A stretch of 64,000 nt of DNA from an uncultured Candidatus Saccharibacteria bacterium (lineage in GTDB: Bacteria > Patescibacteriota > Doudnabacteria > UBA920), in assembly GCA_964504715.1 (NCBI GenBank), contig CAZDEP010000002.1, positions 21,434-85,433 on the forward strand, given 5' to 3'. This document shows positions 1-64,000 of the stretch, one piece after another. How positions within the stretch are numbered: the stretch's first letter is position 1; each line of letters opens with the position of its first letter. A model generated the notes under the pieces. It had not been told where the DNA came from and made no database searches. It saw only the letters and a program-made list of their open reading frames with translations. The position numbers and the translations under genes were made by a program.

Positions 1-2759
1 GGTGCAAAAGGGTAAAGCAAAATTAAAAATTTCCGCAACAATACTGCATCCACCGCCTCATCTTTCACTTCATTATAAAATTCCATAAACGCGGAAATGC
101 AAGTGTTGAACCTGAAATTTTCAATGTCTTCGGTGATTTTTTTAACCAGCTTGTTAATTTCCCTCTCCGCCTTTTCGGAAGCCTTTTGGAATTTGTTATT
201 TGAAATTTGGAATTTCCCGACCCATTCCCAAACACGGTCCAAAAACCGCTTTACGCCCACAATGCCCTTGTCATTCCAGGCCACCATGGCTTCATGGGGC
301 CCTAAAAACAATTCATACATCCTTAAAGTATCCGCACCGTAACTTTTCACCACAACCTGAGGGTCCACCACGTTTCCCCGCGACTTTGACATTTTTTCCC
401 CGTCGGGCCCAAGGACAATACCGTGGGGTTTGCGCATTACATAGGGCTCCTTTTGAGCCACCAATCCCTGGTCAAACAAAAATTGGTTCCAAAAACGGCT
501 GTAAAGCAAATGCAAAGTCGTATGCTCCATCCCGCCAAAATACACGTCGACCGGAGTCCAATATTTTTGTTTCTTAATATCCGCGAACTCCTTGCTATTT
601 TTTGGATCCGTATACCGTAGCCAGTACCAGCTCGAGCCTGCCCACTGCGGCATGGTGTTAGTCTCGCGCCAGGCCAACTTTTTGCAGTTTGGGCATTTGG
701 TTTCCACCCATTTTTTTATGGCAGCCAAAGGCGACTCGCCCGTGCCCGTCGGTTCGTACTTTTTTACATTGGGCAACTTTACCGGCAAGTCTTCTTCGGG
801 CACCGGCACAACTCCGCAATCCTGGCAATGGATAAGCGGGATAGGCTCGCCCCAGTACCTTTGCCTGGAAAACACCCAGTCGCGCAAGCGATAATTTACC
901 ACCCGCTGGCCAAATCCTTGCGCCTCTAAATAATCCATAATTTTTTCCGTCGCATCGTGGATGTTAAGGCCGTTTAAAAATTCCGAATTTACCATAGTCC
1001 CTTCCTCTTCCTGGACTTGTTCGATTGATGCGATAGGAGCGGTATCGCTTGCGTCTTTTTGCACGACGCGCTTGATTTCCAATTTAAATTCCTGTGCAAA
1101 TTCAAAATCGCGCTTGTCGTGGCCCGGCACGCCCACTACGGCCCCGGTCCCGACATTGCCTAAGACATAATCGGCCACATACAATGGCATATGGTAATTG
1201 GTCAACTGGTTTATGCAGTAAAGGCCGGTAAATACTCCGGTTTTTTTGCGATTTTCCGCCGTCCTTAGTTCTTCCCCTTCGCTTAAGGCCTTTTGTTTGT
1301 ATGCCTCAATACGGCTCCAGTGCTTTTCGTCGATATTTAGAATATTTCGGTCCAGTAAAGAAGGATGCTCGGGGCCCACCACCACAAAAGTCGCGCCGAA
1401 ATTTGTGTCGGGGCGCGTGGTAAAACAGGTTATGACCGGAGAAACAAATTTTAAAATTTCTGGCTCTTCTTCAGCCCTAAAGTGCGGACTGTTCGCCCTA
1501 ACCTTTAAAAACGCCGCTTTTAAGTTCTGGGCAAATTTTTCGCCGTCGCTCGGCGCGACTACATTGTCGCTTTCATCATAAATGCACACAAAACTTTCCG
1601 CTTGCTTCCGAATTGTTTTAAAATCAAACCCTTTGGCCAAAGCGGCTTTTACGGTCGGGCGCGCCTTACCATCCAAAAATTGGTCGGTAAAAGGCGTGGC
1701 GGCCAAAAAAACTTTTTTTGCCTTCACGCCCCGCTCTAAAAGCCTCAAAGCCACAATGCCGCCAAATGAGTGGCCAAAAATAACGGTCTGCTCGTCAATT
1801 TTGCAATGTTTAAGCACATACTCTGTCTGCTCCGCGTCGTTGGGCTCGGCCGCGTTCGGCAAAACCGGCGCCTGGACTTTAAATCCCCTCTTTGCCAGCT
1901 CGTCTTTTAGCGCCGGGAAAAAATTATCTTCCGGCGAGCCGCCCTTGCCGTGCAAAAGCAAAAAATTCGGCGTGTGTTCGCCTTTGGCCGTAACCGAATA
2001 AGTAATGTTTATGCCGGTCTTTTTTCCAATCCAATTGGATTGCTGCAGCTTGACCGCTTCCGGCCAATCGGGCAAATTTTTTAATCCTTCCAGCAATTTT
2101 TCCGCGTATTTTGTAATTTTCAAATACCACTGCCTTAATTCCTTCTTTTCTACGGGCGTACCGCAGCGTTCGCATTTGCCGTCTATAACCTCTTCGTTGG
2201 CGAGCCCGGTCTTGTCTTTCGGGCACCAGTTTATAAGCCCCGTGGCTTCAAAGGCGAGGCCTTTTTTAAAAAACTGCAAAAACAACCACTGGGTCCACTT
2301 GTAATATTTCGGATCCGTGGTGTTTATTTCCCGGCTCCAATCAAAAGAAAGTCCCCAGGAATGCATTTGCTTTTTGGCATTAGCCACGTTTTTTTTAGTG
2401 GTAATGGACGGATGCACCCCCATTTTAATGGCGTAATTTTCCGCCGGCAGCCCAAACGCATCCCAACCCATGGGGAACAAAACCTCAAAGCCCTTCATAC
2501 GGAAATACCGCGCGTAAATATCGGCCGCCACGTAGGGCCTCAAGTGGCCCATATGCAGGCCAGCGCCCGAAGGATACGGAAATTCCACCAAAATGTATTT
2601 TTTTCCGCCAGAGGCGGATCCGCCTTTGGCGGAGGGCTTTTTAGAAAAATCTTTCTTGTCCGACGAAGCCTTGGCGAAGTCGGAGGCAAAAAATAACTTT
2701 TTTTGTTGCCAATATTTTTGCCATTTGGCTTCTACTTGTTGGGGGTTGTATTTAGGCAT
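1..2759 (-). CDS. leuS: Leucine--tRNA ligase (LeuRS), 3'-truncated by the left window edge, with a YdeN/RBBP9-like alpha/beta-hydrolase domain inserted before the CP1 editing domain
   Basis: Manual reverse-complement translation from ATG at 2759..2757 gives one uninterrupted frame to position 1: MPKYNPQQVEAKWQKYWQQKKLFF...PYPSGAGLHMGHLRPY (HMGH), QQSNWIGKKTG, CFTTRPDTNFGATFVVVGPEHP (editing TRPDT), GEKMSKSRGNVVDP (KMSKS). The ORF is absent from the supplied track only because it runs off the window. The plus-strand ORFs listed in 97..2778 are shadow ORFs. Confidence 0.85.
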   Translation of the reverse strand, partial: MPKYNPQQVEAKWQKYWQQKKLFFASDFAKASSDKKDFSKKPSAKGGSASGGKKYILVEFPYPSGAGLHMGHLRPYVAADIYARYFRMKGFEVLFPMGWDAFGLPAENYAIKMGVHPSITTKKNVANAKKQMHSWGLSFDWSREINTTDPKYYKWTQWLFLQFFKKGLAFEATGLINWCPKDKTGLANEEVIDGKCERCGTPVEKKELRQWYLKITKYAEKLLEGLKNLPDWPEAVKLQQSNWIGKKTGINITYSVTAKGEHTPNFLLLHGKGGSPEDNFFPALKDELAKRGFKVQAPVLPNAAEPNDAEQTEYVLKHCKIDEQTVIFGHSFGGIVALRLLERGVKAKKVFLAATPFTDQFLDGKARPTVKAALAKGFDFKTIRKQAESFVCIYDESDNVVAPSDGEKFAQNLKAAFLKVRANSPHFRAEEEPEILKFVSPVITCFTTRPDTNFGATFVVVGPEHPSLLDRNILNIDEKHWSRIEAYKQKALSEGEELRTAENRKKTGVFTGLYCINQLTNYHMPLYVADYVLGNVGTGAVVGVPGHDKRDFEFAQEFKLEIKRVVQKDASDTAPIASIEQVQEEEGTMVNSEFLNGLNIHDATEKIMDYLEAQGFGQRVVNYRLRDWVFSRQRYWGEPIPLIHCQDCGVVPVPEEDLPVKLPNVKKYEPTGTGESPLAAIKKWVETKCPNCKKLAWRETNTMPQWAGSSWYWLRYTDPKNSKEFADIKKQKYWTPVDVYFGGMEHTTLHLLYSRFWNQFLFDQGLVAQKEPYVMRKPHGIVLGPDGEKMSKSRGNVVDPQVVVKSYGADTLRMYELFLGPHEAMVAWNDKGIVGVKRFLDRVWEWVGKFQISNNKFQKASEKAEREINKLVKKITEDIENFRFNTCISAFMEFYNEVKDEAVDAVLLRKFLILLYPFA

Positions 2760-2797
2760 AAAAAAATTTAATTCTTGATGAAGGTCTTCTTGCAGTC

Positions 2798-3748
2798 CTA
2801 CTTTGATAAGGCAAATAATTTTTTAGCATTCTCTGTGGTAATTTTTTCAACTTCCTCCAGTGATAGATTTTTAATTTTTGCCACTCTTTCCGCCACGTGC
2901 TTTACGTAAAGCGGTTCGTTGCGTTTGCCTCGGTGCGGGACGGGAGTCAAATACGGCGAATCGGTTTCTAGAACAATCCTGTCAATGGGAACAGTTTTAA
3001 CCACTTCTTCCATATTTCCGCTTTTATCGAATGTAATTATACCATTTAAACCCACATACGCGCCGCGCTTTATAAATTCCTGAACGATCCCCGGACTACC
3101 GGTAAAGGAATGGATTTCAAACCGCAACCCCTCCCCTTCCCTCCCCTCATAAGGGGAGGGAGTAAGGGAGAGGTGGGCTTCTTGATCTAAAATTTGAAGT
3201 ATATCCTCGTACGCGTCCTGTGAACCCGCGCTCGGCCGGCAATGAATTACCAAAGCTTTATTTGCCTCTTTCGCCAATCTGATTTGCTGGACAAACGCAT
3301 CTTTTTGCAGCTTTTTAATTTCCTGATGACGGTCTTCTTGCCCCGCAAGAAGACCGTCATCTTGCGGCAGGCGGTAGTAGTCAAGCCCGCATTCGCCAAT
3401 GCCTACTACTTTTGGACTGTCCGCAAGTTTCCGATACGCCTCAAAGTCAAATTTTTCTTCACGTGATAAAAAACTTGTCTCTTCTTCATCCAAATGCTGC
3501 GAATAAGTATGGACCGGATGCAGCCCTATTACCGCATAAACGCCACCCCTTCCTCTCTCCTCCCCCCTAGAGGGGGAGGAAGGGTAGGGGGGATATTTTT
3601 CAGCAAGATCAACGGCCTGGCGTGATGTATCGATCTGTGTACCCACGTTTACAACCCACACGCCCGCTTCCAAAGCCCGGCCAATGGTTTGGTCGACGTC
3701 TTCGGCAAAAGCCTTAAAATTCACATGGGCGTGAGTGTCTATAAGCAT
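2798..3748 (-). CDS. TatD-family metal-dependent hydrolase/DNase
   Basis: MLIDTHAHVNF... N-terminus and TatD-like length; contains two in-frame palindromic repeat insertions (PYPSSPSRGEERGRGG; LTPSPYEGREGEG) and an in-frame terminator-like hairpin (DDGLLAGQEDRH). Confidence 0.8.
   Translation of the reverse strand: MLIDTHAHVNFKAFAEDVDQTIGRALEAGVWVVNVGTQIDTSRQAVDLAEKYPPYPSSPSRGEERGRGGVYAVIGLHPVHTYSQHLDEEETSFLSREEKFDFEAYRKLADSPKVVGIGECGLDYYRLPQDDGLLAGQEDRHQEIKKLQKDAFVQQIRLAKEANKALVIHCRPSAGSQDAYEDILQILDQEAHLSLTPSPYEGREGEGLRFEIHSFTGSPGIVQEFIKRGAYVGLNGIITFDKSGNMEEVVKTVPIDRIVLETDSPYLTPVPHRGKRNEPLYVKHVAERVAKIKNLSLEEVEKITTENAKKLFALSK
3125..3176. repeat. Family-1 GC-rich palindromic element (copy A), in-frame in the tatD-like CDS
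   Basis: ctccccttccctcccctcataaggggagggagtaagggagagg. Confidence 0.8.
3326..3360. repeat. Family-3 terminator-type hairpin repeat located inside the tatD-like CDS (in-frame)
   Basis: atgacggtcttcttg-ccccg-caagaagaccgtcat has the same 15-bp arms as the 24452..24488 terminator; it encodes DDGLLAGQEDRH on the minus strand. Confidence 0.75.
3543..3593. repeat. Family-1-like palindromic element (copy B), in-frame in the tatD-like CDS
   Basis: cccttcctctctcctcccccctagagggggaggaagggtagggggg. Confidence 0.7.
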
Positions 3749-3768
3749 GAAGTAAGAAGTAAGAAAAA

Positions 3769-5256
3769 TTAAACGATCCGTGGAAATAAACGAGGAATAT
3801 TATTTTCTTCAAGATTTTCTAAAGCTTCTAAAATCTTTTTTGAGGTAAGAGGCAAAAACGGCTGCAATGTTAAAGCAATTTTGTACAGTTCTAAAAGCAA
3901 ATGTTCTATATCTTTTTTTGCCCCAGCCTCGTCGGTTTTTATTTTTTTAAACGGCTCGGTTTTTTGGATGTATTCGTCGCACTCGCCAACTTTTCGCCAA
4001 ATCCCATCCATCACGGCTTTCAAATTATACCCATTCAAATCCACGCCGCCTTCATTCTTAATTCTTAATTCATAATTCATAATTCCGGCGTTCGCTGCCA
4101 TTTTTAAAACCCTGGAAGTCAAATTCCCTATCCCGTTGGCCAAGTTGGCGTTGTAGCTTTCTATAAACCTCTCCCAGGTGTAGTCGCCGTCTTCAAAGGT
4201 GGAAATTTCTCGTAAAAGATAATACCTTAAAGCGTCTATTGCCTGCTCTTTGCTGAGGCCTTTTTGCTCCAGTTGGTTTAAAATTTGGTAGGGGTCGGCC
4301 ACATTGCCCAAAGACTTGGACATTTTTTGCCCGCCCGAAGTTATAAAACCGTGGATAATAATTTGGCGAGAGTTGGGCAGGCCGGCCGACATAAGCATCG
4401 CCTGCCACATTGCCGACTGCTGGCGCAAATTATCCTTGCCGGCAATTTGAACGGCATTGAGCTGTTCTTTCGTGCCCCAAAATTCCTCAAATTTTGATTT
4501 TTGATTTTTGATTTTTGATTTATCATCAGGCCAGCCTAGGGTTGAAACATAATTTATAAGCGCGTCGAACCACACATACATAACCTGCTTTTCGTCCCCC
4601 GGCACCGGCACGCCCCAGGGCATTTTTTCCTTCAGGCGCGAAATGGAAAAATCCTGCAGTCCCCTTTTGACGAATTCCTTTATTTCATTGAATCTAAAAT
4701 CCGGCACGACAAAATCGGGATATTTTTTGTACAAATCCAGAAGCGGCTGTTGGTATTTGGAAAAACGGAAAAAATAATTTTCTTCCTCAATGGTTTCTAT
4801 TTTCAAATTGGGATGGATGGGGCACTGCCCGTTTTCGTCCAAATCACTCTCGGTTTTTTCCAACTCGCAGCCCACGCAATATTTAACATGGTAATTTTTT
4901 TTGTATATATCCCCATTGTCCGAGCAGAGTTTCCAAAACTCCTGGCATGCCTGTTTGTGCCCGGCGTCGGTGGTACGGATAAAATGGATGTCCGGCAAAA
5001 CCCCCAGCGCCGGCATTAATTTTTTAAACTTTTCCGCGTATTCATCTACATAGCTTTGCGTGTCTTTGCCTTCCTCGGCGGCTTTCCGGTAAATTTTCAG
5101 GCCGTGTTCGTCGGTGCCTGTATTAAAAAACACTTCCTGGCCCAAGAGTTTATGGAAGCGCGCAATGGCGTCAGCCTGCACGATTTCCAATGCAAAACCC
5201 AAATGCGGGTCCGAATTCACATAGGGCAAAGTGGTGGTAATATAAAATTTGTCCAT
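3769..5256 (-). CDS. metG: Methionine--tRNA ligase (short form)
   Basis: TTLPYVNSDPHLGFALE (HIGH-variant), GTDEHGLKI, KMSKSLGN; 495 aa. Carries an in-frame family-2 repeat (GIMNYELRIKNEG) and a 7-mer tandem repeat. Confidence 0.9.
   Translation of the reverse strand: MDKFYITTTLPYVNSDPHLGFALEIVQADAIARFHKLLGQEVFFNTGTDEHGLKIYRKAAEEGKDTQSYVDEYAEKFKKLMPALGVLPDIHFIRTTDAGHKQACQEFWKLCSDNGDIYKKNYHVKYCVGCELEKTESDLDENGQCPIHPNLKIETIEEENYFFRFSKYQQPLLDLYKKYPDFVVPDFRFNEIKEFVKRGLQDFSISRLKEKMPWGVPVPGDEKQVMYVWFDALINYVSTLGWPDDKSKIKNQKSKFEEFWGTKEQLNAVQIAGKDNLRQQSAMWQAMLMSAGLPNSRQIIIHGFITSGGQKMSKSLGNVADPYQILNQLEQKGLSKEQAIDALRYYLLREISTFEDGDYTWERFIESYNANLANGIGNLTSRVLKMAANAGIMNYELRIKNEGGVDLNGYNLKAVMDGIWRKVGECDEYIQKTEPFKKIKTDEAGAKKDIEHLLLELYKIALTLQPFLPLTSKKILEALENLEENNIPRLFPRIV
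4053..4086. repeat. Family-2 AT-rich repeat (aattatgaattaagaatt core), in-frame in metG
   Basis: cattcttaattcttaattcataattcataattcc; the reverse complement encodes GIMNYELRIKNEG. Confidence 0.7.
4489..4521. repeat. Heptanucleotide tandem repeat (gattttt x ~4.5) inside metG
   Basis: aattttgatttttgatttttgatttttgattt, in-frame as DKSKIKNQKSKF. Confidence 0.7.
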
Positions 5257-5414
5257 GGTGTTTTAAAGGCTCACAAATCCCTTTTCCAACCCTACTGCAA
5301 TGCTTTCCGTAGTAGTTGCCTGATTTATCAGGCTATCGTGATAGGATGTTTAAAGGCTCACACTTACAGTGTGAGCCTTTAAATTATAGCGATTTTTAAG
5401 GGTTTAAACAAATT

Positions 5415-6419
5415 TTACGCAGCAGACGATTTTTGGCCGTAAAATTCGTTAACAACCACCGTAATGGCGCTGGCCAAGGGCACGGCCACCAACAGGCCCA
5501 AAATGCCTGCCAATTTAAAACCGGTCAGCAAAGCCAAAAGGACGACCAAAGGCGAGGTGCCCACGGTTTTTTCCATAACCTTGGGCACCAAAACATAACC
5601 TTCGGTTTTTTGTACAACCAAATACAACGCCGCCACCGCAAAGCCCAATGCCGGCGACTGCAAAAGCCCAAAGAAAATGGCGGGTACGGCAGAAAGGAAC
5701 GGCCCAATGTAAGGCACAATTTCCAAAAGCCCGGCCAGCATGGCTAAAAACAACGCATACTTAACCCCCAAAAGCGAAAGGCCAATGAAGGTAAGGGCAA
5801 AAATTACGAAGCTTAAAATTATTTGGCCCAAAATCCATAAACCCATTTTATGCTGGATTTTTTCTATAAGCCCGGTGGTAAATTCCAAATGGGCTTCCGG
5901 AATAATTACGCCAATAAAATTTTTCATGCCTTTTTCTTCCGCCACCAAATAAAAGGAAATGACCAAAACCGAAACAAAAGAAAATAGGCCGTTAAAAACT
6001 CCAAATGTACTTTTGATTACTCCCTGGCCGGATTCTGAAGCGAATATGCCTTCAAAAATATTACCCAAACGCAAATCATTCAAAAAAGGAAAACCAAACC
6101 GCTCTTCAAACTGCTTTGCATAGCTGGGAAAATTTTGGCTGACAATTTTAAACTGCTCCAGGGCCGGAGGGATGAGCAAATAAATAACCAGCGCGGCAAA
6201 CCCGAATACGAACAAATACACAGCCAAAACGCTTACGGCCCTGGGGATACGCTGCTTTTGGTTTAAATATTCGGCCATAGGCTCCATGGCTGAAGCCAAA
6301 ATTACCGAGATTAAAAAAATTAGCAATATGTCGCGGATCGCCCACAAAAAACCCAAAGCCAAAAGGATAAAAACGGCTTTTAAAATAGTTTTGGTGGATG
6401 TATCGAGCGAGCTTAGCAT
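5415..6419 (-). CDS. AI-2E family transporter (PerM/UPF0118-like permease)
   Basis: Multi-TM protein, about 330 aa, with an AI-2E-like hydrophobic profile; a second paralog lies at 53848..54876. Confidence 0.7.
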   Translation of the reverse strand: MLSSLDTSTKTILKAVFILLALGFLWAIRDILLIFLISVILASAMEPMAEYLNQKQRIPRAVSVLAVYLFVFGFAALVIYLLIPPALEQFKIVSQNFPSYAKQFEERFGFPFLNDLRLGNIFEGIFASESGQGVIKSTFGVFNGLFSFVSVLVISFYLVAEEKGMKNFIGVIIPEAHLEFTTGLIEKIQHKMGLWILGQIILSFVIFALTFIGLSLLGVKYALFLAMLAGLLEIVPYIGPFLSAVPAIFFGLLQSPALGFAVAALYLVVQKTEGYVLVPKVMEKTVGTSPLVVLLALLTGFKLAGILGLLVAVPLASAITVVVNEFYGQKSSAA

Positions 6420-6444
6420 ATTATTTCACAAAAGCCGCCTAAAA

Positions 6445-6684
6445 TTAGGCGGCGTGCTGTACATCATCAGGCAAGGTTTCCCCTCTTTCCTCAAGAATTT
6501 TTTTGGCTTGAACCATCTTTTCATCCAATTCTTTTATACCTTCAAGACAATACGCCTTAATTTGTTCACGCAAGAAATCAGTCAGCCCTTCGTCTTTTAA
6601 ATCACGGATAAGGATATCTTTAATGGTCTGGTCTAAGGGCGACTGTTCAATTAAATTGATAACTTTCTGGATTTTCTCTTCCAT
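6445..6684 (-). CDS. hypothetical small acidic protein (79 aa)
   Basis: ORF only; an unlisted ORF of about 47 aa (MGERGPRPETAG...) lies just upstream at ~6692..6835 on the same strand. Confidence 0.35.
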   Translation of the reverse strand: MEEKIQKVINLIEQSPLDQTIKDILIRDLKDEGLTDFLREQIKAYCLEGIKELDEKMVQAKKILEERGETLPDDVQHAA

Positions 6685-6855
6685 GTTATTTTTCTACGCT
6701 GGTAAATAATTGTCGTAACTTTGCCAAGCCTTCACGCGCAGTTTCAATATATGCGCGCGGATCGGTTAAGTCTGCATATTCGGCACTCAAAACCGGATTA
6801 CCTGCTGTTTCGGGTCTCGGTCCTCTTTCGCCCATAAATTTCCTTTCTTTTTATT

Positions 6856-7773
6856 TCAAACTTTGCCGCGCAAAGTTTTTAAAATTTTAATATCTGCTTT
6901 GACTTTATCATGCTCCGTTTCTAAAATCAAGGCCATAGCGGCGTCAGCCACCACTTTGGACTTCTCTCTCCCTTTGGAAGAGGGATAAGAGGGTGAGGGT
7001 TTAATATTTTTACCAAAATACCCCATAATTGCTTCAAAGCCCTTTTTGCCGATTTTGCCTTCCCCAATATGGTCGTGCCGGTCCTTTCTTTCACCCAAAT
7101 CCGGCTTGGAGTCGTTCATATGGCTCATTTTGAGCCATTTTAAGCCTATCACCTTGTCGAACTTGGAAAAAGTGGACTCCACAGCAGCGCTGTTGCGCAA
7201 ATCGTACCCGGCGGAAAAGGCATGCTGGGTATCAAAGCAAATGCCCCCAAAAGTTTTAAACTTTTCCAAAGGCTCCATGAGGTCAGCCAGTTCCTCAAAA
7301 GTGTCCCCTATTACGGAACCTGCGCCTGCGGCTATTTCCAAAAGGAATTGGGTTTCGCCGCTGCCGTACTTTTTTAAAACCTCTGCCAAGCCTTTTTTAG
7401 TTTGGGCAAAGGCTTCCTTTTCGCCCAAGTCCTTAAAGCTGCCCAAATGCGTCATGACGTATTTGGCGCCCAGGCTGCTGGCCCGTTTAAGCTCTTCCGA
7501 TACAACGCTTATGGAGCCGTGGTAGACATTGGGCTTGGCAGAACCAAAATTTACAAAATAAGGACAATGGACCACAAAATCACTAAGCTGATGGGCCTTC
7601 ATCTCATCTTTAAATCTTTTTATCGTTAAGTCATTCAATTCGGGCGCTTTCCCGCCCATAGGCGGACGGGTAAAAATTTGGAAAGCTTCGCAGCCCAAAG
7701 CCGCGGCGTTTTTTGGCGCATTCCATACTCCCCCGGCGGCTGAAACATGGCAACCGATACTAAAATTGACCAT
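6856..7773 (-). CDS. nfo: Endonuclease IV (AP endonuclease family 2)
   Basis: MVNFSIGCHVSAAGG...HCPYFVNFGS...MTHLGS... core motifs; a C-terminal ~20-aa insert (PSPSYPSSKGREKSK) is encoded by a degenerate CT/GA-rich palindrome. Confidence 0.85.
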   Translation of the reverse strand: MVNFSIGCHVSAAGGVWNAPKNAAALGCEAFQIFTRPPMGGKAPELNDLTIKRFKDEMKAHQLSDFVVHCPYFVNFGSAKPNVYHGSISVVSEELKRASSLGAKYVMTHLGSFKDLGEKEAFAQTKKGLAEVLKKYGSGETQFLLEIAAGAGSVIGDTFEELADLMEPLEKFKTFGGICFDTQHAFSAGYDLRNSAAVESTFSKFDKVIGLKWLKMSHMNDSKPDLGERKDRHDHIGEGKIGKKGFEAIMGYFGKNIKPSPSYPSSKGREKSKVVADAAMALILETEHDKVKADIKILKTLRGKV

Positions 7774-7785
7774 GATTAAATAAAA

Positions 7786-7986
7786 TTAAGAAGTCATTTT
7801 AAAAATAATTTTAAGGCGAAATTGGGGAATTTTAGGCCAGTCGGTCAAAACAAATTTTGAATGTTTAACTGGAAGTTAAGCGGAGAAATTTTTTTGGCCG
7901 AATGGACAAAATTCACGAATTGTCCCCCTACGGGGGATCTGCCGTAGGCACGACAGCCAAAAAGGATTTTTAAAATGACTTCTTAA
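7786..7986. repeat. 201-bp element bounded by perfect 21-bp terminal inverted repeats (MITE-like or structured RNA candidate)
   Basis: ttaagaagtcattttaaaaat (7786..7806) is the exact reverse complement of atttttaaaatgacttcttaa (7966..7986). The interior holds further palindromic segments (ccccctacggggg / ctgccgtaggcac). It lies in the nfo/M16-peptidase intergenic region. Confidence 0.5.
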
Positions 7987-8043
7987 TAAGATTGACGATA
8001 ATTTATAATTCTTGCCACTCTCGATCATTCGCGGCAAGCTCGC

Positions 8044-9312
8044 TTATTCTTTAAATATGGCCTTAAAAGGCTTGTCACTTTTATACGGGCCGATTACAGC
8101 CAAAGTGGCATGCTGTTTTTTAAAAAGGCTTCTGGCCAAAACCTGCACGTCTTGGGCCGTAACCTTGTCTACCCTGTCCATGGCCTCTTTAGGCGTCCGG
8201 ATTTGTTTGTAAAAAGCCGCGCGCTCTAAAAACCAATCCAGGCGCACCTGGTTGTCTTCCAACGCGAGCACGGTTTTACCTTTCAAATATTCCTTGGCTT
8301 TTTTTAGTTCCTTTTCGTCCACCGTTTCATTTTTTATTTTCTCCAATTCTACTGCAATAACCTTTAAAGCTTCCTCAATTTTACCCACCTGCACGCCGGC
8401 CCCAATGTTAAATATGCCGGTGTCCTGGTAACAAGACCCGCTGGCGCGCACATAATATCCCAAGCCCCGCCTTTCCCTGACTTCCATAAAAAGCCGGGAA
8501 GACATGCCGCCGCCCAAAATAGCCGACAAGACAGACTGGGTGGAGAGTCTGGGGTCGTTATAGCTCAAGCCTTTAAAGCCCAAAGACAAATGCGCCTGTT
8601 CGGTTTCCTTAAAATGCAGGTTGATGCGGGAGCTTTTTTGCCCGTCTTTAACCTTCTCGCAAACATGGAATTTTTTCCTCGGGAATTTTGACCAATATTT
8701 TTGCACCAGCGCATCAAAAGTTTTTTGGCTGTATTTGCCGCTAATGCCTAAAATCATGTTGGGCACCTGGTAATGGCGGTTAATGTAATCCAAAAACATT
8801 TGCCGTGTAAACTTGGTAACCGTGTCTTTGGTTCCGGCAATGTCACGCCCCAAAGGCGTGCCCGGCCACATTTTCTGTTCGAGCACGTTGTCTATTTCAT
8901 ACATGGGCGTGTCTTTGTACATGTTTATTTCCTCTACTATTACGCCTTTTTCCCTTTCCAACTCCGTTTCGTCAAAAAGCGGGTTTTGGATCATATCGGT
9001 CAAAATGCCAAAAATCAGCTCCAAATGCTGGTGGGCTGCTTTAATGTAATACTGAGTATGTTCCTTGCCGGTATTCGCATTCATTTCCCCGCCAATCGAG
9101 TCGATTAGGGAAGAAATGGCCAAGGCAGACGGATATTTTTTTGTGCCCTTAAATAAAAAATGTTCCAAAAAATGGCTTATGCCATTTTCTTTCTGTGATT
9201 CTGATCTTGAACCGGTCTTAATAAAAAAATCCACCACCACGCTTTCGGAGTCGGTTGAGGGGACTTCAATTATAGTGAGGCCGTTACCTAAAACTTTTTT
9301 TGTAAATTTCAT
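8044..9312 (-). CDS. M16-family zinc metallopeptidase (insulinase-like)
   Basis: HFLEHFLFKGT inverted zinc motif (HxxEH) near the N-terminus; 422 aa. Confidence 0.8.
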   Translation of the reverse strand: MKFTKKVLGNGLTIIEVPSTDSESVVVDFFIKTGSRSESQKENGISHFLEHFLFKGTKKYPSALAISSLIDSIGGEMNANTGKEHTQYYIKAAHQHLELIFGILTDMIQNPLFDETELEREKGVIVEEINMYKDTPMYEIDNVLEQKMWPGTPLGRDIAGTKDTVTKFTRQMFLDYINRHYQVPNMILGISGKYSQKTFDALVQKYWSKFPRKKFHVCEKVKDGQKSSRINLHFKETEQAHLSLGFKGLSYNDPRLSTQSVLSAILGGGMSSRLFMEVRERRGLGYYVRASGSCYQDTGIFNIGAGVQVGKIEEALKVIAVELEKIKNETVDEKELKKAKEYLKGKTVLALEDNQVRLDWFLERAAFYKQIRTPKEAMDRVDKVTAQDVQVLARSLFKKQHATLAVIGPYKSDKPFKAIFKE

Positions 9313-9357
9313 AATTTATGTCCTCTTAAGATTTGGGCTATGGGTGTTATTGGCGTA

Positions 9358-10491
9358 TTAATGAATAATATTGTCTTTTAAGCCAGTGCTTACATTAATA
9401 AATTTAAAGACTCGATCATTTTTTAAATATACCAAATCCTCAATTCTGATTCCACCAACGCCGCGGATATACACGCCAGGTTCAATGCTAAAAACCATAT
9501 TATCCCTTAAAATATCTTTCGAGCCTGGGGATAAATTCGGCAATTCATGAATTTCAAGGCCCGTACCGTGGCCTAAGGAATGGATAAAGAATTTGTCTAA
9601 TTTGGCTTCGGCGAGCACATTTACTGAGTGTTGATAAACATCACCGGCCTGTAAGTCGTAATGGGTGTACGGCCGCGCTTCGCGTATCGTTGTACGGCCG
9701 CGCTGCGCGTTGCGCGGGCCTATACGCGCCGCGCCGCCGATTAACGATAAACGCGAATCAATAACCTCCATTGATCCAATATACGCCCTTTCTACCTGGT
9801 TATAAGCTCTCTCTAACCGCGACGGCGCGCGTTTTAAAAATACCGTGCGAGTAAAATCACTGCAATAATTTTTGTACTTAAAACCAAAATCAATTATTAT
9901 CGATTCGCCGGGTTTTAGGCGCTTCGACGATGGAACATGATGCGGAATGGCCGCGTTTGCGCCGCTTGCCACAATTGCGGGGAAAGCCACGTCCTCGGCG
10001 CCGAATTTATACCCGGTATTGGTAATAAACTCCGCCAAACCTCTTTCAGTCCAGGATTTTTTCTTGAGCTGATTTTTTGCCATACCAAAAACTTTTTCCA
10101 CTATCTGCATGGATTTTTTTATTTTGGAAAGTTCGCCGGCATCTTTAATTTGGCGCATTTCATCCACCGGACTTCTGGCCGGCTTAGTCCTTAGCCCTAA
10201 AGCCTTAGCTCTCAAATAAGCCTCTTCCCCGAAAGTAAATCCCCACTCCAAATCCAATTTTTTACCTTTGATATATTTGCCAATATTTTTCAGCCTATCC
10301 GATTTTTTTACCCAATCGATATTCTCCAAACCCGATCCAAATCCCACAACCTCACGCTTTGTGACTAAAAGGTACTCTTCGGCCCTGTAATCAAAAGAAC
10401 GACCTGTTAAATAAAACAGGTTTTCTTTCTTTTTTATAAGGATAGGGTTTTTTAAAGCTGCTTGTATTTTCCTAATCCGTAAATTTTTCAT
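9358..10491 (-). CDS. M24-family Xaa-Pro aminopeptidase / prolidase-like
   Basis: C-terminal HSLGHGTGLEIHE...SIEPGVY...GGIRIEDLV pita-bread motifs; contains a GC-rich in-frame insertion (9667..9739). Confidence 0.8.
   Translation of the reverse strand: MKNLRIRKIQAALKNPILIKKKENLFYLTGRSFDYRAEEYLLVTKREVVGFGSGLENIDWVKKSDRLKNIGKYIKGKKLDLEWGFTFGEEAYLRAKALGLRTKPARSPVDEMRQIKDAGELSKIKKSMQIVEKVFGMAKNQLKKKSWTERGLAEFITNTGYKFGAEDVAFPAIVASGANAAIPHHVPSSKRLKPGESIIIDFGFKYKNYCSDFTRTVFLKRAPSRLERAYNQVERAYIGSMEVIDSRLSLIGGAARIGPRNAQRGRTTIREARPYTHYDLQAGDVYQHSVNVLAEAKLDKFFIHSLGHGTGLEIHELPNLSPGSKDILRDNMVFSIEPGVYIRGVGGIRIEDLVYLKNDRVFKFINVSTGLKDNIIH
9667..9739. repeat. GC-rich (~75% GC) palindromic or direct-repeat insertion inside the M24 peptidase CDS
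   Basis: gtacggccgcgct occurs twice; an inverted partner cggcggcgcggcgcgtat is present. Encodes GGAARIGPRNAQRGRTTIREARPYTH in-frame. Composition differs sharply from the flanking CDS. Confidence 0.5.
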
Positions 10492-10493
10492 TT

Positions 10494-10545
10494 TCTTCTC
10501 TCCCTCCCCTTCTGAGGGGAGGGATTAAGGGAGAGGTTGCGATTA
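10494..10545. repeat. Family-1 palindromic element (copy C), intergenic
   Basis: ttctctccctccccttctgaggggagggattaagggagaggttgcg fills the 51-bp gap between the M24 peptidase start and the DUF559 gene stop. Confidence 0.8.
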
Positions 10546-10926
10546 AACTAAACATGTTTGCTTAATTTTTTCCAATACTCCTTCAATATTTTTATCAACA
10601 TCAATATTCTGGAATCTTAAAACTTTATAACCGGACTTTTCAGCGTATTCCTGTTTTACTTTATCGTGAATTAAGTTAACCGGTTCGCTGTGCTGCCCCC
10701 CGTCTAATTCAATTAATAACATTTTACTTCGGCAACTAAAATCAAAAACATACGAGCCAATTTGGACTTGGCGCTTAAATGGCAACCCGTAAAATCTATT
10801 TGCTCTTAAATATTGCCACAATTTTATTTCCCAAGGATTTTTATTCTTTCTCAAATCTCTGGAATAAGTTAGGTAAGGCTCAGGGATAATGCGGTTCATA
10901 TGCAACCTCTCTGGCCTAAAGGCCAT
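10543..10926 (-). CDS. DUF559-type endonuclease-like domain protein (Vsr/restriction-endonuclease-like fold)
   Basis: WQYLRANRFYGLPFKRQVQIGSYVFDFSCRSKMLLIELDGGQHSE...YKVLRF is typical of DUF559; the likely true start is MNRII at ~10899. Confidence 0.6.
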   Translation of the reverse strand: MAFRPERLHMNRIIPEPYLTYSRDLRKNKNPWEIKLWQYLRANRFYGLPFKRQVQIGSYVFDFSCRSKMLLIELDGGQHSEPVNLIHDKVKQEYAEKSGYKVLRFQNIDVDKNIEGVLEKIKQTCLV

Positions 10927-11000
10927 CTCTCCTCAAAAGGAGAGAGAAAAGCTCTCTCCCTTCGACAAGCTCAGGGTACTCCTCCTATTCTAGGAGGAGA

Positions 11001-12332
11001 TTACTGCACCTGCGACAAAGCTTTACCTATGTATCCGCCGAGCTCCTCCCCTTTCATCCTCACCTGCTCCTTGCTGTCGCGGTTGCGTACGGTAACCGTG
11101 CCGTCTTCGAGGGTTTGAAAATCTACCGTAATGCAAAACGGCGTGCCGATTTCGTCCTGGCTGTAGTAGCGTTTCCCTACGTTGCCGCGGTCGTCCCAGG
11201 CGACATTAAAATCCTTTTGTAAATTGTGATAAATATCTTTGGCTTTTGCCACCAATTCCGGTTTGTTCTTTAAAAGCGGAAAAACCGCAGCCTTGTAAGG
11301 CGCAAGCTTGGGAGGCAAAGCCAAATATACGCGGTCCTCTTCTTCGCGGTAACTCGAGCACAAGACAGCTAAAAAAGTCCGGTTCACGCCCCAGGTCGGC
11401 TCCACACAGTGGGGCAAATACTTTTCATTCGTATGAGGATCGGTATATTCCAAACTTTGGCCTGACATTTTTTGATGCTGGGACAAATCGTAATCGGTGC
11501 GGTAAGCGAGCCCGTATAATTCTTTTTGTCCGAAGGGAAATTTATATTCCGTGTCTACGCTTCGCTTGCTGTAATGCGCCCGGTCAGCTTCCGGAATTTC
11601 CACCAACACCGCGTCTTTTTCTATGCCGATTTCCTTTAGCCATCCTTTTTGCTGCTCCAGCCAATATTCAAACCATTTTTCCCACTCCGACGGATGAATA
11701 AAATATTCTATTTCCATTTGTTCAAACTCGCGCGTGCGGAAAATAAAATTCCCCGGGGTGATTTCGTTTCGAAAAGCAGGGCCGATTTGGGCAATGCCAA
11801 AAGGCACAGTTTTCCTGCTGGTATCCAGGACATTCTTAAAATTTACAAACATTCCCTGGGCGGTCTCCGGCCGAAGATACACCGTGGATTTTTCATCATC
11901 CACGGGGCCCAAGTTCGTCTTAAACATCATATTAAACTGCTTGACTTCGGTAAAATCTTTTTTTCCGCACTTCGCGCACGGTGCGTTCATGTCTATTTGG
12001 TCGGCGCGATAACGTTCGTGGCAATTTTTGCATTCTACCATCGGATCATTAAAAGCATTCACATGGCCGCTTGCCTCCCAAACTTTCGGGTTCATTATTA
12101 AAGCTGCGTCAATCCCCACAACATCTTCCCGAGTTTGCACAAATCGCTTCCACCACAATTGCTTTATATTATTTTTTAACTCCACTCCCAAAGGCCCGTA
12201 GTCCCAAGAGTTGGCCAGGCCGCCGTAAATTTCGCTGCCGGGAAAAACAAAGCCCCGACGCTTGCATAGACTGACTATTTTATCCATCCCGTTAGAAATT
12301 TCATTATCGATTTTCTTTTGTTTATCGGACAT
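11001..12332 (-). CDS. glyQS: Glycine--tRNA ligase (alpha2 homodimeric type)
   Basis: RRGFVFPGSEIYGGLANSWDYGPLGVELKNNIKQ is the hallmark of GlyQS-type class II GlyRS; 443 aa. Confidence 0.85.
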   Translation of the reverse strand: MSDKQKKIDNEISNGMDKIVSLCKRRGFVFPGSEIYGGLANSWDYGPLGVELKNNIKQLWWKRFVQTREDVVGIDAALIMNPKVWEASGHVNAFNDPMVECKNCHERYRADQIDMNAPCAKCGKKDFTEVKQFNMMFKTNLGPVDDEKSTVYLRPETAQGMFVNFKNVLDTSRKTVPFGIAQIGPAFRNEITPGNFIFRTREFEQMEIEYFIHPSEWEKWFEYWLEQQKGWLKEIGIEKDAVLVEIPEADRAHYSKRSVDTEYKFPFGQKELYGLAYRTDYDLSQHQKMSGQSLEYTDPHTNEKYLPHCVEPTWGVNRTFLAVLCSSYREEEDRVYLALPPKLAPYKAAVFPLLKNKPELVAKAKDIYHNLQKDFNVAWDDRGNVGKRYYSQDEIGTPFCITVDFQTLEDGTVTVRNRDSKEQVRMKGEELGGYIGKALSQVQ

Positions 12333-12522
12333 GCTAGTTATATTAATTGTATAACTTTCCCATTTCTAACGGGATCCATCAAGTCATTTTCAGACATTTA
12401 ACGATTTTTTGCCATTGCGAGTAGGACGAAGCAATCTAATTACCAGATCGCCGCGGCCTTTTTTAGCCTCGCGATGACGCACTAATATTTATGTTTATTA
12501 TATCAAAAACCCGTGCTACTTG

Positions 12523-13680
12523 CTACTTACTACCTGCTACTTCCCTATAACTCTTTACCATTTCCCCAAAATAATCGTACTGTATTGCCGTGCGAATTTT
12601 TTGCATTAAGTTCAAATAGAATTTCAGGTTGTGCATTGTTGCCAGGCGAATGGCCAAAGGCTCGCCCGTGGCAAACAGGTGCCGAAGGTAAGACTTGGTG
12701 TGGTTAAGACACAGATAACAGTCACAGGCATTGTCTACGGGCGTAAAGTCTTCCTTATATTTTTCAAGACGAATATCTATAGTACTATAACCTTCTTGCT
12801 GGCCCTTAGCGCTAATATACAACCTCCCATGCCTCGCTTCCCTTGTTGGAATAACACAATCAAAAGTGTCACACCCCCGCGCTGCGGCCTGCACAATATC
12901 AAACGGCGTGCCCACGCCGAGCAAATGTTTGGGAGCGTTTTCAGGTAAATAAGGCATGGCAGCTTCCACGGCTTTCATCATTTCCTCGTGCGGCTCCCCA
13001 ACAGCCACGCCGCCAATGGCAAAACCTTCAAAGCCCAAATTCACCATATCCTGAGCCGATTGTTTACGAAGGTCCGGGAAAGATGCTCCCTGCACAATCC
13101 CCCATAATTTTTGGCCGCGATTTATGGGGTCGCCATCTATAACTATTTTTTGATGTTCTTTAATTGCGCGCTCGGCCCATCTTTTAGTCAGCGCGATTGA
13201 TTCCTTGCTCCGCTCATATTCAAACGGATAGCCCGGAAAATCGTCCAATATTAACGCAATGTCGCTGCCCAAATTTGCCTGGATGTCTACCGATTTTTCC
13301 GGAGATAACACCTCTTGTTTTCCATCAAGGTCAAATTGGAATAAAACTCCCACCTCCATAACTTTACGCATTTTGGATAAAGAAAAAACCTGAAAGCCCC
13401 CGCTGTCGGTAAAAATGGGCCCTTTCCAATTCATAAACTTATGCAGTCCACCGGCTTTGTAAATAAGTGCGTCGCCCGGGCGCTGCCAAAGGTGGTAAGT
13501 GTTGGCCAAAACCATTTCCGCGCCCCAGAATTTCAGCTCTTCGGCCGTTACCGATTTTACCGCACCCTTGGTGCCAATAGGCAAAAACGCCGGCGTATGC
13601 ACATCGCCGTGAGCGGTATGGATAATCCCCGTTCTGGCTTTCAATGACGGGTCGGATTTTAAAATTTCAAAATAGGACAT
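12523..13680 (-). CDS. tgt: Queuine tRNA-ribosyltransferase (tRNA-guanine transglycosylase)
   Basis: MSYFEILKSD...TGIIHTAHGDVHTPAFLPIGT...CDCYLCLNHTKSYLRHL zinc subdomain. Confidence 0.9.
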   Translation of the reverse strand: MSYFEILKSDPSLKARTGIIHTAHGDVHTPAFLPIGTKGAVKSVTAEELKFWGAEMVLANTYHLWQRPGDALIYKAGGLHKFMNWKGPIFTDSGGFQVFSLSKMRKVMEVGVLFQFDLDGKQEVLSPEKSVDIQANLGSDIALILDDFPGYPFEYERSKESIALTKRWAERAIKEHQKIVIDGDPINRGQKLWGIVQGASFPDLRKQSAQDMVNLGFEGFAIGGVAVGEPHEEMMKAVEAAMPYLPENAPKHLLGVGTPFDIVQAAARGCDTFDCVIPTREARHGRLYISAKGQQEGYSTIDIRLEKYKEDFTPVDNACDCYLCLNHTKSYLRHLFATGEPLAIRLATMHNLKFYLNLMQKIRTAIQYDYFGEMVKSYREVAGSK

Positions 13681-13787
13681 CCACTACAGTATAATAGATT
13701 CCCCGCAAAGTATAAAGCTTGCAAAAAAAAAACGAAATATTTTCCCAATCTAAATAATCAGCGCTCCAAAAAAGCATAAAAATAAGA

Positions 13788-13880
13788 ACCCGCACTACTT
13801 GTCGCGAAGGACTTTCATGCGGGTTAAAAAAGCTTATATTAATCAATGGGCATCATTGCGCTGCGCAATGATGCCCATTG
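13788..13880 (-). terminator. Two tandem hairpins downstream of pnp (probable rho-independent terminators)
   Basis: 13844..13880 is a perfect 17-bp-stem palindrome (caatgggcatcattgcg-ctg-cgcaatgatgcccattg). 13788..13826 has an aacccgca/tgcgggtt stem followed on the minus strand by a T-run (cttatttttatgctttttt). Confidence 0.5.
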
Positions 13881-13893
13881 TATCTTCTAACTT

Positions 13894-16173
13894 TTACCTG
13901 TCAAAATTTCTTCTGGGCGGGCGGGAACCATGCCCACCGGGGCCCCTGTGGCCGCCGCCAAATCCGCCCGGCCTCGGGCTTCGGGGCCGGAAGTCGTCGT
14001 GGCTGCCTTGCGCCATTTGTTCAGGCGTGGGCGGAGCCGCAAACGGTTTGTGTGTAAGGTTTATCCTGCCCTGGTCGTCTATTTCCGAAACCTGGACTTT
14101 TAAAGCATCGCCGATTTTAACCACATCTTCCACCCTGCCGACCCGGTAATTTGCGAGCTGCGAGATGTGCACCAAGCCTTCCTTGCCCGGCAAAACTTCC
14201 ACAAAGGCGCCAAAGTCCATTAGCCTGGTAACTTTGCCTTCGTAAATTTCGCCCGGCTCCACTTCCTTAACAATGTTTTGTATCCACTTCACGGCTTTTT
14301 CCGCCATAGCGGCGTCGGTGCCGCAGACCATAACCAGCCCGTCGTCTTCAATGTCTATTTTTAAGCCGCCGCATTCCGCAATAATTTCATTAATAACTTT
14401 TCCGCCCGGCCCAATGACTTCGCGGATTTTGTCGGGCTTTATCCTGAACGAAGTTATGCGCGGCGCGTACTTGGAGAGTTCCGCTCTCGGCGCGGGCAAA
14501 GCTTCTTTCATTTTGCTTATAATGTGAACGCGCGCAGGCTTGGCCTGCTCTAGGGCCTTTGCCAAAATATCGGCGCTTAAGCCTTTAAGCTTCATATCCA
14601 ATTGGAGCGCGGTAACGCCTTCTTCCGAACCCGTAACTTTAAAATCCATATGGCCGTTAAAATCTTCTATGCCCGCAATGTCGGTTAAGACTTTAAAATT
14701 ATTGGGATTGGCTTCGTCCATTACCAAACCCATTGCGCAGCCGCCTATTACTTCCTTTATGGGAACGCCCGCGTCCATTAAAGCCAAGGTGCTGCCGCAG
14801 GTGCTGGCCATTGAGGTGGAACCATTGGAAGACATAATTTCGCTGACCAAACGCATTGTGTAAGGAAAAGTTTCCTGCTCCGGCAAAACCACTTCCACGG
14901 CCCGTTCGGCAAGCATGCCGTGGCCGATTTCGCGCCTCCCCGGGCCCCTTAAAGGAGCTACCTCACCGACGCTGTAACCGGGCATATTATAGTGATGGAT
15001 ATAGCGCTTGGCGCGGCCGTCTGTAGGGTCTTCCATGCCGTCCAGCATTTGCTCGTCGCCCTTACTGCCCAAAGTTACCACAGTCAAAGCCTGGGTTTCT
15101 CCCCTGGTAAACAGCGCACTGCCATGCGTGCGCGGCAAAATTCCGACCTCACAGGCAATGGGGCGGGTTTCGTTAAGCTTGCGGCCGTCCACGCGGCGCT
15201 CTTTTTCCAAAATTTGCTTTTGCTGATATTTCTTTAGAATTTTGTCCACGCAAGCGGCGACGTCCTTTTCAACATTCACACCTGCAATATCCCCAACCGT
15301 GACCTTAACCGCTTCGGTAATTTCTTTTTCCAGTTTGGAAATGTTGGCTTCGCGCTCTTCCTTATTTTTTACGTAAACCGCGGCATCTATTTTATCCTGG
15401 GTTAGCAGCTCCTTAACTTTTTCCATTACCGCGTCGTTGGGTTTGACAATTATTGGCTCGCTCTTAGTCTTGCCAACCTGTTTGGCAAACTCCATTTGGC
15501 ATTTAACCAATTCCCCGAGCGCAGGTTGGGCAAACTTTATGCCTTCCACAATCTCCTCTTCCTTCACCAATTTCGCGCCCATTTCCACCATAATAATATG
15601 TTCGCCGGTGCCGCACACAATCAAATCCATATCGGATTTTTCCTGCTGTTCGTGGGTCGGATTAATCACATACTGGCCGTCCACTTTGCCAACCCTCACG
15701 CCGGCCACGGGGCCATCGTAAGGCACATTGGAAATAGCCAACGCCATGCTTGCGGCATTCACCGCCACCATATCGGGTTCGTTTACGCCGTCTATGGACA
15801 AAACCATTGCCGTTACCTGGACATCATTTCTCATCCCATCCGGAAACAGCGGCCTTAAAGTTCGGTCTATTACCCTACCTTTTAAAATGGCGTCGTCCGT
15901 GGCGCGGCCTTCTCTTTTAATCCAGCGGGAACCTTTTATTTTGCCGGCCGCGTACAACCTTTCTTCGTAGTCCAAAAGCAGAGGGAAAAAATCTATACCC
16001 TCCCTCGCCTTGTCGCTCATTATGGTAGTGGCCAAAACCACGGTGTCGCCCAATCGGGCAAGCACCGCGCCGGAGGCCTGGCCGGCTAATTTGCCGGTTT
16101 CAAAACTAAACTCACCCTCGCCTACTTTGCAGGAAATCTTTTTGCTTTCCATTAAATTTTCCTTTGGTTTCAA
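13894..16173 (-). CDS. pnp: Polyribonucleotide nucleotidyltransferase (PNPase) with a Gly/Arg-rich C-terminal tail
   Basis: Two RNase PH-like domains plus KH and S1 (…GDALKVQVSEIDDQGRINLT); the tail GGFGGGHRGPGGHGSRPPRRNFDR is encoded by a GC-rich palindrome (ccggcctcgggcttcggggccgg). Confidence 0.9.
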   Translation of the reverse strand: MKPKENLMESKKISCKVGEGEFSFETGKLAGQASGAVLARLGDTVVLATTIMSDKAREGIDFFPLLLDYEERLYAAGKIKGSRWIKREGRATDDAILKGRVIDRTLRPLFPDGMRNDVQVTAMVLSIDGVNEPDMVAVNAASMALAISNVPYDGPVAGVRVGKVDGQYVINPTHEQQEKSDMDLIVCGTGEHIIMVEMGAKLVKEEEIVEGIKFAQPALGELVKCQMEFAKQVGKTKSEPIIVKPNDAVMEKVKELLTQDKIDAAVYVKNKEEREANISKLEKEITEAVKVTVGDIAGVNVEKDVAACVDKILKKYQQKQILEKERRVDGRKLNETRPIACEVGILPRTHGSALFTRGETQALTVVTLGSKGDEQMLDGMEDPTDGRAKRYIHHYNMPGYSVGEVAPLRGPGRREIGHGMLAERAVEVVLPEQETFPYTMRLVSEIMSSNGSTSMASTCGSTLALMDAGVPIKEVIGGCAMGLVMDEANPNNFKVLTDIAGIEDFNGHMDFKVTGSEEGVTALQLDMKLKGLSADILAKALEQAKPARVHIISKMKEALPAPRAELSKYAPRITSFRIKPDKIREVIGPGGKVINEIIAECGGLKIDIEDDGLVMVCGTDAAMAEKAVKWIQNIVKEVEPGEIYEGKVTRLMDFGAFVEVLPGKEGLVHISQLANYRVGRVEDVVKIGDALKVQVSEIDDQGRINLTHKPFAAPPTPEQMAQGSHDDFRPRSPRPGGFGGGHRGPGGHGSRPPRRNFDR

Positions 16174-16279
16174 AAGACGGGCAAATGAACGAGACTGTCT
16201 GTATCATCATAAAAGATGAAAGTACAAGTCTGCGCGATATCTACCAGCCTTTTGAAACTTAACTAATTAATTCTGACTT

Positions 16280-16675
16280 TTAATTCTCACTGCCTATTTC
16301 TGCTTCAAAATTGCTTAAGAAAGCCACGGGGTCGGGAGTGGAGCCGAACATAATATGGTCAACGCTGTTCCTCTGGCCGCGGTGCTTTACGCTCTCCACG
16401 CCTTTGGACTGGAACCACTGCTTCCAATAATTACTGAACTTGTTATAACCTTCGCTGCCTTCGGAGCCGTATTTTTCGTAAATGGTCTGGTACTTCAGCA
16501 TGTCGCAATTGTCAATAAAGGCGCTCTTTTCTTCCAAAGTCAAAAACCCGTTCTTACTGTAATTGTCTTTAAGGCTTTTTATGTTGGGATGGTTATATAT
16601 TGCTTTGCAAATTTCCAAAGCAAGCGCGTACCAGTCTTTTTCAAAACTTTCGGCGTCAAAGTGGTTATTCAACAT
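16280..16675 (-). CDS. hypothetical protein (131 aa) inserted between rpsO and pnp
   Basis: ORF overlaps the rpsO 3' end by 11 nt; no recognisable motif. Confidence 0.4.
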
Positions 16676-16997
16676 CTGGTTCTTGTTCTTTTGGTGTGGT
16701 CTTTTTTATGGCCGGAGCTTCCGCAAAAGATGCGACCTTCAATTTTAATTTGTCAACAATTTTTGCGAAACGCTTTTCGTCCTCATTTTTCAAATACCTA
16801 AGCAGCCTTCTGCGGTTGCCCACCATCTTTAAGAGTCCGCGGCGGGAGTGGTTGTCTTTCCTGTGGATCCTTAAATGATCCTGCACCCTGGCCACCTCTT
16901 CGGTTAAAATGGCAATTTGCACTTCCGGGCTGCCGGTGTCGTCTTTATGGGTCCGGAATTTGCGGATTATTTCGTTTTTTTCCTGGGGAGTTAACAT
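16665..16997 (-). CDS. rpsO: 30S ribosomal protein S15 with a ~20-aa C-terminal extension
   Basis: [69 protein letters not shown]. Confidence 0.85.
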
Positions 16998-17164
16998 TGC
17001 TTTGTCCGTCTCGATTATAATCGAGACGCCTTCTCTTCACGAAATGAATTGCGGCGCTAGTTCACGGGGGCCGCATTACAGATTCATCCGTGGATTAATT
17101 TATGCATTTATTATAATAGATTTAAGGATTTTTGTAAACCCCGTTAGAAAACCGAGAATGGCGG

Positions 17165-18157
17165 TCACTCTGGGGCTAAAGCCGCCAAATACTCTATAAA
17201 ATTTTCAAAAACATTATACTCGGTGTATTGTTCAAAACTTTTTAGCCCCGGAAAACGGTTGACCTCCAAAATATAAAACTTGCCGTTTTTTTCCAATATG
17301 TCGACTTTGGCCAGTTCCCTGCCCAATGTGCGAGATGCTTTTTCGGCGAGTTTAATAAGCTTTCCATACTTGTCATTGCGAGCCCTGAATGCATCTGAAG
17401 GGCGTGGTAATCTATTCTCATAGATTGCCTCCACCTTCGCTGAAGCTTCGGCGGACAGGTCGGATGCACTCGCAATGACAGAAAAAGAATCAAAATCCAC
17501 CCTTCCGAATTTCTTATTAAATCTAAATCTTAAAATTACCGGCAATGCCTTATACCCGACCGTAATAATTTTATATTCATAATCCGCCTCTATATATTCC
17601 TGCCACATCCATTCGTTTAAAGGATGCCGGCCAATGATATTTTGGAATTTGAAATTTGAAATTTGGGAATTTATGTGAAAAGTGCCTCTGGCCTTTAGTC
17701 CATATACCCACTTTAATATAAAAGTGCTTAGTGCTTCCGCCTTCGCCAAAGCTTTAGCGGACAAGAAGCGCTTGGTGCCAAGTTTAGAACCATAATTCAT
17801 AATTCTTGATTCATACTTCCAAGTTTTAGGGATAAGGAGGCCGGTTTTTTTTAGATTTTTATAGTCTTCCCATTTACCTTTGCCTAAATTGCCTTGGGTT
17901 ATATTTTCATCTACCACCCTGCCGCCCTGGGCTTGAAAGCTTTGGGCAAGCTTTATAATTTTTTCCAAATAATCCGCTTTATCCTTTAAATAGGGATTCC
18001 GAATATATAAAACATCGCCCCCAAGCGTCGTAAGCTGAAAATTGCAGGCGGCAAGATCGGCAATGTCCATAATTCTTAATTCATAATTCTTAATTCTCGC
18101 TTCCAAAGCGAGCCTGTTTGCCGCGTAAGCGCTTTTTGGGGAGATAAGGTAAATCAT
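17165..18157 (-). CDS. ATP-grasp family ligase (RimK/glutathione-synthetase-like)
   Basis: ATP-grasp-like C-terminal half (…YILEVNRFPGLKSFEQ); contains two in-frame family-2 repeats (ARIKNYELRIMD; YESRIMNYGS). Confidence 0.6.
   Translation of the reverse strand: MIYLISPKSAYAANRLALEARIKNYELRIMDIADLAACNFQLTTLGGDVLYIRNPYLKDKADYLEKIIKLAQSFQAQGGRVVDENITQGNLGKGKWEDYKNLKKTGLLIPKTWKYESRIMNYGSKLGTKRFLSAKALAKAEALSTFILKWVYGLKARGTFHINSQISNFKFQNIIGRHPLNEWMWQEYIEADYEYKIITVGYKALPVILRFRFNKKFGRVDFDSFSVIASASDLSAEASAKVEAIYENRLPRPSDAFRARNDKYGKLIKLAEKASRTLGRELAKVDILEKNGKFYILEVNRFPGLKSFEQYTEYNVFENFIEYLAALAPE
17791..17820. repeat. Family-2 repeat, in-frame in the ATP-grasp gene
   Basis: cataattcataattcttgattcatacttcc; encodes WKYESRIMNYG. 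Confidence 0.6.
18068..18097. repeat. Family-2 repeat, in-frame in the ATP-grasp gene (tandem 14-mer)
   Basis: cataattcttaattcataattcttaattc; shares an identical 19-mer (aattatgaattaagaatta, on the reverse complement) with the metG copy; encodes RIKNYELRIMD. Confidence 0.7.
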
Positions 18158-18187
18158 ACCTATAATACTAGCTTATTTTTGCACAAA

Positions 18188-18251
18188 ATTCGAACGTCGC
18201 ACAATGCACAACCTAAAAAACTCAAATGCCCATTGTCGCCATATATTTTGT
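18188..18251. repeat. 'Solo' inverted-repeat pair of the cacaatgcacaa / tttgtgtatttgtg family (empty MITE-like site)
   Basis: cgcacaatgcacaacc (18188..18203) and ttttgtgtatttgtgg (18236..18251) are inverted relative to each other. The same 13-mer tttgtgtatttgt recurs at 41690..41702 flanking the GxxExxY gene. Confidence 0.4.
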
Positions 18252-18370
18252 GTATTTGTGGATAACCTCTCGTGTCGCATAATGTTGTATTGTGTTAAAA
18301 TAGAATTGCCGCATAAAGCTGAACATAATTTCTTGCAGCATTTAAATGGCGGAAATGTTATCCTAAAACC

Positions 18371-19408
18371 ATGGAAACTACCCCCTCCCCTACAAAGCCT
18401 AATATGAGCGGATTGCGCAAAGCCATTATGGACTTTTTGGAATACTGTGAAATCGGCAAAAACCAGAGCCGCAATACCATTGCGGCTTATTACCGCTACC
18501 TGGATAAATTTGAGCGCTTTGCCCAAGGCATTAAATTAAAAGATGCCAAAGACATTACCTTAGATGTAATTAACCGCTACCGGCTTTATTTAAACCGCCT
18601 GGAAGACGAAGACGGCCGGACACTTAAACTAATTACCCAAAACTACCATTTAATAGCCCTCAGGGCATTCTTAAAATACCTGACCAAGCAGGATGTTAAA
18701 ACCTTGTCCCCGGAAAAAATCGAATTGCCCAAAAACCCCCAACGGCAGGTGGAATTTTTGGAAAACGATGAACTGCAAAGGTTATTCGACGCCACCAACC
18801 AGGAAACGGACGAAACTTCCCGCTTAAGGGATTATGCGATTTTGCAGACTTTGTTTTCCACCGGCCTCCGCGTTTCCGAACTGGCTTCCCTCAAAAAGGA
18901 CAATATAAACCTCGAACGCCACGAATTTACCGTACGCGGCAAAGGCAGCAAGTTAAGGCTGGTGTTTTTAAGCGATACCGCGGCAGAAGCCATAAAAAAA
19001 TACCTGGCTAAACGCCGGGACAATAACAAGGCTTTGTTTATCGCCCATTCCAAAATCGGAGAATCAGTGGAAAAACAAATGGAAAGCCAACAGGCAACCT
19101 CTCCCCTTCCCTCCCCTCATAAGGGGAGGGTGGCCGAAGGCCGGGAGAGGTTGAGATTTTTTGGCCTGACTCCCCGCTCTATCCAACGGATTATTAAAAA
19201 ATATTGCCTGATTGCGGGGATCGTAAAAAAAGTGACCCCGCACACCCTCCGGCATTCCTTTGCGACGGACTTGCTGCAAAATGGCGCGGATATAAGGAGC
19301 GTGCAAACCCTTTTAGGCCACTCCTCCATAACCACAACCCAAATTTATACCCACATAACAAACCAGGGACTAAGGGACATTCATAAGAAATACCACAATA
19401 AGAAGTAA
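18371..19408 (+). CDS. Tyrosine site-specific recombinase (XerC/XerD-like)
   Basis: C-terminal HTLRHSFATDLLQNGADIRSVQTLLGHSSITTTQIYTHI (R..H..R..Y catalytic box); interrupted in-frame by palindromic element E (ATSPLPSPHKGRVAEGRERLRFF). Confidence 0.8.
   Translation: METTPSPTKPNMSGLRKAIMDFLEYCEIGKNQSRNTIAAYYRYLDKFERFAQGIKLKDAKDITLDVINRYRLYLNRLEDEDGRTLKLITQNYHLIALRAFLKYLTKQDVKTLSPEKIELPKNPQRQVEFLENDELQRLFDATNQETDETSRLRDYAILQTLFSTGLRVSELASLKKDNINLERHEFTVRGKGSKLRLVFLSDTAAEAIKKYLAKRRDNNKALFIAHSKIGESVEKQMESQQATSPLPSPHKGRVAEGRERLRFFGLTPRSIQRIIKKYCLIAGIVKKVTPHTLRHSFATDLLQNGADIRSVQTLLGHSSITTTQIYTHITNQGLRDIHKKYHNKK
19095..19153. repeat. Family-1 nested palindromic element (copy E), in-frame in the xerC-like CDS
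   Basis: caacctctccccttccctcccctcataaggggagggtggccgaaggccgggagaggttg. Confidence 0.85.
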
Positions 19409-19536
19409 GAGGTATGAAGCAAGAATTAAGGTTAAGACAAATCAAAAAGCCTACGTACATCTACGTAGGCTTTTTCAATTTCTGCGCCTCATGTTTTTCC
19501 CTTAATTCTTAATACTTAATTCTTACTTCTTGCTTC
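19399..19536. repeat. Inverted pair of family-2-related A/G-rich repeats flanking the 19444..19476 terminator
   Basis: aagaagtaagaggtatgaagcaagaattaagg (19399..19436) vs ccttaattcttaatacttaattcttacttcttgcttca (19499..19536). Confidence 0.55.
19444..19476. terminator. Bidirectional rho-independent terminator between convergent genes
   Basis: aaaaagcctacgta-catc-tacgtaggcttttt perfect hairpin with A/T runs on both sides; flanked by inverted family-2 repeats (19399..19436 and 19499..19536). Confidence 0.6.
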
Positions 19537-19720
19537 ACACGTACCATTTATAGTCGCTCATGGCTCGCATGGCTTCTTCCATGTCGACCTGGTACTCTGC
19601 CTGGGTTTCCTTGCTATAGACAGTCAGCGGTATTTGGCAGTAGGGACACACTCCCGCTTTTTCCCTGGAAAACCCGCAACTGTCGCACATATACATGTAA
19701 AAATTTTGCATATTTATCAC
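19535..19720 (-). CDS. small zinc-ribbon protein (61 aa)
   Basis: CDSCG...CPYC four-Cys pattern. Confidence 0.35.
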   Translation of the reverse strand: MINMQNFYMYMCDSCGFSREKAGVCPYCQIPLTVYSKETQAEYQVDMEEAMRAMSDYKWYV

Positions 19721-20037
19721 CTCTTTCCCACAAAATTAATAATTATAGCGGGAAATCCTCCGAAGCTTTAGCGTAGGAGGACTACCCTACTAAAGCTGGT
19801 GATGCAAACCGACAAAATATTCCCTTATTCATACAACTTATCCATAAAACGAAATAAATAAAGCTTCGTTTCAGTCGTATGATTATGCAGTTGTTAAAGA
19901 ACTCCCCCTACTTTCGGTTTATTCCGATTTAAGATTTTTGTCAAGCATGTTTTCCACTTACAAAAAAACGCGCCTTTAGCGCTTTTAAGATGAACTCAAT
20001 TTTCAAATATTGGCCGAAGGCCACGAGCGAAGTCGAG

Positions 20038-20112
20038 TGGTGGTCCCGGTAGGAATCGAACCTACATCAATGCCTTAGAAGAGCACTGCTCTATCCATTG
20101 AGCTACAGGACC
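20038..20112 (-). tRNA. tRNA-Arg (anticodon TCT)
   Basis: Hand-folded: GGTCCTG-TA-GCTC/AATGGAT/AGAGC-A-GTGCT/CTTCTAA/GGCAT-...-TTCGATT T-loop-CGGGACC-ACCA; CCA is encoded. Confidence 0.8.
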
Positions 20113-20131
20113 CTGATTTTTTACTTTCACC

Positions 20132-20208
20132 TGGTGACCCCGGCAGGAGTTGAACCTGCGACCTCAAGCTCCGCAAGCTTGCGCTCTATCCAACTGAGCT
20201 ACGGGGCC
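20132..20208 (-). tRNA. tRNA-Arg (anticodon GCG)
   Basis: Hand-folded: GGCCCCG-TA-GCTC/AGTTGGATA/GAGC-G-CAAGC/TTGCGGA/GCTTG-AGGTC-GCAGG/TTCAACT/CCTGC-CGGGGTC-ACCA; 34-36 = GCG with G37. Confidence 0.7.
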
Positions 20209-20334
20209 AAAAGGTGGAAGTAAAAAATTGCCCTAATATTCTTATTTGTGTCGGCATTAATTTTGCCGCGCCAATATGCCAGCCAATTAACTTTTGTGAT
20301 TTTACCATATAATCAAACAATTTTCAATCTGTTT

Positions 20335-21246
20335 TTACTTAGTAAATCTTGCAAAAAAATAGCTGGTCACGTCCGTATTGTCCAAATTCCCCGACAATAT
20401 GGCCTGGTTGGTATTGGTATATTCCATTTTTTTAGCATTCCTTAATTCGAGGAATTTTAAAAAGGCAACAATGGAAGGCGGACTGTCCATTTCTTCGGGA
20501 GTTCTTTTGCCAATTGCCTCATAGTCAAAACCTTCCAGCATTTTTAAAGTTTGCTTGTCCTGGCTTTGGGCCACGGCATTGGTAACATGGTGCGAGAAAT
20601 CCACGCTGGCAATAACCAGGCTGTCTTCGGGCAAAAGCCGGTTTAGCGCTTGGGCCAGAGTTTGCGCCTCAAGAAGCGAATAATTCCGCTTTATGACAAT
20701 GGGTAAAAACTTCGCTTCGGGAAATTGGTGCTTTATAAAACCCACGAGCACGGAAATTGAATGTTCGCGCTCAAAGGTGGTTTCCTCGTTTTTTACCAGG
20801 CCCGTAGCCAATAATTTTTCGTACAATTCTTTGTCTGTTGCCAAATCCCCCCACGGGGTTTTATAAGACCAGCCGGAAATTTGCGCGCGCGCAGTGCCTG
20901 CGCCAAAATGGTTCGGCCCAATAACAACAATGGTTTTAGGATTTTGGGCGCCCAAAGCCTGGAAAAGCCAGGCAATTTGCCTTTCCGCGTAAAAATGGTG
21001 CGAAACTATGGCGCCAAAGACCTTTTGGGGGGTTGTTTCCACTTTGTCCGGCTTTAGGATCCCACTGTAAAATTCACTTTGCATAAAGTTCGCAAAGTGG
21101 AAATTCTTTTGATCCGGCTCTTTTACTTGGGTGCTGTGAGGCAAAGTCCTAAAGATGGCCAAATACCCAACAGCCAGCGCCAATGCAACTACCAAAAAAA
21201 ATAAAACAAATTTTTTTTTCATTACCTCAAAACCGCCCCGCCCCAT
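20335..21246 (-). CDS. MEMO1 / AmmeMemoRadiSam system protein B family
   Basis: GAIVSHHFY...GPNHFG...SVDFSHH metal-ligand pattern of the MEMO/UPF0103 family; the probable true start is MKKKF at 21222 (signal/TM). Confidence 0.65.
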   Translation of the reverse strand: MGRGGFEVMKKKFVLFFLVVALALAVGYLAIFRTLPHSTQVKEPDQKNFHFANFMQSEFYSGILKPDKVETTPQKVFGAIVSHHFYAERQIAWLFQALGAQNPKTIVVIGPNHFGAGTARAQISGWSYKTPWGDLATDKELYEKLLATGLVKNEETTFEREHSISVLVGFIKHQFPEAKFLPIVIKRNYSLLEAQTLAQALNRLLPEDSLVIASVDFSHHVTNAVAQSQDKQTLKMLEGFDYEAIGKRTPEEMDSPPSIVAFLKFLELRNAKKMEYTNTNQAILSGNLDNTDVTSYFFARFTK

Positions 21247-22883
21247 TCAACCAGTGTAAAGCCGCTCCGGGCCAAAGGCTGCGGCAATTCCTGCTCGGGA
21301 ATATTTTCGTAAGCGTCCAGGCCTTTGGCTGTCATCATTACCCGAATTACGCTCGTAGGCTCGACGGACAAATCAAGAGGCGCTATTTCATCCATCTGCT
21401 CTTTTTTCAAAAAAGTAATTTTGTAATAAGGCTTGTGAAGACCCTTTAGCCTGGGCAGCCAATAAGCGTTAAAATCTTCCGCTTCCCTGCCGCGAAGGCC
21501 AAGCAAAGACAATTTGGCTTTCAAAAAGCCTTCCAAATCTTTTTGTGAGACTACAAATCCGCTGTCTTGGGCGGGATAATTAAGGCCTATGCCTTCCCAG
21601 AACAAATAAGGATAACTCAACCCATCGGCCAAATTTTTTATAGTGCCGTCGGGATGGGCCACTACCTGCCAGCCGTTCTTATAATCCGGTTTGGTGTAGG
21701 TAAATCCGCCATTGGGATAAACTTTTACGGAAAGCTCGGTCTCTTTTTGAGGATATAAATAAATTACCGGCTTGCACATTTCGGCAGCAATCTGGAAACG
21801 GTCGTTCTTAAATTCTATCCAGCGCCCTATTGGGTCTTTCCAGTAAAGCAGTGGACGATAAGATAAAAACTGTTCGTAAGTGTACTTGCTTTTTGAGGTC
21901 CGCTCCCAGGAGCCCTGATCACTGTAGTAAGGAATGGTATTTTCGTCGTTATATAATTCTTTAAGCGCCGGATCCTGGGGGTCTTTTAAGCCGTACAAAG
22001 TTTCGCCGTTTGAAGTCTTGCCCACTTCCATCAGCCTTTGGGAAGGCTTTAATTCGCTCTCTTCCATTCGGGCTAAATACATGCAAAGTGCTCCGCAACC
22101 GGTAATACGGGTATAAGTGTACGGGTCCTGGCTTTGTGTATTGTCATTAAATGTCGCTTTCAAACTCCTGGCTTCCTTGTTTACGAACGGCAAAACCAGA
22201 TCATAGGAAATGGCGGTATGGTCGGGCAATTCTACTATAAAACACCCGTCCTGAGTCAAATAAACATCCCCCAAAGTCGGATGGGTAAACATTTTTCTTT
22301 CTATTCCGGGTTTTAACTGGCTGAAATATTCGTTCGCCACCCAATTTTTTTTGAGCTTATAAGCAGTGCCCGGCAAATCTATTTGTTCGGGTATGTCGTG
22401 TATTCCGTGTATCAATATATTTTTGTCCTGAAGATACACAGGCCTGTTTTCCTGCATAACAAAATGCTTATACTCCGTGCCAAGCCCGGGAATTATCTGC
22501 ATAAACAAATCCTGTCCCTTAAATTCCCCGCTCGTCACCTTCCCCACTTTGTATTCCTCTGTGGGATTCTGGGGATCTTGAACAGGGATAATGGAAGAAG
22601 GTTCCCACTTGGCCAACCAATCCACGGTAATATAACCTTCCTGGGGTACGTTTTGGGAGTCGTCCTTAACCTGGTCGGGCGTGGAGGAACTCTGTTCAGA
22701 AGGTGTTTGTCCGCCCGGCAGGTTAGGATTTTGATTTAACTGGCTCCTTTGTTTGAGCAAAAACCCTATTACTACCAAAAGCACGACAACAATTCCCGCT
22801 AAAACCGTGCTGATTATTAGGGGGACTTTTGGCCCCGGGCCTTGCGGCTGGGGAACGGGCGCCTGCGTTTGTGGATCGTTCAT
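21222..22883 (-). CDS. hypothetical single-pass membrane protein with a large extracytoplasmic domain (553 aa)
   Basis: One N-terminal TM (IISTVLAGIVVVLLVVIGFLL) followed by about 500 aa with no recognised domain. Confidence 0.5.
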   Translation of the reverse strand: MNDPQTQAPVPQPQGPGPKVPLIISTVLAGIVVVLLVVIGFLLKQRSQLNQNPNLPGGQTPSEQSSSTPDQVKDDSQNVPQEGYITVDWLAKWEPSSIIPVQDPQNPTEEYKVGKVTSGEFKGQDLFMQIIPGLGTEYKHFVMQENRPVYLQDKNILIHGIHDIPEQIDLPGTAYKLKKNWVANEYFSQLKPGIERKMFTHPTLGDVYLTQDGCFIVELPDHTAISYDLVLPFVNKEARSLKATFNDNTQSQDPYTYTRITGCGALCMYLARMEESELKPSQRLMEVGKTSNGETLYGLKDPQDPALKELYNDENTIPYYSDQGSWERTSKSKYTYEQFLSYRPLLYWKDPIGRWIEFKNDRFQIAAEMCKPVIYLYPQKETELSVKVYPNGGFTYTKPDYKNGWQVVAHPDGTIKNLADGLSYPYLFWEGIGLNYPAQDSGFVVSQKDLEGFLKAKLSLLGLRGREAEDFNAYWLPRLKGLHKPYYKITFLKKEQMDEIAPLDLSVEPTSVIRVMMTAKGLDAYENIPEQELPQPLARSGFTLVEWGGAVLR

Positions 22884-22970
22884 AAGTATAATTGATAATA
22901 TTTTTCCTACGGATTAAGTATATCCCAATAATGGCTTTTCACAAAGCAAAAAAACCGCTACTATACCTGC

Positions 22971-23672
22971 ATGGAAAGAGTCCAAAAGTTCATATCCGGT
23001 TCCGGAGTCGCTTCGAGGCGCAAGGCGGAAGAATTTATAAATTCCGGCCAGGTTTTTATTAATGGCAAAAAAGCACGCTTAGGCGACAAGGTGGACCCAC
23101 AAAAAGATGTAGTTAAAGTTTACGGCAAAATAGTAAAACCTGCGGAAGGGAAACTCTACATAATGCTCAATAAGCCCAAAGGCTGTGTGGTTTCCAAAAA
23201 AGACCCGCAAGGCAGGAAAACCGTTTTTAGCCTTTTGCCGGAAGATTTGCGCGGGCGGGTATGGAACGTCGGGCGTCTGGATTACGGCACCGAAGGCCTT
23301 TTAATTTTAACCAACGACGGCGAACTTACCCAAGAACTGGCCCACCCTAAATTTGAGCACGAAAAAGAATACGAAGTGCTTACCCAAGAAGCGCCTACCG
23401 ACTCCCAGCTGGAAGAGCTTAGACACGGGGTGGAAATCGCGACCGGACCGACCTCGCCCGCGCAAGTCAAAACCCGGGCGGATAAAGTCCTCATAACCAT
23501 TCATGAAGGCAAAAAACGGCAAGTAAGAAGAATGTTTGAAGCCGTTGGTATGACCGTAAAAAACTTAAAGCGCATCCGCATAGGCAAGCTTTTATTACCC
23601 GCCGATTTGCCTGCCGGACAATACCGCATGGTTGATAAGGAAGATATATTAAATATCCAAAAGGATGAGTAA
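22971..23672 (+). CDS. Pseudouridine synthase, RsuA/RluB family
   Basis: S4 domain (ASRRKAEEFINSGQVFING) plus the GRLDYGTEGLLILTNDG catalytic Asp motif. Confidence 0.85.
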   Translation: MERVQKFISGSGVASRRKAEEFINSGQVFINGKKARLGDKVDPQKDVVKVYGKIVKPAEGKLYIMLNKPKGCVVSKKDPQGRKTVFSLLPEDLRGRVWNVGRLDYGTEGLLILTNDGELTQELAHPKFEHEKEYEVLTQEAPTDSQLEELRHGVEIATGPTSPAQVKTRADKVLITIHEGKKRQVRRMFEAVGMTVKNLKRIRIGKLLLPADLPAGQYRMVDKEDILNIQKDE

Positions 23673-24447
23673 GCGAAAAATTAAAATAATAATTTTCCTT
23701 AGTCTTGCGATAATTTTAACGATTATCGCTTTGCTTTTAATTAAACAAAAATACCAAACCACTTTTGTTGATGAACCAAAAATGAACCCGGCAAAAACTA
23801 TGACTTTGCCTTCGGAAACTGCCCCAACATCTTCCCCCGCTACCGGCTACGAGCTACCTACTACCCTCCTTCTCCCCGTCCCCTTCACCCCCCAGGCGCC
23901 CACGGCCAACTGGGACAAGCTCCATAACGAGGCCTGCGAAGAAGCCAGCGCTATTATGGCCGCTTTTTATTTCTCCCCTTCTAAAATAGGAACGGATAAA
24001 GGGATGGTGTTAGATCCAAAAACCGTGGAATCCGAAATCCAAAAACTTACCGAGTGGCAGCAGCAAAATTTTGGCTATCATTTAAGCATAAACACGGCCG
24101 AAACCGAAAAAATGGCACAGGAAGTCTACGGCCTTAAAACCCAAATTATAAACGATTTTACTGAAAATGACATAAAAAAAGCCCTCACCGAGGGCAAACT
24201 GGTATTATTCCCCGCAAACGGCCGGCTTTTATACAATCCGAATTTTAAAAGCCCGGGGCCAAAATACCATATGCTGGTAATAAAAGGCTATACCCAAGAA
24301 AATTTTATAACCAATGATCCCGGAACAAAAAAAGGCCTTAACTACCCCTATAGTTTTGAAACTCTTTACAGCGCCAACGGTAACTACGACCATACCACCG
24401 AAGAAGTAGATACAACACGTAAGAATGTAATAGTAATCTGGAAATAG
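23665..24447 (+). CDS. membrane-anchored papain-like cysteine peptidase (C39-like / Peptidase_C39_2-type)
   Basis: N-terminal TM; PQAPTANWDKLHNEACEEASAIMAAFYF (Gln...Cys nucleophile context) and a later His in HMLVIKGY. Confidence 0.5.
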   Translation: MSKRKIKIIIFLSLAIILTIIALLLIKQKYQTTFVDEPKMNPAKTMTLPSETAPTSSPATGYELPTTLLLPVPFTPQAPTANWDKLHNEACEEASAIMAAFYFSPSKIGTDKGMVLDPKTVESEIQKLTEWQQQNFGYHLSINTAETEKMAQEVYGLKTQIINDFTENDIKKALTEGKLVLFPANGRLLYNPNFKSPGPKYHMLVIKGYTQENFITNDPGTKKGLNYPYSFETLYSANGNYDHTTEEVDTTRKNVIVIWK

Positions 24448-24451
24448 CAAT

Positions 24452-24488
24452 ATGACGGTCTTCTTGCAACAGCCAAGAAGACCGTCAT
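24452..24488. terminator. Perfect 15-bp-stem hairpin terminator (family-3 repeat copy) between convergent genes
   Basis: atgacggtcttcttg-caacagc-caagaagaccgtcat followed by atttttttgtg. Confidence 0.65.
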
Positions 24489-24501
24489 ATTTTTTTGTGT
24501 C

Positions 24502-25515
24502 TTATTTCCAGGTCAGCTCCACCATAAAATCCAAATATTTTTTGGAAATTTGTTCGAGCTCGGCTTCCGAAAAAGAAGAGGTGGGACTGCTTAAAATTAC
24601 ATCCTCTAAACCCAACCCGTCTAAAATCCTTTGCTTGGGAACCGATTCTTCAGTGGCAGACTTAATGGCTTTAATAATGCGCAACTGGCAATTTTCGCGC
24701 GCCAGCTGCAAATCCTCGGTCTTGTCCCTTTGGCTGTCTAAAAGGCTAACAACCTCCGGTTCCCGGCTAACCGCCCTGTCTTTTGAGCGGTTATTTTTAT
24801 GGTTGCCGTTTCTTTTTTTCAAATACTGCCTGTATTCGGCAAAAGCCGCGTTTTTTTCCACAATGAGCTGTTTTAGGGTAGTCTGGATGCGCTCCTCGCT
24901 GCCGTCCTTTAAAACTTCAAACAATTTTTTTAAAGTAATAGGTTCCCCCGCGACCACTTTTCCGTCCTTAATCCGCGCGTTATAAATAACGGTTTCTTCG
25001 CTTATGATGTTTTCCTTAAGCAAATGCGCGTAATCCCGCTGGCACTGCTTGCAGGAATAAACCACGTCGTGGTCATAAGTATCCACTTCCCCGGTATTCA
25101 TGGGCTGTGACACCGTTACAATTGCCGCAATCGGACCCGTATCTTCTTTTTCCTCGCCCGGGGAATGGATTTTGCCTTCATGCTCTATTCCGATCAAATT
25201 TTCCAGGGCGTTCATTTCCGCGCACTTCCTGTCCGGATACGGCAGCATTTCGCCTTGCACCGGTTTGGAATTGGCGCCGGTATAAATGGCGGGATTTGAT
25301 ATGTCCAAATCTTTTCCAATGGCCAGTATCGCACAGCCAACATGCATTTTGGGGTTTCGATTTTCGTCGTCCCAATGCACTCCCCGCTTTTCCGCTTCAA
25401 TGGCCGCGCTTACCATAGCGGCCTTGTTGCCCTCAAACATACGCATAAAAGACGCACTTACTTCGGGTGACAAGTGAGTTTCAGGAAATTTGATTTGTTC
25501 CAAACGCTCCAACAT
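24502..25515 (-). CDS. Cytidine/deoxycytidylate-deaminase-fold protein with a ~140-aa C-terminal extension
   Basis: VGCAILA..., RKCAEMNALENL (CAE zinc motif) and YSCKQCQRDY (PCxxC-like), ending in a LKKLF-like C-term of the CDA core, followed by a charged low-complexity tail. Confidence 0.55.
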   Translation of the reverse strand: MLERLEQIKFPETHLSPEVSASFMRMFEGNKAAMVSAAIEAEKRGVHWDDENRNPKMHVGCAILAIGKDLDISNPAIYTGANSKPVQGEMLPYPDRKCAEMNALENLIGIEHEGKIHSPGEEKEDTGPIAAIVTVSQPMNTGEVDTYDHDVVYSCKQCQRDYAHLLKENIISEETVIYNARIKDGKVVAGEPITLKKLFEVLKDGSEERIQTTLKQLIVEKNAAFAEYRQYLKKRNGNHKNNRSKDRAVSREPEVVSLLDSQRDKTEDLQLARENCQLRIIKAIKSATEESVPKQRILDGLGLEDVILSSPTSSFSEAELEQISKKYLDFMVELTWK

Positions 25516-25535
25516 ACAAACTTAATTACTTACTA

Positions 25536-25643
25536 CTAGTACCGTTTCATTTTAATTATGTCGATTGTCAGATTTTCAAACTCCTCTAAAATCAATTAAT
25601 TTAAGGGCTATTGGCCGTCAGGTTTAAAATGAAACGGCACTAG
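25536..25643. repeat. 19-bp inverted repeat (1 mismatch) enclosing ~70 bp (MITE-like or structured RNA candidate)
   Basis: ctagtaccgtttcatttta (25536..25554) vs taaaatgaaacggcactag (25625..25643). Confidence 0.4.
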
Positions 25644-25659
25644 CTACCTGCTCCTTGCC

Positions 25660-27495
25660 CTATTGCTCTCCCACCTGCTGTCTCCACATAGCATAATACA
25701 AACCCTTTTGTTCAAGCAAGTTTTGATGCGCGCCCTGTTCCGTAATTTTGCCTTTTTCCAAAACATAAATACGGTCAGCGTGCATAATAGTAGACAAACG
25801 ATGCGCTATAAGCACAGTAATCTGTTTGCTGTTTTTGGACAACTCGCGGATAGTGGAAGTAATCTGCTCTTCGGTTAGGGAATCGAGGCTGCTGGTGGCT
25901 TCATCAAAAACCAAAAGCGAAGGATTCCTTAAAAGCGCGCGCGCAATGGAAAGGCGCTGTTTTTCCCCGCCCGAAAGCTTTACCCCGCCCTCGCCAATTA
26001 CGGTGTCTAAACCCTGAGCCGCCCTCTGCATTAGGCTTTGCGCCGCCGATTGGTTCAAAACCGACCACAATTCTTCGTCCGACGCTTCCGGCTTTACAAA
26101 CCTCAAATTATCCCGGATAGTACCGGAAAAAACCTGGGTGTCTTGTGTAACCAAGCCTATTTGGGACCTTAATTCTTCCAAATCCGCATTTCGGAGCTCC
26201 ACGGAATTGTAATGGATTTTTCCGTTTTGGGGGCGATACAGCCCGACCAAAAGCTTAACCAGCGTGGTTTTGCCGCTGCCCGACGGGCCCACAAACGCCA
26301 CCGTATCGCCCTTTTTGGCGTTAAAACTCACCTCTGCCACGGCATGCCGCTGGCCCGAAAGATGTTTAAAGCTCACGCTGTCAAAACTTAAGGCTTCCAA
26401 AACGCCCAAGGGTTGCCTGTTGGCCGCCTTCGGCTCTTTTGGGGTGGCCAGTATGGTTTTAAAATTATCCAAAGATGCCTGCGACTCGCGGTAAGTATTT
26501 ATGACATTGCCCAATTCCTGCAACGGATTGAACAAAAAGAATGAATAGATATAGAGGGAAAAAAACTCACCCAAACTGATGGTCCGGGCGAAAACCAAAT
26601 ACATCATTACAAAAAGCATTATTGTCCTTAAGGTATTTACAACGGTCCCCTGGACAAAACTCAAAGACCGGACATATTTTACTTTCTCCAGCTCCAATTT
26701 TAAAATTTCGCGCGTTGTGTCGTTTAAACGCTTTATTTCCTGCCCCGAAAGGCCCATGGCCTTTACCAGTTCAATGTTACGGAGGGATTCCGTAGTGGAG
26801 CCGGCAAGCTCCGTGGTCGCCTTTACAATGCGGACCTGGACGGCTTTAATTTTCCCGCTCAAGAGCCAGGAAGCCAAAGCCAGCAAAGGCACCATTGCTA
26901 TGTACACCAGGGCAATTACCCAGCTGACAAAGAAAGCGTAAATAATTACGAACCCGAATCCTATCAGCGAAAAAAAGACAACATTCACAAAACCCGTAAC
27001 CAGTTTTTCCACGTCCGACCTCACCCTTTGCAATTTTTCCAGCGTCTCCCCGCTGCGTTGGTCTTCAAACACCTGATAAGGCAACTGCAAACTGTGGGCC
27101 AGCCCGTCGGTATACATTTTCGCCCCGAGTTTTTGAGTGACCGTATTTACAAAATAATCCTGGAAATTCTTGGCTACGCGGGAAACCAGGGCCGTGCCCA
27201 TAGACAACAAAAGCAGGGTTCCCACTCCTCTAAAAAATTCATTCCTGCCCAACTCCCCGAATTTCGTAACATAATTGTCCAGTACCAGGCGGAAAATATA
27301 AGGGTCCAAAAGCGAAAACACCTGGTTGACCGCAGCCAAAAACAGGGCCAGGGCCAGTAATTTCCAGTATTTTTTTAAATATGAAAATAAAATATTCATA
27401 AATTTTTTGATAATCGGCGGCGCTGCGCGCCTGCCTGCCGCCTGCCTGCCGGTAGGCAGGGCAGGTAGGGATCCTCCAACTGTGTTCGCACGCAC
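25660..27495 (-). CDS. ABC transporter, fused permease/ATP-binding exporter (MsbA-like)
   Basis: Six TM helices plus GPSGSGKTT (Walker A), LSGGEKQRLSIARAL (signature) and LLVFDEATSSLD (Walker B); the likely true start is MNILFSY at ~27399, with a GC-rich palindrome (cctgcctgccgg-ta-ggcagggcagg) in the leader. Confidence 0.85.
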   Translation of the reverse strand: MRANTVGGSLPALPTGRQAAGRRAAPPIIKKFMNILFSYLKKYWKLLALALFLAAVNQVFSLLDPYIFRLVLDNYVTKFGELGRNEFFRGVGTLLLLSMGTALVSRVAKNFQDYFVNTVTQKLGAKMYTDGLAHSLQLPYQVFEDQRSGETLEKLQRVRSDVEKLVTGFVNVVFFSLIGFGFVIIYAFFVSWVIALVYIAMVPLLALASWLLSGKIKAVQVRIVKATTELAGSTTESLRNIELVKAMGLSGQEIKRLNDTTREILKLELEKVKYVRSLSFVQGTVVNTLRTIMLFVMMYLVFARTISLGEFFSLYIYSFFLFNPLQELGNVINTYRESQASLDNFKTILATPKEPKAANRQPLGVLEALSFDSVSFKHLSGQRHAVAEVSFNAKKGDTVAFVGPSGSGKTTLVKLLVGLYRPQNGKIHYNSVELRNADLEELRSQIGLVTQDTQVFSGTIRDNLRFVKPEASDEELWSVLNQSAAQSLMQRAAQGLDTVIGEGGVKLSGGEKQRLSIARALLRNPSLLVFDEATSSLDSLTEEQITSTIRELSKNSKQITVLIAHRLSTIMHADRIYVLEKGKITEQGAHQNLLEQKGLYYAMWRQQVGEQ

Positions 27496-27614
27496 CCACC
27501 TAACCCCAATGCGTATCAGCAGTACAAAACGGGCGGATTAAATAACGCATAACGCCGCCGTAAAACGATACGCGCGGCGCTGACGTATAACATTACAAAA
27601 AACTACTATCCGCC

Positions 27615-28124
27615 TCACTTTTTCTGCCCCTTTAGTATTTCCACTTCCTTAATTAAAAACTGGAGCTGCGACTCAATATTGTTTAAAACCACGTTAGCCG
27701 AGGTGGGCCCCTCGGGGGTAGCCGTATCTTCCGTGGAAATTTCGTCTATGTCCTCGGAAATGTCTTCCACATCTTCCTGCAGGCTGACTACGTCCTCGCC
27801 CAAATCTTCCACGTCTTCCTGAATTTCTCCGACGTCTTTTTGGATTTCTTCAATGTCTTCTTCCACGTCCTGCAAGCTTTGCGTGGTCCGGTTTACGCCC
27901 ATTTGTATGAATATGGCCAGATAAATCGCCTCCAGGGAAACCACGGTAGTCAATATCAAAAGAATGCGGTCCCAATCAATCCCTAAAAGCCCCAACCCGA
28001 ATGCAACAATAAAAAAGAAAGTATGGACCAGAATTGAAAAAGACGAACCTATCCAATCCATTGCCTTATACGGGATTTTTTTCAGGTACTTAAAATTAAA
28101 TTTAGGCAAATTGGTTGGGACCAT
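27615..28124 (-). CDS. small membrane protein with acidic coiled-coil tail (possibly DUF1003-like)
   Basis: Two TM segments, then DVEEDIEEIQKDVGEIQEDVEDLGEDVVSLQEDVEDISEDIDE. Confidence 0.4.
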   Translation of the reverse strand: MVPTNLPKFNFKYLKKIPYKAMDWIGSSFSILVHTFFFIVAFGLGLLGIDWDRILLILTTVVSLEAIYLAIFIQMGVNRTTQSLQDVEEDIEEIQKDVGEIQEDVEDLGEDVVSLQEDVEDISEDIDEISTEDTATPEGPTSANVVLNNIESQLQFLIKEVEILKGQKK

Positions 28125-28152
28125 ATTTTTTAAATTTTGAATGAAAGTATGT

Positions 28153-28180
28153 ATATTATAACATTCTTATGTTATAATAT
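28153..28180. promoter_or_regulatory. Perfect 12-bp-arm palindrome in a divergent promoter region (candidate operator overlapping -10-like TATAAT)
   Basis: atattataacat-tctt-atgttataatat. Confidence 0.35.
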
Positions 28181-28298
28181 ACAAACAATCTTAAAATGAA
28201 CTGAAACAAAATAATCATTTTTTCGTTTTAATAGAATAGTTAGGATAACCGGGCTTAATTTAGGTCGGGCTCGGCTAATATATAATTAAAAATATAAT

Positions 28299-28610
28299 AT
28301 GAATAAAAAAACCAAACTTCTTATAGCCTTAACCGGCATTTTGGCTGTGATAATAATAGCCCTGGTAATTAATGACAAAAACGCGCAGCAAAAACGAGCT
28401 GCCTTAAGCAGCCAAAGCCAAAATTCGGTTCAAACCGCTTTTAAACCCATCCCGGCTTACGAAAGCCTGGACGAAATTGTCGCCGGCATAAACTCCGACG
28501 TAAATTTAGATACGACTGTGGCCAACGAAAACGATGCCTCAGCTTCGTATGTTGGCCAATTGGATTCATCAATTAACTTAAACAACCTCTACAATGCAAG
28601 CGACTTCTAA
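28299..28610 (+). CDS. hypothetical small secreted/anchored protein (103 aa)
   Basis: N-terminal hydrophobic segment LLIALTGILAVIIIALVI. Confidence 0.4.
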   Translation: MNKKTKLLIALTGILAVIIIALVINDKNAQQKRAALSSQSQNSVQTAFKPIPAYESLDEIVAGINSDVNLDTTVANENDASASYVGQLDSSINLNNLYNASDF

Positions 28611-29481
28611 AATATATAAAGGATTGATGCTTTTAAGCGGATTGGCCATGGTGGCCGCCCCGCTTGTGGCCTCGGCCCGGGGTGACGAAAACGAACAGGA
28701 CCGCCCTCCCCGCCCCGAAATAAAACAGTCTCCCCGTCCCTCTTCCACCCCGGAAAGGCAAAAGCCGCCCCTGGCCACCAGCACCCGGGAAAATTCCGGC
28801 GAAATGAACTTCTGCTTGAGGTTGGAAAAAGGCCTGCCGGAAATAAAAAATAAGCTGGGCGAAAAAAAGCAGGAACTGACGGAAAAAAAGCAGGAACAGG
28901 TAAACAAGCTCCAGGAAAAAAGCCAGGAGAATGCAAAAAAACTGGAAGAATTTAGGGGTAAGGCCGACGACAGGCGCGAAATCCGCTATGACAAACTGGA
29001 TGAAATGGCCAAAACCGACGCCCAAAAGCAGGCGGTGGCCGAATTCAAAGCCACAGTGGAAGCGGCTATAAAAACCAGAAAGACGGCCGTGGATGCTGCT
29101 ATACAAACTTTCCAACAGGAAATAGAAAAACTTGCCAAACAAAGGCAGGCTGATTCGGAAAAAATAATGGCACAACTCAAATCCGCAATGGACAAAGCCA
29201 TGACGCAGGCCAAAGCGGATTGTGCGGCAGGCGTGGACCCCAAAACGGCCAAAACAAATTTTGAAACTGCGGTAAAGGCGGCGCAAAAAGCTTTTGAAGA
29301 CTCTAATAAGAGCATGAAAAACCTGGTGCCTGATCTGGAGAAACTCAAAAAAACCCGGGACGAGGCTATAAAAAAGGCAACTAAAGATTATGACGCAGCC
29401 TTAAAACAGGCTACCGCCAAACTAAAAGCGGCTTTCCCCCAGGAAAAGAGCCCTAAGGCAACGGGAACGCCTACCAGCTAA
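28594..29481 (+). CDS. secreted coiled-coil protein (295 aa), Lys/Ala/Glu-rich
   Basis: Signal-peptide-like LMLLSGLAMVAAPLVASA, then a Pro-rich linker and long heptad-like K/E/A repeats; the minus-strand ORFs opposite are shadow ORFs. Confidence 0.5.
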   Translation: MQATSKIYKGLMLLSGLAMVAAPLVASARGDENEQDRPPRPEIKQSPRPSSTPERQKPPLATSTRENSGEMNFCLRLEKGLPEIKNKLGEKKQELTEKKQEQVNKLQEKSQENAKKLEEFRGKADDRREIRYDKLDEMAKTDAQKQAVAEFKATVEAAIKTRKTAVDAAIQTFQQEIEKLAKQRQADSEKIMAQLKSAMDKAMTQAKADCAAGVDPKTAKTNFETAVKAAQKAFEDSNKSMKNLVPDLEKLKKTRDEAIKKATKDYDAALKQATAKLKAAFPQEKSPKATGTPTS

Positions 29482-29529
29482 AAGCTGATACCGCTCTGCA
29501 CGCTGTTACATAACTCAGGCTCCGCCGAC

Positions 29530-30861
29530 TTGTCGGCGGAGCCTGATGTCTTTATAATACAGTTAATGAAAAAATTCTATCTTGCCCTGTTTTTTTTCGG
29601 CAACCTGGCCGTAATTACCGCCATTTGGCTGAAAGGCTCAAGGGACCTGATTTTTAGCCATAGTTCCGCTTTTCTCCTGATTGCTTTCGGCCGCGTGGCA
29701 GGCCTATTTTTGGAGTACCTACTCCTGGTACAAATAGTGCTAATAGGCAGGATTACTTTTTTGGAAGATTTATTCGGCCATGACGGCTTGAACCGCATCC
29801 ACCGCTGGCTGGGATATTCGCTGGCTTCCCTCCTGCTTTTGCATCCGGTATTGTTAATTTTTGGCTACGGCAGAATCGGTGGGGTACATTTCATCCCGCA
29901 ATTTTTACTGTTTATTAAATCCTGGGAAGATATTTTAAATGCCGTACTGGCGGTAATTGTATTTCTGCTGGTGATTGGGTTTTCTGTATTCTTAAGAAAA
30001 AAGGTCCGCTACGAAACCTGGTACTTTGTTCACCTTTTGTCCTACGTGGGGATATTCTTGGCATTTGGTCACCAAACCGCAACTGCCGACGTAACCTCGG
30101 GCGGCCCATTTTTTTACTGGTATGCGCTTAATTTTGCCTTTGGGGGCGTGTTTTTAACCTACCGCTGGATCAGGCCTTTTTGGAACTTTTACCGCCACGG
30201 TTTTTTTGTGGAAAAAATCATCCGGGAAACCCCGGATATCTTTTCCGTATACATTGGCGGGAAAAACCTGGAAAACTTCAAATTCCGCGCCGGGCAGTTT
30301 GCCAACCTGAATTTCGTTCAAAAAAATCTCTGGTTTACCCATCCCTTTTCCTTCTCCTCCGCCCCCACGGGCAAACATTTGAGGTTCACGGTGAAAGCTC
30401 TGGGAGATTTTACTTCCAAAATCAACCAAATCCGACCTAAAACCAAAGTTATAATAGACGGGCCCCTAGGCGCCTTTGTGGCGCCGGGAAATAAAAATAA
30501 ATTTTTATTTTTGGCCGGCGGGGTGGGTATAACTCCCATTCGCGCGCTTATGGAAGACTTGGGCCGAAAAAATAAGGATCTGGCACTGGTCTACAGCGCC
30601 AAAACCAAAAACTCCCTGGCGTTTTTTGACGAATTAAATGCCATAAATTCCAAAAATTATTTTGCCCTGACCGGCGAACAGGCCGCGGGCTTTAGCTACG
30701 GCAGAATTGATGCGGAAAAAATAAAAAACTATGTGCCCGACTTTATGCAGAGGGAAATTTTTGTCTGCGGTCCGAAAAAAATGATGTCAGGAGTTATAAG
30801 TGTCTTAAATACTTTAAGCGTGCCTAAAAATCAAATCCACTCCGAGCGGTTTGAATATTAG
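29530..30861 (+). CDS. Ferric-reductase / NOX-like transmembrane flavocytochrome (FRE domain + FAD-binding + NAD-binding)
   Basis: His pairs in TM helices (HRWLGYSL...LLHPVL; HLLSYVGIFLAFGHQ), HPFSFSS (FAD site) and GGVGITP (NAD(P)H site); the likely true start is MKKFY at ~29563. Confidence 0.7.
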   Translation: MSAEPDVFIIQLMKKFYLALFFFGNLAVITAIWLKGSRDLIFSHSSAFLLIAFGRVAGLFLEYLLLVQIVLIGRITFLEDLFGHDGLNRIHRWLGYSLASLLLLHPVLLIFGYGRIGGVHFIPQFLLFIKSWEDILNAVLAVIVFLLVIGFSVFLRKKVRYETWYFVHLLSYVGIFLAFGHQTATADVTSGGPFFYWYALNFAFGGVFLTYRWIRPFWNFYRHGFFVEKIIRETPDIFSVYIGGKNLENFKFRAGQFANLNFVQKNLWFTHPFSFSSAPTGKHLRFTVKALGDFTSKINQIRPKTKVIIDGPLGAFVAPGNKNKFLFLAGGVGITPIRALMEDLGRKNKDLALVYSAKTKNSLAFFDELNAINSKNYFALTGEQAAGFSYGRIDAEKIKNYVPDFMQREIFVCGPKKMMSGVISVLNTLSVPKNQIHSERFEY

Positions 30862-30916
30862 ACGACAGGCATCCCCTTTTTTCTCCCAACAAAAAATTCC
30901 GATCAGATCGGGATTT

Positions 30917-30941
30917 TTTGTTGGGGCGGCTAACGGAAATT
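30917..30941. repeat. Direct duplicate of the tRNA-His 3' end (att-like repeat)
   Basis: ttggggcggctaacgg(a)aatt matches 31083..31102 inside/at the end of tRNA-His, 146 bp away. Confidence 0.45.
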
Positions 30942-31083
30942 TCCTCTCGCTCCGACTCGGGGGCCGGGGCGCTACACTCAAGAATGCTCCAAATAGTCGC
31001 ATTCTTATCTCGCGCCCTTCAATTCCCGCTTTACCCTTTCAATAAAGAAAGCGCCCAACCCATAAGGGTCAGGCGCATTCTTT

Positions 31084-31159
31084 TGGGGCGGCTAACGGGA
31101 ATTGAACCCGTGTTCCCGCTGCCACAGAGCGGTGTAATAACCACTATACCATAGCCGCC
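31084..31159 (-). tRNA. tRNA-His (anticodon GTG), no genomically encoded G-1
   Basis: Hand-folded: GGCGGCT...CCGCT/CTGTGGC/AGCGG...GGGTTCAATTCCC...AGCCGCC-C-CCA; position -1 is C. Confidence 0.75.
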
Positions 31160-31559
31160 GCGTCACAATGGCCTACGGGCTTTCATTTTGGCGCAAGCGC
31201 TAAAACTCTCGCCCTAAGACATTGTTCCTTTTCCCCAATTTTCATAGGCTGAAAATTGGGGGCCCCAGTTTCGGAGCTATTTTAACAAAAAAACTCTCGC
31301 ACAGAAGATGTGTAGAGTTTATCCAAACATATGCTGTGTCATATGTTTCCTTGCCGCAATTGTTTGCGACTTAGTAATTATAGGACATTTTCCCCTACTA
31401 GTCAACAAAAAGCCAAATTATTGACAAAATTTAATCAATTTTATTAAAAGTATCGGTAAAACGATATATTATGTGCTAGATGATACTTGATTGTCTAAAC
31501 GATATATTATTGTCTATCCGATACTTTTTAAAGCTTAAAAATAAGCTTTTTTTCTAATT

Positions 31560-31600
31560 TAAAAACTACCTTTGCTATGTGCAAAGATAGCTTAAAAGGT
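31560..31600 (-). terminator. Hairpin plus T-run downstream of the giant gene
   Basis: Minus-strand ctatctttgcacatagcaaaggtag followed by ttttt. Confidence 0.4.
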
Positions 31601-31616
31601 TTATTTACTCTTATTT

Positions 31617-34600
31617 CTATTCTACACCTACTGAAGCAGCTCCCAAGCCACTCTCCCCTGACGGTACAGGATCTTGGGGAGCGATATCATTTGTAGGCTG
31701 TTCGGCTGGAGGCATAGAAGGCTCTGGCGTAATTTCCTCAGGCGTGGTTTGGCTTTCTGGCACTACGATTTCGCTTTCTGGGGCCGGCTCTGTTTGCACG
31801 TCAGGCACAACTGACGCTTCTGTTGCTGGGGTTAGCGCAGCTTCCGCGGGCTGGCTGGGGGCTGATTCCTCCTGGCCTACCCCCTCCCCTGCCGAGGGCG
31901 TAACTTCAGCCGGCTGGTTTGTGCCGCTTTCAGTAAAGGGCAGTGTGAGCGTTATGCCCAACACCTGGCCATCACTGACCGTAAGTTTGGCTTCGGGCGA
32001 GGCAAAGGCATGGAAGTTAAAAGTTACGTCTTCGTCCTGCACATATTTAAGTTCGATAGTAAAGCCTTCGGCCGTGGTGCTGGCTATGCGGTAAGCGCCG
32101 CTTACAAAATCCAAAGGCGTGGCCGTAACTATGGGCTGGTATTCGTACGGTTTTGTAAACGTTACTTTTACTCTCTTTGAGCCGGCCAATATTTTAGCTT
32201 GTCCCACGCTGTCTTGGGAAAGATACACCTGTGTTTTAAAGACTATGGGCGCTTGCGGGTCTACATCACTGCCTGTGTTCTGCAGGTTAGACACCGTCTG
32301 TTGCAGGCTGTTTATTTTTTCATCCAATGCCTTTATGCCCACCAAAGCTACACCGGAAGGATCTATGGTGGAAATGGCAGTGTCGGACCCACCCAAGCCA
32401 AAGGATGCGTAAAAGTCCTGGGCTGTTGGGCCTAAGTGGGTTATGGATGCATCTTCCCGCTTATAGTTCCATTTGGCTATGGGTAAATTTACTATCTTTT
32501 CTAAAATAGATGCAGGCGTAACCGAAGCAAAATTTTCCTTCAAATTCCTGTCCGAAGCATTGGTCCACGTACCCCCCGCCGTCACATACGCCCCACTAGC
32601 CATAGTTAACGGGCCCAGTGTGGGAGTGGTTGTGCCAACGCCAACATTGCCGGTTCCTGTTAATATCTCTATTCCCCGTCCCGCAGTAGCGTCCGCCCAC
32701 AATTCCAAACTTTTACCTGCCGTCGCATAAACTGATGCGTCAGCTCCATTGGCTATTCCAGCTCCAGCCCCGCCACGACCTCCACCAAAGCCAACCGTAG
32801 CTGCAGCAGTGATACTACTGACAGATAAAGCATTAGAAAGATACAAATTCCTTGGCCTGTTAGCCCCACTTGCCCCAATATCCCAAGTGTTATCCGTGCC
32901 AAACAATAACGCTCCACGCATAGTAGTAGTTCCATTTACATCCAAAGTTGTCGCAGGACTCGTCGTCCCAATCCCAACGTTGCCGCTCTTTTCAATTAAC
33001 AATCTGACATTACCTCCAGCACCATTATTCTCATTCCCAATTATGAAATCACCGGTGTTGCTCCAGCCACCTTGTCCAATTACCCATGCATCGTTGGTAT
33101 CTGTACCAGCAACATCATCAAAGAATCCAATTTCAGATTCTCCTCCGGCAGCGGAAGGCGAAAATCTAGCAAGCCCATAATAAGAATCGGTGGATCCAGT
33201 TCCTGCAACGTGTAATTTATGCGAAGGCCCCGTCGTCCCGATGCCGACGTTGCCATTACTTAATATTGACATTACATCCGTAGCCGGAGCAACACCACTC
33301 GCCGAACCAACCTTAAACTCCAATGCTCCTCGCGTAGTAAGCCCGTCTGCAATCATCCAGTTCCTGTCCGAGACATTCCCGCTTCCGCTGTAAAAACTCA
33401 TTCTTGGCGATGAATCGTTATTGGTCGCGATTCTTAATTGCGCCGATGCCCCTTCCATATGCAACAACGTGGCCGGACTCGTCGTCCCAATCCCAACGTT
33501 GCCTGTTGATTGTTTTACTGTAAATGGAGTAGCTGCAGCAGAGTTGTCATACAGAGCAAAATCGCCTGCATTATTTAGACCAGAGTACATTGTCCATGTT
33601 TTTCCACCAGCTTTACCGTCTTTAAGTTGAATATAAGGAATATCGGCCGTAGAACCTTCTACTATAAAAGTTCCTCTAACCGACCCACCTCCAACATGAA
33701 GCAGCGCACTCGGACTCGTCGTCCCGATGCCGACGTTGCCGCCGCCTTCAATCGTCATTCTCATAACACTATTGGTACCAAACTGCAATGGGTAGTTTTG
33801 CCATACATTTATTGCGGCTGCATATGGTAACGACCCTGTACCAAATATCCCACCAGTACTTCTATCCAAACCAATTTGTAATTGGTTATTTCCATTAATC
33901 CATCTGGAAATTACATAATTGGTTGATGTGGTAGATTTTATTTGGGTATCTGCTGTAGGAGCTTGGATATCTAGAATCTTTGCCGGATCTGTCGTCCCAA
34001 TGCCAACGTTGCCTTGATTTGTTATGACCATTAAACTTGTCCCACTACTCGAGGCCACATTGAACGGATCAATCGTTCCTGAACCTTTTATATCCACCGT
34101 ATACGTAGGCGAACTATTGTTAAAACCAATTTTATTATTCCCATTTAAAATGGTTATGGCAGAACCACCATTTGCCCCCAAACCCAAAGTTTTGGGTCCA
34201 GTTGTTTGGAGATAGCCACCTGTAGTATCCACGTACAGTCCCACACTGGCCCCCGATGCTCTTGTGACCACCATCCCCCAACCATTTGCGGACAAATAAT
34301 TTTCCTGTAAATAATTTGGAGCCGTCGTCCCAATCCCCACATTCCCGCTCGGGGTGACGGTGAGGAGCGAGGTGCCGGTTGAGGAATTTACCTGGAAAGG
34401 ATTTAATGTGCCGGTGCCTTGGACTAAGAAGCTAACGGTGGAAGATGTGGCATTTACCCCGGAAACTGTACCGTTGTCTATTAGGGTACCAACAGTAAGT
34501 CCGGTGGATGATGCCCAGGTTGCCACATACCCCTTTACTCCCCCAGCCAAAGATCCGCCACTGGCTCCGCAGTCTATGCCGGCAGTTATTACATTACCGC

Positions 34601-37600
34601 TGTTGTCTACCCTCAAACACTGCATACCGCCGCCGGCTAAGGTAGGCAACAAAAGGGCGTTTATGGAAGTCTTGCCTGTGGCAGTATTTACATAGAATGT
34701 GGATGTTGATGATGTAGCAACATTTAAGTTTCCATACACATCCAACTTTGCTATTGGTGATGATGTGCCAATACCAACGTTGTCGGAAGCATTGACGACC
34801 AACCCTGAACCGGAATTCCCTGTCCGATTTAAAGTCATTAAGCCATAGGTATTGTCGTAAAACAAATATCCGCGAAGATTAGACCCCTGCGTAAACTGAA
34901 TTTGCGGCAGAGAAGTTGCGCCGCCGTCGATTCTCAGAGTAGTACTACCGCTGCTTGCCACATGCAATGCCGTTTGCGGACTCGTGGTGCCTATGCCAAC
35001 GTTGCCGTAATTTGTAATCCTCATTTTTTCGTCCGCAGCCGCTACTTGTTGGTACGCGCTACCGCCATTGGTTATGGTCAAAAACACTATGTCTCCGGTA
35101 CCGCCCGAACCGTTTGTCGCCTGGACTGCGCCAATAAACTGCTTTTGTGAAGTATCATTGCCTGAATACAGCCCTAAACGCATACCCACAAAATTCCCGG
35201 GCTGACCTGCAATATTATTTAACGTAAGTCCGTTTGTGACACTGTTTGAAGAGCCGTCCGCGTAAGTTATATATAGTTTGGAATTCGGCGCCAGGCCATT
35301 CCCCGTACCCACCGCTCCTATGCCAATATTTCCCGAAGGGAAAACTGTTAGCACATGCGCTCCGGTGGATGAAGAAATGGTAAACATATTACTGGACCCG
35401 CTGCCCTGAACATGCAAACTTGCAAGCGGTGTGCCCGTGCCAATACCCACGTTGCCGCTGGTACCCAAAACCGTTAAACGCGTGGTCGTGCCGTTGTTAG
35501 CCAAAATCGAAAGCGTTGAAGTCGCGCCTTGGCCTGCGCCTTCTTGGATGTTTAATGTTGTTACACCCGTAGCAGCGGTGCCGTCGTACACCAGCAACGT
35601 ACCGTTACCTATGGTTTGCGCCGCGCCCTGCCTGCCTATTACCACGGAATTCGGGGAAGACACGCTGCCATTTATGCCTATCATTTCCACTGTGCCACCG
35701 GAATTACCAATAAACAAATTGCTGGAATTTGCCCGCGCGAACAAATGCAAGCCCTGGGTTGTAAACTTTAATTCCGCACCGTTGCCAGCTTGGGATTTTA
35801 TATTTACCCCAACGTCGTTTGTGCTTTGTACGGTTAAGCCAGCAAAAGCCGAAGTGGTTACAATATGCAGCGTATCGCCCGGCGTGGAAGTGCCAATACC
35901 TACCCTGCTAGTGCCCGTATTTGCAAACAAAACAGATGTTGATGATGTAGCAACATTTAAGTTTCCATACACATCCAACTTAGCCAAAGGCGACGTGGTC
36001 CCAATGCCAACGTTGCCGAGTAAATATGAATTGCCAGTCCCTACACTTATTGTCCCGCCCGTAACCAAGTTGCCTGAACTGTCTACAACAAGTTGTGTGG
36101 ACGAACCGGCAGAGGTCGTAAGCGTTCCGGATGTCCCACCATAAGTTGACCAAGATGATGTGTATGGCGGAATTTGTCCTGCAATGATTCCGCTATACCA
36201 TTCAACACTAAGATTGCCCAAAACAGGAGTAATCCTCCAAGAAGGGTCACCATTATTCCACAAATACCAATTGCCACCGACCAATTTGTAATAATTGTAA
36301 TTATTGTATCTACCCGCATAAGTATAAGTCCCGGCCGGATTACCGCTTCCTGAAGTACAACCTGGACAACTAACAATAACCGGCAAAACCGAATTGGTCC
36401 CAATTGTAGCCGTCAACCCATTTATATCTCCAGCAGAACTTACCGTGAACTGATTATTATTCCCAACTGTTAACAATTGACTCGGACTCGTCGTCCCAAT
36501 ACCAACGTTGCCATCGTTTTTAATATACATCTGGGTCGCCGCTCCAGCATTTGTAGAGAAAAGAATATTACCACTGGCGCTCCTAATAACTAAGTCATCT
36601 TGAACAGACCCCAAAGATAAGTTATTCGCGCCGCCGGCAAGGCCTACCAAACCTTTATCCACGCCGGCATGCTTGAGGCCAAAGAACCCATTTGTAGAAG
36701 AATAATCAATGTAAGCGGTCGCCTGTGTACCGTAAATATGCAACAATCCGCTCGGCGCCGTGGTGCCAATGCCGATGTTGCCGGTATTACCTTGAATGGT
36801 CAGGCGCTCCTGTTCAGCACTGCCGGTCCAGGTTTTAAAACGCAAATACCAGTTGGTGCCGTCATACACATTGTAAATACCTCCCAGGTTCGCGCCGGTG
36901 GCGCTATATCTAAATCTTACCGCCTGCCCCGTTCCCGAGCTGGCCCCCCCATCGTTGTCCAAAATTAACCCTGTAACATTCCCATTACTTGCCTTATAAA
37001 CATGGAGAGCATCAAGTGGACTTGTCGTCCCAATTCCGACGTTGCCGGCAGAAGTAACGCGTAAATAGGAAGCGCCTGATGAAGACGCTATATCTAAAAT
37101 ATCTACCGTGGATGAAGCAACTACTGACAACGAAACTGACGGACTTGAAGTATTTATGCCAACCTTATTATAGGTATTACTTAAAAAGAGGGCTGGTGTG
37201 AATGCGGCGGTGTTTGAACCTTGGCCAATAGACAATCCTCCAACCGCATTGCCATTGTTACGAAGTTCTCCCAAATACCATTCGGGAATAGAACCGAGTC
37301 CAAATTGTATTTGTGCGGCACGGGTGTTAGAGGAACGGCTAATTAACATACCGGCGCCCCCCGCCGAACCTATGTTGTTAATAAAAACCGGAATTGTATC
37401 GGTGGTGGTACTGGCAGTCACATTAAACAAAGCGATTGGACTCGTAGTCCCAATGCCGACGTTACTACCTTTTAAAGTCATAACTGAAGTTCCACCTATT
37501 TGGAAATCCGTATACATAGTGCCCGCGCTTACGCCGCCGCCGCTGTTGGCCACATTTATTATTAAAGGTTTCTGGTTAGAAGTTGCGGAATTAGCCAGAA

Positions 37601-39179
37601 GCGTGGTGCCGTTTATATTTTCGGTAATGGAAAAATATTGGTTTACGTTAGTGCTGTTGTCCCTGGTGAACCTCGCTACTTCGTTGCTATTTCCCACAAC
37701 ATGCAAAACCGAAACGGGACCACTCGTCCCAATACCAACATTGCCCGAACTGTAATAAATGCTTCCGTTCGTGGAAGTGGACCAGGTGGCGCCGGCTACG
37801 GAAATATTTGCCCAGGAAAGCTGGCCTGAGCCGTTGGTAACTAACACTTGGTTAGCCGAGCCATCCCCTCCCGGCCAAGCGTAAGCTATGCCGCCTAAAG
37901 TGGTCGTGGCAAAAGAAACCGTGCCGGTAAAGTTAGCGGCACCGGAAACATTTATTTGGTCGCTGACATTCAAAACATTTATTTGTGTCTTATCCGAAGA
38001 AAAATAAGTAAAAGAACCTATGGTGCCGTTGCCCGTGCCCCCGGGGTTGCTCGTATTCACATAGCCCAAACTCCATCCCCCGCCCTGAAGCGAAGAGCTC
38101 CCCGACGCCCCCTGCGCCCCCGTTTCGCCCCTTTCCCCTTTTTCACCCTTTTCCCCCTTGAATTTCCCTTCTGCCAAATATTGCTTTAAGCGCTCGTCCA
38201 CCAATTGACTTAAGGTGTTCGTGTCCACCGGGGCGATTGTTTCTCCCAACACCCTCCCGGAAATTTTGAGGGTTTTTTTCGGCAATTCCTTTAAGGAAAT
38301 TTTGGGAATGTAAATAGTCTCAACGATTTCCGGAGCTTGGAATTCGCTTCCGCCGAAGAACGGGGATTCCGACCAACGCGGCTTTTGCATTTGCAAAGCC
38401 AGCGCGTAAATTTTGCCTGCAGTTTTTTGGGCCTCGTCTAGGGCTGCGCGCTTAATTTGCAAAGGCGCGGATTTTATAACCTCGCCAAAGCCTTGTTTAA
38501 TTTCGGCCCAGCCCAAACGCGAAGGAAGGTTTTTTACTTTTTCCCACGCAAAAAGCCTTAGCTGCCTGCCGGCATTTGGTGCGGAAATTTTAGGGTCATT
38601 TGCGAAGGAAGGTTTTTTAAAAATAAAGGTATAAAATATTTTTTCTCCCGCGGCTTTCCCTTCTTTGCCAAAAAGGCTGCCGGAATAATCAGCGCGGGGT
38701 GCAACAATTGTCTTACCCAAAACTTTTGGCTGCCGGTTTTCCGCAACAAGCCTGGATGGCCCGTTTTGGTCGTGCGAAGCCAAAACCAGATTGGCTTTGC
38801 TTATTGCCGCGGTTTCATTTTTTGTTGACTGCTTATACCACAGGGTGGAAAAAACTATGCCGAAAATCAAAACCAAATGCGCGGCGGTTATGGCAAACCA
38901 CATGGGCCAGCGCGAGCTAAGTATACCGTAAGTTTTTCGCTTGCTTACCGAATCTACATTTTTTTTAGGCAAAGCTCCGCAGGCGCGGCACGATTCCATT
39001 GCCCTTAGCAGGTGCGCAAGACCTTCCACTTGGGGCAAATGGCTTTTAGGTATTGGCCGCGCAGGAATCATCTCCCGCAAAGAAACCGGTGGCACCCTGA
39101 CAGGCACAATAAACTTCAGTCCGGGCGGCATGTGGCGGCCGGGCCTGCCATATTTCAAAATCAAAAGCAGCCTTTTCAT
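31617..39179 (-). CDS. Giant (2520-aa) membrane-anchored fibre protein with collagen-like triplets, tail-fibre-like repeats and a Peptidase_S74 intramolecular chaperone domain
   Basis: Single uninterrupted ORF. N-terminal TM (WPMWFAITAAHLVLIFGIVFSTLWY). GEKGEKGERGETGAQGASG collagen-like stretch (nt ~38100..38160). YAWPGGDGSANQVLVTNGSGQLSW phage-fibre-like motif. About 19 repeats with core (S/T)GNVGIGTTSPxxxLHV. ASDRNLKENF...WNYKREDASITHLGPTAQDFYASFGL...VALVGIKALDEKINSLQ (S74 chaperone, nt ~32290..32560), then about 225 aa with a P/E/T-rich tail. The true start codon is uncertain (MPPGL, MESCRAC and MWFAI are alternatives). Confidence 0.9.
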   Translation of the reverse strand: MKRLLLILKYGRPGRHMPPGLKFIVPVRVPPVSLREMIPARPIPKSHLPQVEGLAHLLRAMESCRACGALPKKNVDSVSKRKTYGILSSRWPMWFAITAAHLVLIFGIVFSTLWYKQSTKNETAAISKANLVLASHDQNGPSRLVAENRQPKVLGKTIVAPRADYSGSLFGKEGKAAGEKIFYTFIFKKPSFANDPKISAPNAGRQLRLFAWEKVKNLPSRLGWAEIKQGFGEVIKSAPLQIKRAALDEAQKTAGKIYALALQMQKPRWSESPFFGGSEFQAPEIVETIYIPKISLKELPKKTLKISGRVLGETIAPVDTNTLSQLVDERLKQYLAEGKFKGEKGEKGERGETGAQGASGSSSLQGGGWSLGYVNTSNPGGTGNGTIGSFTYFSSDKTQINVLNVSDQINVSGAANFTGTVSFATTTLGGIAYAWPGGDGSANQVLVTNGSGQLSWANISVAGATWSTSTNGSIYYSSGNVGIGTSGPVSVLHVVGNSNEVARFTRDNSTNVNQYFSITENINGTTLLANSATSNQKPLIINVANSGGGVSAGTMYTDFQIGGTSVMTLKGSNVGIGTTSPIALFNVTASTTTDTIPVFINNIGSAGGAGMLISRSSNTRAAQIQFGLGSIPEWYLGELRNNGNAVGGLSIGQGSNTAAFTPALFLSNTYNKVGINTSSPSVSLSVVASSTVDILDIASSSGASYLRVTSAGNVGIGTTSPLDALHVYKASNGNVTGLILDNDGGASSGTGQAVRFRYSATGANLGGIYNVYDGTNWYLRFKTWTGSAEQERLTIQGNTGNIGIGTTAPSGLLHIYGTQATAYIDYSSTNGFFGLKHAGVDKGLVGLAGGANNLSLGSVQDDLVIRSASGNILFSTNAGAATQMYIKNDGNVGIGTTSPSQLLTVGNNNQFTVSSAGDINGLTATIGTNSVLPVIVSCPGCTSGSGNPAGTYTYAGRYNNYNYYKLVGGNWYLWNNGDPSWRITPVLGNLSVEWYSGIIAGQIPPYTSSWSTYGGTSGTLTTSAGSSTQLVVDSSGNLVTGGTISVGTGNSYLLGNVGIGTTSPLAKLDVYGNLNVATSSTSVLFANTGTSRVGIGTSTPGDTLHIVTTSAFAGLTVQSTNDVGVNIKSQAGNGAELKFTTQGLHLFARANSSNLFIGNSGGTVEMIGINGSVSSPNSVVIGRQGAAQTIGNGTLLVYDGTAATGVTTLNIQEGAGQGATSTLSILANNGTTTRLTVLGTSGNVGIGTGTPLASLHVQGSGSSNMFTISSSTGAHVLTVFPSGNIGIGAVGTGNGLAPNSKLYITYADGSSNSVTNGLTLNNIAGQPGNFVGMRLGLYSGNDTSQKQFIGAVQATNGSGGTGDIVFLTITNGGSAYQQVAAADEKMRITNYGNVGIGTTSPQTALHVASSGSTTLRIDGGATSLPQIQFTQGSNLRGYLFYDNTYGLMTLNRTGNSGSGLVVNASDNVGIGTSSPIAKLDVYGNLNVATSSTSTFYVNTATGKTSINALLLPTLAGGGMQCLRVDNSGNVITAGIDCGASGGSLAGGVKGYVATWASSTGLTVGTLIDNGTVSGVNATSSTVSFLVQGTGTLNPFQVNSSTGTSLLTVTPSGNVGIGTTAPNYLQENYLSANGWGMVVTRASGASVGLYVDTTGGYLQTTGPKTLGLGANGGSAITILNGNNKIGFNNSSPTYTVDIKGSGTIDPFNVASSSGTSLMVITNQGNVGIGTTDPAKILDIQAPTADTQIKSTTSTNYVISRWINGNNQLQIGLDRSTGGIFGTGSLPYAAAINVWQNYPLQFGTNSVMRMTIEGGGNVGIGTTSPSALLHVGGGSVRGTFIVEGSTADIPYIQLKDGKAGGKTWTMYSGLNNAGDFALYDNSAAATPFTVKQSTGNVGIGTTSPATLLHMEGASAQLRIATNNDSSPRMSFYSGSGNVSDRNWMIADGLTTRGALEFKVGSASGVAPATDVMSILSNGNVGIGTTGPSHKLHVAGTGSTDSYYGLARFSPSAAGGESEIGFFDDVAGTDTNDAWVIGQGGWSNTGDFIIGNENNGAGGNVRLLIEKSGNVGIGTTSPATTLDVNGTTTMRGALLFGTDNTWDIGASGANRPRNLYLSNALSVSSITAAATVGFGGGRGGAGAGIANGADASVYATAGKSLELWADATAGRGIEILTGTGNVGVGTTTPTLGPLTMASGAYVTAGGTWTNASDRNLKENFASVTPASILEKIVNLPIAKWNYKREDASITHLGPTAQDFYASFGLGGSDTAISTIDPSGVALVGIKALDEKINSLQQTVSNLQNTGSDVDPQAPIVFKTQVYLSQDSVGQAKILAGSKRVKVTFTKPYEYQPIVTATPLDFVSGAYRIASTTAEGFTIELKYVQDEDVTFNFHAFASPEAKLTVSDGQVLGITLTLPFTESGTNQPAEVTPSAGEGVGQEESAPSQPAEAALTPATEASVVPDVQTEPAPESEIVVPESQTTPEEITPEPSMPPAEQPTNDIAPQDPVPSGESGLGAASVGVE
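34702..35991. repeat. Intragenic near-identical direct repeats inside the giant gene (for example a 47-bp copy at 34702..34748 and 35934..35991, plus ~17 copies of the ggactcgtcgtcccaatgccaacgttgcc motif)
   Basis: Seen directly: gatgttgatgatgtagcaacatttaagtttccatacacatccaact occurs twice; the GNVGIGTT-encoding 30-mer recurs with 80-100% identity through 32970..37750. Confidence 0.8.
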
Positions 39180-39427
39180 ACAGCCCCCTTTCCAAAAGCC
39201 TGGAGGCTCCTGAGCATTTTTTGGTGCTTTATGGCTTGCTTCTTTACGTATTCTTTAACGGCCGTTTCGGTGGTCAGCCAGTCGCGCGAAATTTTTACGG
39301 CTTTTAGCTTGCCTTTTCTTGCCAGCAAACTCAAATACTCCGCGCTGTAAGGTGTGGCTTGCGCGGCTTCGGAAATTGAAATTAAATTGCCCGAGGCAAA
39401 AAATAGCCTCTTCTCTTCTTCGGACAT
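39176..39427 (-). CDS. small excisionase/MerR-type HTH DNA-binding protein (83 aa), overlapping the giant-gene ORF by 4 nt
   Basis: LISISEAAQATPYSAEYLSLLARKGKLKAVKISRDWLTTETAVKEYVKK resembles the excisionase-family HTH (HTH_17-like). Confidence 0.5.
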   Translation of the reverse strand: MSEEEKRLFFASGNLISISEAAQATPYSAEYLSLLARKGKLKAVKISRDWLTTETAVKEYVKKQAIKHQKMLRSLQAFGKGAV

Positions 39428-39688
39428 TAAATTGTGGTTTTTTTGTTTGTTTCAAACCAAAGATGCCGGATTTTGGGCATTTTTGATTGTTTCACCGAGC
39501 CTCTATAGGCTATCCGATACTTTTCTACTTATATCTTAGCACAATTTTTGAGTTTTGTCTAGAGGTAAGAGCACTTTTTTATTTTTCCTTTTTATAAAAA
39601 TAAAATTTTAGACTTCTTTAATAAATTCATTAAAATATTCATTAAAATTTTTATTTGTTTCCCTGCCATAAAATGTTAAAATAGCTTT

Positions 39689-40564
39689 ATGCCTACCATT
39701 TGCTTCGGCCAACAGCCCAACGGCTTTTTCCCCAAAAACTTTTTTGTCGCTAAAATTCTAACAGCCCAAAAACTCCAAAAAGATTTGGGCGGCAAGATAG
39801 CGTTTTTTTACCATGACTCCGACGCCGACTACCGCGAAACCGTAACTGTCTTAAAAGACAAAGCCACGGGCTCGGAAGTACGCCTGAACTTTTTTCAGGA
39901 AAATAAAATCCAAAAAAATTTTTCGCCGCTGTATGCAAAAAGGATAGTCCCCTCCCCCACAGCGGAAGGGAAAGGAGTGGAAGGCTGGAAAGAAGAAATT
40001 TTAAAACAGCTACCGAGGTTTATTCACCCTCCCCTAACCCCTCCCCTCAAGGGAGGGGAAACTACTGCATCCCCCTCTGCTTTAAGCGAAGGACAAGGCT
40101 TGGACTTGATTGATATTTTTAAATCCGTAGATGCCAATACCGTCGCGGATTTCTGCCTGGAGATATACAAAAAAATGGGCTTGCTGGAAGGAGTGGAAAT
40201 TTACCGATCTTCCGACAAAAATTTCCGGCTCAACGCTTTAGATTTAAGCCAGGAATACTTTGCCGACATTCTTTACCAAAACGAAGCTGTCCGGGCAAAA
40301 AAAACTTCTAACGGCTTTCAGCTCCACAAAGGCGGCGGGCAATTTATAGACCTGCCCGAAGAGCCCGTGGAAAAAACCCAAAAGACCCCCGCTGCCAAAG
40401 AACGCTTTGCCTGGATGAACAGCGTCATAAACTGCACCCACTATATTTACGGCGAAGGCGAAGCGCAGTATATGGACTTTAAGGAACATCCTAAGGTACA
40501 ATTCATTCAGCGCGATATAATTGATAACCCGACCCTCGCTTGGTTATCTACCCTTAATTCATAA
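39689..40564 (+). CDS. hypothetical protein (291 aa) upstream of the bshB-like gene, carrying an in-frame palindromic element
   Basis: MPTICFGQQPNGFFP...; insert HPPLTPPLKGGETTASPSA is encoded by element F. Confidence 0.45.
   Translation: MPTICFGQQPNGFFPKNFFVAKILTAQKLQKDLGGKIAFFYHDSDADYRETVTVLKDKATGSEVRLNFFQENKIQKNFSPLYAKRIVPSPTAEGKGVEGWKEEILKQLPRFIHPPLTPPLKGGETTASPSALSEGQGLDLIDIFKSVDANTVADFCLEIYKKMGLLEGVEIYRSSDKNFRLNALDLSQEYFADILYQNEAVRAKKTSNGFQLHKGGGQFIDLPEEPVEKTQKTPAAKERFAWMNSVINCTHYIYGEGEAQYMDFKEHPKVQFIQRDIIDNPTLAWLSTLNS
40023..40077. repeat. Family-1 palindromic element (copy F), in-frame in hypothetical CDS
   Basis: caccctcccctaacccctcccctcaagggaggggaaactactgcatccccctc. Confidence 0.8.
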
Positions 40565-40578
40565 TTCATACTTCTATG
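40552..40578. repeat. Family-2 repeat at a gene junction (stop of 39689..40564 / start of the bshB-like gene)
   Basis: ccttaattcataattcatacttctatg. Confidence 0.55.
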
Positions 40579-41268
40579 AAGATACTTGCAATCGGCGCCC
40601 ATCCGGACGACATTGAATTCGGAGTCGGCGGGCTAATTATTAAAGAAGCCGAAAAAGGTTCGGAGATTTTGTATGCCATAGGCTCGCTGGGCGAAGCCGG
40701 AACTTCGGGCACGCCCGAAGAACGCCGGCAGGAAGCCGAAGATGCCGCCAAGATAGTCGGGGCAAAAGTGGAATTTTTGGATTTGGGAGGCGACTGCCAC
40801 ATGACCGACTCCCCTGCCAATGCCATAAAGATTGCCGAAGTCATCCGCCGCTTTAAGCCGGAAGTTGTCCTCGCGCCTTCCCAAACAGAAAACCAGCACC
40901 CGGACCACAAAGTTATTTCCGACCTGGCCCGCGTCGCCTGCCGCCTGGCCAGATACGGCGGCTTAACGGAAGTAAAGCATTTGCCTGTGCATAAAATTAA
41001 CGGCCTCTACTTCTACCCTTCCGGCGCGGAATGGGACAAGCGTCCGGACATAATAATAGACATGAGCGGCGTTTACGAAAAGTGGGAGCAGGCCATGTCC
41101 GCCCACAAAAGCCAAATGAAAACCCGGGAGTACTTAAACCTAGTGGGCAGCAAGGCCGCGGCTTTGGGCGCCTCGGTGGGCGTAAAATACGCCATTGGCC
41201 TCTGGACCAACGACCCCATACGCTTAAATAATTTGTCAGATATCACACTGTCTTCCAGAAACTATTAA
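40576..41268 (+). CDS. PIG-L/LmbE-family N-acetylglucosaminyl deacetylase (BshB-like)
   Basis: MKILAIGAHPDDIEFGVGG...HPDH metal-binding motifs. Confidence 0.75.
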   Translation: MKILAIGAHPDDIEFGVGGLIIKEAEKGSEILYAIGSLGEAGTSGTPEERRQEAEDAAKIVGAKVEFLDLGGDCHMTDSPANAIKIAEVIRRFKPEVVLAPSQTENQHPDHKVISDLARVACRLARYGGLTEVKHLPVHKINGLYFYPSGAEWDKRPDIIIDMSGVYEKWEQAMSAHKSQMKTREYLNLVGSKAAALGASVGVKYAIGLWTNDPIRLNNLSDITLSSRNY

Positions 41269-41306
41269 GATCACAAATGCACAAATAAAAAAAATCACAC
41301 AAATCT

Positions 41307-41675
41307 ATGGGAGAAAATACCGGCGATCATACCAAAGAAATTATCGGGGCTATATTCCGTGTTTATAATATACTGGGATATGGGTACAGGGAGAAGGAAT
41401 ACCAAAAGGCCCTCGCCGAAGAACTGTCCAAGCTCGGTCTTAGATTCCAAAGAGAACTTTATAGCTATTTAAAGTATGGGGAAAAAATCATTACAAAATT
41501 TTATGTTGATTTCCTGGTTGAAAACTGTGTGGTAGTAGAATTAAAAATCGCTGACGGTATTTACAGAAAACACTTCCAACAGCTGCTCGCCTATTTAAAA
41601 AATCATAATCTTAAAGTTGGTTTATTGGCTGTGTTTACGGCTGATCGTGTAATTATCAAACGCATAGTAAATTAA
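41307..41675 (+). CDS. GxxExxY-family protein (PD-(D/E)xK nuclease-like)
   Basis: GENTGDHTKEIIGAIFRVYNILGYGYREKEYQKALAEEL... matches the GxxExxY pattern; flanked by cacaaatgcacaaata (left, 41270..41306) and tttgtgtatttgt (right, 41676..41711, inverted). Confidence 0.7.
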   Translation: MGENTGDHTKEIIGAIFRVYNILGYGYREKEYQKALAEELSKLGLRFQRELYSYLKYGEKIITKFYVDFLVENCVVVELKIADGIYRKHFQQLLAYLKNHNLKVGLLAVFTADRVIIKRIVN

Positions 41676-41711
41676 TTTGCGCAATTAGTGTAATTTGTGT
41701 ATTTGTAATCT

Positions 41712-42833
41712 ATGAATATTGGAATCGTTTGCTATCCTTCAATCGGTGGAAGCGGGATTTTAGCCACCAACCTTGGTTTGGAACTTGCCAAACTCGGACA
41801 TAAGGTTCATTTTATTTCCTACGAAAGGCCGTTTCATTTGAGCACCGGCAACAAAAACGTTTTTTTCCATCGGGTGAACATAAACACCTACGGGCTTTTT
41901 AAATACCCCGACTACACCCTGCCTCTTGCCGTAACCATAGGCAATGTCCATGAGATTTACGGACTCGACGTACTTCACGTGCATTACGCCGTCCCCCATG
42001 CCACGGCCGCGCTTTTGGCCGAGGAAATGATAAAACAGTGCGACAACTTCCCTCCGCCCAAAATAATTACCACCCTTCATGGGACGGACATTACCCTGCT
42101 TGCGCGGGATAAAAACCTGACCGAGGTGATAAAGTATTCCATAGAAAAATCCGACCGGGTAACGGCGGTTTCCAAATACCTGGGAAAACAAACGCGCCGC
42201 TTTTTAAAAACAAAAAACCCAATTGAAATAATTTATAACTTTTATTCGCCCGGCCCGGTTACCAAAAGCCGCACCGCGGTAAGGAAGGCTTTGGGTGTAG
42301 CGCCTAACGATTTTCTGGCGGTGCATCTTTCCAACCTCAGGCCGGTAAAACGCATACCCGACCTGCTTAAGACGGCTTTTTTGGTGCGCGACCGCCGGTT
42401 TAAGCTGCTGATTATGGCCGGCGGCGATTTTACCCCTTACCTTCCCCTGCTCAAAAAATACCGGCTGGAAAAAACCGTAATCGTAAAAAAAGGCGAAAGC
42501 GGAGTGGAAAATTATTTGAACGCCGCGGACATGGGGCTTTACGCTTCGGAGGAAGAAAGCTTCGGCTTGGGAATACTCGAAAGTATGGCCTTTCAAAAGC
42601 CCGTGGTGGCTACGCGGGCAGGCGGCATACCCGAAGTCGTGGAAAATAAAAAAACCGGCTTGCTCGCGCCGGTGGGAGATGCCAAAGCCATGGCCCAATA
42701 CATTAAAATTTTAATGCAAGATAAAGATTTAAGTGAAAAAATGGGAGCAGCGGGCAAAACCAGGGCGGAAAAACTTTTTTCGGCGGGTAAAATTGTACAG
42801 GAGTACTTAAAGATTTATCAAAGAACGCCTTAA
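41712..42833 (+). CDS. GT4 glycosyltransferase, BshA-like (N-acetyl-alpha-D-glucosaminyl L-malate synthase family)
   Basis: MNIGIVCYPSIGGSGILATNLGLELAKLGHKVHFIS...HVHYAVPHA...TLHGTDIT...EESFGLGILESMAFQKPVVATRAGGIPEVV follows the BshA/MshA-type GT4 pattern. Confidence 0.75.
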   Translation: MNIGIVCYPSIGGSGILATNLGLELAKLGHKVHFISYERPFHLSTGNKNVFFHRVNINTYGLFKYPDYTLPLAVTIGNVHEIYGLDVLHVHYAVPHATAALLAEEMIKQCDNFPPPKIITTLHGTDITLLARDKNLTEVIKYSIEKSDRVTAVSKYLGKQTRRFLKTKNPIEIIYNFYSPGPVTKSRTAVRKALGVAPNDFLAVHLSNLRPVKRIPDLLKTAFLVRDRRFKLLIMAGGDFTPYLPLLKKYRLEKTVIVKKGESGVENYLNAADMGLYASEEESFGLGILESMAFQKPVVATRAGGIPEVVENKKTGLLAPVGDAKAMAQYIKILMQDKDLSEKMGAAGKTRAEKLFSAGKIVQEYLKIYQRTP

Positions 42834-43568
42834 TCAGGGCGTTTTTTTATTTTCCACTATTTCCCCCGCTTTAATTTCTATTTTATCCGCAATCCTCAAA
42901 TTGCGGATTTGTTTTGGATTTAAGATCCGGAAGTGTTTTATTTCGTCCAGGTAATCGGGTATGTAAAAAAGGTTTTGCGATGAAATCCGCCAGTTAACAT
43001 CCTCCTTCGCCTTCCCCATGGCGGAAAGGGAAACTTCCAATTCCCCTCCCTTGAGGGGAGGGGTTAGGGAAGGGTGATGGTCAAAATACCCCAAATCAAA
43101 CGGTCTTGAGTATTCGCGCAAAGTTTTTCGGCCCTTGGAGTCGAAATATTCGTGGAAATAAGACATGGCCAATTCCCGCACAGACTTGTAAACCGGTTCG
43201 CGGTACCTTAAAACCGCGTGGTTGGTTTTGCTAATCGCACCCCAATGCCCAAACTGTTTGAACACGGCAACCACATGGTCGAAGTCATGCTCCTCTGACC
43301 TTAAGTCCAAAACCAAAGGGCGGTGGCCGTGAAATTCCAAAATTGCCGCGGCCAGCATGGCGCCTTCCATGCAGTGCGCGGATTTATTTTTTATTGCCGA
43401 ACGCGGACTGAAACACGTGTTCCCTTTTTCTTCAAAATTAAATTTTAGACCATTCAAATAGCTTTGAATATCTTTTGGCGAATTGAGCCTCTTAAACAAC
43501 CCCAATTCATATGAATTGTAGCCTTTTTTATATTCAAGGTTTCTCATATGCGCCAATATCCGTACCAC
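42834..43568 (-). CDS. transglutaminase-like / papain-fold cysteine peptidase superfamily protein
   Basis: SAHCMEGAMLAAAILEFHGHRP...HDFDHVVAVF (Cys...His...Asp spacing); in-frame insert HHPSLTPPLKGGELEVSLSA from element G. Confidence 0.45.
   Translation of the reverse strand: MVRILAHMRNLEYKKGYNSYELGLFKRLNSPKDIQSYLNGLKFNFEEKGNTCFSPRSAIKNKSAHCMEGAMLAAAILEFHGHRPLVLDLRSEEHDFDHVVAVFKQFGHWGAISKTNHAVLRYREPVYKSVRELAMSYFHEYFDSKGRKTLREYSRPFDLGYFDHHPSLTPPLKGGELEVSLSAMGKAKEDVNWRISSQNLFYIPDYLDEIKHFRILNPKQIRNLRIADKIEIKAGEIVENKKTP
43028..43083. repeat. Family-1 palindromic element (copy G; reverse orientation of F), in-frame in transglutaminase-like CDS
   Basis: aaacttccaattcccctcccttgaggggaggggttagggaagggtgat; its reverse complement shares ccctaacccctcccctcaagggagggga with F. 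Confidence 0.8.
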
Positions 43569-45900
43569 CGCTATTGCCCCGCGCCTGGGACTGCAAATGC
43601 TTTACATACTGCTTATCCAGCGGGTAGCCTGGGATAAACATGCTCTTGTCCAGTAACGGGGAACCTGCTTTGGGGATAAAATTGTCATTTGCGGGATCGG
43701 TAAATAACGGGTCATCGCCGAATGCGTTTCCACCCCCGTCAATAAATTGCGTGGTGCTGCCGGAAGCAACCATGCGGCTACAATACAGAAAATTGGGCGC
43801 ACCGGGGTAGTTGCAATTCCCCTTGTAAATCCAATTATTTTTTAACTCCGCCTGGGCCCCGGTATTACCGCCTAAAATATCAAAGCCATAATACGGCGGG
43901 TCTTGGGCATAAAACGCATTGTTATAAATTTTGGCATAAAAATCTGACTTGTCAAACCAAAAACCCAAGGCTTGCGAAGGGCGTTTTATAATAAAGGTAT
44001 TATTGAAGATATTAACTTTCTTTCTCCAATTTTGCGGCTTGTCGCTTTCCGTATCCCCTCCCCAATGGATAATTTGGTCATTGTCATAACCCTTCAATTT
44101 TATGAACACATTCCCATAAACGTTATCATCGGCATATGCCCCGTACGTCTGCTTGTACAAATCCACGATGCCGTTGTTCACCGCGTCTATAACCCTGTTG
44201 CCTCCCTCAATCCAGTTGTATCGTACCGTAAGCCCGGCTGAACGGTCTTTAATGTTCGTGCCGTAATCATGATCCAACTTCATATAGTTATATTCAAACA
44301 CCATGTTAATTGCCGAAACATACACATTATGGTGCTGTCCATCCCCGTAATATGAGTTGTCGTGAATATAATTGCCCTGGATAAGGATATTTTTTGAAGG
44401 ATTGGTGTTGGTAGACGCCACAAATATTCCGTCGCCGTTGTCATGTATGTCGCAATTTTTAATAACAATATTTTCGCCTTTTTCCACGTAAATTGCAGCC
44501 GCGTTGGATTCATACGGCCACGGCGCCCCGTTTTTACCGATAAAATTTACATGCAAACGGGCGTTGCGAATTTCCAAATTCTCTATAAATACATATTTAA
44601 TCATTTTATCGGAAGGAACACTGGAACCGGAAAGCTTAATAATACCTCGGTCCATGTTCCAGTAGTCCAAATCTGGATGCTCTTTGGCATTTTCACCGTC
44701 TATTATCGGCCGTTCGCCATTGGGGCCCAACACGCCGGTTATGACAATTGGCGCGGCTTCCGTGCCGGAATTGCCTATGTCAAATTTTTCCCGGTAAGGC
44801 TCACTTCGCCAATATACCCGGATCATATCCCCGGCTTTTATAGTGGCCAGCGGTACCTGGGCAAAAGATTCATACTGCTTGCCCGGGCCGACTTCAAAAA
44901 CGCGAAGAGGGGCGGGATACGTTGAAAGAATATTTGTTTGATACGGACTCGGACTAGATGTGGGAGTAGGGGTTGGTGTAGGGGCGGGGGTGGGCGTCGG
45001 AGCGGGAGTTGGGGAAGTTGTCGGGGTGGGAGTTGCTGCCGATTTTAACCAGGAAAGTTGGGCAGCCGCATAGCCAGTTTCTTCAAAATAGGCCATTTTT
45101 ATTTTATGGGGGCCGGCCGTAAAAGTGGTTGTATAGGAATAACCAGCTGCGGCTTGTCTTACCCACTTATCTATAACTAACTGGTCATCTATATACAAAC
45201 GCACTCCATCGTCTGTCAGGGTTGAAAAGGTATACGCGGCCGCTTCAAAATTAAATGTACCTTCAAAAGTAGCCGAAAACTGGTCCACGGTCATATTTGC
45301 GGCCGGACTGCCGCCTGACCAGTCAAAGTTCACGGAATTGACCGTAGAAGTTGCTTTTAAAGTCTCAAAATTCTTTCCCGCATAATAACAAGCGGTAAAA
45401 GCATTGCTCTCCGCCGCCGGACACCCAGAAGCGGCGGGAGCTGCAGCAGGGGCATCTAAGGTCATAAAATATTTACGCGCCAGCAAGACGCCTTTTTTGT
45501 CCGGCTGGCTGTAAAATTCAATTTTATACTTGGTTTTCGGGGCCAATACAAAACCGGTATTGGCGGTGCCTGTCATTTCTGCAAGGCTTGATAAAACCAC
45601 ATTGTTAACATACACAGAACCTTGTCTGTCCAGTGTCCGTTTCCAGGTAACCTGGTAATTCCACAGGCCGTTTTGATATTCAAGCGGCGTAATGTTCACA
45701 GCCAAAGACCGGTTACTAACCAGCGCCTGCGCGGGATAAGTCACGGCTCCCAAAACCCTCTCCTGAGCCTGCCTTAATAATTCGGAATATAAGAGCGCCC
45801 TGCTCACCCCGGGGAAAATTGCCGACAATACAAAAATACTAAGCACAAAAATGCCTGCCAAACTTTTACGTATTGGAATTTTCATGTTTTTAGGTTTCAA
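43534..45900 (-). CDS. secreted PA14-domain protein with Pro/Thr linker and right-handed parallel beta-helix (pectate-lyase-fold) domain
   Basis: Signal/TM N-terminus; PA14-like DDGVRLYIDDQLVIDKW; TPTPTTSPTPAPTPTPAPTPTPTPT linker; beta-helix repeats NCDIHDNGDGIFVAS / IQGNYIHDN. Confidence 0.65.
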   Translation of the reverse strand: MKPKNMKIPIRKSLAGIFVLSIFVLSAIFPGVSRALLYSELLRQAQERVLGAVTYPAQALVSNRSLAVNITPLEYQNGLWNYQVTWKRTLDRQGSVYVNNVVLSSLAEMTGTANTGFVLAPKTKYKIEFYSQPDKKGVLLARKYFMTLDAPAAAPAASGCPAAESNAFTACYYAGKNFETLKATSTVNSVNFDWSGGSPAANMTVDQFSATFEGTFNFEAAAYTFSTLTDDGVRLYIDDQLVIDKWVRQAAAGYSYTTTFTAGPHKIKMAYFEETGYAAAQLSWLKSAATPTPTTSPTPAPTPTPAPTPTPTPTSSPSPYQTNILSTYPAPLRVFEVGPGKQYESFAQVPLATIKAGDMIRVYWRSEPYREKFDIGNSGTEAAPIVITGVLGPNGERPIIDGENAKEHPDLDYWNMDRGIIKLSGSSVPSDKMIKYVFIENLEIRNARLHVNFIGKNGAPWPYESNAAAIYVEKGENIVIKNCDIHDNGDGIFVASTNTNPSKNILIQGNYIHDNSYYGDGQHHNVYVSAINMVFEYNYMKLDHDYGTNIKDRSAGLTVRYNWIEGGNRVIDAVNNGIVDLYKQTYGAYADDNVYGNVFIKLKGYDNDQIIHWGGDTESDKPQNWRKKVNIFNNTFIIKRPSQALGFWFDKSDFYAKIYNNAFYAQDPPYYGFDILGGNTGAQAELKNNWIYKGNCNYPGAPNFLYCSRMVASGSTTQFIDGGGNAFGDDPLFTDPANDNFIPKAGSPLLDKSMFIPGYPLDKQYVKHLQSQARGNSGGTDIGAYEKP

Positions 45901-45970
45901 ACAACTTTCCTATCACTTATAAAGATTATATCGTGATTCCTTGAATAAAAAAAGTGTTCGAAAACCATGC

Positions 45971-47008
45971 TTATTTCCGTGCTTTTTCTATCCCGTGCCC
46001 GCCGAACTGTTTCCTTAATAACGCCACAATTTTATTGGAAAACTTGTTTTGGTTTTTGGGGTCTTTGGATTCTTTCCGCACATTCACGGAATCTTCCAAA
46101 ACCCTTACATCCACGCCAAGTTCTTTGCCGGCTTGTACCGTCCATTCCCCTTCACCCAGCATATTTATTTCGCCCTTGGTATTTTCCAAATCTTCCTTTT
46201 CAAAAATATTTTTTACCAAATCAATAAGCCAGCTGCGGATTACCGAACCTTGCTGGTAAATGGCGGTCAGTTGGTTAAAATCGTAATCGAATTCAGAAGC
46301 CTTAAGCACCCCGTAGCCTTCGCCAATGGCTTCCATCATCCCGTATTCAATGCCGTTGTGGGCCATCTTGGCAAAGTGTCCCGCGCCGTTCTTGCCCAAG
46401 AGGCCGTAATTTTCTCCGGCGGATAATGCTTTAAAAATCGGCTCCACCAAAGGCCACTCTTCTTTTGGCCCGCCGACCATAAGCGCAAAACCGTTCTCCT
46501 CGCCCCACACGCCGCCGCTTGTGCCGCAATCATAAAAGACCACACCCTTTTCGCCCAGCTCTTTTCCGCGCTTAAGGGAATCTTTATAAAAACTGTTACC
46601 GCCGTCTATAATAATGTCGCCCGCGCGAAGATGCGGACCTAACTGATCGGTTAAAAAATCGCCTATGATATTTGAAGGCAGCATTAACCAAAAAACTCTT
46701 GGCTGGTCAGCCATAAGGTTGACTAAATCGGGCACATTGTCAAAAGAACGGGACAACAACCTCTCCCCATCCCTCCCCTTATGAGGGGAGGGTGTTCCGC
46801 CTTTTGGCGGGACGGGAGAGGTAGCGGCTACAAAATCGTCAAACTCTTTCCGCGGGCCATCTGAACGATTCCACGCCAAAACTTCAAAATTATTTTTCTT
46901 CAGACGGCGGGCGATTTGCGCGCCCATTTTCCCTAAACCAAAAATTGCAATTTGCATATTATTTATTCTGTCACTCTGACCTAACTTGGCTAAAGTTTCG
47001 TCGTGCAA
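45971..47008 (-). CDS. gnd: 6-phosphogluconate dehydrogenase (decarboxylating), short ~300-aa form
   Basis: MQIAIFGLGKMGAQIARRL (the likely true start, ~46954) and GTSGGVWGEENGFALMVGG...GAGHFAKMAHNGIEYGMMEAIGEGY; in-frame insert TSPVPPKGGTPSPHKGRDGERLLS from element H. Confidence 0.8.
   Translation of the reverse strand: MHDETLAKLGQSDRINNMQIAIFGLGKMGAQIARRLKKNNFEVLAWNRSDGPRKEFDDFVAATSPVPPKGGTPSPHKGRDGERLLSRSFDNVPDLVNLMADQPRVFWLMLPSNIIGDFLTDQLGPHLRAGDIIIDGGNSFYKDSLKRGKELGEKGVVFYDCGTSGGVWGEENGFALMVGGPKEEWPLVEPIFKALSAGENYGLLGKNGAGHFAKMAHNGIEYGMMEAIGEGYGVLKASEFDYDFNQLTAIYQQGSVIRSWLIDLVKNIFEKEDLENTKGEINMLGEGEWTVQAGKELGVDVRVLEDSVNVRKESKDPKNQNKFSNKIVALLRKQFGGHGIEKARK
46756..46826. repeat. Family-1 nested palindromic element (copy H; near-identical architecture to E), in-frame in gnd
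   Basis: caacctctccccatccctccccttatgaggggagggtgttccgccttttggcgggacgggagaggtagcg. Confidence 0.85.
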
Positions 47009-47086
47009 TGACTATTATCAGTAAGAGATCCCTCCGCTCGTCCCGCCTGCGGCGGGACTTCGGTCGGAATGACAGAAGGTGATAAA

Positions 47087-47647
47087 TTATTTTAATAAAT
47101 GTAAATATTTTTGCCTTAATTTGGAAATTTTCGGTTCAATTACAAGTTGGCAGTAAGGCTTGTCTTTATTGCTATTGTAATAATTCTGGTGGTAGCCTTC
47201 GGCCTCGTAAAATTTGCCGGCGGGTTTTACTTCGGTCACAACAGGCTTTGAGTAAATATGATCCTGTTCCAGTTTTTTTATAAATGATGAAATAGCGGCC
47301 TTTTGCTCTTCCGTAGTGTAAAAAATAACGGAGCGATACTGCGGGCCTGCATCATTCCCCTGCCTGTCTTTGGAAGTCGGATCGTGGGAGGTAAAGAAGA
47401 CGGATAGCAAATCATCGAGCGTAATAACGGACGGGTCAAACTCTACTTGCACAACTTCTATGTGTCCGCTAGTGCCGCTTGATACTTGTTCATAAGTGGG
47501 ATTTTCCCCGCCAGCCAGCGGATTGCCGCCCGCGTAACCAGATTTTACGCTAATAATCCCGCGTAGTCTCTGTACCACCGCCTCCACACACCAAAAACAC
47601 CCGCCGCCAAAGATAATGTTTTCCAAATTATGTTCTTGATGGTTCAT
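47087..47647 (-). CDS. msrA: Peptide-methionine (S)-S-oxide reductase
   Basis: IIFGGGCFWCVEAV active-site motif. Confidence 0.9.
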   Translation of the reverse strand: MNHQEHNLENIIFGGGCFWCVEAVVQRLRGIISVKSGYAGGNPLAGGENPTYEQVSSGTSGHIEVVQVEFDPSVITLDDLLSVFFTSHDPTSKDRQGNDAGPQYRSVIFYTTEEQKAAISSFIKKLEQDHIYSKPVVTEVKPAGKFYEAEGYHQNYYNSNKDKPYCQLVIEPKISKLRQKYLHLLK

Positions 47648-47657
47648 AGGAAAATGG

Positions 47658-48677
47658 TTATTTGACTATATACACCCTGTTTCTTCCTGATTCTTTCGCT
47701 TCATGCAACCAATGCTCCCCCTGCAAAACCACGGAATCGACCAATTTGTCCCAGTATTTAATTTCATCCGGAAAATTAAATTCCATAACCGATCCGCTAA
47801 TAGTAATTTTATTTGCCCTTGTTATTGGAATGCCAAAATTTTCCAGCCGTTGGGCTTCCAATTTCTCATTCCCAAAATCGTAAGGAATTTCTATGTTTAC
47901 ATACTCCCCGTTATTATCTTTTTCTAAAGGCTCATTTTCACCTCTACCCATAAGCCTTCTTAAGGCAATTTCCGCACCTTTAATGTCTGTATTTGGTAAA
48001 AAAATTAAAATTTCTTCGCCGCCCATCCTTCCCACCGTGGAAGTTTCAGGATTCTTTTTTTCATCTTCTTTTGAATTGAGCCTGACGATAGGGTCGCGCG
48101 CGCGGAAATTTTGGGCTAAAAATTTCGCCACCTTAACCAAAACTTCATTGCCCACTATGTGGTCGTAAGTGTCATTAATGGATTTAAACCTGTCTACATC
48201 CAGGCTAATAAAAACTCCTTTACGCACCCCCGCTTCATGGTAGGCTTTTAAAAGTTCAGTAAATCCCGCCCTTCCATAAAGCCCCGTAAGCTCGTCAAAA
48301 TTGGCGTTGCGATATAAAGTTTCGTGAATTTGAAGTAATTTTAAAATAATTGCCGCATTTAAATCCCTTTCTCTTTTGACCGAAGCCGATTCTCCCTGCA
48401 AAAGCTCCACATCCGTCTCAAGCCTATGAATTTTCTCCTCGAAAGATTTTCTGCTCGAGTCTGCACGCATTTTTTCATAAGCCTTAATCCCGCTTTGCAC
48501 CTTTTCGCCAATGGCTTTTAACCTAGTGTCCGCACTTTCCATTGCATTATTAAGCTGCAAATTTTCGTTAAATAACGCCTCGACCATGCGGCCCTCGTCT
48601 TCCCTTAGGGCAGTTTGCCTTGCTTTTGCGGCCAGAGCTTCCTCCAAAGGCTCGGGCGAATTTTTTTGCTCGCTCAT
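47658..48677 (-). CDS. GGDEF-domain diguanylate cyclase-like protein with an N-terminal coiled coil (signature reads GGEEI)
   Basis: FDELTGLYGRAGF...SLDVDRFKSINDTYDHIVGNEVL...RMGGEEILIF. Confidence 0.7.
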   Translation of the reverse strand: MSEQKNSPEPLEEALAAKARQTALREDEGRMVEALFNENLQLNNAMESADTRLKAIGEKVQSGIKAYEKMRADSSRKSFEEKIHRLETDVELLQGESASVKRERDLNAAIILKLLQIHETLYRNANFDELTGLYGRAGFTELLKAYHEAGVRKGVFISLDVDRFKSINDTYDHIVGNEVLVKVAKFLAQNFRARDPIVRLNSKEDEKKNPETSTVGRMGGEEILIFLPNTDIKGAEIALRRLMGRGENEPLEKDNNGEYVNIEIPYDFGNEKLEAQRLENFGIPITRANKITISGSVMEFNFPDEIKYWDKLVDSVVLQGEHWLHEAKESGRNRVYIVK

Positions 48678-48685
48678 ATGTGTCT

Positions 48686-49036
48686 TTAATTATTTTGATA
48701 CAATGTAAATCTATATTTTCCCATATCTACCTCAAGCTCTTTACTGACTTTAACCCCGTCTTTTTTAAGCAGCGACTTTTGCAATTCTTTGTCCGCAGTC
48801 CAATTGCCTTTTATGGATATTACTCCCTTGTTATTCAAAACTCTCCACCACGGTATTCCTGAATTTCCATCAATATCAAAGTTTCTTAATATCCTCCCCA
48901 CTTCCCTCGCCCCCTTTGGCTTGCCGCACGCTGCTGCCACCTGACCGTAGCTTACAACTTTGCCTTTGGGCACCTGACCGATGAAAGATAAAACCTGTTC
49001 TTTAAAATTTTGTTCAATCTTGTTCAATTTTGTCAA
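48686..49036 (-). CDS. Alkyltransferase-like (ATL) protein, MGMT DNA-binding domain lacking the catalytic Cys
   Basis: YGQVAAACGKPKGAREVGRILRNF...GIPWWRVLN (Trp in place of the PCHR Cys). Confidence 0.65.
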   Translation of the reverse strand: MTKLNKIEQNFKEQVLSFIGQVPKGKVVSYGQVAAACGKPKGAREVGRILRNFDIDGNSGIPWWRVLNNKGVISIKGNWTADKELQKSLLKKDGVKVSKELEVDMGKYRFTLYQNN

Positions 49037-49046
49037 TCTTGTTCAA

Positions 49047-50510
49047 TTACTTTGTCCACCATTCTTTGGCGTCTTTTTCTATCCACTCATCCGCCGTTTT
49101 AGGCCCGTTGCTGCCGATTTTATACTTATGCAAGATCTGTTTTTTAAACTGCGGATTTTCCGTTATGGAATCCACGTACTTCCAGGAAGCCTCAATTTCA
49201 TCGCTCCTGATAAACAGCCTTTGGTCGCCTTCCATAAAATCCAAAAGCAGCCGCTCATAAGCGGAAGGGATTTCGCCTTTGAATTCCTTTTCGTAGCCGA
49301 AAGCCAGGTTGCCCTGGTGGAGCTCAATGCCAAAACCCGGAATTTTGTTGTTAATTTGCAAAAACACTGCTTCGTCCGGCTGGATTTGGAAAGTTAAAAC
49401 ATTGGACGCGCAGCCCTTAAACAAACAGCGTATGGGCTCCCTAAAGTGGATGGAAATTTGTGTTAATTTTTTGGAAAGTTTTTTGCCGGTGCGCAAATAA
49501 AACGGCACCCCGGACCAGCGCGGCAAATTCACGTAAGTCTTAAGCGCAAAAAAAGTTTCCCTTGCGCTTTGGCTTCCGACCTCTTTGGGATAATTTTCAT
49601 ACTGGCCCAAAACCAGCCGGTTGTTTATTTTAGCGCCGTCAAAAGGCTCCAGCGCTTTTAGCACCTTGAGTTTTTCGTCGCGGATTAAATCCGCCGTCAG
49701 GTTGTAAGGCTCGTCCATGGCAATAAGCGCCAGCATTTGGAGAATGTGGTTTTGCAAAAAATCTTTAAGGGCGCCGGTTTCCTCATAAAAGGCGGCACGC
49801 CCCCCGACCCCGTCTTTTTCCAGCACCGAAATTTCCACGTGGTCTATAAAGCGGTTGTTCCACAAAGGCTCAAACAGGCTGTTGGCGAAACGCGCGACCA
49901 TTAAATTCTGCACGGTTTCCTTGCCCACATAATGGTCAATGCGATAAATCTGTTCTTCCGAAAAATACTTCAGCAATAAATTATTAAGCGCCTGGGCGGA
50001 CTTTAAATTAAAACCAAACGGCTTTTCCACCAAAATCCGGCTTTGACGGCCGTGCTCGGCGCAGGCCTTCAAAAGGCCGGCCGAACTTAAAATCCGAGTC
50101 AGCGATGCAAACTGCTGGGGCTTGGTGGCAAAATAAAACAGGCGGTTATAGCAAATGTGCTTTTTTCCGGCGTCATGGTCTGACAAAATTTTCGCGAGGG
50201 GCTTAAAACTCTCCGGCGAATCGAAATCGCCCTTAAAATAAAGCAGGTGCTTTAAAAATCCATTTTTGTCCTTGGGAGAGATTTTTTTTAGTTTTTGCGA
50301 TTTGGACAAAATAAATTTCAAATAAGCCTTATTGTCAAAATCCCGCCTGCCCACGGCCACCAGGCGAAAATTTTTGGGCAACAGGCCGTGCTTCTGCATT
50401 CGCAAAAGCGCGGGCAGCAAATAGTCCGCGGACAAATCCCCGGTCGCCCCGAAAATAGTCAAAATGGTCGGGGGCAGAATGTGCCTGTTGTAATTGAGCA
50501 TCTTCGGCAT
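49047..50510 (-). CDS. zwf: Glucose-6-phosphate 1-dehydrogenase
   Basis: IFGATGDLSADYLLPAL (NADP site) and RIDHYVGKETVQNL. Confidence 0.9.
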   Translation of the reverse strand: MPKMLNYNRHILPPTILTIFGATGDLSADYLLPALLRMQKHGLLPKNFRLVAVGRRDFDNKAYLKFILSKSQKLKKISPKDKNGFLKHLLYFKGDFDSPESFKPLAKILSDHDAGKKHICYNRLFYFATKPQQFASLTRILSSAGLLKACAEHGRQSRILVEKPFGFNLKSAQALNNLLLKYFSEEQIYRIDHYVGKETVQNLMVARFANSLFEPLWNNRFIDHVEISVLEKDGVGGRAAFYEETGALKDFLQNHILQMLALIAMDEPYNLTADLIRDEKLKVLKALEPFDGAKINNRLVLGQYENYPKEVGSQSARETFFALKTYVNLPRWSGVPFYLRTGKKLSKKLTQISIHFREPIRCLFKGCASNVLTFQIQPDEAVFLQINNKIPGFGIELHQGNLAFGYEKEFKGEIPSAYERLLLDFMEGDQRLFIRSDEIEASWKYVDSITENPQFKKQILHKYKIGSNGPKTADEWIEKDAKEWWTK

Positions 50511-50632
50511 AATAATAAAATTGCTTATCCCTATGGGGGAAAATAGGATAAATACTACCTTTACTATAACATACCATTTTCATTAATAAAAACGCCGCCC
50601 TCTCTTTTGGTCGGCCAAAGGGAAATTAGAAA

Positions 50633-53314
50633 TTATTCCCGAATTTTTGAAAGGTACAATTTAAAATTATATATCAGCTTCCTAATTTCCTCAGCCAAAA
50701 TAACCACAAAAGCCACGCCTAAAATTGCCGCCCACTCGCCCCAGGTTAAAGGGACGGTTTTTAGTATTTTTTGGAAAAAAGGATGGTAAATTGCCAAAAG
50801 CTGCAGGCCCAAATTAGCCAAAACGGCTAAAATTAAATATGGATTTTTGAAAAATCTGCCGCTAAATATGCTTTCCCTGTCTGACTGGCAATTAAAACCG
50901 TTGTACCACTGCGCAACAGCCAGGGTCGTTAAAGCTATGGTTATGCCTTTAAAATAATCTACACTGTAATACAGGTTAAACAAATACAAAGCCGCTCCGG
51001 CCATGGCCGCGCCCAAAATGGGCATTTGCAATAGCATGGACGGGGTCATAAAATACTTTGGCTGCTTTTGGAAATTACTGTGCAAAAGCCCGGCTTCCTT
51101 TTTCTCCAATGCCAAAGCGGTGCCTATGAGCGGGTCGGTGACTAAATTCAGCCATAATATTTGCGCCGCCAAAACCGGCATGGGCATATGCAAAAAAAGC
51201 GCCGCAGTTATGGCAAACAATTCACCCAAAGAAGTGGAAAACAAAAACAACAGCGATTTTTGGATATTTTTGTACATATGGCGGCCTTCGGCAATGGCCG
51301 CGACAATGCTGCTTAAGTTGTCATCCAAAAGCACAATGTCGGCCGCGTCTTTAGCCACTTCCGTGCCGATTTTACCCATGGCCACACCCAAATCCGCCGC
51401 CGCCAGAGAAGGCGCGTCGTTAACTCCGTCGCCGGTCATAGCCACCACCACGCCCAAATGCTTGTAAGCTTCTATAATTTTCATTTTATCCTGGGGCGTG
51501 ACCCGGGAATACACAGAAATTTTGTTTAAGCGAGCAGCCAGCTGCTCCTTGCTGAGTTCCGCCAATTCGCTCCCGCTTATGGCTTCGTCGCCCGCTTGGT
51601 ATATACCAGCCTCCTCCGCAATGGCTTTGGCCGTCACTTTATGGTCGCCCGTTATCATGACAATTTTTACCCCGGCTTCTTTGGCAAGCTTTATGGCTTG
51701 TTTAGCTTCCGGCCTTACCGCATCTTCTATGGCAAGCAGCCCGGTTAAAACCAAATCGTCGATATTATCCGTTTTATGGTGCCTGCCCAAAAGCTTAAAG
51801 CCGCATGCTACTACCCTTAAAGCCTGGGAGGAGAATTCCTCCATAACCGCCTCCCACTGTTTTCGGACCTGGGCGGTAAAGGGATGGCGCTCGCCGTTTT
51901 CCAAAAAACTGGCAGCCTTATTCATAAGCACTTCCGGCGCGCCGGAAATGGCGCAAAAAATTTCCTGGCGATGTTCGTAAAAGACCGCCCTAAATTTGGT
52001 ATTATAGCTAAACGCGATTTCGGCAGTTTCTTTGTATTCTTCAAAAAGTTTTTCCCGCGGCTCCCCTAATTTTTCCCCCAAAACCTGCATAGCCGCCTCG
52101 GTCGGGTCACCCGCCACTTTATAAACCCCTTCCTGCTTTAAATACCTGACCGTCGCCCGGCTGGCAAGCGAGGCTATGCGCGCTGAAAGCCCGACGTCTC
52201 CCGAGCCTGGCTGTTTCTGGCCCCCAAGCTCCAAATGTCCATCGGGGCTGTAGCCGCTGCCGGTCAGCGTATAAATCTTGCCGCCTGACAGTATTTTTTT
52301 TACCGCCATTTCATTTTTGGTAATGGTGCCGGTTTTGTCCACGGCAATCACCCGCGCCTGCCCGAGCGCTTCTACGGCCTGCAACTTTTTTACCAGCGCC
52401 TTGCGGCGGCTCATTCTGTATACGCCGGTTACCAAAATTAAAGTCAACACCAAAGGCAGGCCTTCAGGGATCATGGACACGGCCAAAGAAACTACTATCC
52501 CAAACATTTCCCTTGCGGACCTCCCGTATGCCAGTCCCAAAGAAAAAAGCCCGGCCGAAATTACACCAATGGCATAAATAATCAACCGGGAAAGTTTTTT
52601 AATATTCCGCTGCAGGGGAATTTCCGTTTCCCCCACTTCCAATAAATTTTTGGCCGTTTTGCCAATTTCCGTCTCCGCGCCCGTAGCCACCACCGCGCCC
52701 AAACCATTGCCGGTTAAAATATTGGTGCCTTTAAACACCATATTTTTCTGGCCCGCCGGCGGCAGCGAACTTTCGCCAATACTGCTTTCGGATTTGTGGA
52801 CTCCGCCCGACTCCCCCGTTAAAGCGGCTTCGTCGCAGCTTAGGTTGGAAACATGCAGGAGCCTCGCGTCGGCCACCACTTTTTGGCCTTCCTGCAGCAC
52901 CAGAATATCGCCCACGACCGCATCTTTTTCCGGAATTATTTCTTCCTCGCCTCCGCGAATAACCGCAGCCTCGCTCTCCGAAAGTTTTTTAAGGCTCCTT
53001 AAGGTGCTCTGGCTGCGGCCTTCCTGAATAGCCCCGACGACAGCATTAAAAATTAATACGGCCAAAATAATTACGCTGTCGGTATGTTCACCGATAAAAT
53101 AAACTATGGTTGAACATAACAATAAAATATATATTAGGGGGCTTTTAAATTGGTTGGCAAAAATTTTGAACCACGAGTCAGGCGGGCTTTCCGGCAGCAA
53201 ATTCGGACCATACTTTAAAAAGCGGCTCTCGGCCTCTTTGGCGCTTAAGCCGGTTTCCATATTCGTTCCAAGCTCGGTTTCTATTTGGTTTTTGGTATAT
53301 TGGTACCAGTGCAT
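50633..53314 (-). CDS. Cation-transporting P-type ATPase (P2-type, Ca2+/Mg2+-like)
   Basis: VIAVDKTGTITKN (phosphorylation site), TGES, MTGDGVNDAPSLAAADLGVAMG; 893 aa with 10 TM helices. Confidence 0.85.
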   Translation of the reverse strand: MHWYQYTKNQIETELGTNMETGLSAKEAESRFLKYGPNLLPESPPDSWFKIFANQFKSPLIYILLLCSTIVYFIGEHTDSVIILAVLIFNAVVGAIQEGRSQSTLRSLKKLSESEAAVIRGGEEEIIPEKDAVVGDILVLQEGQKVVADARLLHVSNLSCDEAALTGESGGVHKSESSIGESSLPPAGQKNMVFKGTNILTGNGLGAVVATGAETEIGKTAKNLLEVGETEIPLQRNIKKLSRLIIYAIGVISAGLFSLGLAYGRSAREMFGIVVSLAVSMIPEGLPLVLTLILVTGVYRMSRRKALVKKLQAVEALGQARVIAVDKTGTITKNEMAVKKILSGGKIYTLTGSGYSPDGHLELGGQKQPGSGDVGLSARIASLASRATVRYLKQEGVYKVAGDPTEAAMQVLGEKLGEPREKLFEEYKETAEIAFSYNTKFRAVFYEHRQEIFCAISGAPEVLMNKAASFLENGERHPFTAQVRKQWEAVMEEFSSQALRVVACGFKLLGRHHKTDNIDDLVLTGLLAIEDAVRPEAKQAIKLAKEAGVKIVMITGDHKVTAKAIAEEAGIYQAGDEAISGSELAELSKEQLAARLNKISVYSRVTPQDKMKIIEAYKHLGVVVAMTGDGVNDAPSLAAADLGVAMGKIGTEVAKDAADIVLLDDNLSSIVAAIAEGRHMYKNIQKSLLFLFSTSLGELFAITAALFLHMPMPVLAAQILWLNLVTDPLIGTALALEKKEAGLLHSNFQKQPKYFMTPSMLLQMPILGAAMAGAALYLFNLYYSVDYFKGITIALTTLAVAQWYNGFNCQSDRESIFSGRFFKNPYLILAVLANLGLQLLAIYHPFFQKILKTVPLTWGEWAAILGVAFVVILAEEIRKLIYNFKLYLSKIRE

Positions 53315-53840
53315 ACGAAAATTAGCATGCGAAAATTCGAAAATTATGCGAAATCTATCAACTAATTACGCGTTCGTTATTAATTTCATGATTAATGACT
53401 CTGTAGGGCTTCACATACACAGCCTGGAAATTTATTATCATTCCAAGTTTTAATTTAAGCACATGTAAATACCTTTGAGTTTGAAAATAATCTTCTTTTG
53501 TAATGTTAGGTCGGGCTTTAATCTCAAGTAAAATGCAATCATCTATTATAAAATCTATCCTATTACCTGTGCCCTTTATGGTAAACTCGCGGGTAGATTT
53601 AATCTTATTTTCGATTAACTTTTGTTCTAAAGAATCACAATACTGTTTTTCTTTTGCAAAACGCCCCAACTCTTTTTTTACCTGTAAACACAAACCCGTA
53701 ATTTTATAAGAAAGTTCGGGGTAAAGAATATCCTTCCTTAATAGTCTTGGTTTTATTTCCATACTTGGATTATTATGTCTCTAATCCATTTTTATTTCGT
53801 ACTTTCGCATGCTTTTCGTTGTTTCGTATGCAAACTTTCG
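53310..53840. mobile_element. GxxExxY gene cassette bounded by ~50-bp imperfect inverted repeats built from gcat(g/a)cgaaa units
   Basis: Left 53310..53365 reads gtgcatacgaaaattagcatgcgaaaattcgaaaattatgcgaaatc. Right 53783..53840 reads ...actttcgcatgcttttcgttgtttcgtatgcaaactttcgcatgcac, which is the reverse complement of the same units. The repeats abut the P-type ATPase start codon and the AI-2E stop codon. Confidence 0.5.
53358..53762 (-). CDS. GxxExxY-family protein (second copy)
   Basis: ELSYKITGLCLQVKKELGRFAKEKQYCDSLEQKL...LLEIKA. Confidence 0.7.
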   Translation of the reverse strand: MEIKPRLLRKDILYPELSYKITGLCLQVKKELGRFAKEKQYCDSLEQKLIENKIKSTREFTIKGTGNRIDFIIDDCILLEIKARPNITKEDYFQTQRYLHVLKLKLGMIINFQAVYVKPYRVINHEINNERVIS

Positions 53841-53847
53841 CATGCAC

Positions 53848-54876
53848 TTACCTCTCCATATACTCCCTCAAGTCTTCCCGGTAAATATCCACCAAAGTTA
53901 CAAACACTGCCATGACAATGGGCCCGAGTAAAAAGCCAAAGAAGCCGAAAAATTTTATGCCGCCTAAAATGCCAAAAAGAATTAAAAGCGGATGGATTTG
54001 GGTTTGGGAGCCCACCAGCTTTGGGCCGGCAACATTGTCAACCATCCCCACCGCCAGCGCGCCCCAAACTGCCATGCCTACCGCAGCGCCCGTATGCCCC
54101 GTGGCCAGCAGGTACAGCACCGCCGGAATGACTGCCAAAGAAGTGCCCACGGTTGGGACCAAAGCGGCCAAAACCGTAAACGCCCCCCACAGAAGCGGAT
54201 TAGGCACGCCAAAAATCAAATACCCCGCTGTGCCTACCACGCCCTGGATAAGCGCCACCAAAAAAGAACCCTTTACTACGCCGTTGACCGCCGAAGAAAT
54301 TTTCTCCACCAAAAGATTTTCATGCTTTTCGGAAAGCGGCAAAATCGCGCCAATGTATTTTTTTATTTTTTCGCCGTCGCGCAAGAGGTAGTAAAAAGTA
54401 AAAAATACCAAAAAGAACGACAACACAAAACCCGCCACGTTGGAAAGCACGGCGCCCAAACTCTGGAAAGCGCCGCCCGCAACTTGAGAAAATTTGGAAC
54501 CCAAATCGTTTATAAAACTTTGCCCCAATTCCTTAAACTGCGGCGGCAAATGGGCAACTAGCTGGGCGGCTCCTGTCTGTGCAGATGTATCCCTCAGCTG
54601 ATTATATAAACCAACCACTTCGTTAAACAACAATTGGCCCATAAAGTATAAAGGCACCATAACAATAAACAACACTATAAATATGCACGCCAAAGCCGCC
54701 ATGGGCTGACTTTTAAATGCGCGGACAAACCTCTGATAAACCGGCCAAAAAAGCACCGCCATAATAGCCGCGAGTGCCAGCAAGTTTAAAAACGGCCACC
54801 ACATAAGAGCCACCACGGCTCCCACGCAGGCAAACAAAACCAAAAAAGCTATTAACTGCAAACGCTGATGGTTCAT
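53848..54876 (-). CDS. AI-2E family transporter (second paralog)
   Basis: Multi-TM protein, 342 aa; AI-2E-like. Confidence 0.7.
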   Translation of the reverse strand: MNHQRLQLIAFLVLFACVGAVVALMWWPFLNLLALAAIMAVLFWPVYQRFVRAFKSQPMAALACIFIVLFIVMVPLYFMGQLLFNEVVGLYNQLRDTSAQTGAAQLVAHLPPQFKELGQSFINDLGSKFSQVAGGAFQSLGAVLSNVAGFVLSFFLVFFTFYYLLRDGEKIKKYIGAILPLSEKHENLLVEKISSAVNGVVKGSFLVALIQGVVGTAGYLIFGVPNPLLWGAFTVLAALVPTVGTSLAVIPAVLYLLATGHTGAAVGMAVWGALAVGMVDNVAGPKLVGSQTQIHPLLILFGILGGIKFFGFFGFLLGPIVMAVFVTLVDIYREDLREYMER

Positions 54877-55134
54877 AAAATATAATTTTATAAAGATGAA
54901 AAAATAGTACTAATGTCACTATTAGTATATCAAACCTTGACTAAACATACAATTTATGATAGAATTTTCACGTCCTGCCCGATAGTTGTGGGCAGTTTTA
55001 TTTGGGACACTACATAATACGGATCTGGATGAGTAACTGATGTACTCATACCTACCGATCCTAGCATCAGTTGTCATCGGTGGATTAGTTATATATGAGC
55101 TGATCCGCATTATATCTTTACAAGAATAATATTT

Positions 55135-56979
55135 ATGGAAAGAAACAATTTAAGAAACATAGCCATTATCGCGCACGTCGACCACGGCAAAACCACGCTT
55201 GTCGATGCCATGCTTAAACAGACCCACACGGTCAAGGAAAACCCTGACACTAAGGATTTAATAATGGACAGCATGGACCTGGAGCGCGAACGCGGCATTA
55301 CCATTCGCGCCAAAAACGCGAGCTTGGTTTACAATGGCACCAAAATAAACATTGTGGATACCCCGGGCCACGCCGACTTTGGCGGCGAAGTGGAAAGAAC
55401 CTTGCGCATGGCCGATGGCGTTTTATTGTTAGTTGATGCCAAAGAAGGCCCCATGCCCCAAACCAAGTTCGTGCTTAAAAAAGCTTTGGAGCTTGGCCTT
55501 AAGGCTATTGTGGTCGTAAACAAAGTGGACAAACCCGACGCCCAGGTTGACCATACGGTTAATAAAACATTTGACTTGTTTGTGCACTTAAACGCAAACC
55601 ACGAACAGTTGGATTTTCCTATCATTTACGCCTCGGGCGTGAAAGGCTTGGCCGACGAAAAATTGGAAAGCGTAATGGAAAAAATTACGAGCGGCGCCAA
55701 CCCGGACGTCTCTCCCCTCTTTGAGGCCATTATAAAGCACATCCCCGCCCCTACAGTTTCCCTGGACGAATCTTTTGCCATGCTGGTCTTGGCCCTGGTT
55801 AACGACAATTACAAAGGCAAAATGGGCATTGGCAAAATAGTTTCAGGCTCTGTGAAAAAAGCCCAAAATATTGTCCGCATTAAAACCGACGGCCAGCGCG
55901 ACTCAGGCAAAGTTACCGCCCTCCAAATGTACGAAGGCCTAAAGCCGGTGGACGCCGAAGAGGCGGAGGCCGGTGACATTGTCGCGATAGCCGGTTTTGA
56001 CGACGTAAGCATTGGCGAAACTCTAACCGATCCTATAAAGCCCATCCACTTGGAACCCGTACAAATAGAGCCGCCGACCATTAAAATGACGTTTGGCGTA
56101 AACACTTCCCCGTTTGCCGGCAAAGAAGGCAAATTCGTTACCTCCCGAAACTTGCGCGACCGCTTGTACAAGGAATTGGAAACCAACGTGGCGTTAAAAG
56201 TAGAACCCAGCGAAGAAGGTGCGGAAAGCTTTTTGGTTTCCGGCCGCGGCGAATTGCATTTGGGTGTTTTGATTGAGACCATGCGCCGCGAAGGTTTTGA
56301 ATTGCAAGTCAGCCAGCCGCAGGTTATTTATCATTCGGCCGATGACGGCACAAAAATGGAACCTTACGAGGTAATCACCATAGACGTGCCCAGCGAATAC
56401 CAAGGCTCGGTTATAGAAGAGCTTGGCCGCCGCGGAGGCGTAATGCAGCACATGGACAGTTCGGGCAACAACGCCGAACTCCATGCCGAATACCTTATTC
56501 CTACCCGCGGGCTTATTGGCTTAAAAAATATCCTGCTCACCCGCACTCGCGGAACCATAATAATGAACAACCTTTTCGACTCGTACCGACCGGTCCACGA
56601 ACTCGATACCCATTCCAACGACCACGGCTCGCTTATAACTTCTGAATCGGGTGTTTCCAATGCGTACGGTTTAAATAATGCCCAGGAACGCGGAATTTTG
56701 TTTATTGGCCCGGCGGTGGATGTTTATGAAGGCATGGTAGTGGGTAAAAATTCCTTAGATACCGACCTTGAACTGAATGTCTGCAAAACCAAAAAACTTA
56801 CCAACATGCGCTCAAGCGGCGCGGACGATGCCATAATCCTTACTCCCCCGCACCCGGTGGAACTGGACTTTGCTTTGGAATACATTGGCTCGGATGAACT
56901 GGTGGAAGTCACGCCCAAATCCATCCGCATAAGAAAAAAAATCCTTTCTGCTACAGAACGCAAACGCGCGAACAGATAA
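55135..56979 (+). CDS. typA: Translational GTPase TypA/BipA
   Basis: NIAIIAHVDHGKTTLVD...DTPGHADFGGEVER...NKVDKP G-domain; 614 aa. Confidence 0.9.
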   Translation: MERNNLRNIAIIAHVDHGKTTLVDAMLKQTHTVKENPDTKDLIMDSMDLERERGITIRAKNASLVYNGTKINIVDTPGHADFGGEVERTLRMADGVLLLVDAKEGPMPQTKFVLKKALELGLKAIVVVNKVDKPDAQVDHTVNKTFDLFVHLNANHEQLDFPIIYASGVKGLADEKLESVMEKITSGANPDVSPLFEAIIKHIPAPTVSLDESFAMLVLALVNDNYKGKMGIGKIVSGSVKKAQNIVRIKTDGQRDSGKVTALQMYEGLKPVDAEEAEAGDIVAIAGFDDVSIGETLTDPIKPIHLEPVQIEPPTIKMTFGVNTSPFAGKEGKFVTSRNLRDRLYKELETNVALKVEPSEEGAESFLVSGRGELHLGVLIETMRREGFELQVSQPQVIYHSADDGTKMEPYEVITIDVPSEYQGSVIEELGRRGGVMQHMDSSGNNAELHAEYLIPTRGLIGLKNILLTRTRGTIIMNNLFDSYRPVHELDTHSNDHGSLITSESGVSNAYGLNNAQERGILFIGPAVDVYEGMVVGKNSLDTDLELNVCKTKKLTNMRSSGADDAIILTPPHPVELDFALEYIGSDELVEVTPKSIRIRKKILSATERKRANR

Positions 56980-56986
56980 ATACTAA

Positions 56987-57019
56987 AGACGGTCTTCTTG
57001 CCAGGCAAGAAGACCGTCT
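56987..57019 (+). terminator. Rho-independent terminator after typA (family-3 hairpin copy)
   Basis: agacggtcttcttg-ccagg-caagaagaccgtct followed by tttaaaaac. Confidence 0.6.
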
Positions 57020-57161
57020 TTTAAAAACAAGTAAAAAGTAACGCACTAAATTTTAAAGGCTCAACCGGTTGAGCCTTTAAAAAGGCCTAAAATAGGCCTT
57101 AATTTAAGGCCTGGGAATTAAGGAAATTACTAACAAAATCGCTTAGAGATCAAAAAGGACT

Positions 57162-57536
57162 CTACTTTCTAAGCTCCAATTTATATTCCTGAAGCCAAGC
57201 TTGGACAAAATTTAGCATCTTCCTGCCAAATCCCTTAAGTCTCAATAAATCCGACCCCGATTTTTGAATCAAATCGTTTATTGTAAAAATACCTGCATTA
57301 TTCAAAATATTTATAAAGCGGGCGCTGTGCCTTTTATCCTGCATTTTTATGACGCTTACCGGGAGCTGGAAAACCTCCGGGTTGGGAAGACTTTCTTTTT
57401 GAATATCCCGCCCAACACTTTGCCGGCCCAAATAGAAACCTTCTTCCCTGATCGCCGAATCTCGTTTTTGATCTTCGGTCATAGAACTTTCTGCCCTGGA
57501 AATCTCCTCCTCGGAAGGCTTGTAATTTTCAAACAT
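57162..57536 (-). CDS. small protein with RNA-polymerase-alpha-CTD-like helix-hairpin-helix domain
   Basis: FINILNNAGIFTINDLIQKSGSDLLRLKGFGRKMLNFVQAWLQE. Confidence 0.4.
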   Translation of the reverse strand: MFENYKPSEEEISRAESSMTEDQKRDSAIREEGFYLGRQSVGRDIQKESLPNPEVFQLPVSVIKMQDKRHSARFINILNNAGIFTINDLIQKSGSDLLRLKGFGRKMLNFVQAWLQEYKLELRK

Positions 57537-57548
57537 ACTTTTTAAAGC

Positions 57549-57809
57549 TTAGAAAAAATAATAAATTAATAATAGTTGCTGCAAAAGAAGCAACATCATG
57601 CTTAAAATAAAAACGAATTTGCGGGTTTTGTGGCGGAAGGCAAGCATGCCCAAAAGCACGCCCAAAGAAGCAAAAAACACGCCAATAAAAAAGAACGAAA
57701 CTTCGCTATACCTTTCCTTGCCGGCAATGCTTTTGTTTTTATCCATACCCACATAAACAAAAGCAAATAGGTTTAAAGCCGCCAGCGCAAACAAAATCCA
57801 AGTTTGCAT
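57549..57809 (-). CDS. DUF1294-family small membrane protein
   Basis: GMDKNKSIAGKERYSEVSFFFIGVFFASLGVLLGMLAFRHKTRKFVF matches the DKxxA...RHKTRK pattern. Confidence 0.5.
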   Translation of the reverse strand: MQTWILFALAALNLFAFVYVGMDKNKSIAGKERYSEVSFFFIGVFFASLGVLLGMLAFRHKTRKFVFILSMMLLLLQQLLLIYYFF

Positions 57810-57857
57810 ATTTTTTCTTATAGGCTTATTCGGGCGAATAAGCCTATGCGTAAAGGG

Positions 57858-58832
57858 TTAAATAATTTGGGCTAAAATTAAATCCAAAAGCATCCGCGGG
57901 GGCGTTTGGGAAGTTTTAAGATCTTCGTCCATTGCGCCCAATTTGGTTAAAGTCTCCAAAACTTTTTTCGGCTGGAATCTTTCCGCAATTTTTTTCATTA
58001 TGTAAAGCCTGCCGCTCTTCCAGGCGGTTTGACGCAAAATTTCTTCGTCGCCAATGTTGCGGCTTAAAAAATCCTGCACCATGGCGACATTCCTGAACTG
58101 TTCGCTTAAAAGCGCGTTGAGCTGGATAACGCCGCCTTTTTCGTCGGCGGCGTTTTGGTCTTTTAAAAATTTATTTATAAGCGAAAAAGCTTCCAGTTTG
58201 CGCTTGTCCGCAATGGCGTTGGTAATTTGGAACGCGTCCACTTCCACATTTTCCGCCACCAATTCCCTGACATCCTCAGGGCCAATTTCCCGGCCCAAAG
58301 CAAAGGCCATAAGTTTTTTTATTTCACTGTCCGCGCGCCACAGGCTGTATACTTCCTCGGCGGCAATAAGTTTGCCGCCCACTTTGGTTTCTTTGGCCTG
58401 GTCCCGCCCAAGACGCATGGCCAACTCCCCTGCCGCAAGCACACTTATTTGCCCGCCCAGATCTTTTGCCCGTTCTATTATCCATTTGTCCAAATCTTTG
58501 GCGTGGGGCAGCAAAAACTCCCGCACGGTTATTTCTGTGTTTGCGAGCAAATCTTTATTTTCTTTTTTCCTTTTGTCCAGGCTTATTAGGCTGATGATTA
58601 TTAAATTAGGAGATTTAATAATAGGTTCGAGCCTGTCGTTAATTTCCGGCATAATGCCTTCAAACACAAACATACCGGGCTTTAAAAACAAATCGGTTTC
58701 GGCCAGCGTCGATACCGGCGGCAAAACATCCTCTTTACCAAACACGCTCAAACTCCCCCCTCTTTGTTTGGAGAGCAGGCTAATATATTGGCTTTTGGAA
58801 TAATCGTCTGGCCCTAAAAGAATATGCAGCAT
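57858..58832 (-). CDS. holA: DNA polymerase III delta subunit-like (HolA)
   Basis: MLHILLGPDDYSKSQYISLL N-terminus, clamp-loader delta-like size and helical C-terminal region. Confidence 0.5.
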   Translation of the reverse strand: MLHILLGPDDYSKSQYISLLSKQRGGSLSVFGKEDVLPPVSTLAETDLFLKPGMFVFEGIMPEINDRLEPIIKSPNLIIISLISLDKRKKENKDLLANTEITVREFLLPHAKDLDKWIIERAKDLGGQISVLAAGELAMRLGRDQAKETKVGGKLIAAEEVYSLWRADSEIKKLMAFALGREIGPEDVRELVAENVEVDAFQITNAIADKRKLEAFSLINKFLKDQNAADEKGGVIQLNALLSEQFRNVAMVQDFLSRNIGDEEILRQTAWKSGRLYIMKKIAERFQPKKVLETLTKLGAMDEDLKTSQTPPRMLLDLILAQII

Positions 58833-58910
58833 ATTTGCATTTTAACATTTAAGCATTTAAACATCAAAACGCAAATTTCACCCACAGATTTGATTGAACG
58901 ATTTTTGCCC

Positions 58911-58935
58911 CCGCAAGATGACGGTCTTCTTGCGC
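58911..58935. repeat. Partial or rearranged family-3 copy (intergenic)
   Basis: ccgcaaga-tgacggtcttcttg-cg. Confidence 0.5.
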
Positions 58936-58958
58936 TCATTAACTCGTTCGGGCATATA

Positions 58959-60047
58959 TTATTTCGTTTTAAACTCTACTTTACCTTTCGAGTTTTTTAT
59001 TCTATCCATCCATTTCTTGGCAAAAGCAAATTCTTCAGGATTTTGCTGACTAAAATTTTGATCGACCATAAATTTATGGCATACATTTCGGGAAAATCTG
59101 CGGAGTACAGCTCCCGATAAAATAGTTTTCGCTAGTTGTTCCGTCATTGTCCCATTTTTTACTCTTTGACCAAAATCGGCTTGTACTTTATTTTCGTATA
59201 CACTGTCTTTGATATTGCTTTTAGCTTGGAGCTGCCTTGCTTCCTCTATCCACTCTAGCCTATCCTGGGGAGACAGTTCATCTATTTCGTCCCAATTAAA
59301 AGTTGCCGCTAATTGATACTTGAACCTGTCACTGAAATCCTGTGCGTCAATAAAATTTTGGTCTAAAATTAAAGTATTTCTTTCAGTGGAACCGACTGAT
59401 TGATGGCCGTAGTAATTACCCATTTCGCCAACAAACCTTGTTTGCTCTCCAATTTTTATAGAGTCAATAGTTGTTAAAAGACCCCTTGGAGTACCTTCTA
59501 ATTCCTTCTGAACTTTTGGAGTGCGGTCACCCAATCCCTCCAAGCTTACAATTTTAGATTTACTTGCTAAACTTGTTTGAATTGCGTTAATGTCCCAACG
59601 CAAATTGAGAACTTTGACATATTCCCCTATCATTCTTTCCTCATCGTTAATTTCACTCTCCAGAGTTTCTAAATAAAATTGTCTCGCTTGTTGTGCCTCT
59701 TTACTTGCCCCTGCAGGTAGCGGCTGTTTTGAAGCTAAACTAGTTTTAGCTTTTTGTAATTGGTCGTGCGTCCGATCAACTTGTCTTAGTATTTCAAAAT
59801 CGTCTTGTAAATCTCTCAAAAAAACTGCGTCGGTTTGTTGAAGTAACCCCTCCACGTATTTTTGAGTAATACCAGATTTTTTTACAATTTCTTTTATCCT
59901 TTCCCAAGTATTTGTAAGTGTACCCATTTTGCTTTCCAAAGCCACCACCCTTTGCTCAGGAGTTTTTTGAGCTTCTTGTGAGAGGGCATCTTTTGCCGCC
60001 AAAGCTCCACCTGCCAAGGCACCTAAAAATTCTCTTCTGTTATTCAT
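58959..60047 (-). CDS. hypothetical secreted protein with twin-arginine-like signal (362 aa)
   Basis: MNNRREFLGALAGGALAA (RRxFLG followed by a hydrophobic stretch). Confidence 0.45.
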   Translation of the reverse strand: MNNRREFLGALAGGALAAKDALSQEAQKTPEQRVVALESKMGTLTNTWERIKEIVKKSGITQKYVEGLLQQTDAVFLRDLQDDFEILRQVDRTHDQLQKAKTSLASKQPLPAGASKEAQQARQFYLETLESEINDEERMIGEYVKVLNLRWDINAIQTSLASKSKIVSLEGLGDRTPKVQKELEGTPRGLLTTIDSIKIGEQTRFVGEMGNYYGHQSVGSTERNTLILDQNFIDAQDFSDRFKYQLAATFNWDEIDELSPQDRLEWIEEARQLQAKSNIKDSVYENKVQADFGQRVKNGTMTEQLAKTILSGAVLRRFSRNVCHKFMVDQNFSQQNPEEFAFAKKWMDRIKNSKGKVEFKTK

Positions 60048-60184
60048 AAAAATTCTTAGCTTTAATACTTATATTTTTGCCATTTTTCTTTTATTGTATC
60101 ATGGATAAAAAATTTAATCTATTGGGAGAATTCTGTCTCCACTAACCAAAAGAAGTTACACAACTAAAGTTGCATAACTTCTTT

Positions 60185-60260
60185 TGGTGGGTCGGGTGGG
60201 GTTCGAACCCACGCGCTTTCGGTTAAGAGCCGACTGCTCTACCAGCTGAGCTACCGACCC
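60185..60260 (-). tRNA. tRNA-Lys (anticodon CTT)
   Basis: Hand-folded: GGGTCGG-TA-GCTC/AGCTGGTA/GAGC-A-GTCGG/CTCTTAA/CCGAA-...-GTGGG/TTCGAAC/CCCAC-CCGACCC-ACCA. Confidence 0.8.
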
Positions 60261-60396
60261 AAAAATTCTAATATATTCTACATAAAATTAGCTGGTCTGG
60301 CAACCGGACCTTAACTTTTTCAAAATACTCCATATAAGCATAAGCATGGGAGGCAATTTTATGCGGCTTCCAAGTATTATCTTTGCCGGTTAATTC

Positions 60397-60473
60397 TGGT
60401 GACTCCGGCAGGATTTGAACCTGCTGCCTCTTGGTTCGAAGCCAAGCGCTCTATCCAAATGAGCTACGGAGTC
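60397..60473 (-). tRNA. tRNA-Arg (anticodon TCG)
   Basis: Hand-folded: GACTCCG-TA-GCTC/ATTTGGAT/AGAGC-G-CTTGG/CTTCGAA/CCAAG-...-GCAGG/TTCAAAT/CCTGC-CGGAGTC-ACCA. Confidence 0.8.
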
Positions 60474-60620
60474 ATATTAAATACTCGGTAAAGGCACAGC
60501 TAATTATAACTTAAGCCATAAAAAAAATCCACCGCCCTCGATGGAAAAACTTAAAAAATCAATCTCATAATCTCAAGATTGTAAGATTGTTATTTTTATA
60601 AAGGTGACGTCCCATTTCCC

Positions 60621-60914
60621 CTAGCGCGTGCCAAAAGGGTCTTGGTACAAGGGAGTATTTGGATAATATGTTTTACCCGCGTTTATGCGTTTAACGGATT
60701 CCTCAAACCCATTTATGTTCAGCCTTACGCCCTTGGATGCGACCACCCCCTCGGGAGCCTGGTTGGCTTTTAAAACCTGCTTGGCTGAGGAATACAAAAT
60801 ACCAATTTCAAAAATAAAAATTAGTCCCAAAATTATGTAAAAAGCCAGGGAAGAATTACCCTTAAATTTTGTGGTTATTACCCGCAAGTCCAATTTTACG
60901 GAAAGGCTCTTCAT
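60621..60914 (-). CDS. small single-TM protein at the distal end of the pilus-assembly operon (97 aa)
   Basis: TM LAFYIILGLIFIFEIGILY; overlaps the pilO-like stop by 4 nt. Confidence 0.4.
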   Translation of the reverse strand: MKSLSVKLDLRVITTKFKGNSSLAFYIILGLIFIFEIGILYSSAKQVLKANQAPEGVVASKGVRLNINGFEESVKRINAGKTYYPNTPLYQDPFGTR

Positions 60915-61456
60915 TTTTTTATATACAAAAAAGAATTAAAAGTAACATTTACCTCACCCTTGCCGGCGGCGCTAAAATTAACCTGTCCGGTTTTGGTTAT
61001 AAATTCTAAATTCTCCAAATATTCCATAAACGCAACAGCCTTGCTTAAAGAACCCCTGAGCGATATTACGTAGGGAATTTGGTAAATCTCCGATTTAGTG
61101 CCGGCTTTGGTGGCGTTTTTAAGCGTGCCGGAAATACCGGTGAGTTCCATTTCCACGCCTATATCCCGCGCAATGGATTCCAGCCGCCTAATTTCGTTTA
61201 CCAGCGTAATATCCTGGCTAAAAAACTGTTCGGGCTTCAGCTTTGCGTTTTCAATTTGGCTTAAGTCATTTTGGGCTTCTATAAAACTCTGTTTTTCCGC
61301 CTGCAGCATTGCTTCCTGTTTTTTTAGTCCTGACATTTCCTCAATTAAACTTTGGTTTGACGAGCCAAACTTATCGAACAAATACCCAAACATAATCCCG
61401 CTGGCAACAAGCCAGAAGAAAACCGCCATATAAATTTTATTTTTGGTGGAATTCAT
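60911..61456 (-). CDS. Type IV pilus assembly protein PilO-like
   Basis: N-terminal TM plus coiled coil, size and position after a pilN-like gene. Confidence 0.5.
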   Translation of the reverse strand: MNSTKNKIYMAVFFWLVASGIMFGYLFDKFGSSNQSLIEEMSGLKKQEAMLQAEKQSFIEAQNDLSQIENAKLKPEQFFSQDITLVNEIRRLESIARDIGVEMELTGISGTLKNATKAGTKSEIYQIPYVISLRGSLSKAVAFMEYLENLEFITKTGQVNFSAAGKGEVNVTFNSFLYIKK

Positions 61457-61457
61457 G

Positions 61458-62027
61458 CTATTTCAAAAGCTCGGGGCCTATGTTAAAGGTGAAATGGAAA
61501 TTTATTTCAGTCGGCTTTGCCACATTTTCCAAAGGATAGTCAATATTGGGAAAATTTTTATTTTCCGCAAGGATATTTTCATAAAGCTCAATAACCAGTT
61601 CCCGGGTAGGGCTAAAACCCGAAATATCCACAAAATTACGGTTGGCATCTACGCGCATGGAAGTGACTAAAACTCCCTGCGGCACCAAAGGCGCAAAGGC
61701 CCGCACGGCTTTGGAAATTTTGGGCACCGAAGCACTTAAAGTCTGGTAGTCGGTAATAAAATTGTTTAATTTGCCAATCTCCTGCTTAATTTTTGCATTC
61801 TCCTCTTTGTTCGTAAACTGCTGCAGTTCCTCAATATTTTTTTGAAGACGGGTTTTGTGCTGCTCCAAATAGAACCTGACTCCAAATTGAGCCAAAAGTA
61901 CAAACGCAAAACTTACGCCCGAAAAAGCCATAAGCAAAATAACCACCCTAAACAGTTTCCTGTATCGCAGTTCCTGCTGTTTTTCCTTTGGCAATAGGTT
62001 AATAATCTTCATATTAGTTCTTCCCAA
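61458..62027 (-). CDS. Type IV pilus assembly protein PilN-like
   Basis: KIINLLPKEKQQELRYRK followed by a TM, the typical PilN N-terminus. Confidence 0.6.
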   Translation of the reverse strand: MGRTNMKIINLLPKEKQQELRYRKLFRVVILLMAFSGVSFAFVLLAQFGVRFYLEQHKTRLQKNIEELQQFTNKEENAKIKQEIGKLNNFITDYQTLSASVPKISKAVRAFAPLVPQGVLVTSMRVDANRNFVDISGFSPTRELVIELYENILAENKNFPNIDYPLENVAKPTEINFHFTFNIGPELLK

Positions 62028-63080
62028 TTACTCGGCCAGGCCTCTCATAGCCAAACCAATGGCGGTCGTAAAGCTCAAAGAGTCTTCGCCTTCCCAGGGC
62101 AGCTGCTTTAATTCCGGCAAATTTACCCAAGGATTCCCCATCTCAACGGTTATGCCTTCCGCGGCAAATTCCGGCTGCAGGCTTTGGGCCAGATTTTTCA
62201 AGCGCGCGCTGCCGCCCGCCAAAAATATTTTACTGACTTTGCTTGAGGAATGCTCGCTGTGAAATTTAATAATATTTTTTATTTCCGCGCTTAAATTATT
62301 CAAAACCGGCAGCAATCCCGTGCGGATGTTGGGATATTCGGCAGTATTGGCCACCCCCACTTTTCGCTTAATAATTTCCGCTTTCTGGCTGGACACGCCT
62401 AAAAGCCGGGCAATGCTTTCGGTAAAAGTGTTGCCGGCTATGGGTATGGAGGAAGTAAACTGCAGGTTTCCCTCTTCCACCATAATCAGGCTGGTTCTAA
62501 AGGCATCCAAATCTACAATTAAGCAGGTAGGCTTGGTTTTAGAGTCTATGAGCGCACGCTGGCAGCTCTGGGATTCGACTTCCAGGGCATTTACAGTAAG
62601 ACCGGAGGACTCCAAAATCCCGACATATTTGTCCACAAACTCCTTAGGCGAAGCGATGATCAAAATTTCCTGCTTGTCTTCTTTCCGGCCTAAAATTTGC
62701 CAGTCCAAATACACCTGTTCAATGGGCAAAGGGATAAAACTTTCGGCTTCCACCGGCACGGCCGTGGATATTTCCGACTCCGACATAATCGGCAGCTGGA
62801 TGACCCGAACAAAAGATTTGGACTCCGGCAGGCTGGCTACCACAAAATTCCCGCTAAAATGCCCGAACTGGGCCTTAAGCAAAGATTGTTTCAAAAGGTA
62901 GGAAAAAGTTTTGACGTCCGCAATTGCGTCATTCAATACCAAACCTTTGGGCAAAACCACGTCGCTATAACCTTGGACCGTTATGTCTTTTCCCATGCGG
63001 CCGAACTGCATAAGCTTAAAAGAGCTGCCGGTGAGGTCTAGGCCGAATGCATTGTTTTGGTTTTTTAAAAAATTAAACAC
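62028..63080 (-). CDS. pilM: Type IV pilus assembly protein PilM (actin-like ATPase fold)
   Basis: FGLDLTGSSFKLMQF N-terminus, about 350 aa; followed by pilN/pilO-like genes. Confidence 0.75.
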   Translation of the reverse strand: MFNFLKNQNNAFGLDLTGSSFKLMQFGRMGKDITVQGYSDVVLPKGLVLNDAIADVKTFSYLLKQSLLKAQFGHFSGNFVVASLPESKSFVRVIQLPIMSESEISTAVPVEAESFIPLPIEQVYLDWQILGRKEDKQEILIIASPKEFVDKYVGILESSGLTVNALEVESQSCQRALIDSKTKPTCLIVDLDAFRTSLIMVEEGNLQFTSSIPIAGNTFTESIARLLGVSSQKAEIIKRKVGVANTAEYPNIRTGLLPVLNNLSAEIKNIIKFHSEHSSSKVSKIFLAGGSARLKNLAQSLQPEFAAEGITVEMGNPWVNLPELKQLPWEGEDSLSFTTAIGLAMRGLAE

Positions 63081-63107
63081 AAATTTTATTTCAGTCTTTT
63101 TGAAATT

Positions 63108-64000
63108 CTACTTAATGGATTGGCTAATGCTATAAATGGGACTTATAAGCGCTACTGCCAAAACACCAACTATCCCGCCAATAAATAAAAGCAGCAAAGG
63201 CTCAATAACGGAAGAAAGGTTCTTCATTATTGTATCAATTTCTTCCTCATAATGCACGGCAAGCTGGGAAAGCATATCTTCCACGGTTCCCGATTCTTCG
63301 CCTACCTGGAGCATTTGCACGACCAAAACCGGAAATAAGCTTTCGTCTTTCGACAAGGTGTCGGTCAAATTTTTCCCCAATCTCACTTCGTTGGCGCTTT
63401 TGGTAATGAGTTCGCGGTATGGAATATTCCCCAAAGAATTACCCGCGACTTCCAGGCCCTCGACTATGGGAATGCCGCTTTTTAAAAGCGAGCTTAGAAT
63501 GCGGGCAAAGCGGGCCAAATTAATTTTTTTTACAATCGGCCCGATTACCAAAAACCGGGTAGATACTATATCAAAAACCCTTTTGCCCGTATAGGTTCTA
63601 TAAAACATAATGAGCCCAACTATTGAGCCAATTAGCCCCAGGACCGTAATAACCGCATGAGCGCTCATAAAATCCGCCACGGCAATAACCACGCGCGTCA
63701 TAAACGGCAACTCCACGGTGCCAAACTCTTTAAAAATGGATGTCAATTTCGGCAAAACGAATATGGACATTAAAATGCCGATAATAATCATTGCGGCGAC
63801 TATTACGGCCGGATATATCATGGCTCCCCTGACTTTGGATTTTAAGTCCGCTTCCCGATGGAGCTGGACAGTTAAATATTCCAGGCTCTTGTCCAAATTT
63901 CCCGACATCTCCCCCACTTTAACCATGCTGATAAAAATATTGGAAAAAACATTTTCGTGCCGCGCCAACGCTTCGCCCAAACTTTTGCCGCCCTCTACCT
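63108..64000 (-). CDS. pilC: Type IV pilus/T2SS platform protein PilC/GspF (5'-truncated by the right window edge)
   Basis: GSPII_F-type repeats (…GEESGTVEDMLSQLAVHYEEE…, …VGEMSGNLDKSLEYL…); the frame continues beyond position 64000. Confidence 0.75.
   Translation of the reverse strand, partial: VEGGKSLGEALARHENVFSNIFISMVKVGEMSGNLDKSLEYLTVQLHREADLKSKVRGAMIYPAVIVAAMIIIGILMSIFVLPKLTSIFKEFGTVELPFMTRVVIAVADFMSAHAVITVLGLIGSIVGLIMFYRTYTGKRVFDIVSTRFLVIGPIVKKINLARFARILSSLLKSGIPIVEGLEVAGNSLGNIPYRELITKSANEVRLGKNLTDTLSKDESLFPVLVVQMLQVGEESGTVEDMLSQLAVHYEEEIDTIMKNLSSVIEPLLLLFIGGIVGVLAVALISPIYSISQSIK

Follow-up and report, generated by a model that had tools for sequence, protein, structure and literature searches.

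We found that the long perfect hairpins in a 64-kb stretch of DNA (hereafter, the window) belong, with a probability of about 0.8, to a lineage-specific repeat of the REP type that is mobilised by a REP-associated tyrosine transposase (RAYT) in a Patescibacteria genome, probably of the Doudnabacteria. This is a known kind of element, of the REP/REPIN type, and it calls for no new mechanism. An initial annotation of the window had presented the hairpins as a terminator-type family; however, the T-runs beside the intergenic copies come from the surrounding sequence and are not part of the repeat, and "terminator" describes the position of some copies rather than the nature of the family, which is REP-type. 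The same annotation had proposed that palindromic modules move between intergenic and coding locations in this genome, and this was supported, as a close relative has the same hairpin on both sides of a Y1 transposase gene, and the occupancy of orthologous sites varies among relatives. Mobility is the best explanation for the presence of one repeat family in both intergenic and coding positions.

The repeat unit was identified as a 21-nt quasi-palindrome, GCAAGATGACGGTCTTCTTGC, with a 21-23-nt consensus of (C)GCAAGA-W-GAC-S-GTC-W-TCTTGC(G). Eight words of this unit were located at five loci in the 64 kb, compared to 0.07 expected at five or fewer mismatches. The commonest 13-mer of the window, GACGGTCTTCTTG, occurs in seven exact copies, and with up to two mismatches allowed it was found ten times against 0.83 expected, a count reached in 0 of 100 shuffles. 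The long perfect hairpins consist of two units in inverted orientation (REP dimers, or REPINs) and differ in their loops. The inventory of the window comprises three such hairpins (one within tatD, one between convergent genes and one just after typA), one single unit and one degenerate unit (Table 1). Four of the five loci are intergenic, with two between convergent genes and two between same-strand genes. A search of the window against Rfam returned five tRNAs and no other family.

Table 1. Repeat loci and associated features, in positions of the 64-kb window.
Feature	Position	Strand	Context	Details
Degenerate single unit	2773..2793		In the 38-nt spacer from the tatD stop codon to the start of the next gene	
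tatD-family hydrolase gene, 316 aa	2798..3748	-		Pfam PF01026, E 2.5e-70
REP dimer (REPIN-like), full length	3321..3367		In the tatD coding sequence	Arms 3325-3341 and 3345-3361
REP dimer	24447..24491		Fills the spacer between the C39-like peptidase gene (23665-24447, +) and ORF 24502-25515 (-), convergent	
Empty site for the transposase cassette	31560..31620		Window without the transposase here	Alignment with L132
REP dimer	56985..57021		6 nt past the typA stop (typA 55135-56979, +); convergent gene 57162-57536, -	
Single REP unit	58911..58935		Upstream of the holA-like gene (57858-58832, -)	

All four sites that had initially been assigned to the family are present, including the supposed partial copy near holA, which proved to be an exact GCAAGATGACGGTCTTCTTGC at 58913-58933 with C and G as flanks. 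A fifth copy, the degenerate unit just past the tatD stop codon (TCTTGATGAAGGTCTTCTTGC, matching the arm at 16 of 17 positions), had been overlooked. The hairpins are indeed perfect, while the arms, previously given as 15 bp and 14 bp, are slightly longer at 17-18 nt, with stem arms and loops of 17 and 3 nt at 3325-3361, 18 and 7 nt at 24449-24491, and 18 and 1 nt at 56985-57021. Their RNA folding energies range from -27.5 to -30.8 kcal/mol (z-scores of -5.5 to -8.2). In the dimer beside the C39-like gene, a complete 21-nt unit that deviates at one position (GCAATATGACGGTCTTCTTGC) makes up the left part, the loop being CAACAGC, and the arms of the dimer past typA read AAAGACGGTCTTCTTGC(C).

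We assessed the terminator character of the individual copies. The hairpin at 24449-24491 is directly followed by a run of seven T on the plus strand, as had been reported. The typA dimer is accompanied by T4 on the plus strand, a weak U-tract, and by a terminator flag on the minus strand; the single units have no terminator-like U-tract. The dimers between convergent genes may now terminate transcription of typA and the C39-like gene or stabilise their mRNAs. It had further been claimed that the copy inside tatD forms a strong intrinsic terminator within an open reading frame. This did not hold, since the coding strand continues after the hairpin with CAGGAAAUUAAAAAGC, which contains no U-tract, and the tatD copy, as judged from its sequence, is therefore not a canonical terminator.

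The tatD dimer has CCC as its loop, CCT as its outer flank and TTGCGG as its inner extension. Its sequence on the minus (coding) strand is CCGCAAGATGACGGTCTTCTTGCGGGGCAAGAAGACCGTCATCAGG, which encodes PQDDGLLAGQEDRHQ, and the hairpin lies in frame, as previously described, with the encoded peptide DDGLLAGQEDRH. The repeat element itself, as read directly from the sequence, is free of stop codons in four of the six frames. A 12-aa insert in TatD had been thought unique; in the orthologue alignment the copy appears as a net in-frame insertion of 24 nt (8 aa), which is common to one orthologue (L121, 83% amino-acid identity) and missing in the other 25 aligned orthologues. The tatD genes of L121 and the window share a run of 46 identical nucleotides (P of about 0.003 under independent sites). 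Empty tatD sites were observed in L126 and L127, and the exact insertion boundaries are ambiguous, as the arm's first six nucleotides (GATGAC) are already present in the empty site. Through an AlphaFold model of TatD (mean pLDDT 83.5), the insert was located where a helix begins, in a poorly ordered segment. The gene also carries two more palindrome-derived inserts besides the REP dimer, and all three fall in lower-confidence segments of the model. The tatD copy is probably a tolerated passenger.

Orthologous sites were compared in the relatives L121, L126, L127, L129, L130, L131, L132, L133 and L215, of which L132 is a close relative from an ENA aquatic metagenome. L121, L132 and L215 derive from the same samples and are not necessarily one genome, and their divergence from the window is mosaic. 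Dimers are also found in L121, L130, L132 and L215. The orthologues of the typA dimer in L215 and L130 possess identical 17-nt arms, with loops of AAG and TTT compared to CAG in the window; all 34 stem positions are identical in the three lineages, and the four-fold sites of typA are 60-83% identical. L130 carries single or tandem units in the holA-like intergenic region and one more beside a tRNA gene. The repeat word was not found in L126, L127, L129 or L131, and the TypA identity of L129 and L131 is approximately 88-91%. At both intergenic-dimer sites, where the genes are convergent, relatives have ordinary terminator hairpins: L129 and L131 carry unrelated hairpins past typA, and the C39/ORF337 site in L132 holds a hairpin of another family.

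Such hairpins at the same places could suggest ordinary look-alike terminators that evolved in place, with their stems homogenised by gene conversion and without transposition, and the location of two of the three dimers between convergent genes and the T7 behind one of them agree with this. However, this explanation, which we consider very unlikely, leaves unaccounted for the tatD copy with its missing U-tract, the single units, the association with a transposase, and the identical asymmetric flanks that the tatD copy shares with the transposase-flanking copies. The last of these was noted as a match of approximately 45 nt, asymmetric flanks included, between the tatD copy and the transposase-flanking copies of L132, among them the right-hand hairpin.

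That gene, at 17725-18384 of L132, encodes a 219-aa HUH/Y1 transposase with the HUH motif NHFHLL and the catalytic-tyrosine motif AYIHQNP. Its hairpins, at 17678-17715 and 18395-18431, have the arms GATGACGGTCTTCTTGC and lie 10-11 nt from each end of the gene. Both carry CCTT on the outside and TTGCG on the inside, so that the copies are in opposite orientation; this layout is the defining arrangement of a RAYT with its REP dimers. The arms recur in tatD of L121 and after typA in L215, which are contigs of the same samples, and seven times in the window. In L132 the transposase gene and its two hairpins form a cassette that is bordered by a conserved terminator-like hairpin on one side and by the 3' end of a giant ORF on the other, at a site that is empty in the window, and a second assembly, L133, has the same left end. 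The sole NCBIfam match of the enzyme is "REP-associated tyrosine transposase" (NF047646; E 6.5e-14), at 52 bits and under the 80-bit equivalog cut-off, and it also matches Pfam Y1_Tnp (E 1.2e-11, 45.2 bits against a cut-off of 23). A sequence search of the PDB with this protein gave no match, even at E 10, and the members of its 90%-identity protein cluster come from ENA only. No homologue was detected in the 64-kb window by tblastn or with a profile built from the transposase clade, and one transposase gene was encountered in all the sequence examined.

As the Pfam family is that of "Transposase IS200 like" and the enzyme falls under the RAYT equivalog cut-off, the L132 cassette might instead be an autonomous insertion sequence of the IS200/IS605 type, with the dispersed hairpins as miniature elements derived from its ends. 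In IS200/IS605 elements the left- and right-end hairpins are on the same strand, whereas those of L132 are inverted relative to each other. The 219-aa protein with the RAYT model as its only NCBIfam match and the excess of hairpins over transposase (nine loci versus one gene in the approximately 121 kb of the window, L121, L130, L132 and L215) also argue against such an element, which appears unlikely.

Under the REP-type reading, the repeats would be mobilised in trans by a REP-associated tyrosine (HUH/Y1) transposase acting on single-stranded DNA. Only copies that retain the sequence recognised by the enzyme would propagate, which would explain why the arms are identical between loci and species and the loops drift. 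The arrangement in L132 suggests that a transposase of this type moves the repeats, and the window's own genome presumably has, or once had, such a transposase.

Identical arms and spacers of varying length and sequence also suggest a different idea, that of a DNA uptake sequence of the Neisseria DUS or Pasteurellaceae USS type, in which a short word favoured by a competence receptor forms inverted pairs that double as terminators and also has some copies inside genes. Single copies do occur here, type IV pilus genes are close by, and inverted pairs at terminators as well as copies in coding regions are known for DUS and USS (PMC2817400, PMC3630211). Density, range and the association with a transposase argue against this idea, which we regard as highly improbable. 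The window holds approximately one word per 8 kb (eight words in 64 kb, six of them in dimers), the unit is itself palindromic with 17-23 nt conserved, and the word is missing in L129, L131, L126 and L127. The density of DUS and USS is, in contrast, roughly one per kb. The direct association with a transposase gene accounts for the family without uptake.

The range of the repeat was further examined in sequence collections. The paired pattern GACGGTCTTCTTG-N(0-20)-CAAGAAGACCGTC, with its two 13-nt words, gave no matches in IMG/VR and none in JGI metagenomes; the repeat family thus appears narrow in range, and there was no sign of phage carriage. For the 14-mer GACGGTCTTCTTGC in a genome collection, the matches listed included only single chance ones in unrelated phyla. 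The palindromic form and the strict conservation across loci and species would also suit the binding site of a dimeric regulator or another DNA-binding protein (an operator or a parS-like site). The spacing of the half-sites varies (1, 3 and 7 nt), which a fixed dimer footprint would not allow, and the copies are located at gene 3' ends and in a coding sequence rather than at promoters, which makes a regulator site extremely improbable.

We sought relatives of the L132 transposase and found at least 522 in JGI metagenomes. Of the 51 loci with enough flanking sequence, 25 have an inverted match of at least 11 nt between their two flanks, compared to 4 of 102 controls. Most of these matches are perfect, long palindromes whose sequence is specific to the lineage, and several are found again at other places in their locus. 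Of 33 clade members, at least 90% retain the HUH motif and the catalytic tyrosine. It is tempting to speculate, though we consider it doubtful, that this clade is an undescribed RAYT group (the placement in Patescibacteria being that of the window's lineage only), that its compact REP dimers are kept across species as co-opted terminators, and that these dimers and the other palindromic families in tatD, by inserting in frame in protein loops, are a regular source of the lineage-specific protein inserts that characterise these bacteria.

REP/RAYT systems, which have been studied best in large genomes of proteobacteria, are regarded as intragenomic replicators that are long-lived and inherited vertically. 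Their occurrence in an ultra-small, streamlined Patescibacteria genome indicates that such replicators persist where non-coding DNA is scarce, here with stems identical across species, copies at precisely the positions that require terminators, and one in-frame copy within a conserved enzyme. For annotation, the family accounts for recurrent perfect hairpins in these metagenome-assembled genomes and for short, odd inserts among orthologous proteins; caution is advisable, as such repeats can break assemblies.

Among the known systems, Rho-independent terminators resemble the copies at 24449-24491 and 56985-57021, both strong GC-containing hairpins just past stop codons and the first with T7, but the repeat itself has no U-tract, and the tatD copy and single units are not terminator-like. 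Neisseria DUS and Pasteurellaceae USS likewise consist of identical short words in inverted pairs with variable spacers at terminator positions, some of them inside genes, whereas the present repeat is far sparser, itself palindromic, narrow in phylogenetic range and associated with a transposase. The Rickettsia palindromic elements (RPE) and other intragenic REPs provide a further parallel, with an in-frame palindromic repeat in a conserved housekeeping gene that contributes a short peptide where the protein tolerates it and persists in related species. Elements of the RPE-1 type span approximately 100-150 bp, compared to the net insert of 24 nt (8 aa) here, and RPE are not known to have a dedicated transposase, whereas a candidate was identified in the present case.

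The closest comparison is with the REP/REPIN-RAYT systems, or "REPtrons", of E. coli, Pseudomonas, Stenotrophomonas and others. Published REPs lie mostly between convergent or unidirectional ORFs, form head-to-head dimers, have occasional intragenic copies and flank their RAYT genes (PMC3733652, PMC5581495), and some of the intragenic copies are in frame (PMC3733652). Classical RAYT-associated REPs carry an unpaired terminal GTAG (or CGTC) tag (PMC3733652); here, GTAG adjoins none of the repeat copies, and CGTC is present but base-paired in the stem. The dimers are also very compact (37-46 nt) and perfect. REPINs of Pseudomonas, for comparison, measure approximately 100 nt. The transposase is divergent from known RAYTs, both in its score against the RAYT model and in having no PDB relative by sequence, and the host is a Patescibacteria genome; a search of the accessible literature found no paper naming REP or RAYT together with Patescibacteria. 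The shared features are a short quasi-palindromic unit that occurs singly or as inverted dimers forming a longer hairpin, a mostly extragenic location near gene 3' ends and between convergent ORFs, a Y1/HUH transposase gene with inverted repeat copies on both sides (here in L132), and repeats that far outnumber the transposase.

The initial annotation had described a terminator-type hairpin at four sites, all of which were present as described; a degenerate fifth copy was found in addition (see table). The 13-mer core of this family, GACGGTCTTCTTG, is the most common 13-mer in the window (45% G+C), with seven exact occurrences and ten at up to two mismatches compared to an expectation of 0.83; ten was not reached in any of 100 shuffles. 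As RNA, the three perfect hairpins had folding energies of -27.5 to -30.8 kcal/mol and z-scores of -5.5 to -8.2. Comparison of all copies gave a basic unit of 21 nt, the quasi-palindrome GCAAGATGACGGTCTTCTTGC, with three asymmetric positions. The long hairpins are inverted dimers of one full or nearly full unit and a partial inverted copy, with loops varying in length and sequence, and the full-length dimers are asymmetric, with CCT(T) at one flank and TTGCG(G/C) at the opposite flank. The best protein-level matches of TatD and TypA were from Patescibacteria, several labelled Candidatus Doudnabacteria. It was also noted that the product of a 98-aa ORF contains LPPQDDGLLA only because the ORF reads through the single unit; this ORF is almost certainly spurious and could be mis-annotated as a gene.

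Positions of the repeats and associated features in the window and in contigs of relatives (L-handles)
Feature	Sequence	Position	Details
Perfect hairpin	Window	3325-3361	17-nt arms, loop CCC; in tatD
Perfect hairpin	Window	24449-24491	18-nt arms, loop CAACAGC; C39/ORF337 convergent site
Perfect hairpin	Window	56985-57021	18-nt arms, 1-nt loop; after typA
Half copy	Window	58911-58935	
Exact single unit	Window	58913-58933 (within the half copy)	
Degenerate fifth copy	Window	2773-2793	Spacer directly 3' of tatD stop codon
Exact single unit	L130	4981	
Single unit, variant	L130	5006	
Exact single unit	L130	5415	
Hairpins flanking transposase gene	L132	17678-17715; 18395-18431	
Transposase gene	L132	17725-18384	Minus strand
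Empty transposase site	Window	~31560-31620	
tatD-family gene	Window	2798-3748	Minus strand
Further palindromic modules in tatD	Window	3129-3161; 3558-3580	In frame
Other copies of first tatD module family	Window	10501; 19109; 46771	Last two inside ORFs
Second hairpin family	Window	13844-13880	
Second hairpin family	L132	285-321; 10799-10837	
Third hairpin family	Window	5349-5383; 57051-57082	
Third hairpin family	L215	11921-11944	
Candidate small RNA stretch	Window	31285-31555	Plus strand
Counterpart of this stretch	L132	about 17270-17560	
98-aa ORF	Window	58824-59120	Plus strand
2520-aa ORF	Window	31617-39179	Minus strand
Cluster downstream of holA-like gene	Window	60621-63980	Minus strand

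Relatives were identified in public assemblies through orthologues of the hairpin-adjacent genes. One of these, L132, is a 20-kb aquatic metagenome stretch (ENA ERZ964708) syntenic with 13.9-31.6 kb of the window, the C39-like orthologues sharing 69% amino-acid identity. It encodes a 219-aa protein matching Pfam Y1_Tnp (E = 1.2e-11), whose only NCBIfam match is 'REP-associated tyrosine transposase' (RAYT; E = 6.5e-14) at 52 bits, below the 80-bit cut-off, and which possesses the HUH motif NHFHLL and the tyrosine motif AYIHQNP. Hairpins with arms GATGACGGTCTTCTTGC, exactly as in the window, and with different loops lie 10 nt past its stop codon and 11 nt ahead of its start codon. Both have CCTT facing outward and TTGCG facing inward, and the copies are therefore mutually inverted. 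The same left end of the cassette was found in an independent assembly (L133), and the window's tatD copy matches the L132 flanking copies over about 45 nt, asymmetric flanks included. A RAYT gene flanked by its dimers of short palindromic repeats (REPs) is the defining arrangement of these systems (PMC3733652; PMC5581495), and it is matched by the layout in L132, a close relative, rather than in the window's own genome. Neither tblastn nor a clade profile searched against all six frames detected a transposase homologue in the window, where the place corresponding to the cassette is an empty site. An ordinary IS200-type element is a less likely explanation for the cassette, because the hairpins flanking the transposase are inverted and hairpins far outnumber the transposase. 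It was noted that the end of a 2520-aa ORF adjoins the empty site and that its C-terminus differs between the window and the relative.

A protein scan of JGI metagenomes yielded at least 522 relatives of the L132 transposase, from which 80 loci at 35-65% identity were kept. Of the 51 loci flanked in both directions by at least 160 nt of sequence, 25 shared an exact inverted match of at least 11 nt between the upstream and downstream flanks, compared to 4 of 102 controls. These matches are mostly long perfect palindromes of lineage-specific sequence, as in locus L147, which carries ACAAAGGGCATCTTTG followed by CAAAGATGCCCTTTGT on both sides of the transposase, and several recur elsewhere within the same short locus. 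The HUH histidines and the tyrosine of Y-I-H-x-N-P were kept in at least 90% of 33 aligned clade members. The Y1 transposases of the JGI loci (L135-L214) are about 200-220 aa long and typically palindrome-flanked on both sides, and many of the palindromes start with TACAA(A/G)G.

The copy within the tatD-family gene (Pfam PF01026, E = 2.5e-70) lies in frame and encodes DDGLLAGQEDRH. The earlier proposal of a mobile palindromic family in both intergenic and coding sites was upheld, and its further claims of a terminator within the tatD ORF and of an insert unique to this genome were not. Among 26 aligned TatD orthologues, the insert is shared by P0002 alone, the closest orthologue (contigs L121-L125), which is 80% identical to the window protein by BLASTP and 83% over aligned residues. 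The two genes are 79% identical as a whole, yet have 46 consecutive identical nt with the hairpin at the centre (P of about 0.003 if sites are independent). Insert-free orthologues read CCG CAG AAT GAT GAC AGA GCG, with GATGAC already in the empty site, so the net gain in the window gene is 24 nt (8 aa). Neither strand of the tatD copy has a U-tract, and the expected termination inside the gene is therefore unsupported. In an AlphaFold model of the window TatD (mean pLDDT 83.5, pTM 0.86), the insert lies in a coil where helix 137-161 begins (block pLDDT 63-81), and two other palindrome-derived inserts lie in loops (pLDDT about 58-65, with dips below 50). Since the element, read by eye, is stop-free in four of six frames, an in-frame passenger copy in tatD would not be improbable. 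Two further in-frame palindromic modules were noted in tatD: CCCTCCCCT..AGGGGAGGG, which encodes PSPYEGREGEG, is missing from L121 and belongs to a family with three other copies in the window, and TCCTCCCCC-CTAGA-GGGGGAGGA, also found in L121. Loop inserts of this sort make TatD orthologues vary in length between 278 and 361 aa.

Both intergenic dimers lie between convergent genes, 2-6 nt past a stop codon, at places where relatives have ordinary terminator hairpins. The C39/ORF337 dimer is followed by T7, and the typA dimer, predicted as a terminator-like hairpin on the minus strand, by T4 on the plus strand. A terminator or 3'-end-stabilising role is commonly proposed for REPs, and we infer that the intergenic dimers probably serve as hairpins of this kind.

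The typA dimer occupies the same position past the stop codon in the window and in two relatives, L215 (TypA 98.7% identical) and L130 (94%; from assembly GCA_964407965.1). Its stem is identical at 34 of 34 positions in all three, with loops of CAG, AAG and TTT, whereas identity to the window at typA four-fold sites is only 83% and 60%. In two other relatives, L129 (TypA 91%) and L131 (88%), the hairpins at this position are unrelated, and at the C39/ORF337 site the spacer filled by the dimer in the window is filled by a hairpin of another family, GGCATCATTGC, in L132. Taken with tatD, these comparisons therefore indicate that arms stay constant, loops and neighbouring neutral sites drift, and site occupancy turns over. 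The observed pattern fits a replicator whose copies have to preserve the transposase recognition sequence, with some of them also retained by selection on the hairpin. Divergence of the window from L215, L132 and L121 was strongly mosaic, with four-fold identity varying between 0.44 for the cation ATPase gene and 0.83 for typA in genes a few kb apart, suggesting that recombination took place or that the samples contained more than one related population.

Additional elements were also noted. A non-coding stretch of ~270 nt, roughly 90% identical to its L132 counterpart and better conserved than several adjacent genes, contains a promoter-like TTGACA-17-TATTAA, then a predicted transcript of ~100 nt that carries two CGATATATTAT repeats and is closed by GTATCGG...CCGATAC, and after this an AAGCTT hairpin preceding a T7 run. 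As RNA, the stretch has a folding energy of -28.7 kcal/mol (z -4.9); it has no Rfam match and is a candidate small RNA. In a second perfect-hairpin family with core GGGCATCATTGC, the copies downstream of the PNPase gene are orthologous and distinguished by a compensated pair, with G:C replaced by A:T through changes in both arms. In L132, a hairpin related to this family takes the place of the window's GACGGTCTTCTTG dimer. Its sequence is similar to palindromes that flank other transposases of the clade, and it may therefore be a second REP family. A third family has arms TTTAAAGGCTCA and variable centres; TGAGCCTTTAAA occurs five times in the window, and one copy lies 30 nt past the typA dimer and is kept in a relative. 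Relatives carry the type IV pilus annotations PilM, PilC and PilB for the cluster downstream of the holA-like gene.

A DNA-uptake-sequence reading, the first lead, was rejected on grounds of density, phylogenetic range and the transposase link. No paper in the searchable literature mentioned Patescibacteria together with REP or RAYT. With five loci in the 64-kb window and the transposase link provided by a close relative, we interpret the hairpin family, on sequence grounds, as a further member of the known REP/REPIN-RAYT type. It differs from described systems in that the window family carries no GTAG tag, its dimers are perfect and more compact than usual, and the L132 transposase is divergent. 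In most respects it resembles them, namely in its unit and dimer organisation, in the kinds of position taken by copies, in the occasional intragenic copy, and in the repeat flanking the transposase gene, here in L132.

Follow-up and report, generated by a model that had tools for sequence, protein, structure and literature searches.

Mirror-image repeat arrays around GxxExxY nuclease genes: a candidate single-gene DNA cassette between conserved bacterial genes

Small nuclease-like genes lodged between conserved neighbours raise the question of how they came to be there and of what marks their borders. In the window, the 64-kb stretch of DNA analysed here as a whole, such a gene (gene 1; GxxExxY / PDDEXK_3, 53358..53762, - strand, 134 aa, with matches to PF13366 PDDEXK_3 and TIGR04256) lies between two housekeeping genes, one for an AI-2E protein and the other for an ATPase. 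An earlier note on this DNA had described it as bounded by multi-unit inverted repeats and as fitting between the ATPase start and the AI-2E stop, and both descriptions hold. The inverted arms (53308-53353 and 53803-53848) are 46 nt long and 80% complementary; the right arm ends at 53847/8, where the AI-2E stop codon (53848-53850) begins, and the ATPase ATG (53312-53314) falls within the outermost left unit. The ATGCAY of this unit is a native part of the ATPase gene, because it is found also at the gene-free sites L021 and L022.

It is more apt to call the arms of this cassette arrays of 8-11-nt units than simple inverted repeats. Read along the - strand of the gene, the 5' arm (53795..53848) lies upstream, carries five CGAAA-core units and adjoins the AI-2E stop codon, and the 3' arm (53308..53353) carries four such units, the outermost of which overlaps the ATPase start codon. 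On the + strand the left cores read CGAAA (at 53316, 53330, 53338 and 53349) and the right cores TTTCG (at 53795, 53803, 53814, 53822 and 53836); the right-hand units, of which the earlier note had listed three, number five. From the outer end inward the cores of either arm are spaced 14-8-11, in mirror image. The longer word TTTCGYATGC occurs five times in the 64 kb, every time at gene 1 (0.44 expected; 5 copies reached in 0/100 shuffles), and the other intergenic regions of the window are without these units. A general intergenic motif of this genome is thereby ruled out, as is a dispersed repeat of the REP/RAYT kind, there being no other unit copies in the window. A scan of the cassette for promoters and terminators gave background level only. 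In the orthologous cassettes L003 and L016 the unit cores are kept while the spacers vary.

A second GxxExxY gene (gene 2; 41307..41675, + strand, 122 aa, with the canonical GxxExxY motif) had been placed between bshB-like and bshA-like genes within a different repeat family, and this too is borne out. Its 5' arm (41268..41304, + strand) consists of CACAAAT-type units and begins at the bshB-like stop codon, and its 3' arm (41675..41711, + strand) ends at the bshA start codon (41712); the two arms, 37 nt each and 76% complementary, thus span the whole interval from stop to start, and related arms are retained in the ortholog L028. The same repeat family may have left a decayed, gene-less remnant at 18177..18259 (+ strand), a weak candidate for a solo copy in the window, with GCACAA units on its left and TTTGTGTATTTGT on its right. 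The earlier proposal of an empty inverted-repeat pair at 18188-18251 survives in its right half, as this 13-mer (18247-18259) is identical to part of the 3' arm of cassette 2 (41694-41706; 2 matches, 0.00 expected), but not in its left, where a search for a long inverted repeat detected none and the partner consists of loose GCACAA units only.

Both proteins exceed the curated cut-offs of PF13366 and TIGR04256: gene 1 matches them with E-values of 6.6e-18 (65.6 bits, cut-off 22) and 1.8e-17 (63.7 bits, cut-off 35), and gene 2 with 5.6e-29 (101.3 bits) and 7.4e-30 (103.7 bits), respectively. The N-terminal motif reads G-Y-R-E-K-E-Y in gene 2 and G-R-F-A-K-E-K-Q-Y, two residues longer, in gene 1. 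Further, gene 1 carries the PD-(D/E)xK catalytic residues, as E38, D70, E80-x-K82 and Q94-x3-Y98; in alignment A1 the first two positions are invariant and (D/E)80-x-K82, Q94 and Y98 nearly so (scanning was done with alignment A2, A1 being too diverse). According to an AF2 model (pLDDT 85.7), the gene 1 protein is predicted to have a minimal Cas4/RecB-like PD-(D/E)xK nuclease fold. Foldseek placed Cas4 (4ic1) first among PDB structures, with alkaline exonuclease and 4r5q also among the best, at TM-scores of only 0.44-0.49, and its matches include the I-Bth0305I catalytic domain. When solved structures were searched by sequence, the matches were marginal only, to T7 endonuclease I and Cas4. The PD-(D/E)xK assignment, which the earlier note had asked to be checked, is thus one on which fold and motifs agree. 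With Cas4 and the RecB-family nucleases the GxxExxY protein shares this fold and the E...D...(D/E)xK...QxxxY motifs. Cas4 has a four-cysteine Fe-S cluster and is associated with cas genes, whereas the GxxExxY protein is ~60% of its size and lacks both the invariant cysteine cluster and the CRISPR context: there are no conserved cysteines in alignment A1 and no CRISPR or cas genes near the cassettes. PADLOC gave weak, sub-threshold Cas4 HMM matches only and found no defence system.

Repeat-bounded flanks are not a peculiarity of this genome. We scored 58 non-redundant metagenomic loci, chosen by protein similarity alone, by local alignment of the upstream 90 nt with the reverse complement of the downstream 90 nt; inverted flanks were significant (z>4) in 44 of them, and the median score was 34, compared with 16 when the same flanks were compared directly and 14 for shifted ones (Mann-Whitney p=1.7e-15). 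Finished isolate genomes belonging to other phyla show the same design, which rules out an assembly artefact: Bernardetia has CACAGAG units (flank score 36), Bacteroides finegoldii CACAGAGG three times on each side (45), and Sphingomonas a cassette with CGCGAAG units inside fabD-fabG (41). Clear inverted arms are missing in three of eight examples from outside the CPR (L116; L118, which has direct repeats instead; L119). The typical arm comprises 3-5 short units, 8-11 bp apart and with a 5-7-bp core, and one arm mirrors the other. The core differs by cassette lineage (CGAAA, CNAAT, CGGAT, CACAAAT, CACAGAGG, CGCGAAG), and within one lineage cores stay constant as spacers drift. Inverted repeat flanks are, on this basis, a property of the GxxExxY family, which amounts to 29,595 clusters at 50% identity (E<=1e-3). 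Searches of phage databases with two GxxExxY proteins gave no matches, and a metagenome scan with the AI-2E protein gave no relatives.

Are such cassettes mobile, as the earlier note had suggested from their flanks? Gene-free junctions and homologues at a different junction support this, and the arms accompany the gene. Homologues 72-76% identical are located at PIN_3/UvrD instead of AI-2E/ATPase, likewise with CGAAA arms; the genes of L081 and L085 are 84% identical in DNA in unrelated flanks, and conversely L035 shares its flanks (77-80%) with L069/L085 and holds a different cassette type. At four junctions, both occupied and gene-free states occur among relatives. The AI-2E/ATPase junction is gene-free in L022 and the bshB/bshA junction in L121 and L122, where the bshB stop and bshA start codons overlap; the radA/FAD junction is gene-free in Parabacteroides and the fabD/fabG junction in S. 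paeninsulae. Gene-less arms were found as well, namely a pair with 57-nt arms and a 7-nt loop at the AI-2E/ATPase junction of L021, a hairpin in L120 and a 16/19 footprint in L123. Two observations that would have counted against a cassette did not appear: L003 and L016, with the gene at the same position, have the repeats too, and the units are no common promoter or operator motif, given their confinement to gene 1. The cassettes lie on the same strand as their co-directional neighbours in 31 of 33 cases and on the opposite strand in 2 (p=1.3e-7). Target-site duplications were sought and not found: in 44 loci the longest direct repeat across the boundaries had a mean length of 3.3 nt, compared with 3.1 nt when the pairings were shuffled, although old duplications could have decayed. 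Likewise, no near-identical cassettes were found at different sites, the best pair being the one with 84% identity in DNA, and neither a cognate IS nor further unit copies were seen in the 64-kb window. Cassettes have stayed at a given junction in hosts that share only ~60-70% identity in the flanking proteins; either they seldom move, therefore, or they are partly domesticated.

In all seven ortholog pairs the cassette protein shows higher conservation than either flanking protein, its catalytic residues are invariant or nearly so, and in six arms from three species conservation is limited to the unit cores; protein and cores are thus under purifying selection. This selection, the long-lived occupation of the same junctions and the fact that no recent transposition event was caught would also suit an immobile GxxExxY gene, an old resident with conserved regulatory repeats whose varied contexts arose through ancient paralogues and differential loss. 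We hold this to be highly improbable, because the gene splits pairs that are tightly coupled or everywhere adjacent (bshB/bshA, fabD/fabG), is patchily present among close relatives, and shares single junctions with other cassette types and with gene-less arm pairs. In addition, PF13366 is entered as 'Unknown' in a survey of PD-(D/E)xK proteins, which reports that the family has undergone multiple transfers (Steczkiewicz et al. 2012; PMC3424549).

If the cassette is a unit, its arms could act in RNA or in DNA. ORF-bearing intervening sequences of 23S rRNA, the subject reportedly of work by Ralph and McClelland in 1993, encode the S23p / four-helix-bundle protein (PF05635), lie inside rRNA, and have repeats whose RNA folds into a stem that RNase III cleaves. 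Cassettes resemble them in being ~0.5 kb long, sporadic and bounded by inverted repeats around one ~125-aa ORF. An RNA-level element of this type would have arms that pair, with RNase III releasing the cassette mRNA and insulating the operon, and would be selected for pairing. The transcript of cassette 1 does fold with its arms paired (MFE -137 vs -102 kcal/mol in shuffles, z=-6.1), and cassettes are co-oriented with their operons and have arms spanning stop codon to start codon. The mismatches tell against this reading, however: among 255 of them, sense-strand transitions compatible with G-U number 53 vs 59 of the opposite, A-C kind (p=0.64), and transversions make up 56% of the mismatches, which cluster at the degenerate position of the core. 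Arm-to-arm similarity is no higher within a locus (36.4) than between orthologs (39.4), and RNAalifold returned a covariation term of +1.85, most of the variable pairs being disrupted. Compensatory changes, G-U bias and arm co-evolution were all absent from the arms, which therefore show no covariation-backed RNA helix. Pairing, moreover, gives no cause for a 5-7-nt core repeated 3-5 times per arm, and an Rfam search recovered tRNAs only and no family match for the cassette. Unlike the rRNA insertions, cassettes reside in mRNA operons, have arms of repeated units and no covariation or G-U signature, and encode a different protein fold. An RNA-level element is accordingly an unlikely explanation.

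We favour, at a probability of roughly 0.45, the reading that the gene and its two repeat arrays make up a DNA-level single-gene cassette, whose arms are arrays of putative binding sites, likeliest for its own nuclease. Under this model, the GxxExxY gene and the flanking arrays would form one discrete DNA unit with no recognisable promoter, occupying a short spacer between co-directional genes in their orientation and presumably transcribed by read-through. The units would be sites for a sequence-specific protein, the candidate being the cassette's minimal Cas4/RecB-like nuclease, which would bind several copies per arm much as transposases do on multi-site transposon ends. Over evolution the cassette might be gained, lost or exchanged at such junctions, or reduced to gene-less arm pairs, through cutting at the arms or through homing-like break repair after DNA uptake. 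We infer binding by the nuclease because cassettes within one genome have different units, and nothing else linked to the units varies but the cassette protein; judged from these sequence comparisons, the nuclease may both bind the units and drive movement. More tentatively, and with some doubt, GxxExxY proteins could be the only protein encoded by a class of prokaryotic mobile element that has so far gone unrecognised and extends across bacterial phyla, in which the nuclease reads the end arrays and moves the cassette into operon stop/start spacers with neither a conventional transposase nor target-site duplication. To our knowledge, PD-(D/E)xK nucleases cleave DNA by hydrolysis and have no known strand-transfer activity, so that such an enzyme by itself does not explain insertion, a point against the cassette model.

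This last point favours a passenger, whose arms would serve an enzyme with its gene at another place (a transposase, for instance, or a tyrosine recombinase) and whose nuclease gene would be carried along as cargo, in the manner of mobile insertion cassettes, MITEs and integron cassettes. Gene-less arm pairs would fit such a dependence, the missing target-site duplication is expected for site-specific recombination, and the tyrosine recombinase gene of the window (18371-19408) is itself flanked by unit-repeat arrays. On the other hand, the two cassettes of this genome have different unit sequences, as do the cassette lineages, so one trans-acting enzyme cannot serve all arms, and arms accompany 44 of 58 genes picked by protein similarity alone. 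No transposase gene was noticed among the annotated or called neighbour genes of the ~24 loci with gene tables, a screen that lies outside the metagenomic loci L033-L112. Cassettes do resemble those of integrons in being promoterless single genes in transcription orientation that have an imperfect inverted repeat and can replace one another at a given site. In integrons, however, each gene has a single attC, at its 3' end, which the IntI integrase of an adjacent intI/attI platform recognises in folded, single-stranded form, whereas here the arrays are on both sides, there is no attI, the junctions are scattered, and an integrase is adjacent to neither cassette in the window. We regard a passenger as improbable.

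Homing-like movement may be one route open to the proposed cassette, as the earlier note had supposed. A distinct possibility is a free-standing homing endonuclease gene, which would cut the empty junction and be copied in by repair, its arms being operator arrays for autoregulation or insulation. The seg/mob genes of T4 are free-standing genes of this kind, and PD-(D/E)xK homing endonucleases exist, e.g. I-Ssp6803I. Shared with such genes are the position of a small nuclease gene between conserved genes, patchy presence at a fixed site with no target-site duplication, and the possibility of different genes in one spacer; the occupation of the same junction across divergent hosts, the greater similarity of the cassette protein than of its flanking proteins, and the I-Bth0305I fold match point the same way. 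We know of no free-standing homing endonuclease gene with mirror-image repeat arrays, however, and here the arms are conserved under selection. Close relatives at unrelated junctions are a further difference, since the very similar cassettes at AI-2E/ATPase and PIN_3/UvrD would need new target specificity with the protein little changed (69-74% identity), and gene-less arm pairs are not expected. Such a gene is thus, in our estimate, a poor prospect.

The proposed DNA-level cassette comes closest in its ends to the terminal-inverted-repeat transposons with multi-site or subterminal-repeat ends (Mu, Tn7 and IS21; Ac and En/Spm of plants), which bear several similarly spaced copies of a short motif bound by the element's own protein. 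Cassette ends are likewise mirror images with several similarly spaced short motif copies, gene-less derivatives exist, and the terminal inverted repeats by which insertion sequences are defined are present. Unlike these transposons and insertion sequences, cassettes have no DDE, tyrosine, serine or Y1/HUH transposase, their only ORF being the ~125-aa PD-(D/E)xK nuclease; they show neither target-site duplication nor dispersed copies in the window, and are confined to stop/start spacers in operon orientation. The REP/RAYT system offers another parallel, with a single-copy, vertically stable gene and cognate inverted repeats whose sequence varies with the gene lineage. RAYT is a Y1 (HUH) transposase, though, accompanied by hundreds of dispersed REP copies, whereas the cassette protein has a nuclease fold and the 64-kb window shows no dispersal. 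The papers found on GxxExxY, PDDEXK_3 and PF13366 do not deal with flanking repeats or mobility, and the repeat-bounded nuclease cassette points to a kind of mobile DNA element that we have not found described.

A fixed, lineage-specific repeat architecture gives PF13366/TIGR04256 a testable role: the GxxExxY protein is predicted to bind, and probably cut, 5-7-bp units that can be read from the flanks of each gene. Each cassette brings together, in natural form, a small nuclease and the putative site for it, and the cassettes can be used as a marker of gene flow for CPR bacteria. If the cassette is autonomous, a nuclease-only element would join the known kinds of bacterial mobile DNA, and the presence of these genes inside conserved operons (fabD-fabG, bshB-bshA) would be explained. 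The architecture also accounts for annotation artefacts, namely N- or C-terminal protein tails that are in fact translated arm sequence, and the fusion of neighbouring genes. As a side observation, the radA junction of Phocaeicola massiliensis holds an unrelated gene of 215 aa.

The first GxxExxY gene (gene 1; 53358-53762, minus strand, 134 aa) matches PF13366 PDDEXK_3 (E 6.6e-18) and the NCBIfam model TIGR04256 'GxxExxY protein' (1.8e-17), and resides between the genes of an AI-2E family transporter (53848-54876) and a P-type ATPase (50633-53314), all three on the minus strand. Together with the mirror-image arrays of short repeated units beside it, here called arms, it makes up cassette 1. 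The arms (53308-53353 and 53803-53848) are 46 nt long and 80% complementary, confirming the inverted repeats proposed in an earlier note on this DNA, and hold the only units of their kind in the window: TTTCGYATGC occurs five times in the 64 kb, always within these arms, while 0.44 copies are expected and none of 100 shuffles reached five. Read from the sequence, the CGAAA cores of one arm lie at 53316, 53330, 53338 and 53349, and the TTTCG cores of the opposite arm at 53795, 53803, 53814, 53822 and 53836; the repeats noted earlier on this side are thus real, but their cores number five and not three. From the outer end inward, the core spacing is 14-8-11 in both arms. As had also been noted, the fit between the neighbours is exact, with the spacers wholly occupied by the arms, the AI-2E stop codon forming the end of one and the ATPase ATG contained in the last unit of the other. 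At the occupied AI-2E/ATPase sites (ATG at 53312-53314 in the window) the arm reaches right up to the ATG, leaving no GAGGA-like ribosome-binding site; the ATPase gene of the gene-free comparison locus L022 (2985-3003) has a GAGGA site 8 nt upstream.

Gene 2 (41307-41675, plus strand, Pfam 5.6e-29) is placed between a PIG-L/bshB-like gene and bshA and has, as previously described, inverted repeats of a different family, namely 37-nt arms of CACAAAT-type units (41268-41304 and 41675-41711, 76% complementary). Like cassette 1, this cassette 2 spans from stop codon to start codon. Units of the CGAAA and CACAAAT types are absent from all other intergenic regions of the window except a spot near 18.2 kb, which had been taken for an empty repeat pair. 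An exact 13-mer of the cassette-2 3' arm does recur at this spot (2 matches, 0.00 expected), but a search for a long inverted repeat found none, so the spot is the weaker case.

To assess the generality of this design, metagenomes were scanned with a protein alignment; protein similarity alone selected 80 loci, from which 58 non-redundant genes flanked by sufficient sequence upstream and downstream were kept. Local alignment of the upstream 90 nt with the reverse complement of the downstream 90 nt gave a median inverted-flank score of 34, compared with 16 for direct comparison of the same windows and 14 for windows shifted into neighbouring DNA (Mann-Whitney p=1.7e-15), and 44/58 loci exceeded z=4 against shuffles. 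The aligned part of the arms measures 23-61 nt, with a median of 3 and up to 5 cores per arm spaced 8-11 nt apart and autocorrelation peaks at lags 8, 10 and 18-19; several pairs are near-perfect, such as L056 with 50/51 matching positions. The repeat-flanked design is also present outside CPR and outside metagenome assemblies. Examples are Bernardetia sp., with CACAGAG units around a gene between ade and mannose-1-P guanylyltransferase (score 36), Bacteroides finegoldii, with three CACAGAGG units per side between radA and the gene of an FAD-dependent protein (score 45), and Sphingomonas parapaucimobilis, with three CGCGAAG-type units upstream inside the fabD-fabG operon (score 41) and the inverted arm concealed within the annotated C-terminal tail. 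A Treponema gene has a short 11-nt pair, and in Gemmatirosa a gene-less CGCAGAGGA hairpin adjoins the GxxExxY gene. Among the non-CPR examples, Prevotella, a Fusobacteria plasmid and Persicobacter gave no clean fit to the inverted-arm design; the plasmid (L118, CP102406.1) is an exception to the rule, its gene being accompanied by the direct repeat CAGATTTAATCCGTGTACCTAT (score 59).

The family comprises 29,595 clusters at 50% identity (E<=1e-3), or 11,245 at E<=1e-10. The flank architecture is family-wide, generalising from the cassettes of the window, and no prior description was found: within the library searched, literature on GxxExxY, PDDEXK_3 or PF13366 held nothing on flanking repeats or mobility, and broader searches yielded nothing comparable. 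A 2012 survey of the PD-(D/E)xK superfamily listed PF13366 as having unknown function and multiple transfers (PMC3424549). Annotated lengths and start codons in this family are unreliable because the arms are often translated as protein. In S. parapaucimobilis (WP_347090946.1; L115, 1875-1929) the 3' arm is read as the C-terminal tail, and many CPR members begin with 'MHTN.../MHAN...', a translation of the unit ATGCATACGAAT. Many top family matches (P0142, P0143 and others) either contain two GxxExxY domains within 250-300 aa or reach 400-900 aa with a single domain, which suggests tandem cassettes, and fusions to neighbour genes where the stop codon is missing.

Comparative evidence supports the mobility suggested in the earlier note. 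The source genome belongs to CPR/Patescibacteria, and its nearest named homologues come from Candidatus Doudnabacteria and relatives. One cassette type occupies two junctions: homologues of gene 1 with 76-78% identity reside at the AI-2E/ATPase junction elsewhere (L003-L006, L016), while others with 71-76% identity reside between a PIN_3 gene and a UvrD/AddA-like helicase gene (L007-L015, L018), flanked by 4-5 CGAAA units on the upstream side and, in inverted orientation, by 5 on the downstream side. Relatives with the gene at the same position but lacking repeats had been named as evidence against mobility; those at the AI-2E/ATPase junction bear arms of the same kind. Gene 2 has a 78% homologue at the same bshB/bshA junction (L028) and 62-64% homologues upstream of thrS, with arms of CACGGAT units (L029-L032). 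The genes of L081 and L085 are 84% identical in DNA and their flanks unrelated. Conversely, L035 (CGAAA units) and L069/L085 (CGGAT units) have common flanks with 77-80% DNA identity and genes just 66% identical, all three cassettes extending between the same stop codon and the same start codon; either cassettes were exchanged here or a hot spot received insertions more than once.

Gene-free junctions were found at four sites, including both junctions that the earlier note had singled out for comparison: AI-2E/ATPase, with a 59-nt plain spacer in L022, and bshB/bshA, with stop/start overlaps (TAATG, TGATG) in L121 and L122, the two closest BshA orthologs. The others are radA/FAD in Parabacteroides distasonis (13-nt spacer) and fabD/fabG in S. 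paeninsulae (33-nt spacer, ribosome-binding site kept). Arms also occur without a gene. In L021 (CAZPRQ010000029.1, 2358-2478) the 120-nt AI-2E/ATPase spacer is a single palindrome with 57-nt arms and CAAAT/ATTTG units, so the junction of cassette 1 bears, in this genome, a pair of arms from another unit family with no gene between them. Within the 57-nt bshB/bshA spacer of L123, 16/19 positions still match the cassette-2 3' arm, a level equalled by only 1/500 shuffles. In the gene-free L121 and L122 (2501-2535), the first 30 nt of annotated bshA show AAGATTAAGGATA twice, which may be a further short unit repeat of this junction, and BshA in the occupied genomes (window, L028) and in L123 starts about 9 residues later. 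Cassette genes agree in direction with co-directional neighbours in 31 cases and oppose them in 2 (p=1.3e-7), with median spacers of 47 and 45 nt.

All of 7/7 ortholog comparisons show higher identity for the cassette protein (75-80%) than for either of the housekeeping proteins beside it (57-77%), and an alignment of 40 diverse members has no or almost no variation at E38, D70, (D/E)80-x-K82 and Q94-x3-Y98. When the two arms from three species were aligned at each of two junctions, conservation was restricted to the unit cores and the intervening spacers varied freely. From these ortholog identities, catalytic residues and conserved cores, it follows that protein and cores have been under purifying selection long after insertion.

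Such arms could act as RNA or as DNA. The cassette 1 transcript is predicted to fold with its arms paired (z=-6.1), but three evolutionary tests on the aligned sequences argue against a selected RNA helix, and an RNA stem was rejected on their account. Among 255 mismatches at 1,667 aligned arm positions (44 loci), transitions giving G-U in the sense RNA are as frequent as the opposite kind (53 vs 59, p=0.64), and transversions make up 56%, mostly at the degenerate second core position (CGAAT/CTAAT/CAAAT). The mean arm-to-arm score within a locus (36.4) is not above that between a 5' arm and the 3' arm of another ortholog (39.4), hence the arms do not co-evolve. For seven CGAAA-type cassettes, RNAalifold returned a covariation term of +1.85, the pairs being mostly invariant cores and the variable positions mostly broken. 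A core that recurs in a fixed orientation and tolerates degeneracy at one position instead resembles protein-binding sites lined up along duplex DNA. As the cores differ between two cassettes of one genome, the putative binder is unlikely to be a general host factor; the linked nuclease would be the obvious candidate.

In the AlphaFold2 model of gene 1 (pLDDT 85.7, pTM 0.78), two helices are followed by three strands, a third helix and two more strands, an arrangement interpreted here as a PD-(D/E)xK core. Top Foldseek PDB matches are Cas4 SSO0001 (4ic1, E 2.7e-3), alkaline exonuclease (3syy) and Cas4 Pcal_0546 (4r5q), followed by weaker ones (E 0.03-0.5, below the 0.001 level) to MGME1, tRNA-splicing endonucleases, the I-Bth0305I homing endonuclease domain and Hjc. 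PADLOC gave only weak Cas4 matches, and the Cas4 cysteine cluster is absent from the protein alignment. The protein is best placed in the RecB/Cas4 branch as a minimal nuclease and is no member of Cas4.

The ends of the transposons Mu, Tn7, IS21, Ac and En/Spm carry several binding sites each, and the cassette design may work in a similar way. Its lifestyle resembles that of free-standing homing endonuclease genes. The cassette fits none of four known classes of element. It differs from insertion sequences and transposons in having no transposase and no target-site duplication; the search for such duplications at the cassette boundaries, which the earlier note had proposed, found none (longest direct repeat on average 3.3 nt, vs 3.1 nt in controls). 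Also missing are the attC/intI arrangement of integron cassettes, the dispersed copies of REP/RAYT and the RNA covariation of rRNA intervening sequences. Insertion could possibly proceed through cleavage at the arms by the nuclease and subsequent repair by the host, or by homing-like copying following DNA uptake. The long residence at single junctions implies that the cassette either moves rarely or has come to benefit its host.

The window has further features with repeats. A DUF559 gene (10543-10926, minus strand, 127 aa, in the region 10492-11000) encodes a Vsr-like PD-(D/E)xK protein (PF04480, E 5e-32) with PHROGs matches to HNH and homing endonuclease families. It is wedged between co-directional genes as the GxxExxY genes are, and its flanks are purine/pyrimidine hairpins (ctccctcccc..ggggaggg; ctctcctc..ggagagag), not unit arrays. 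A tyrosine recombinase gene (18371-19408, in the region 18067-19531; Phage_integrase E 4e-43) is bordered by arrays of TTAAGAAT-type units, with a 31-nt pair (18067-18097 and 19401-19431, 81% complementary) on its flanks and a hairpin with 40-nt arms after it (19400-19439 and 19492-19531); these may represent either a third family of repeats or a cassette carrying the recombinase. Finally, an inverted repeat at 7785-7987 (28 nt, 93% complementary, 147-nt loop) with ends ATTAAGAAGT occupies much of a 270-nt intergenic region and looks MITE-like.
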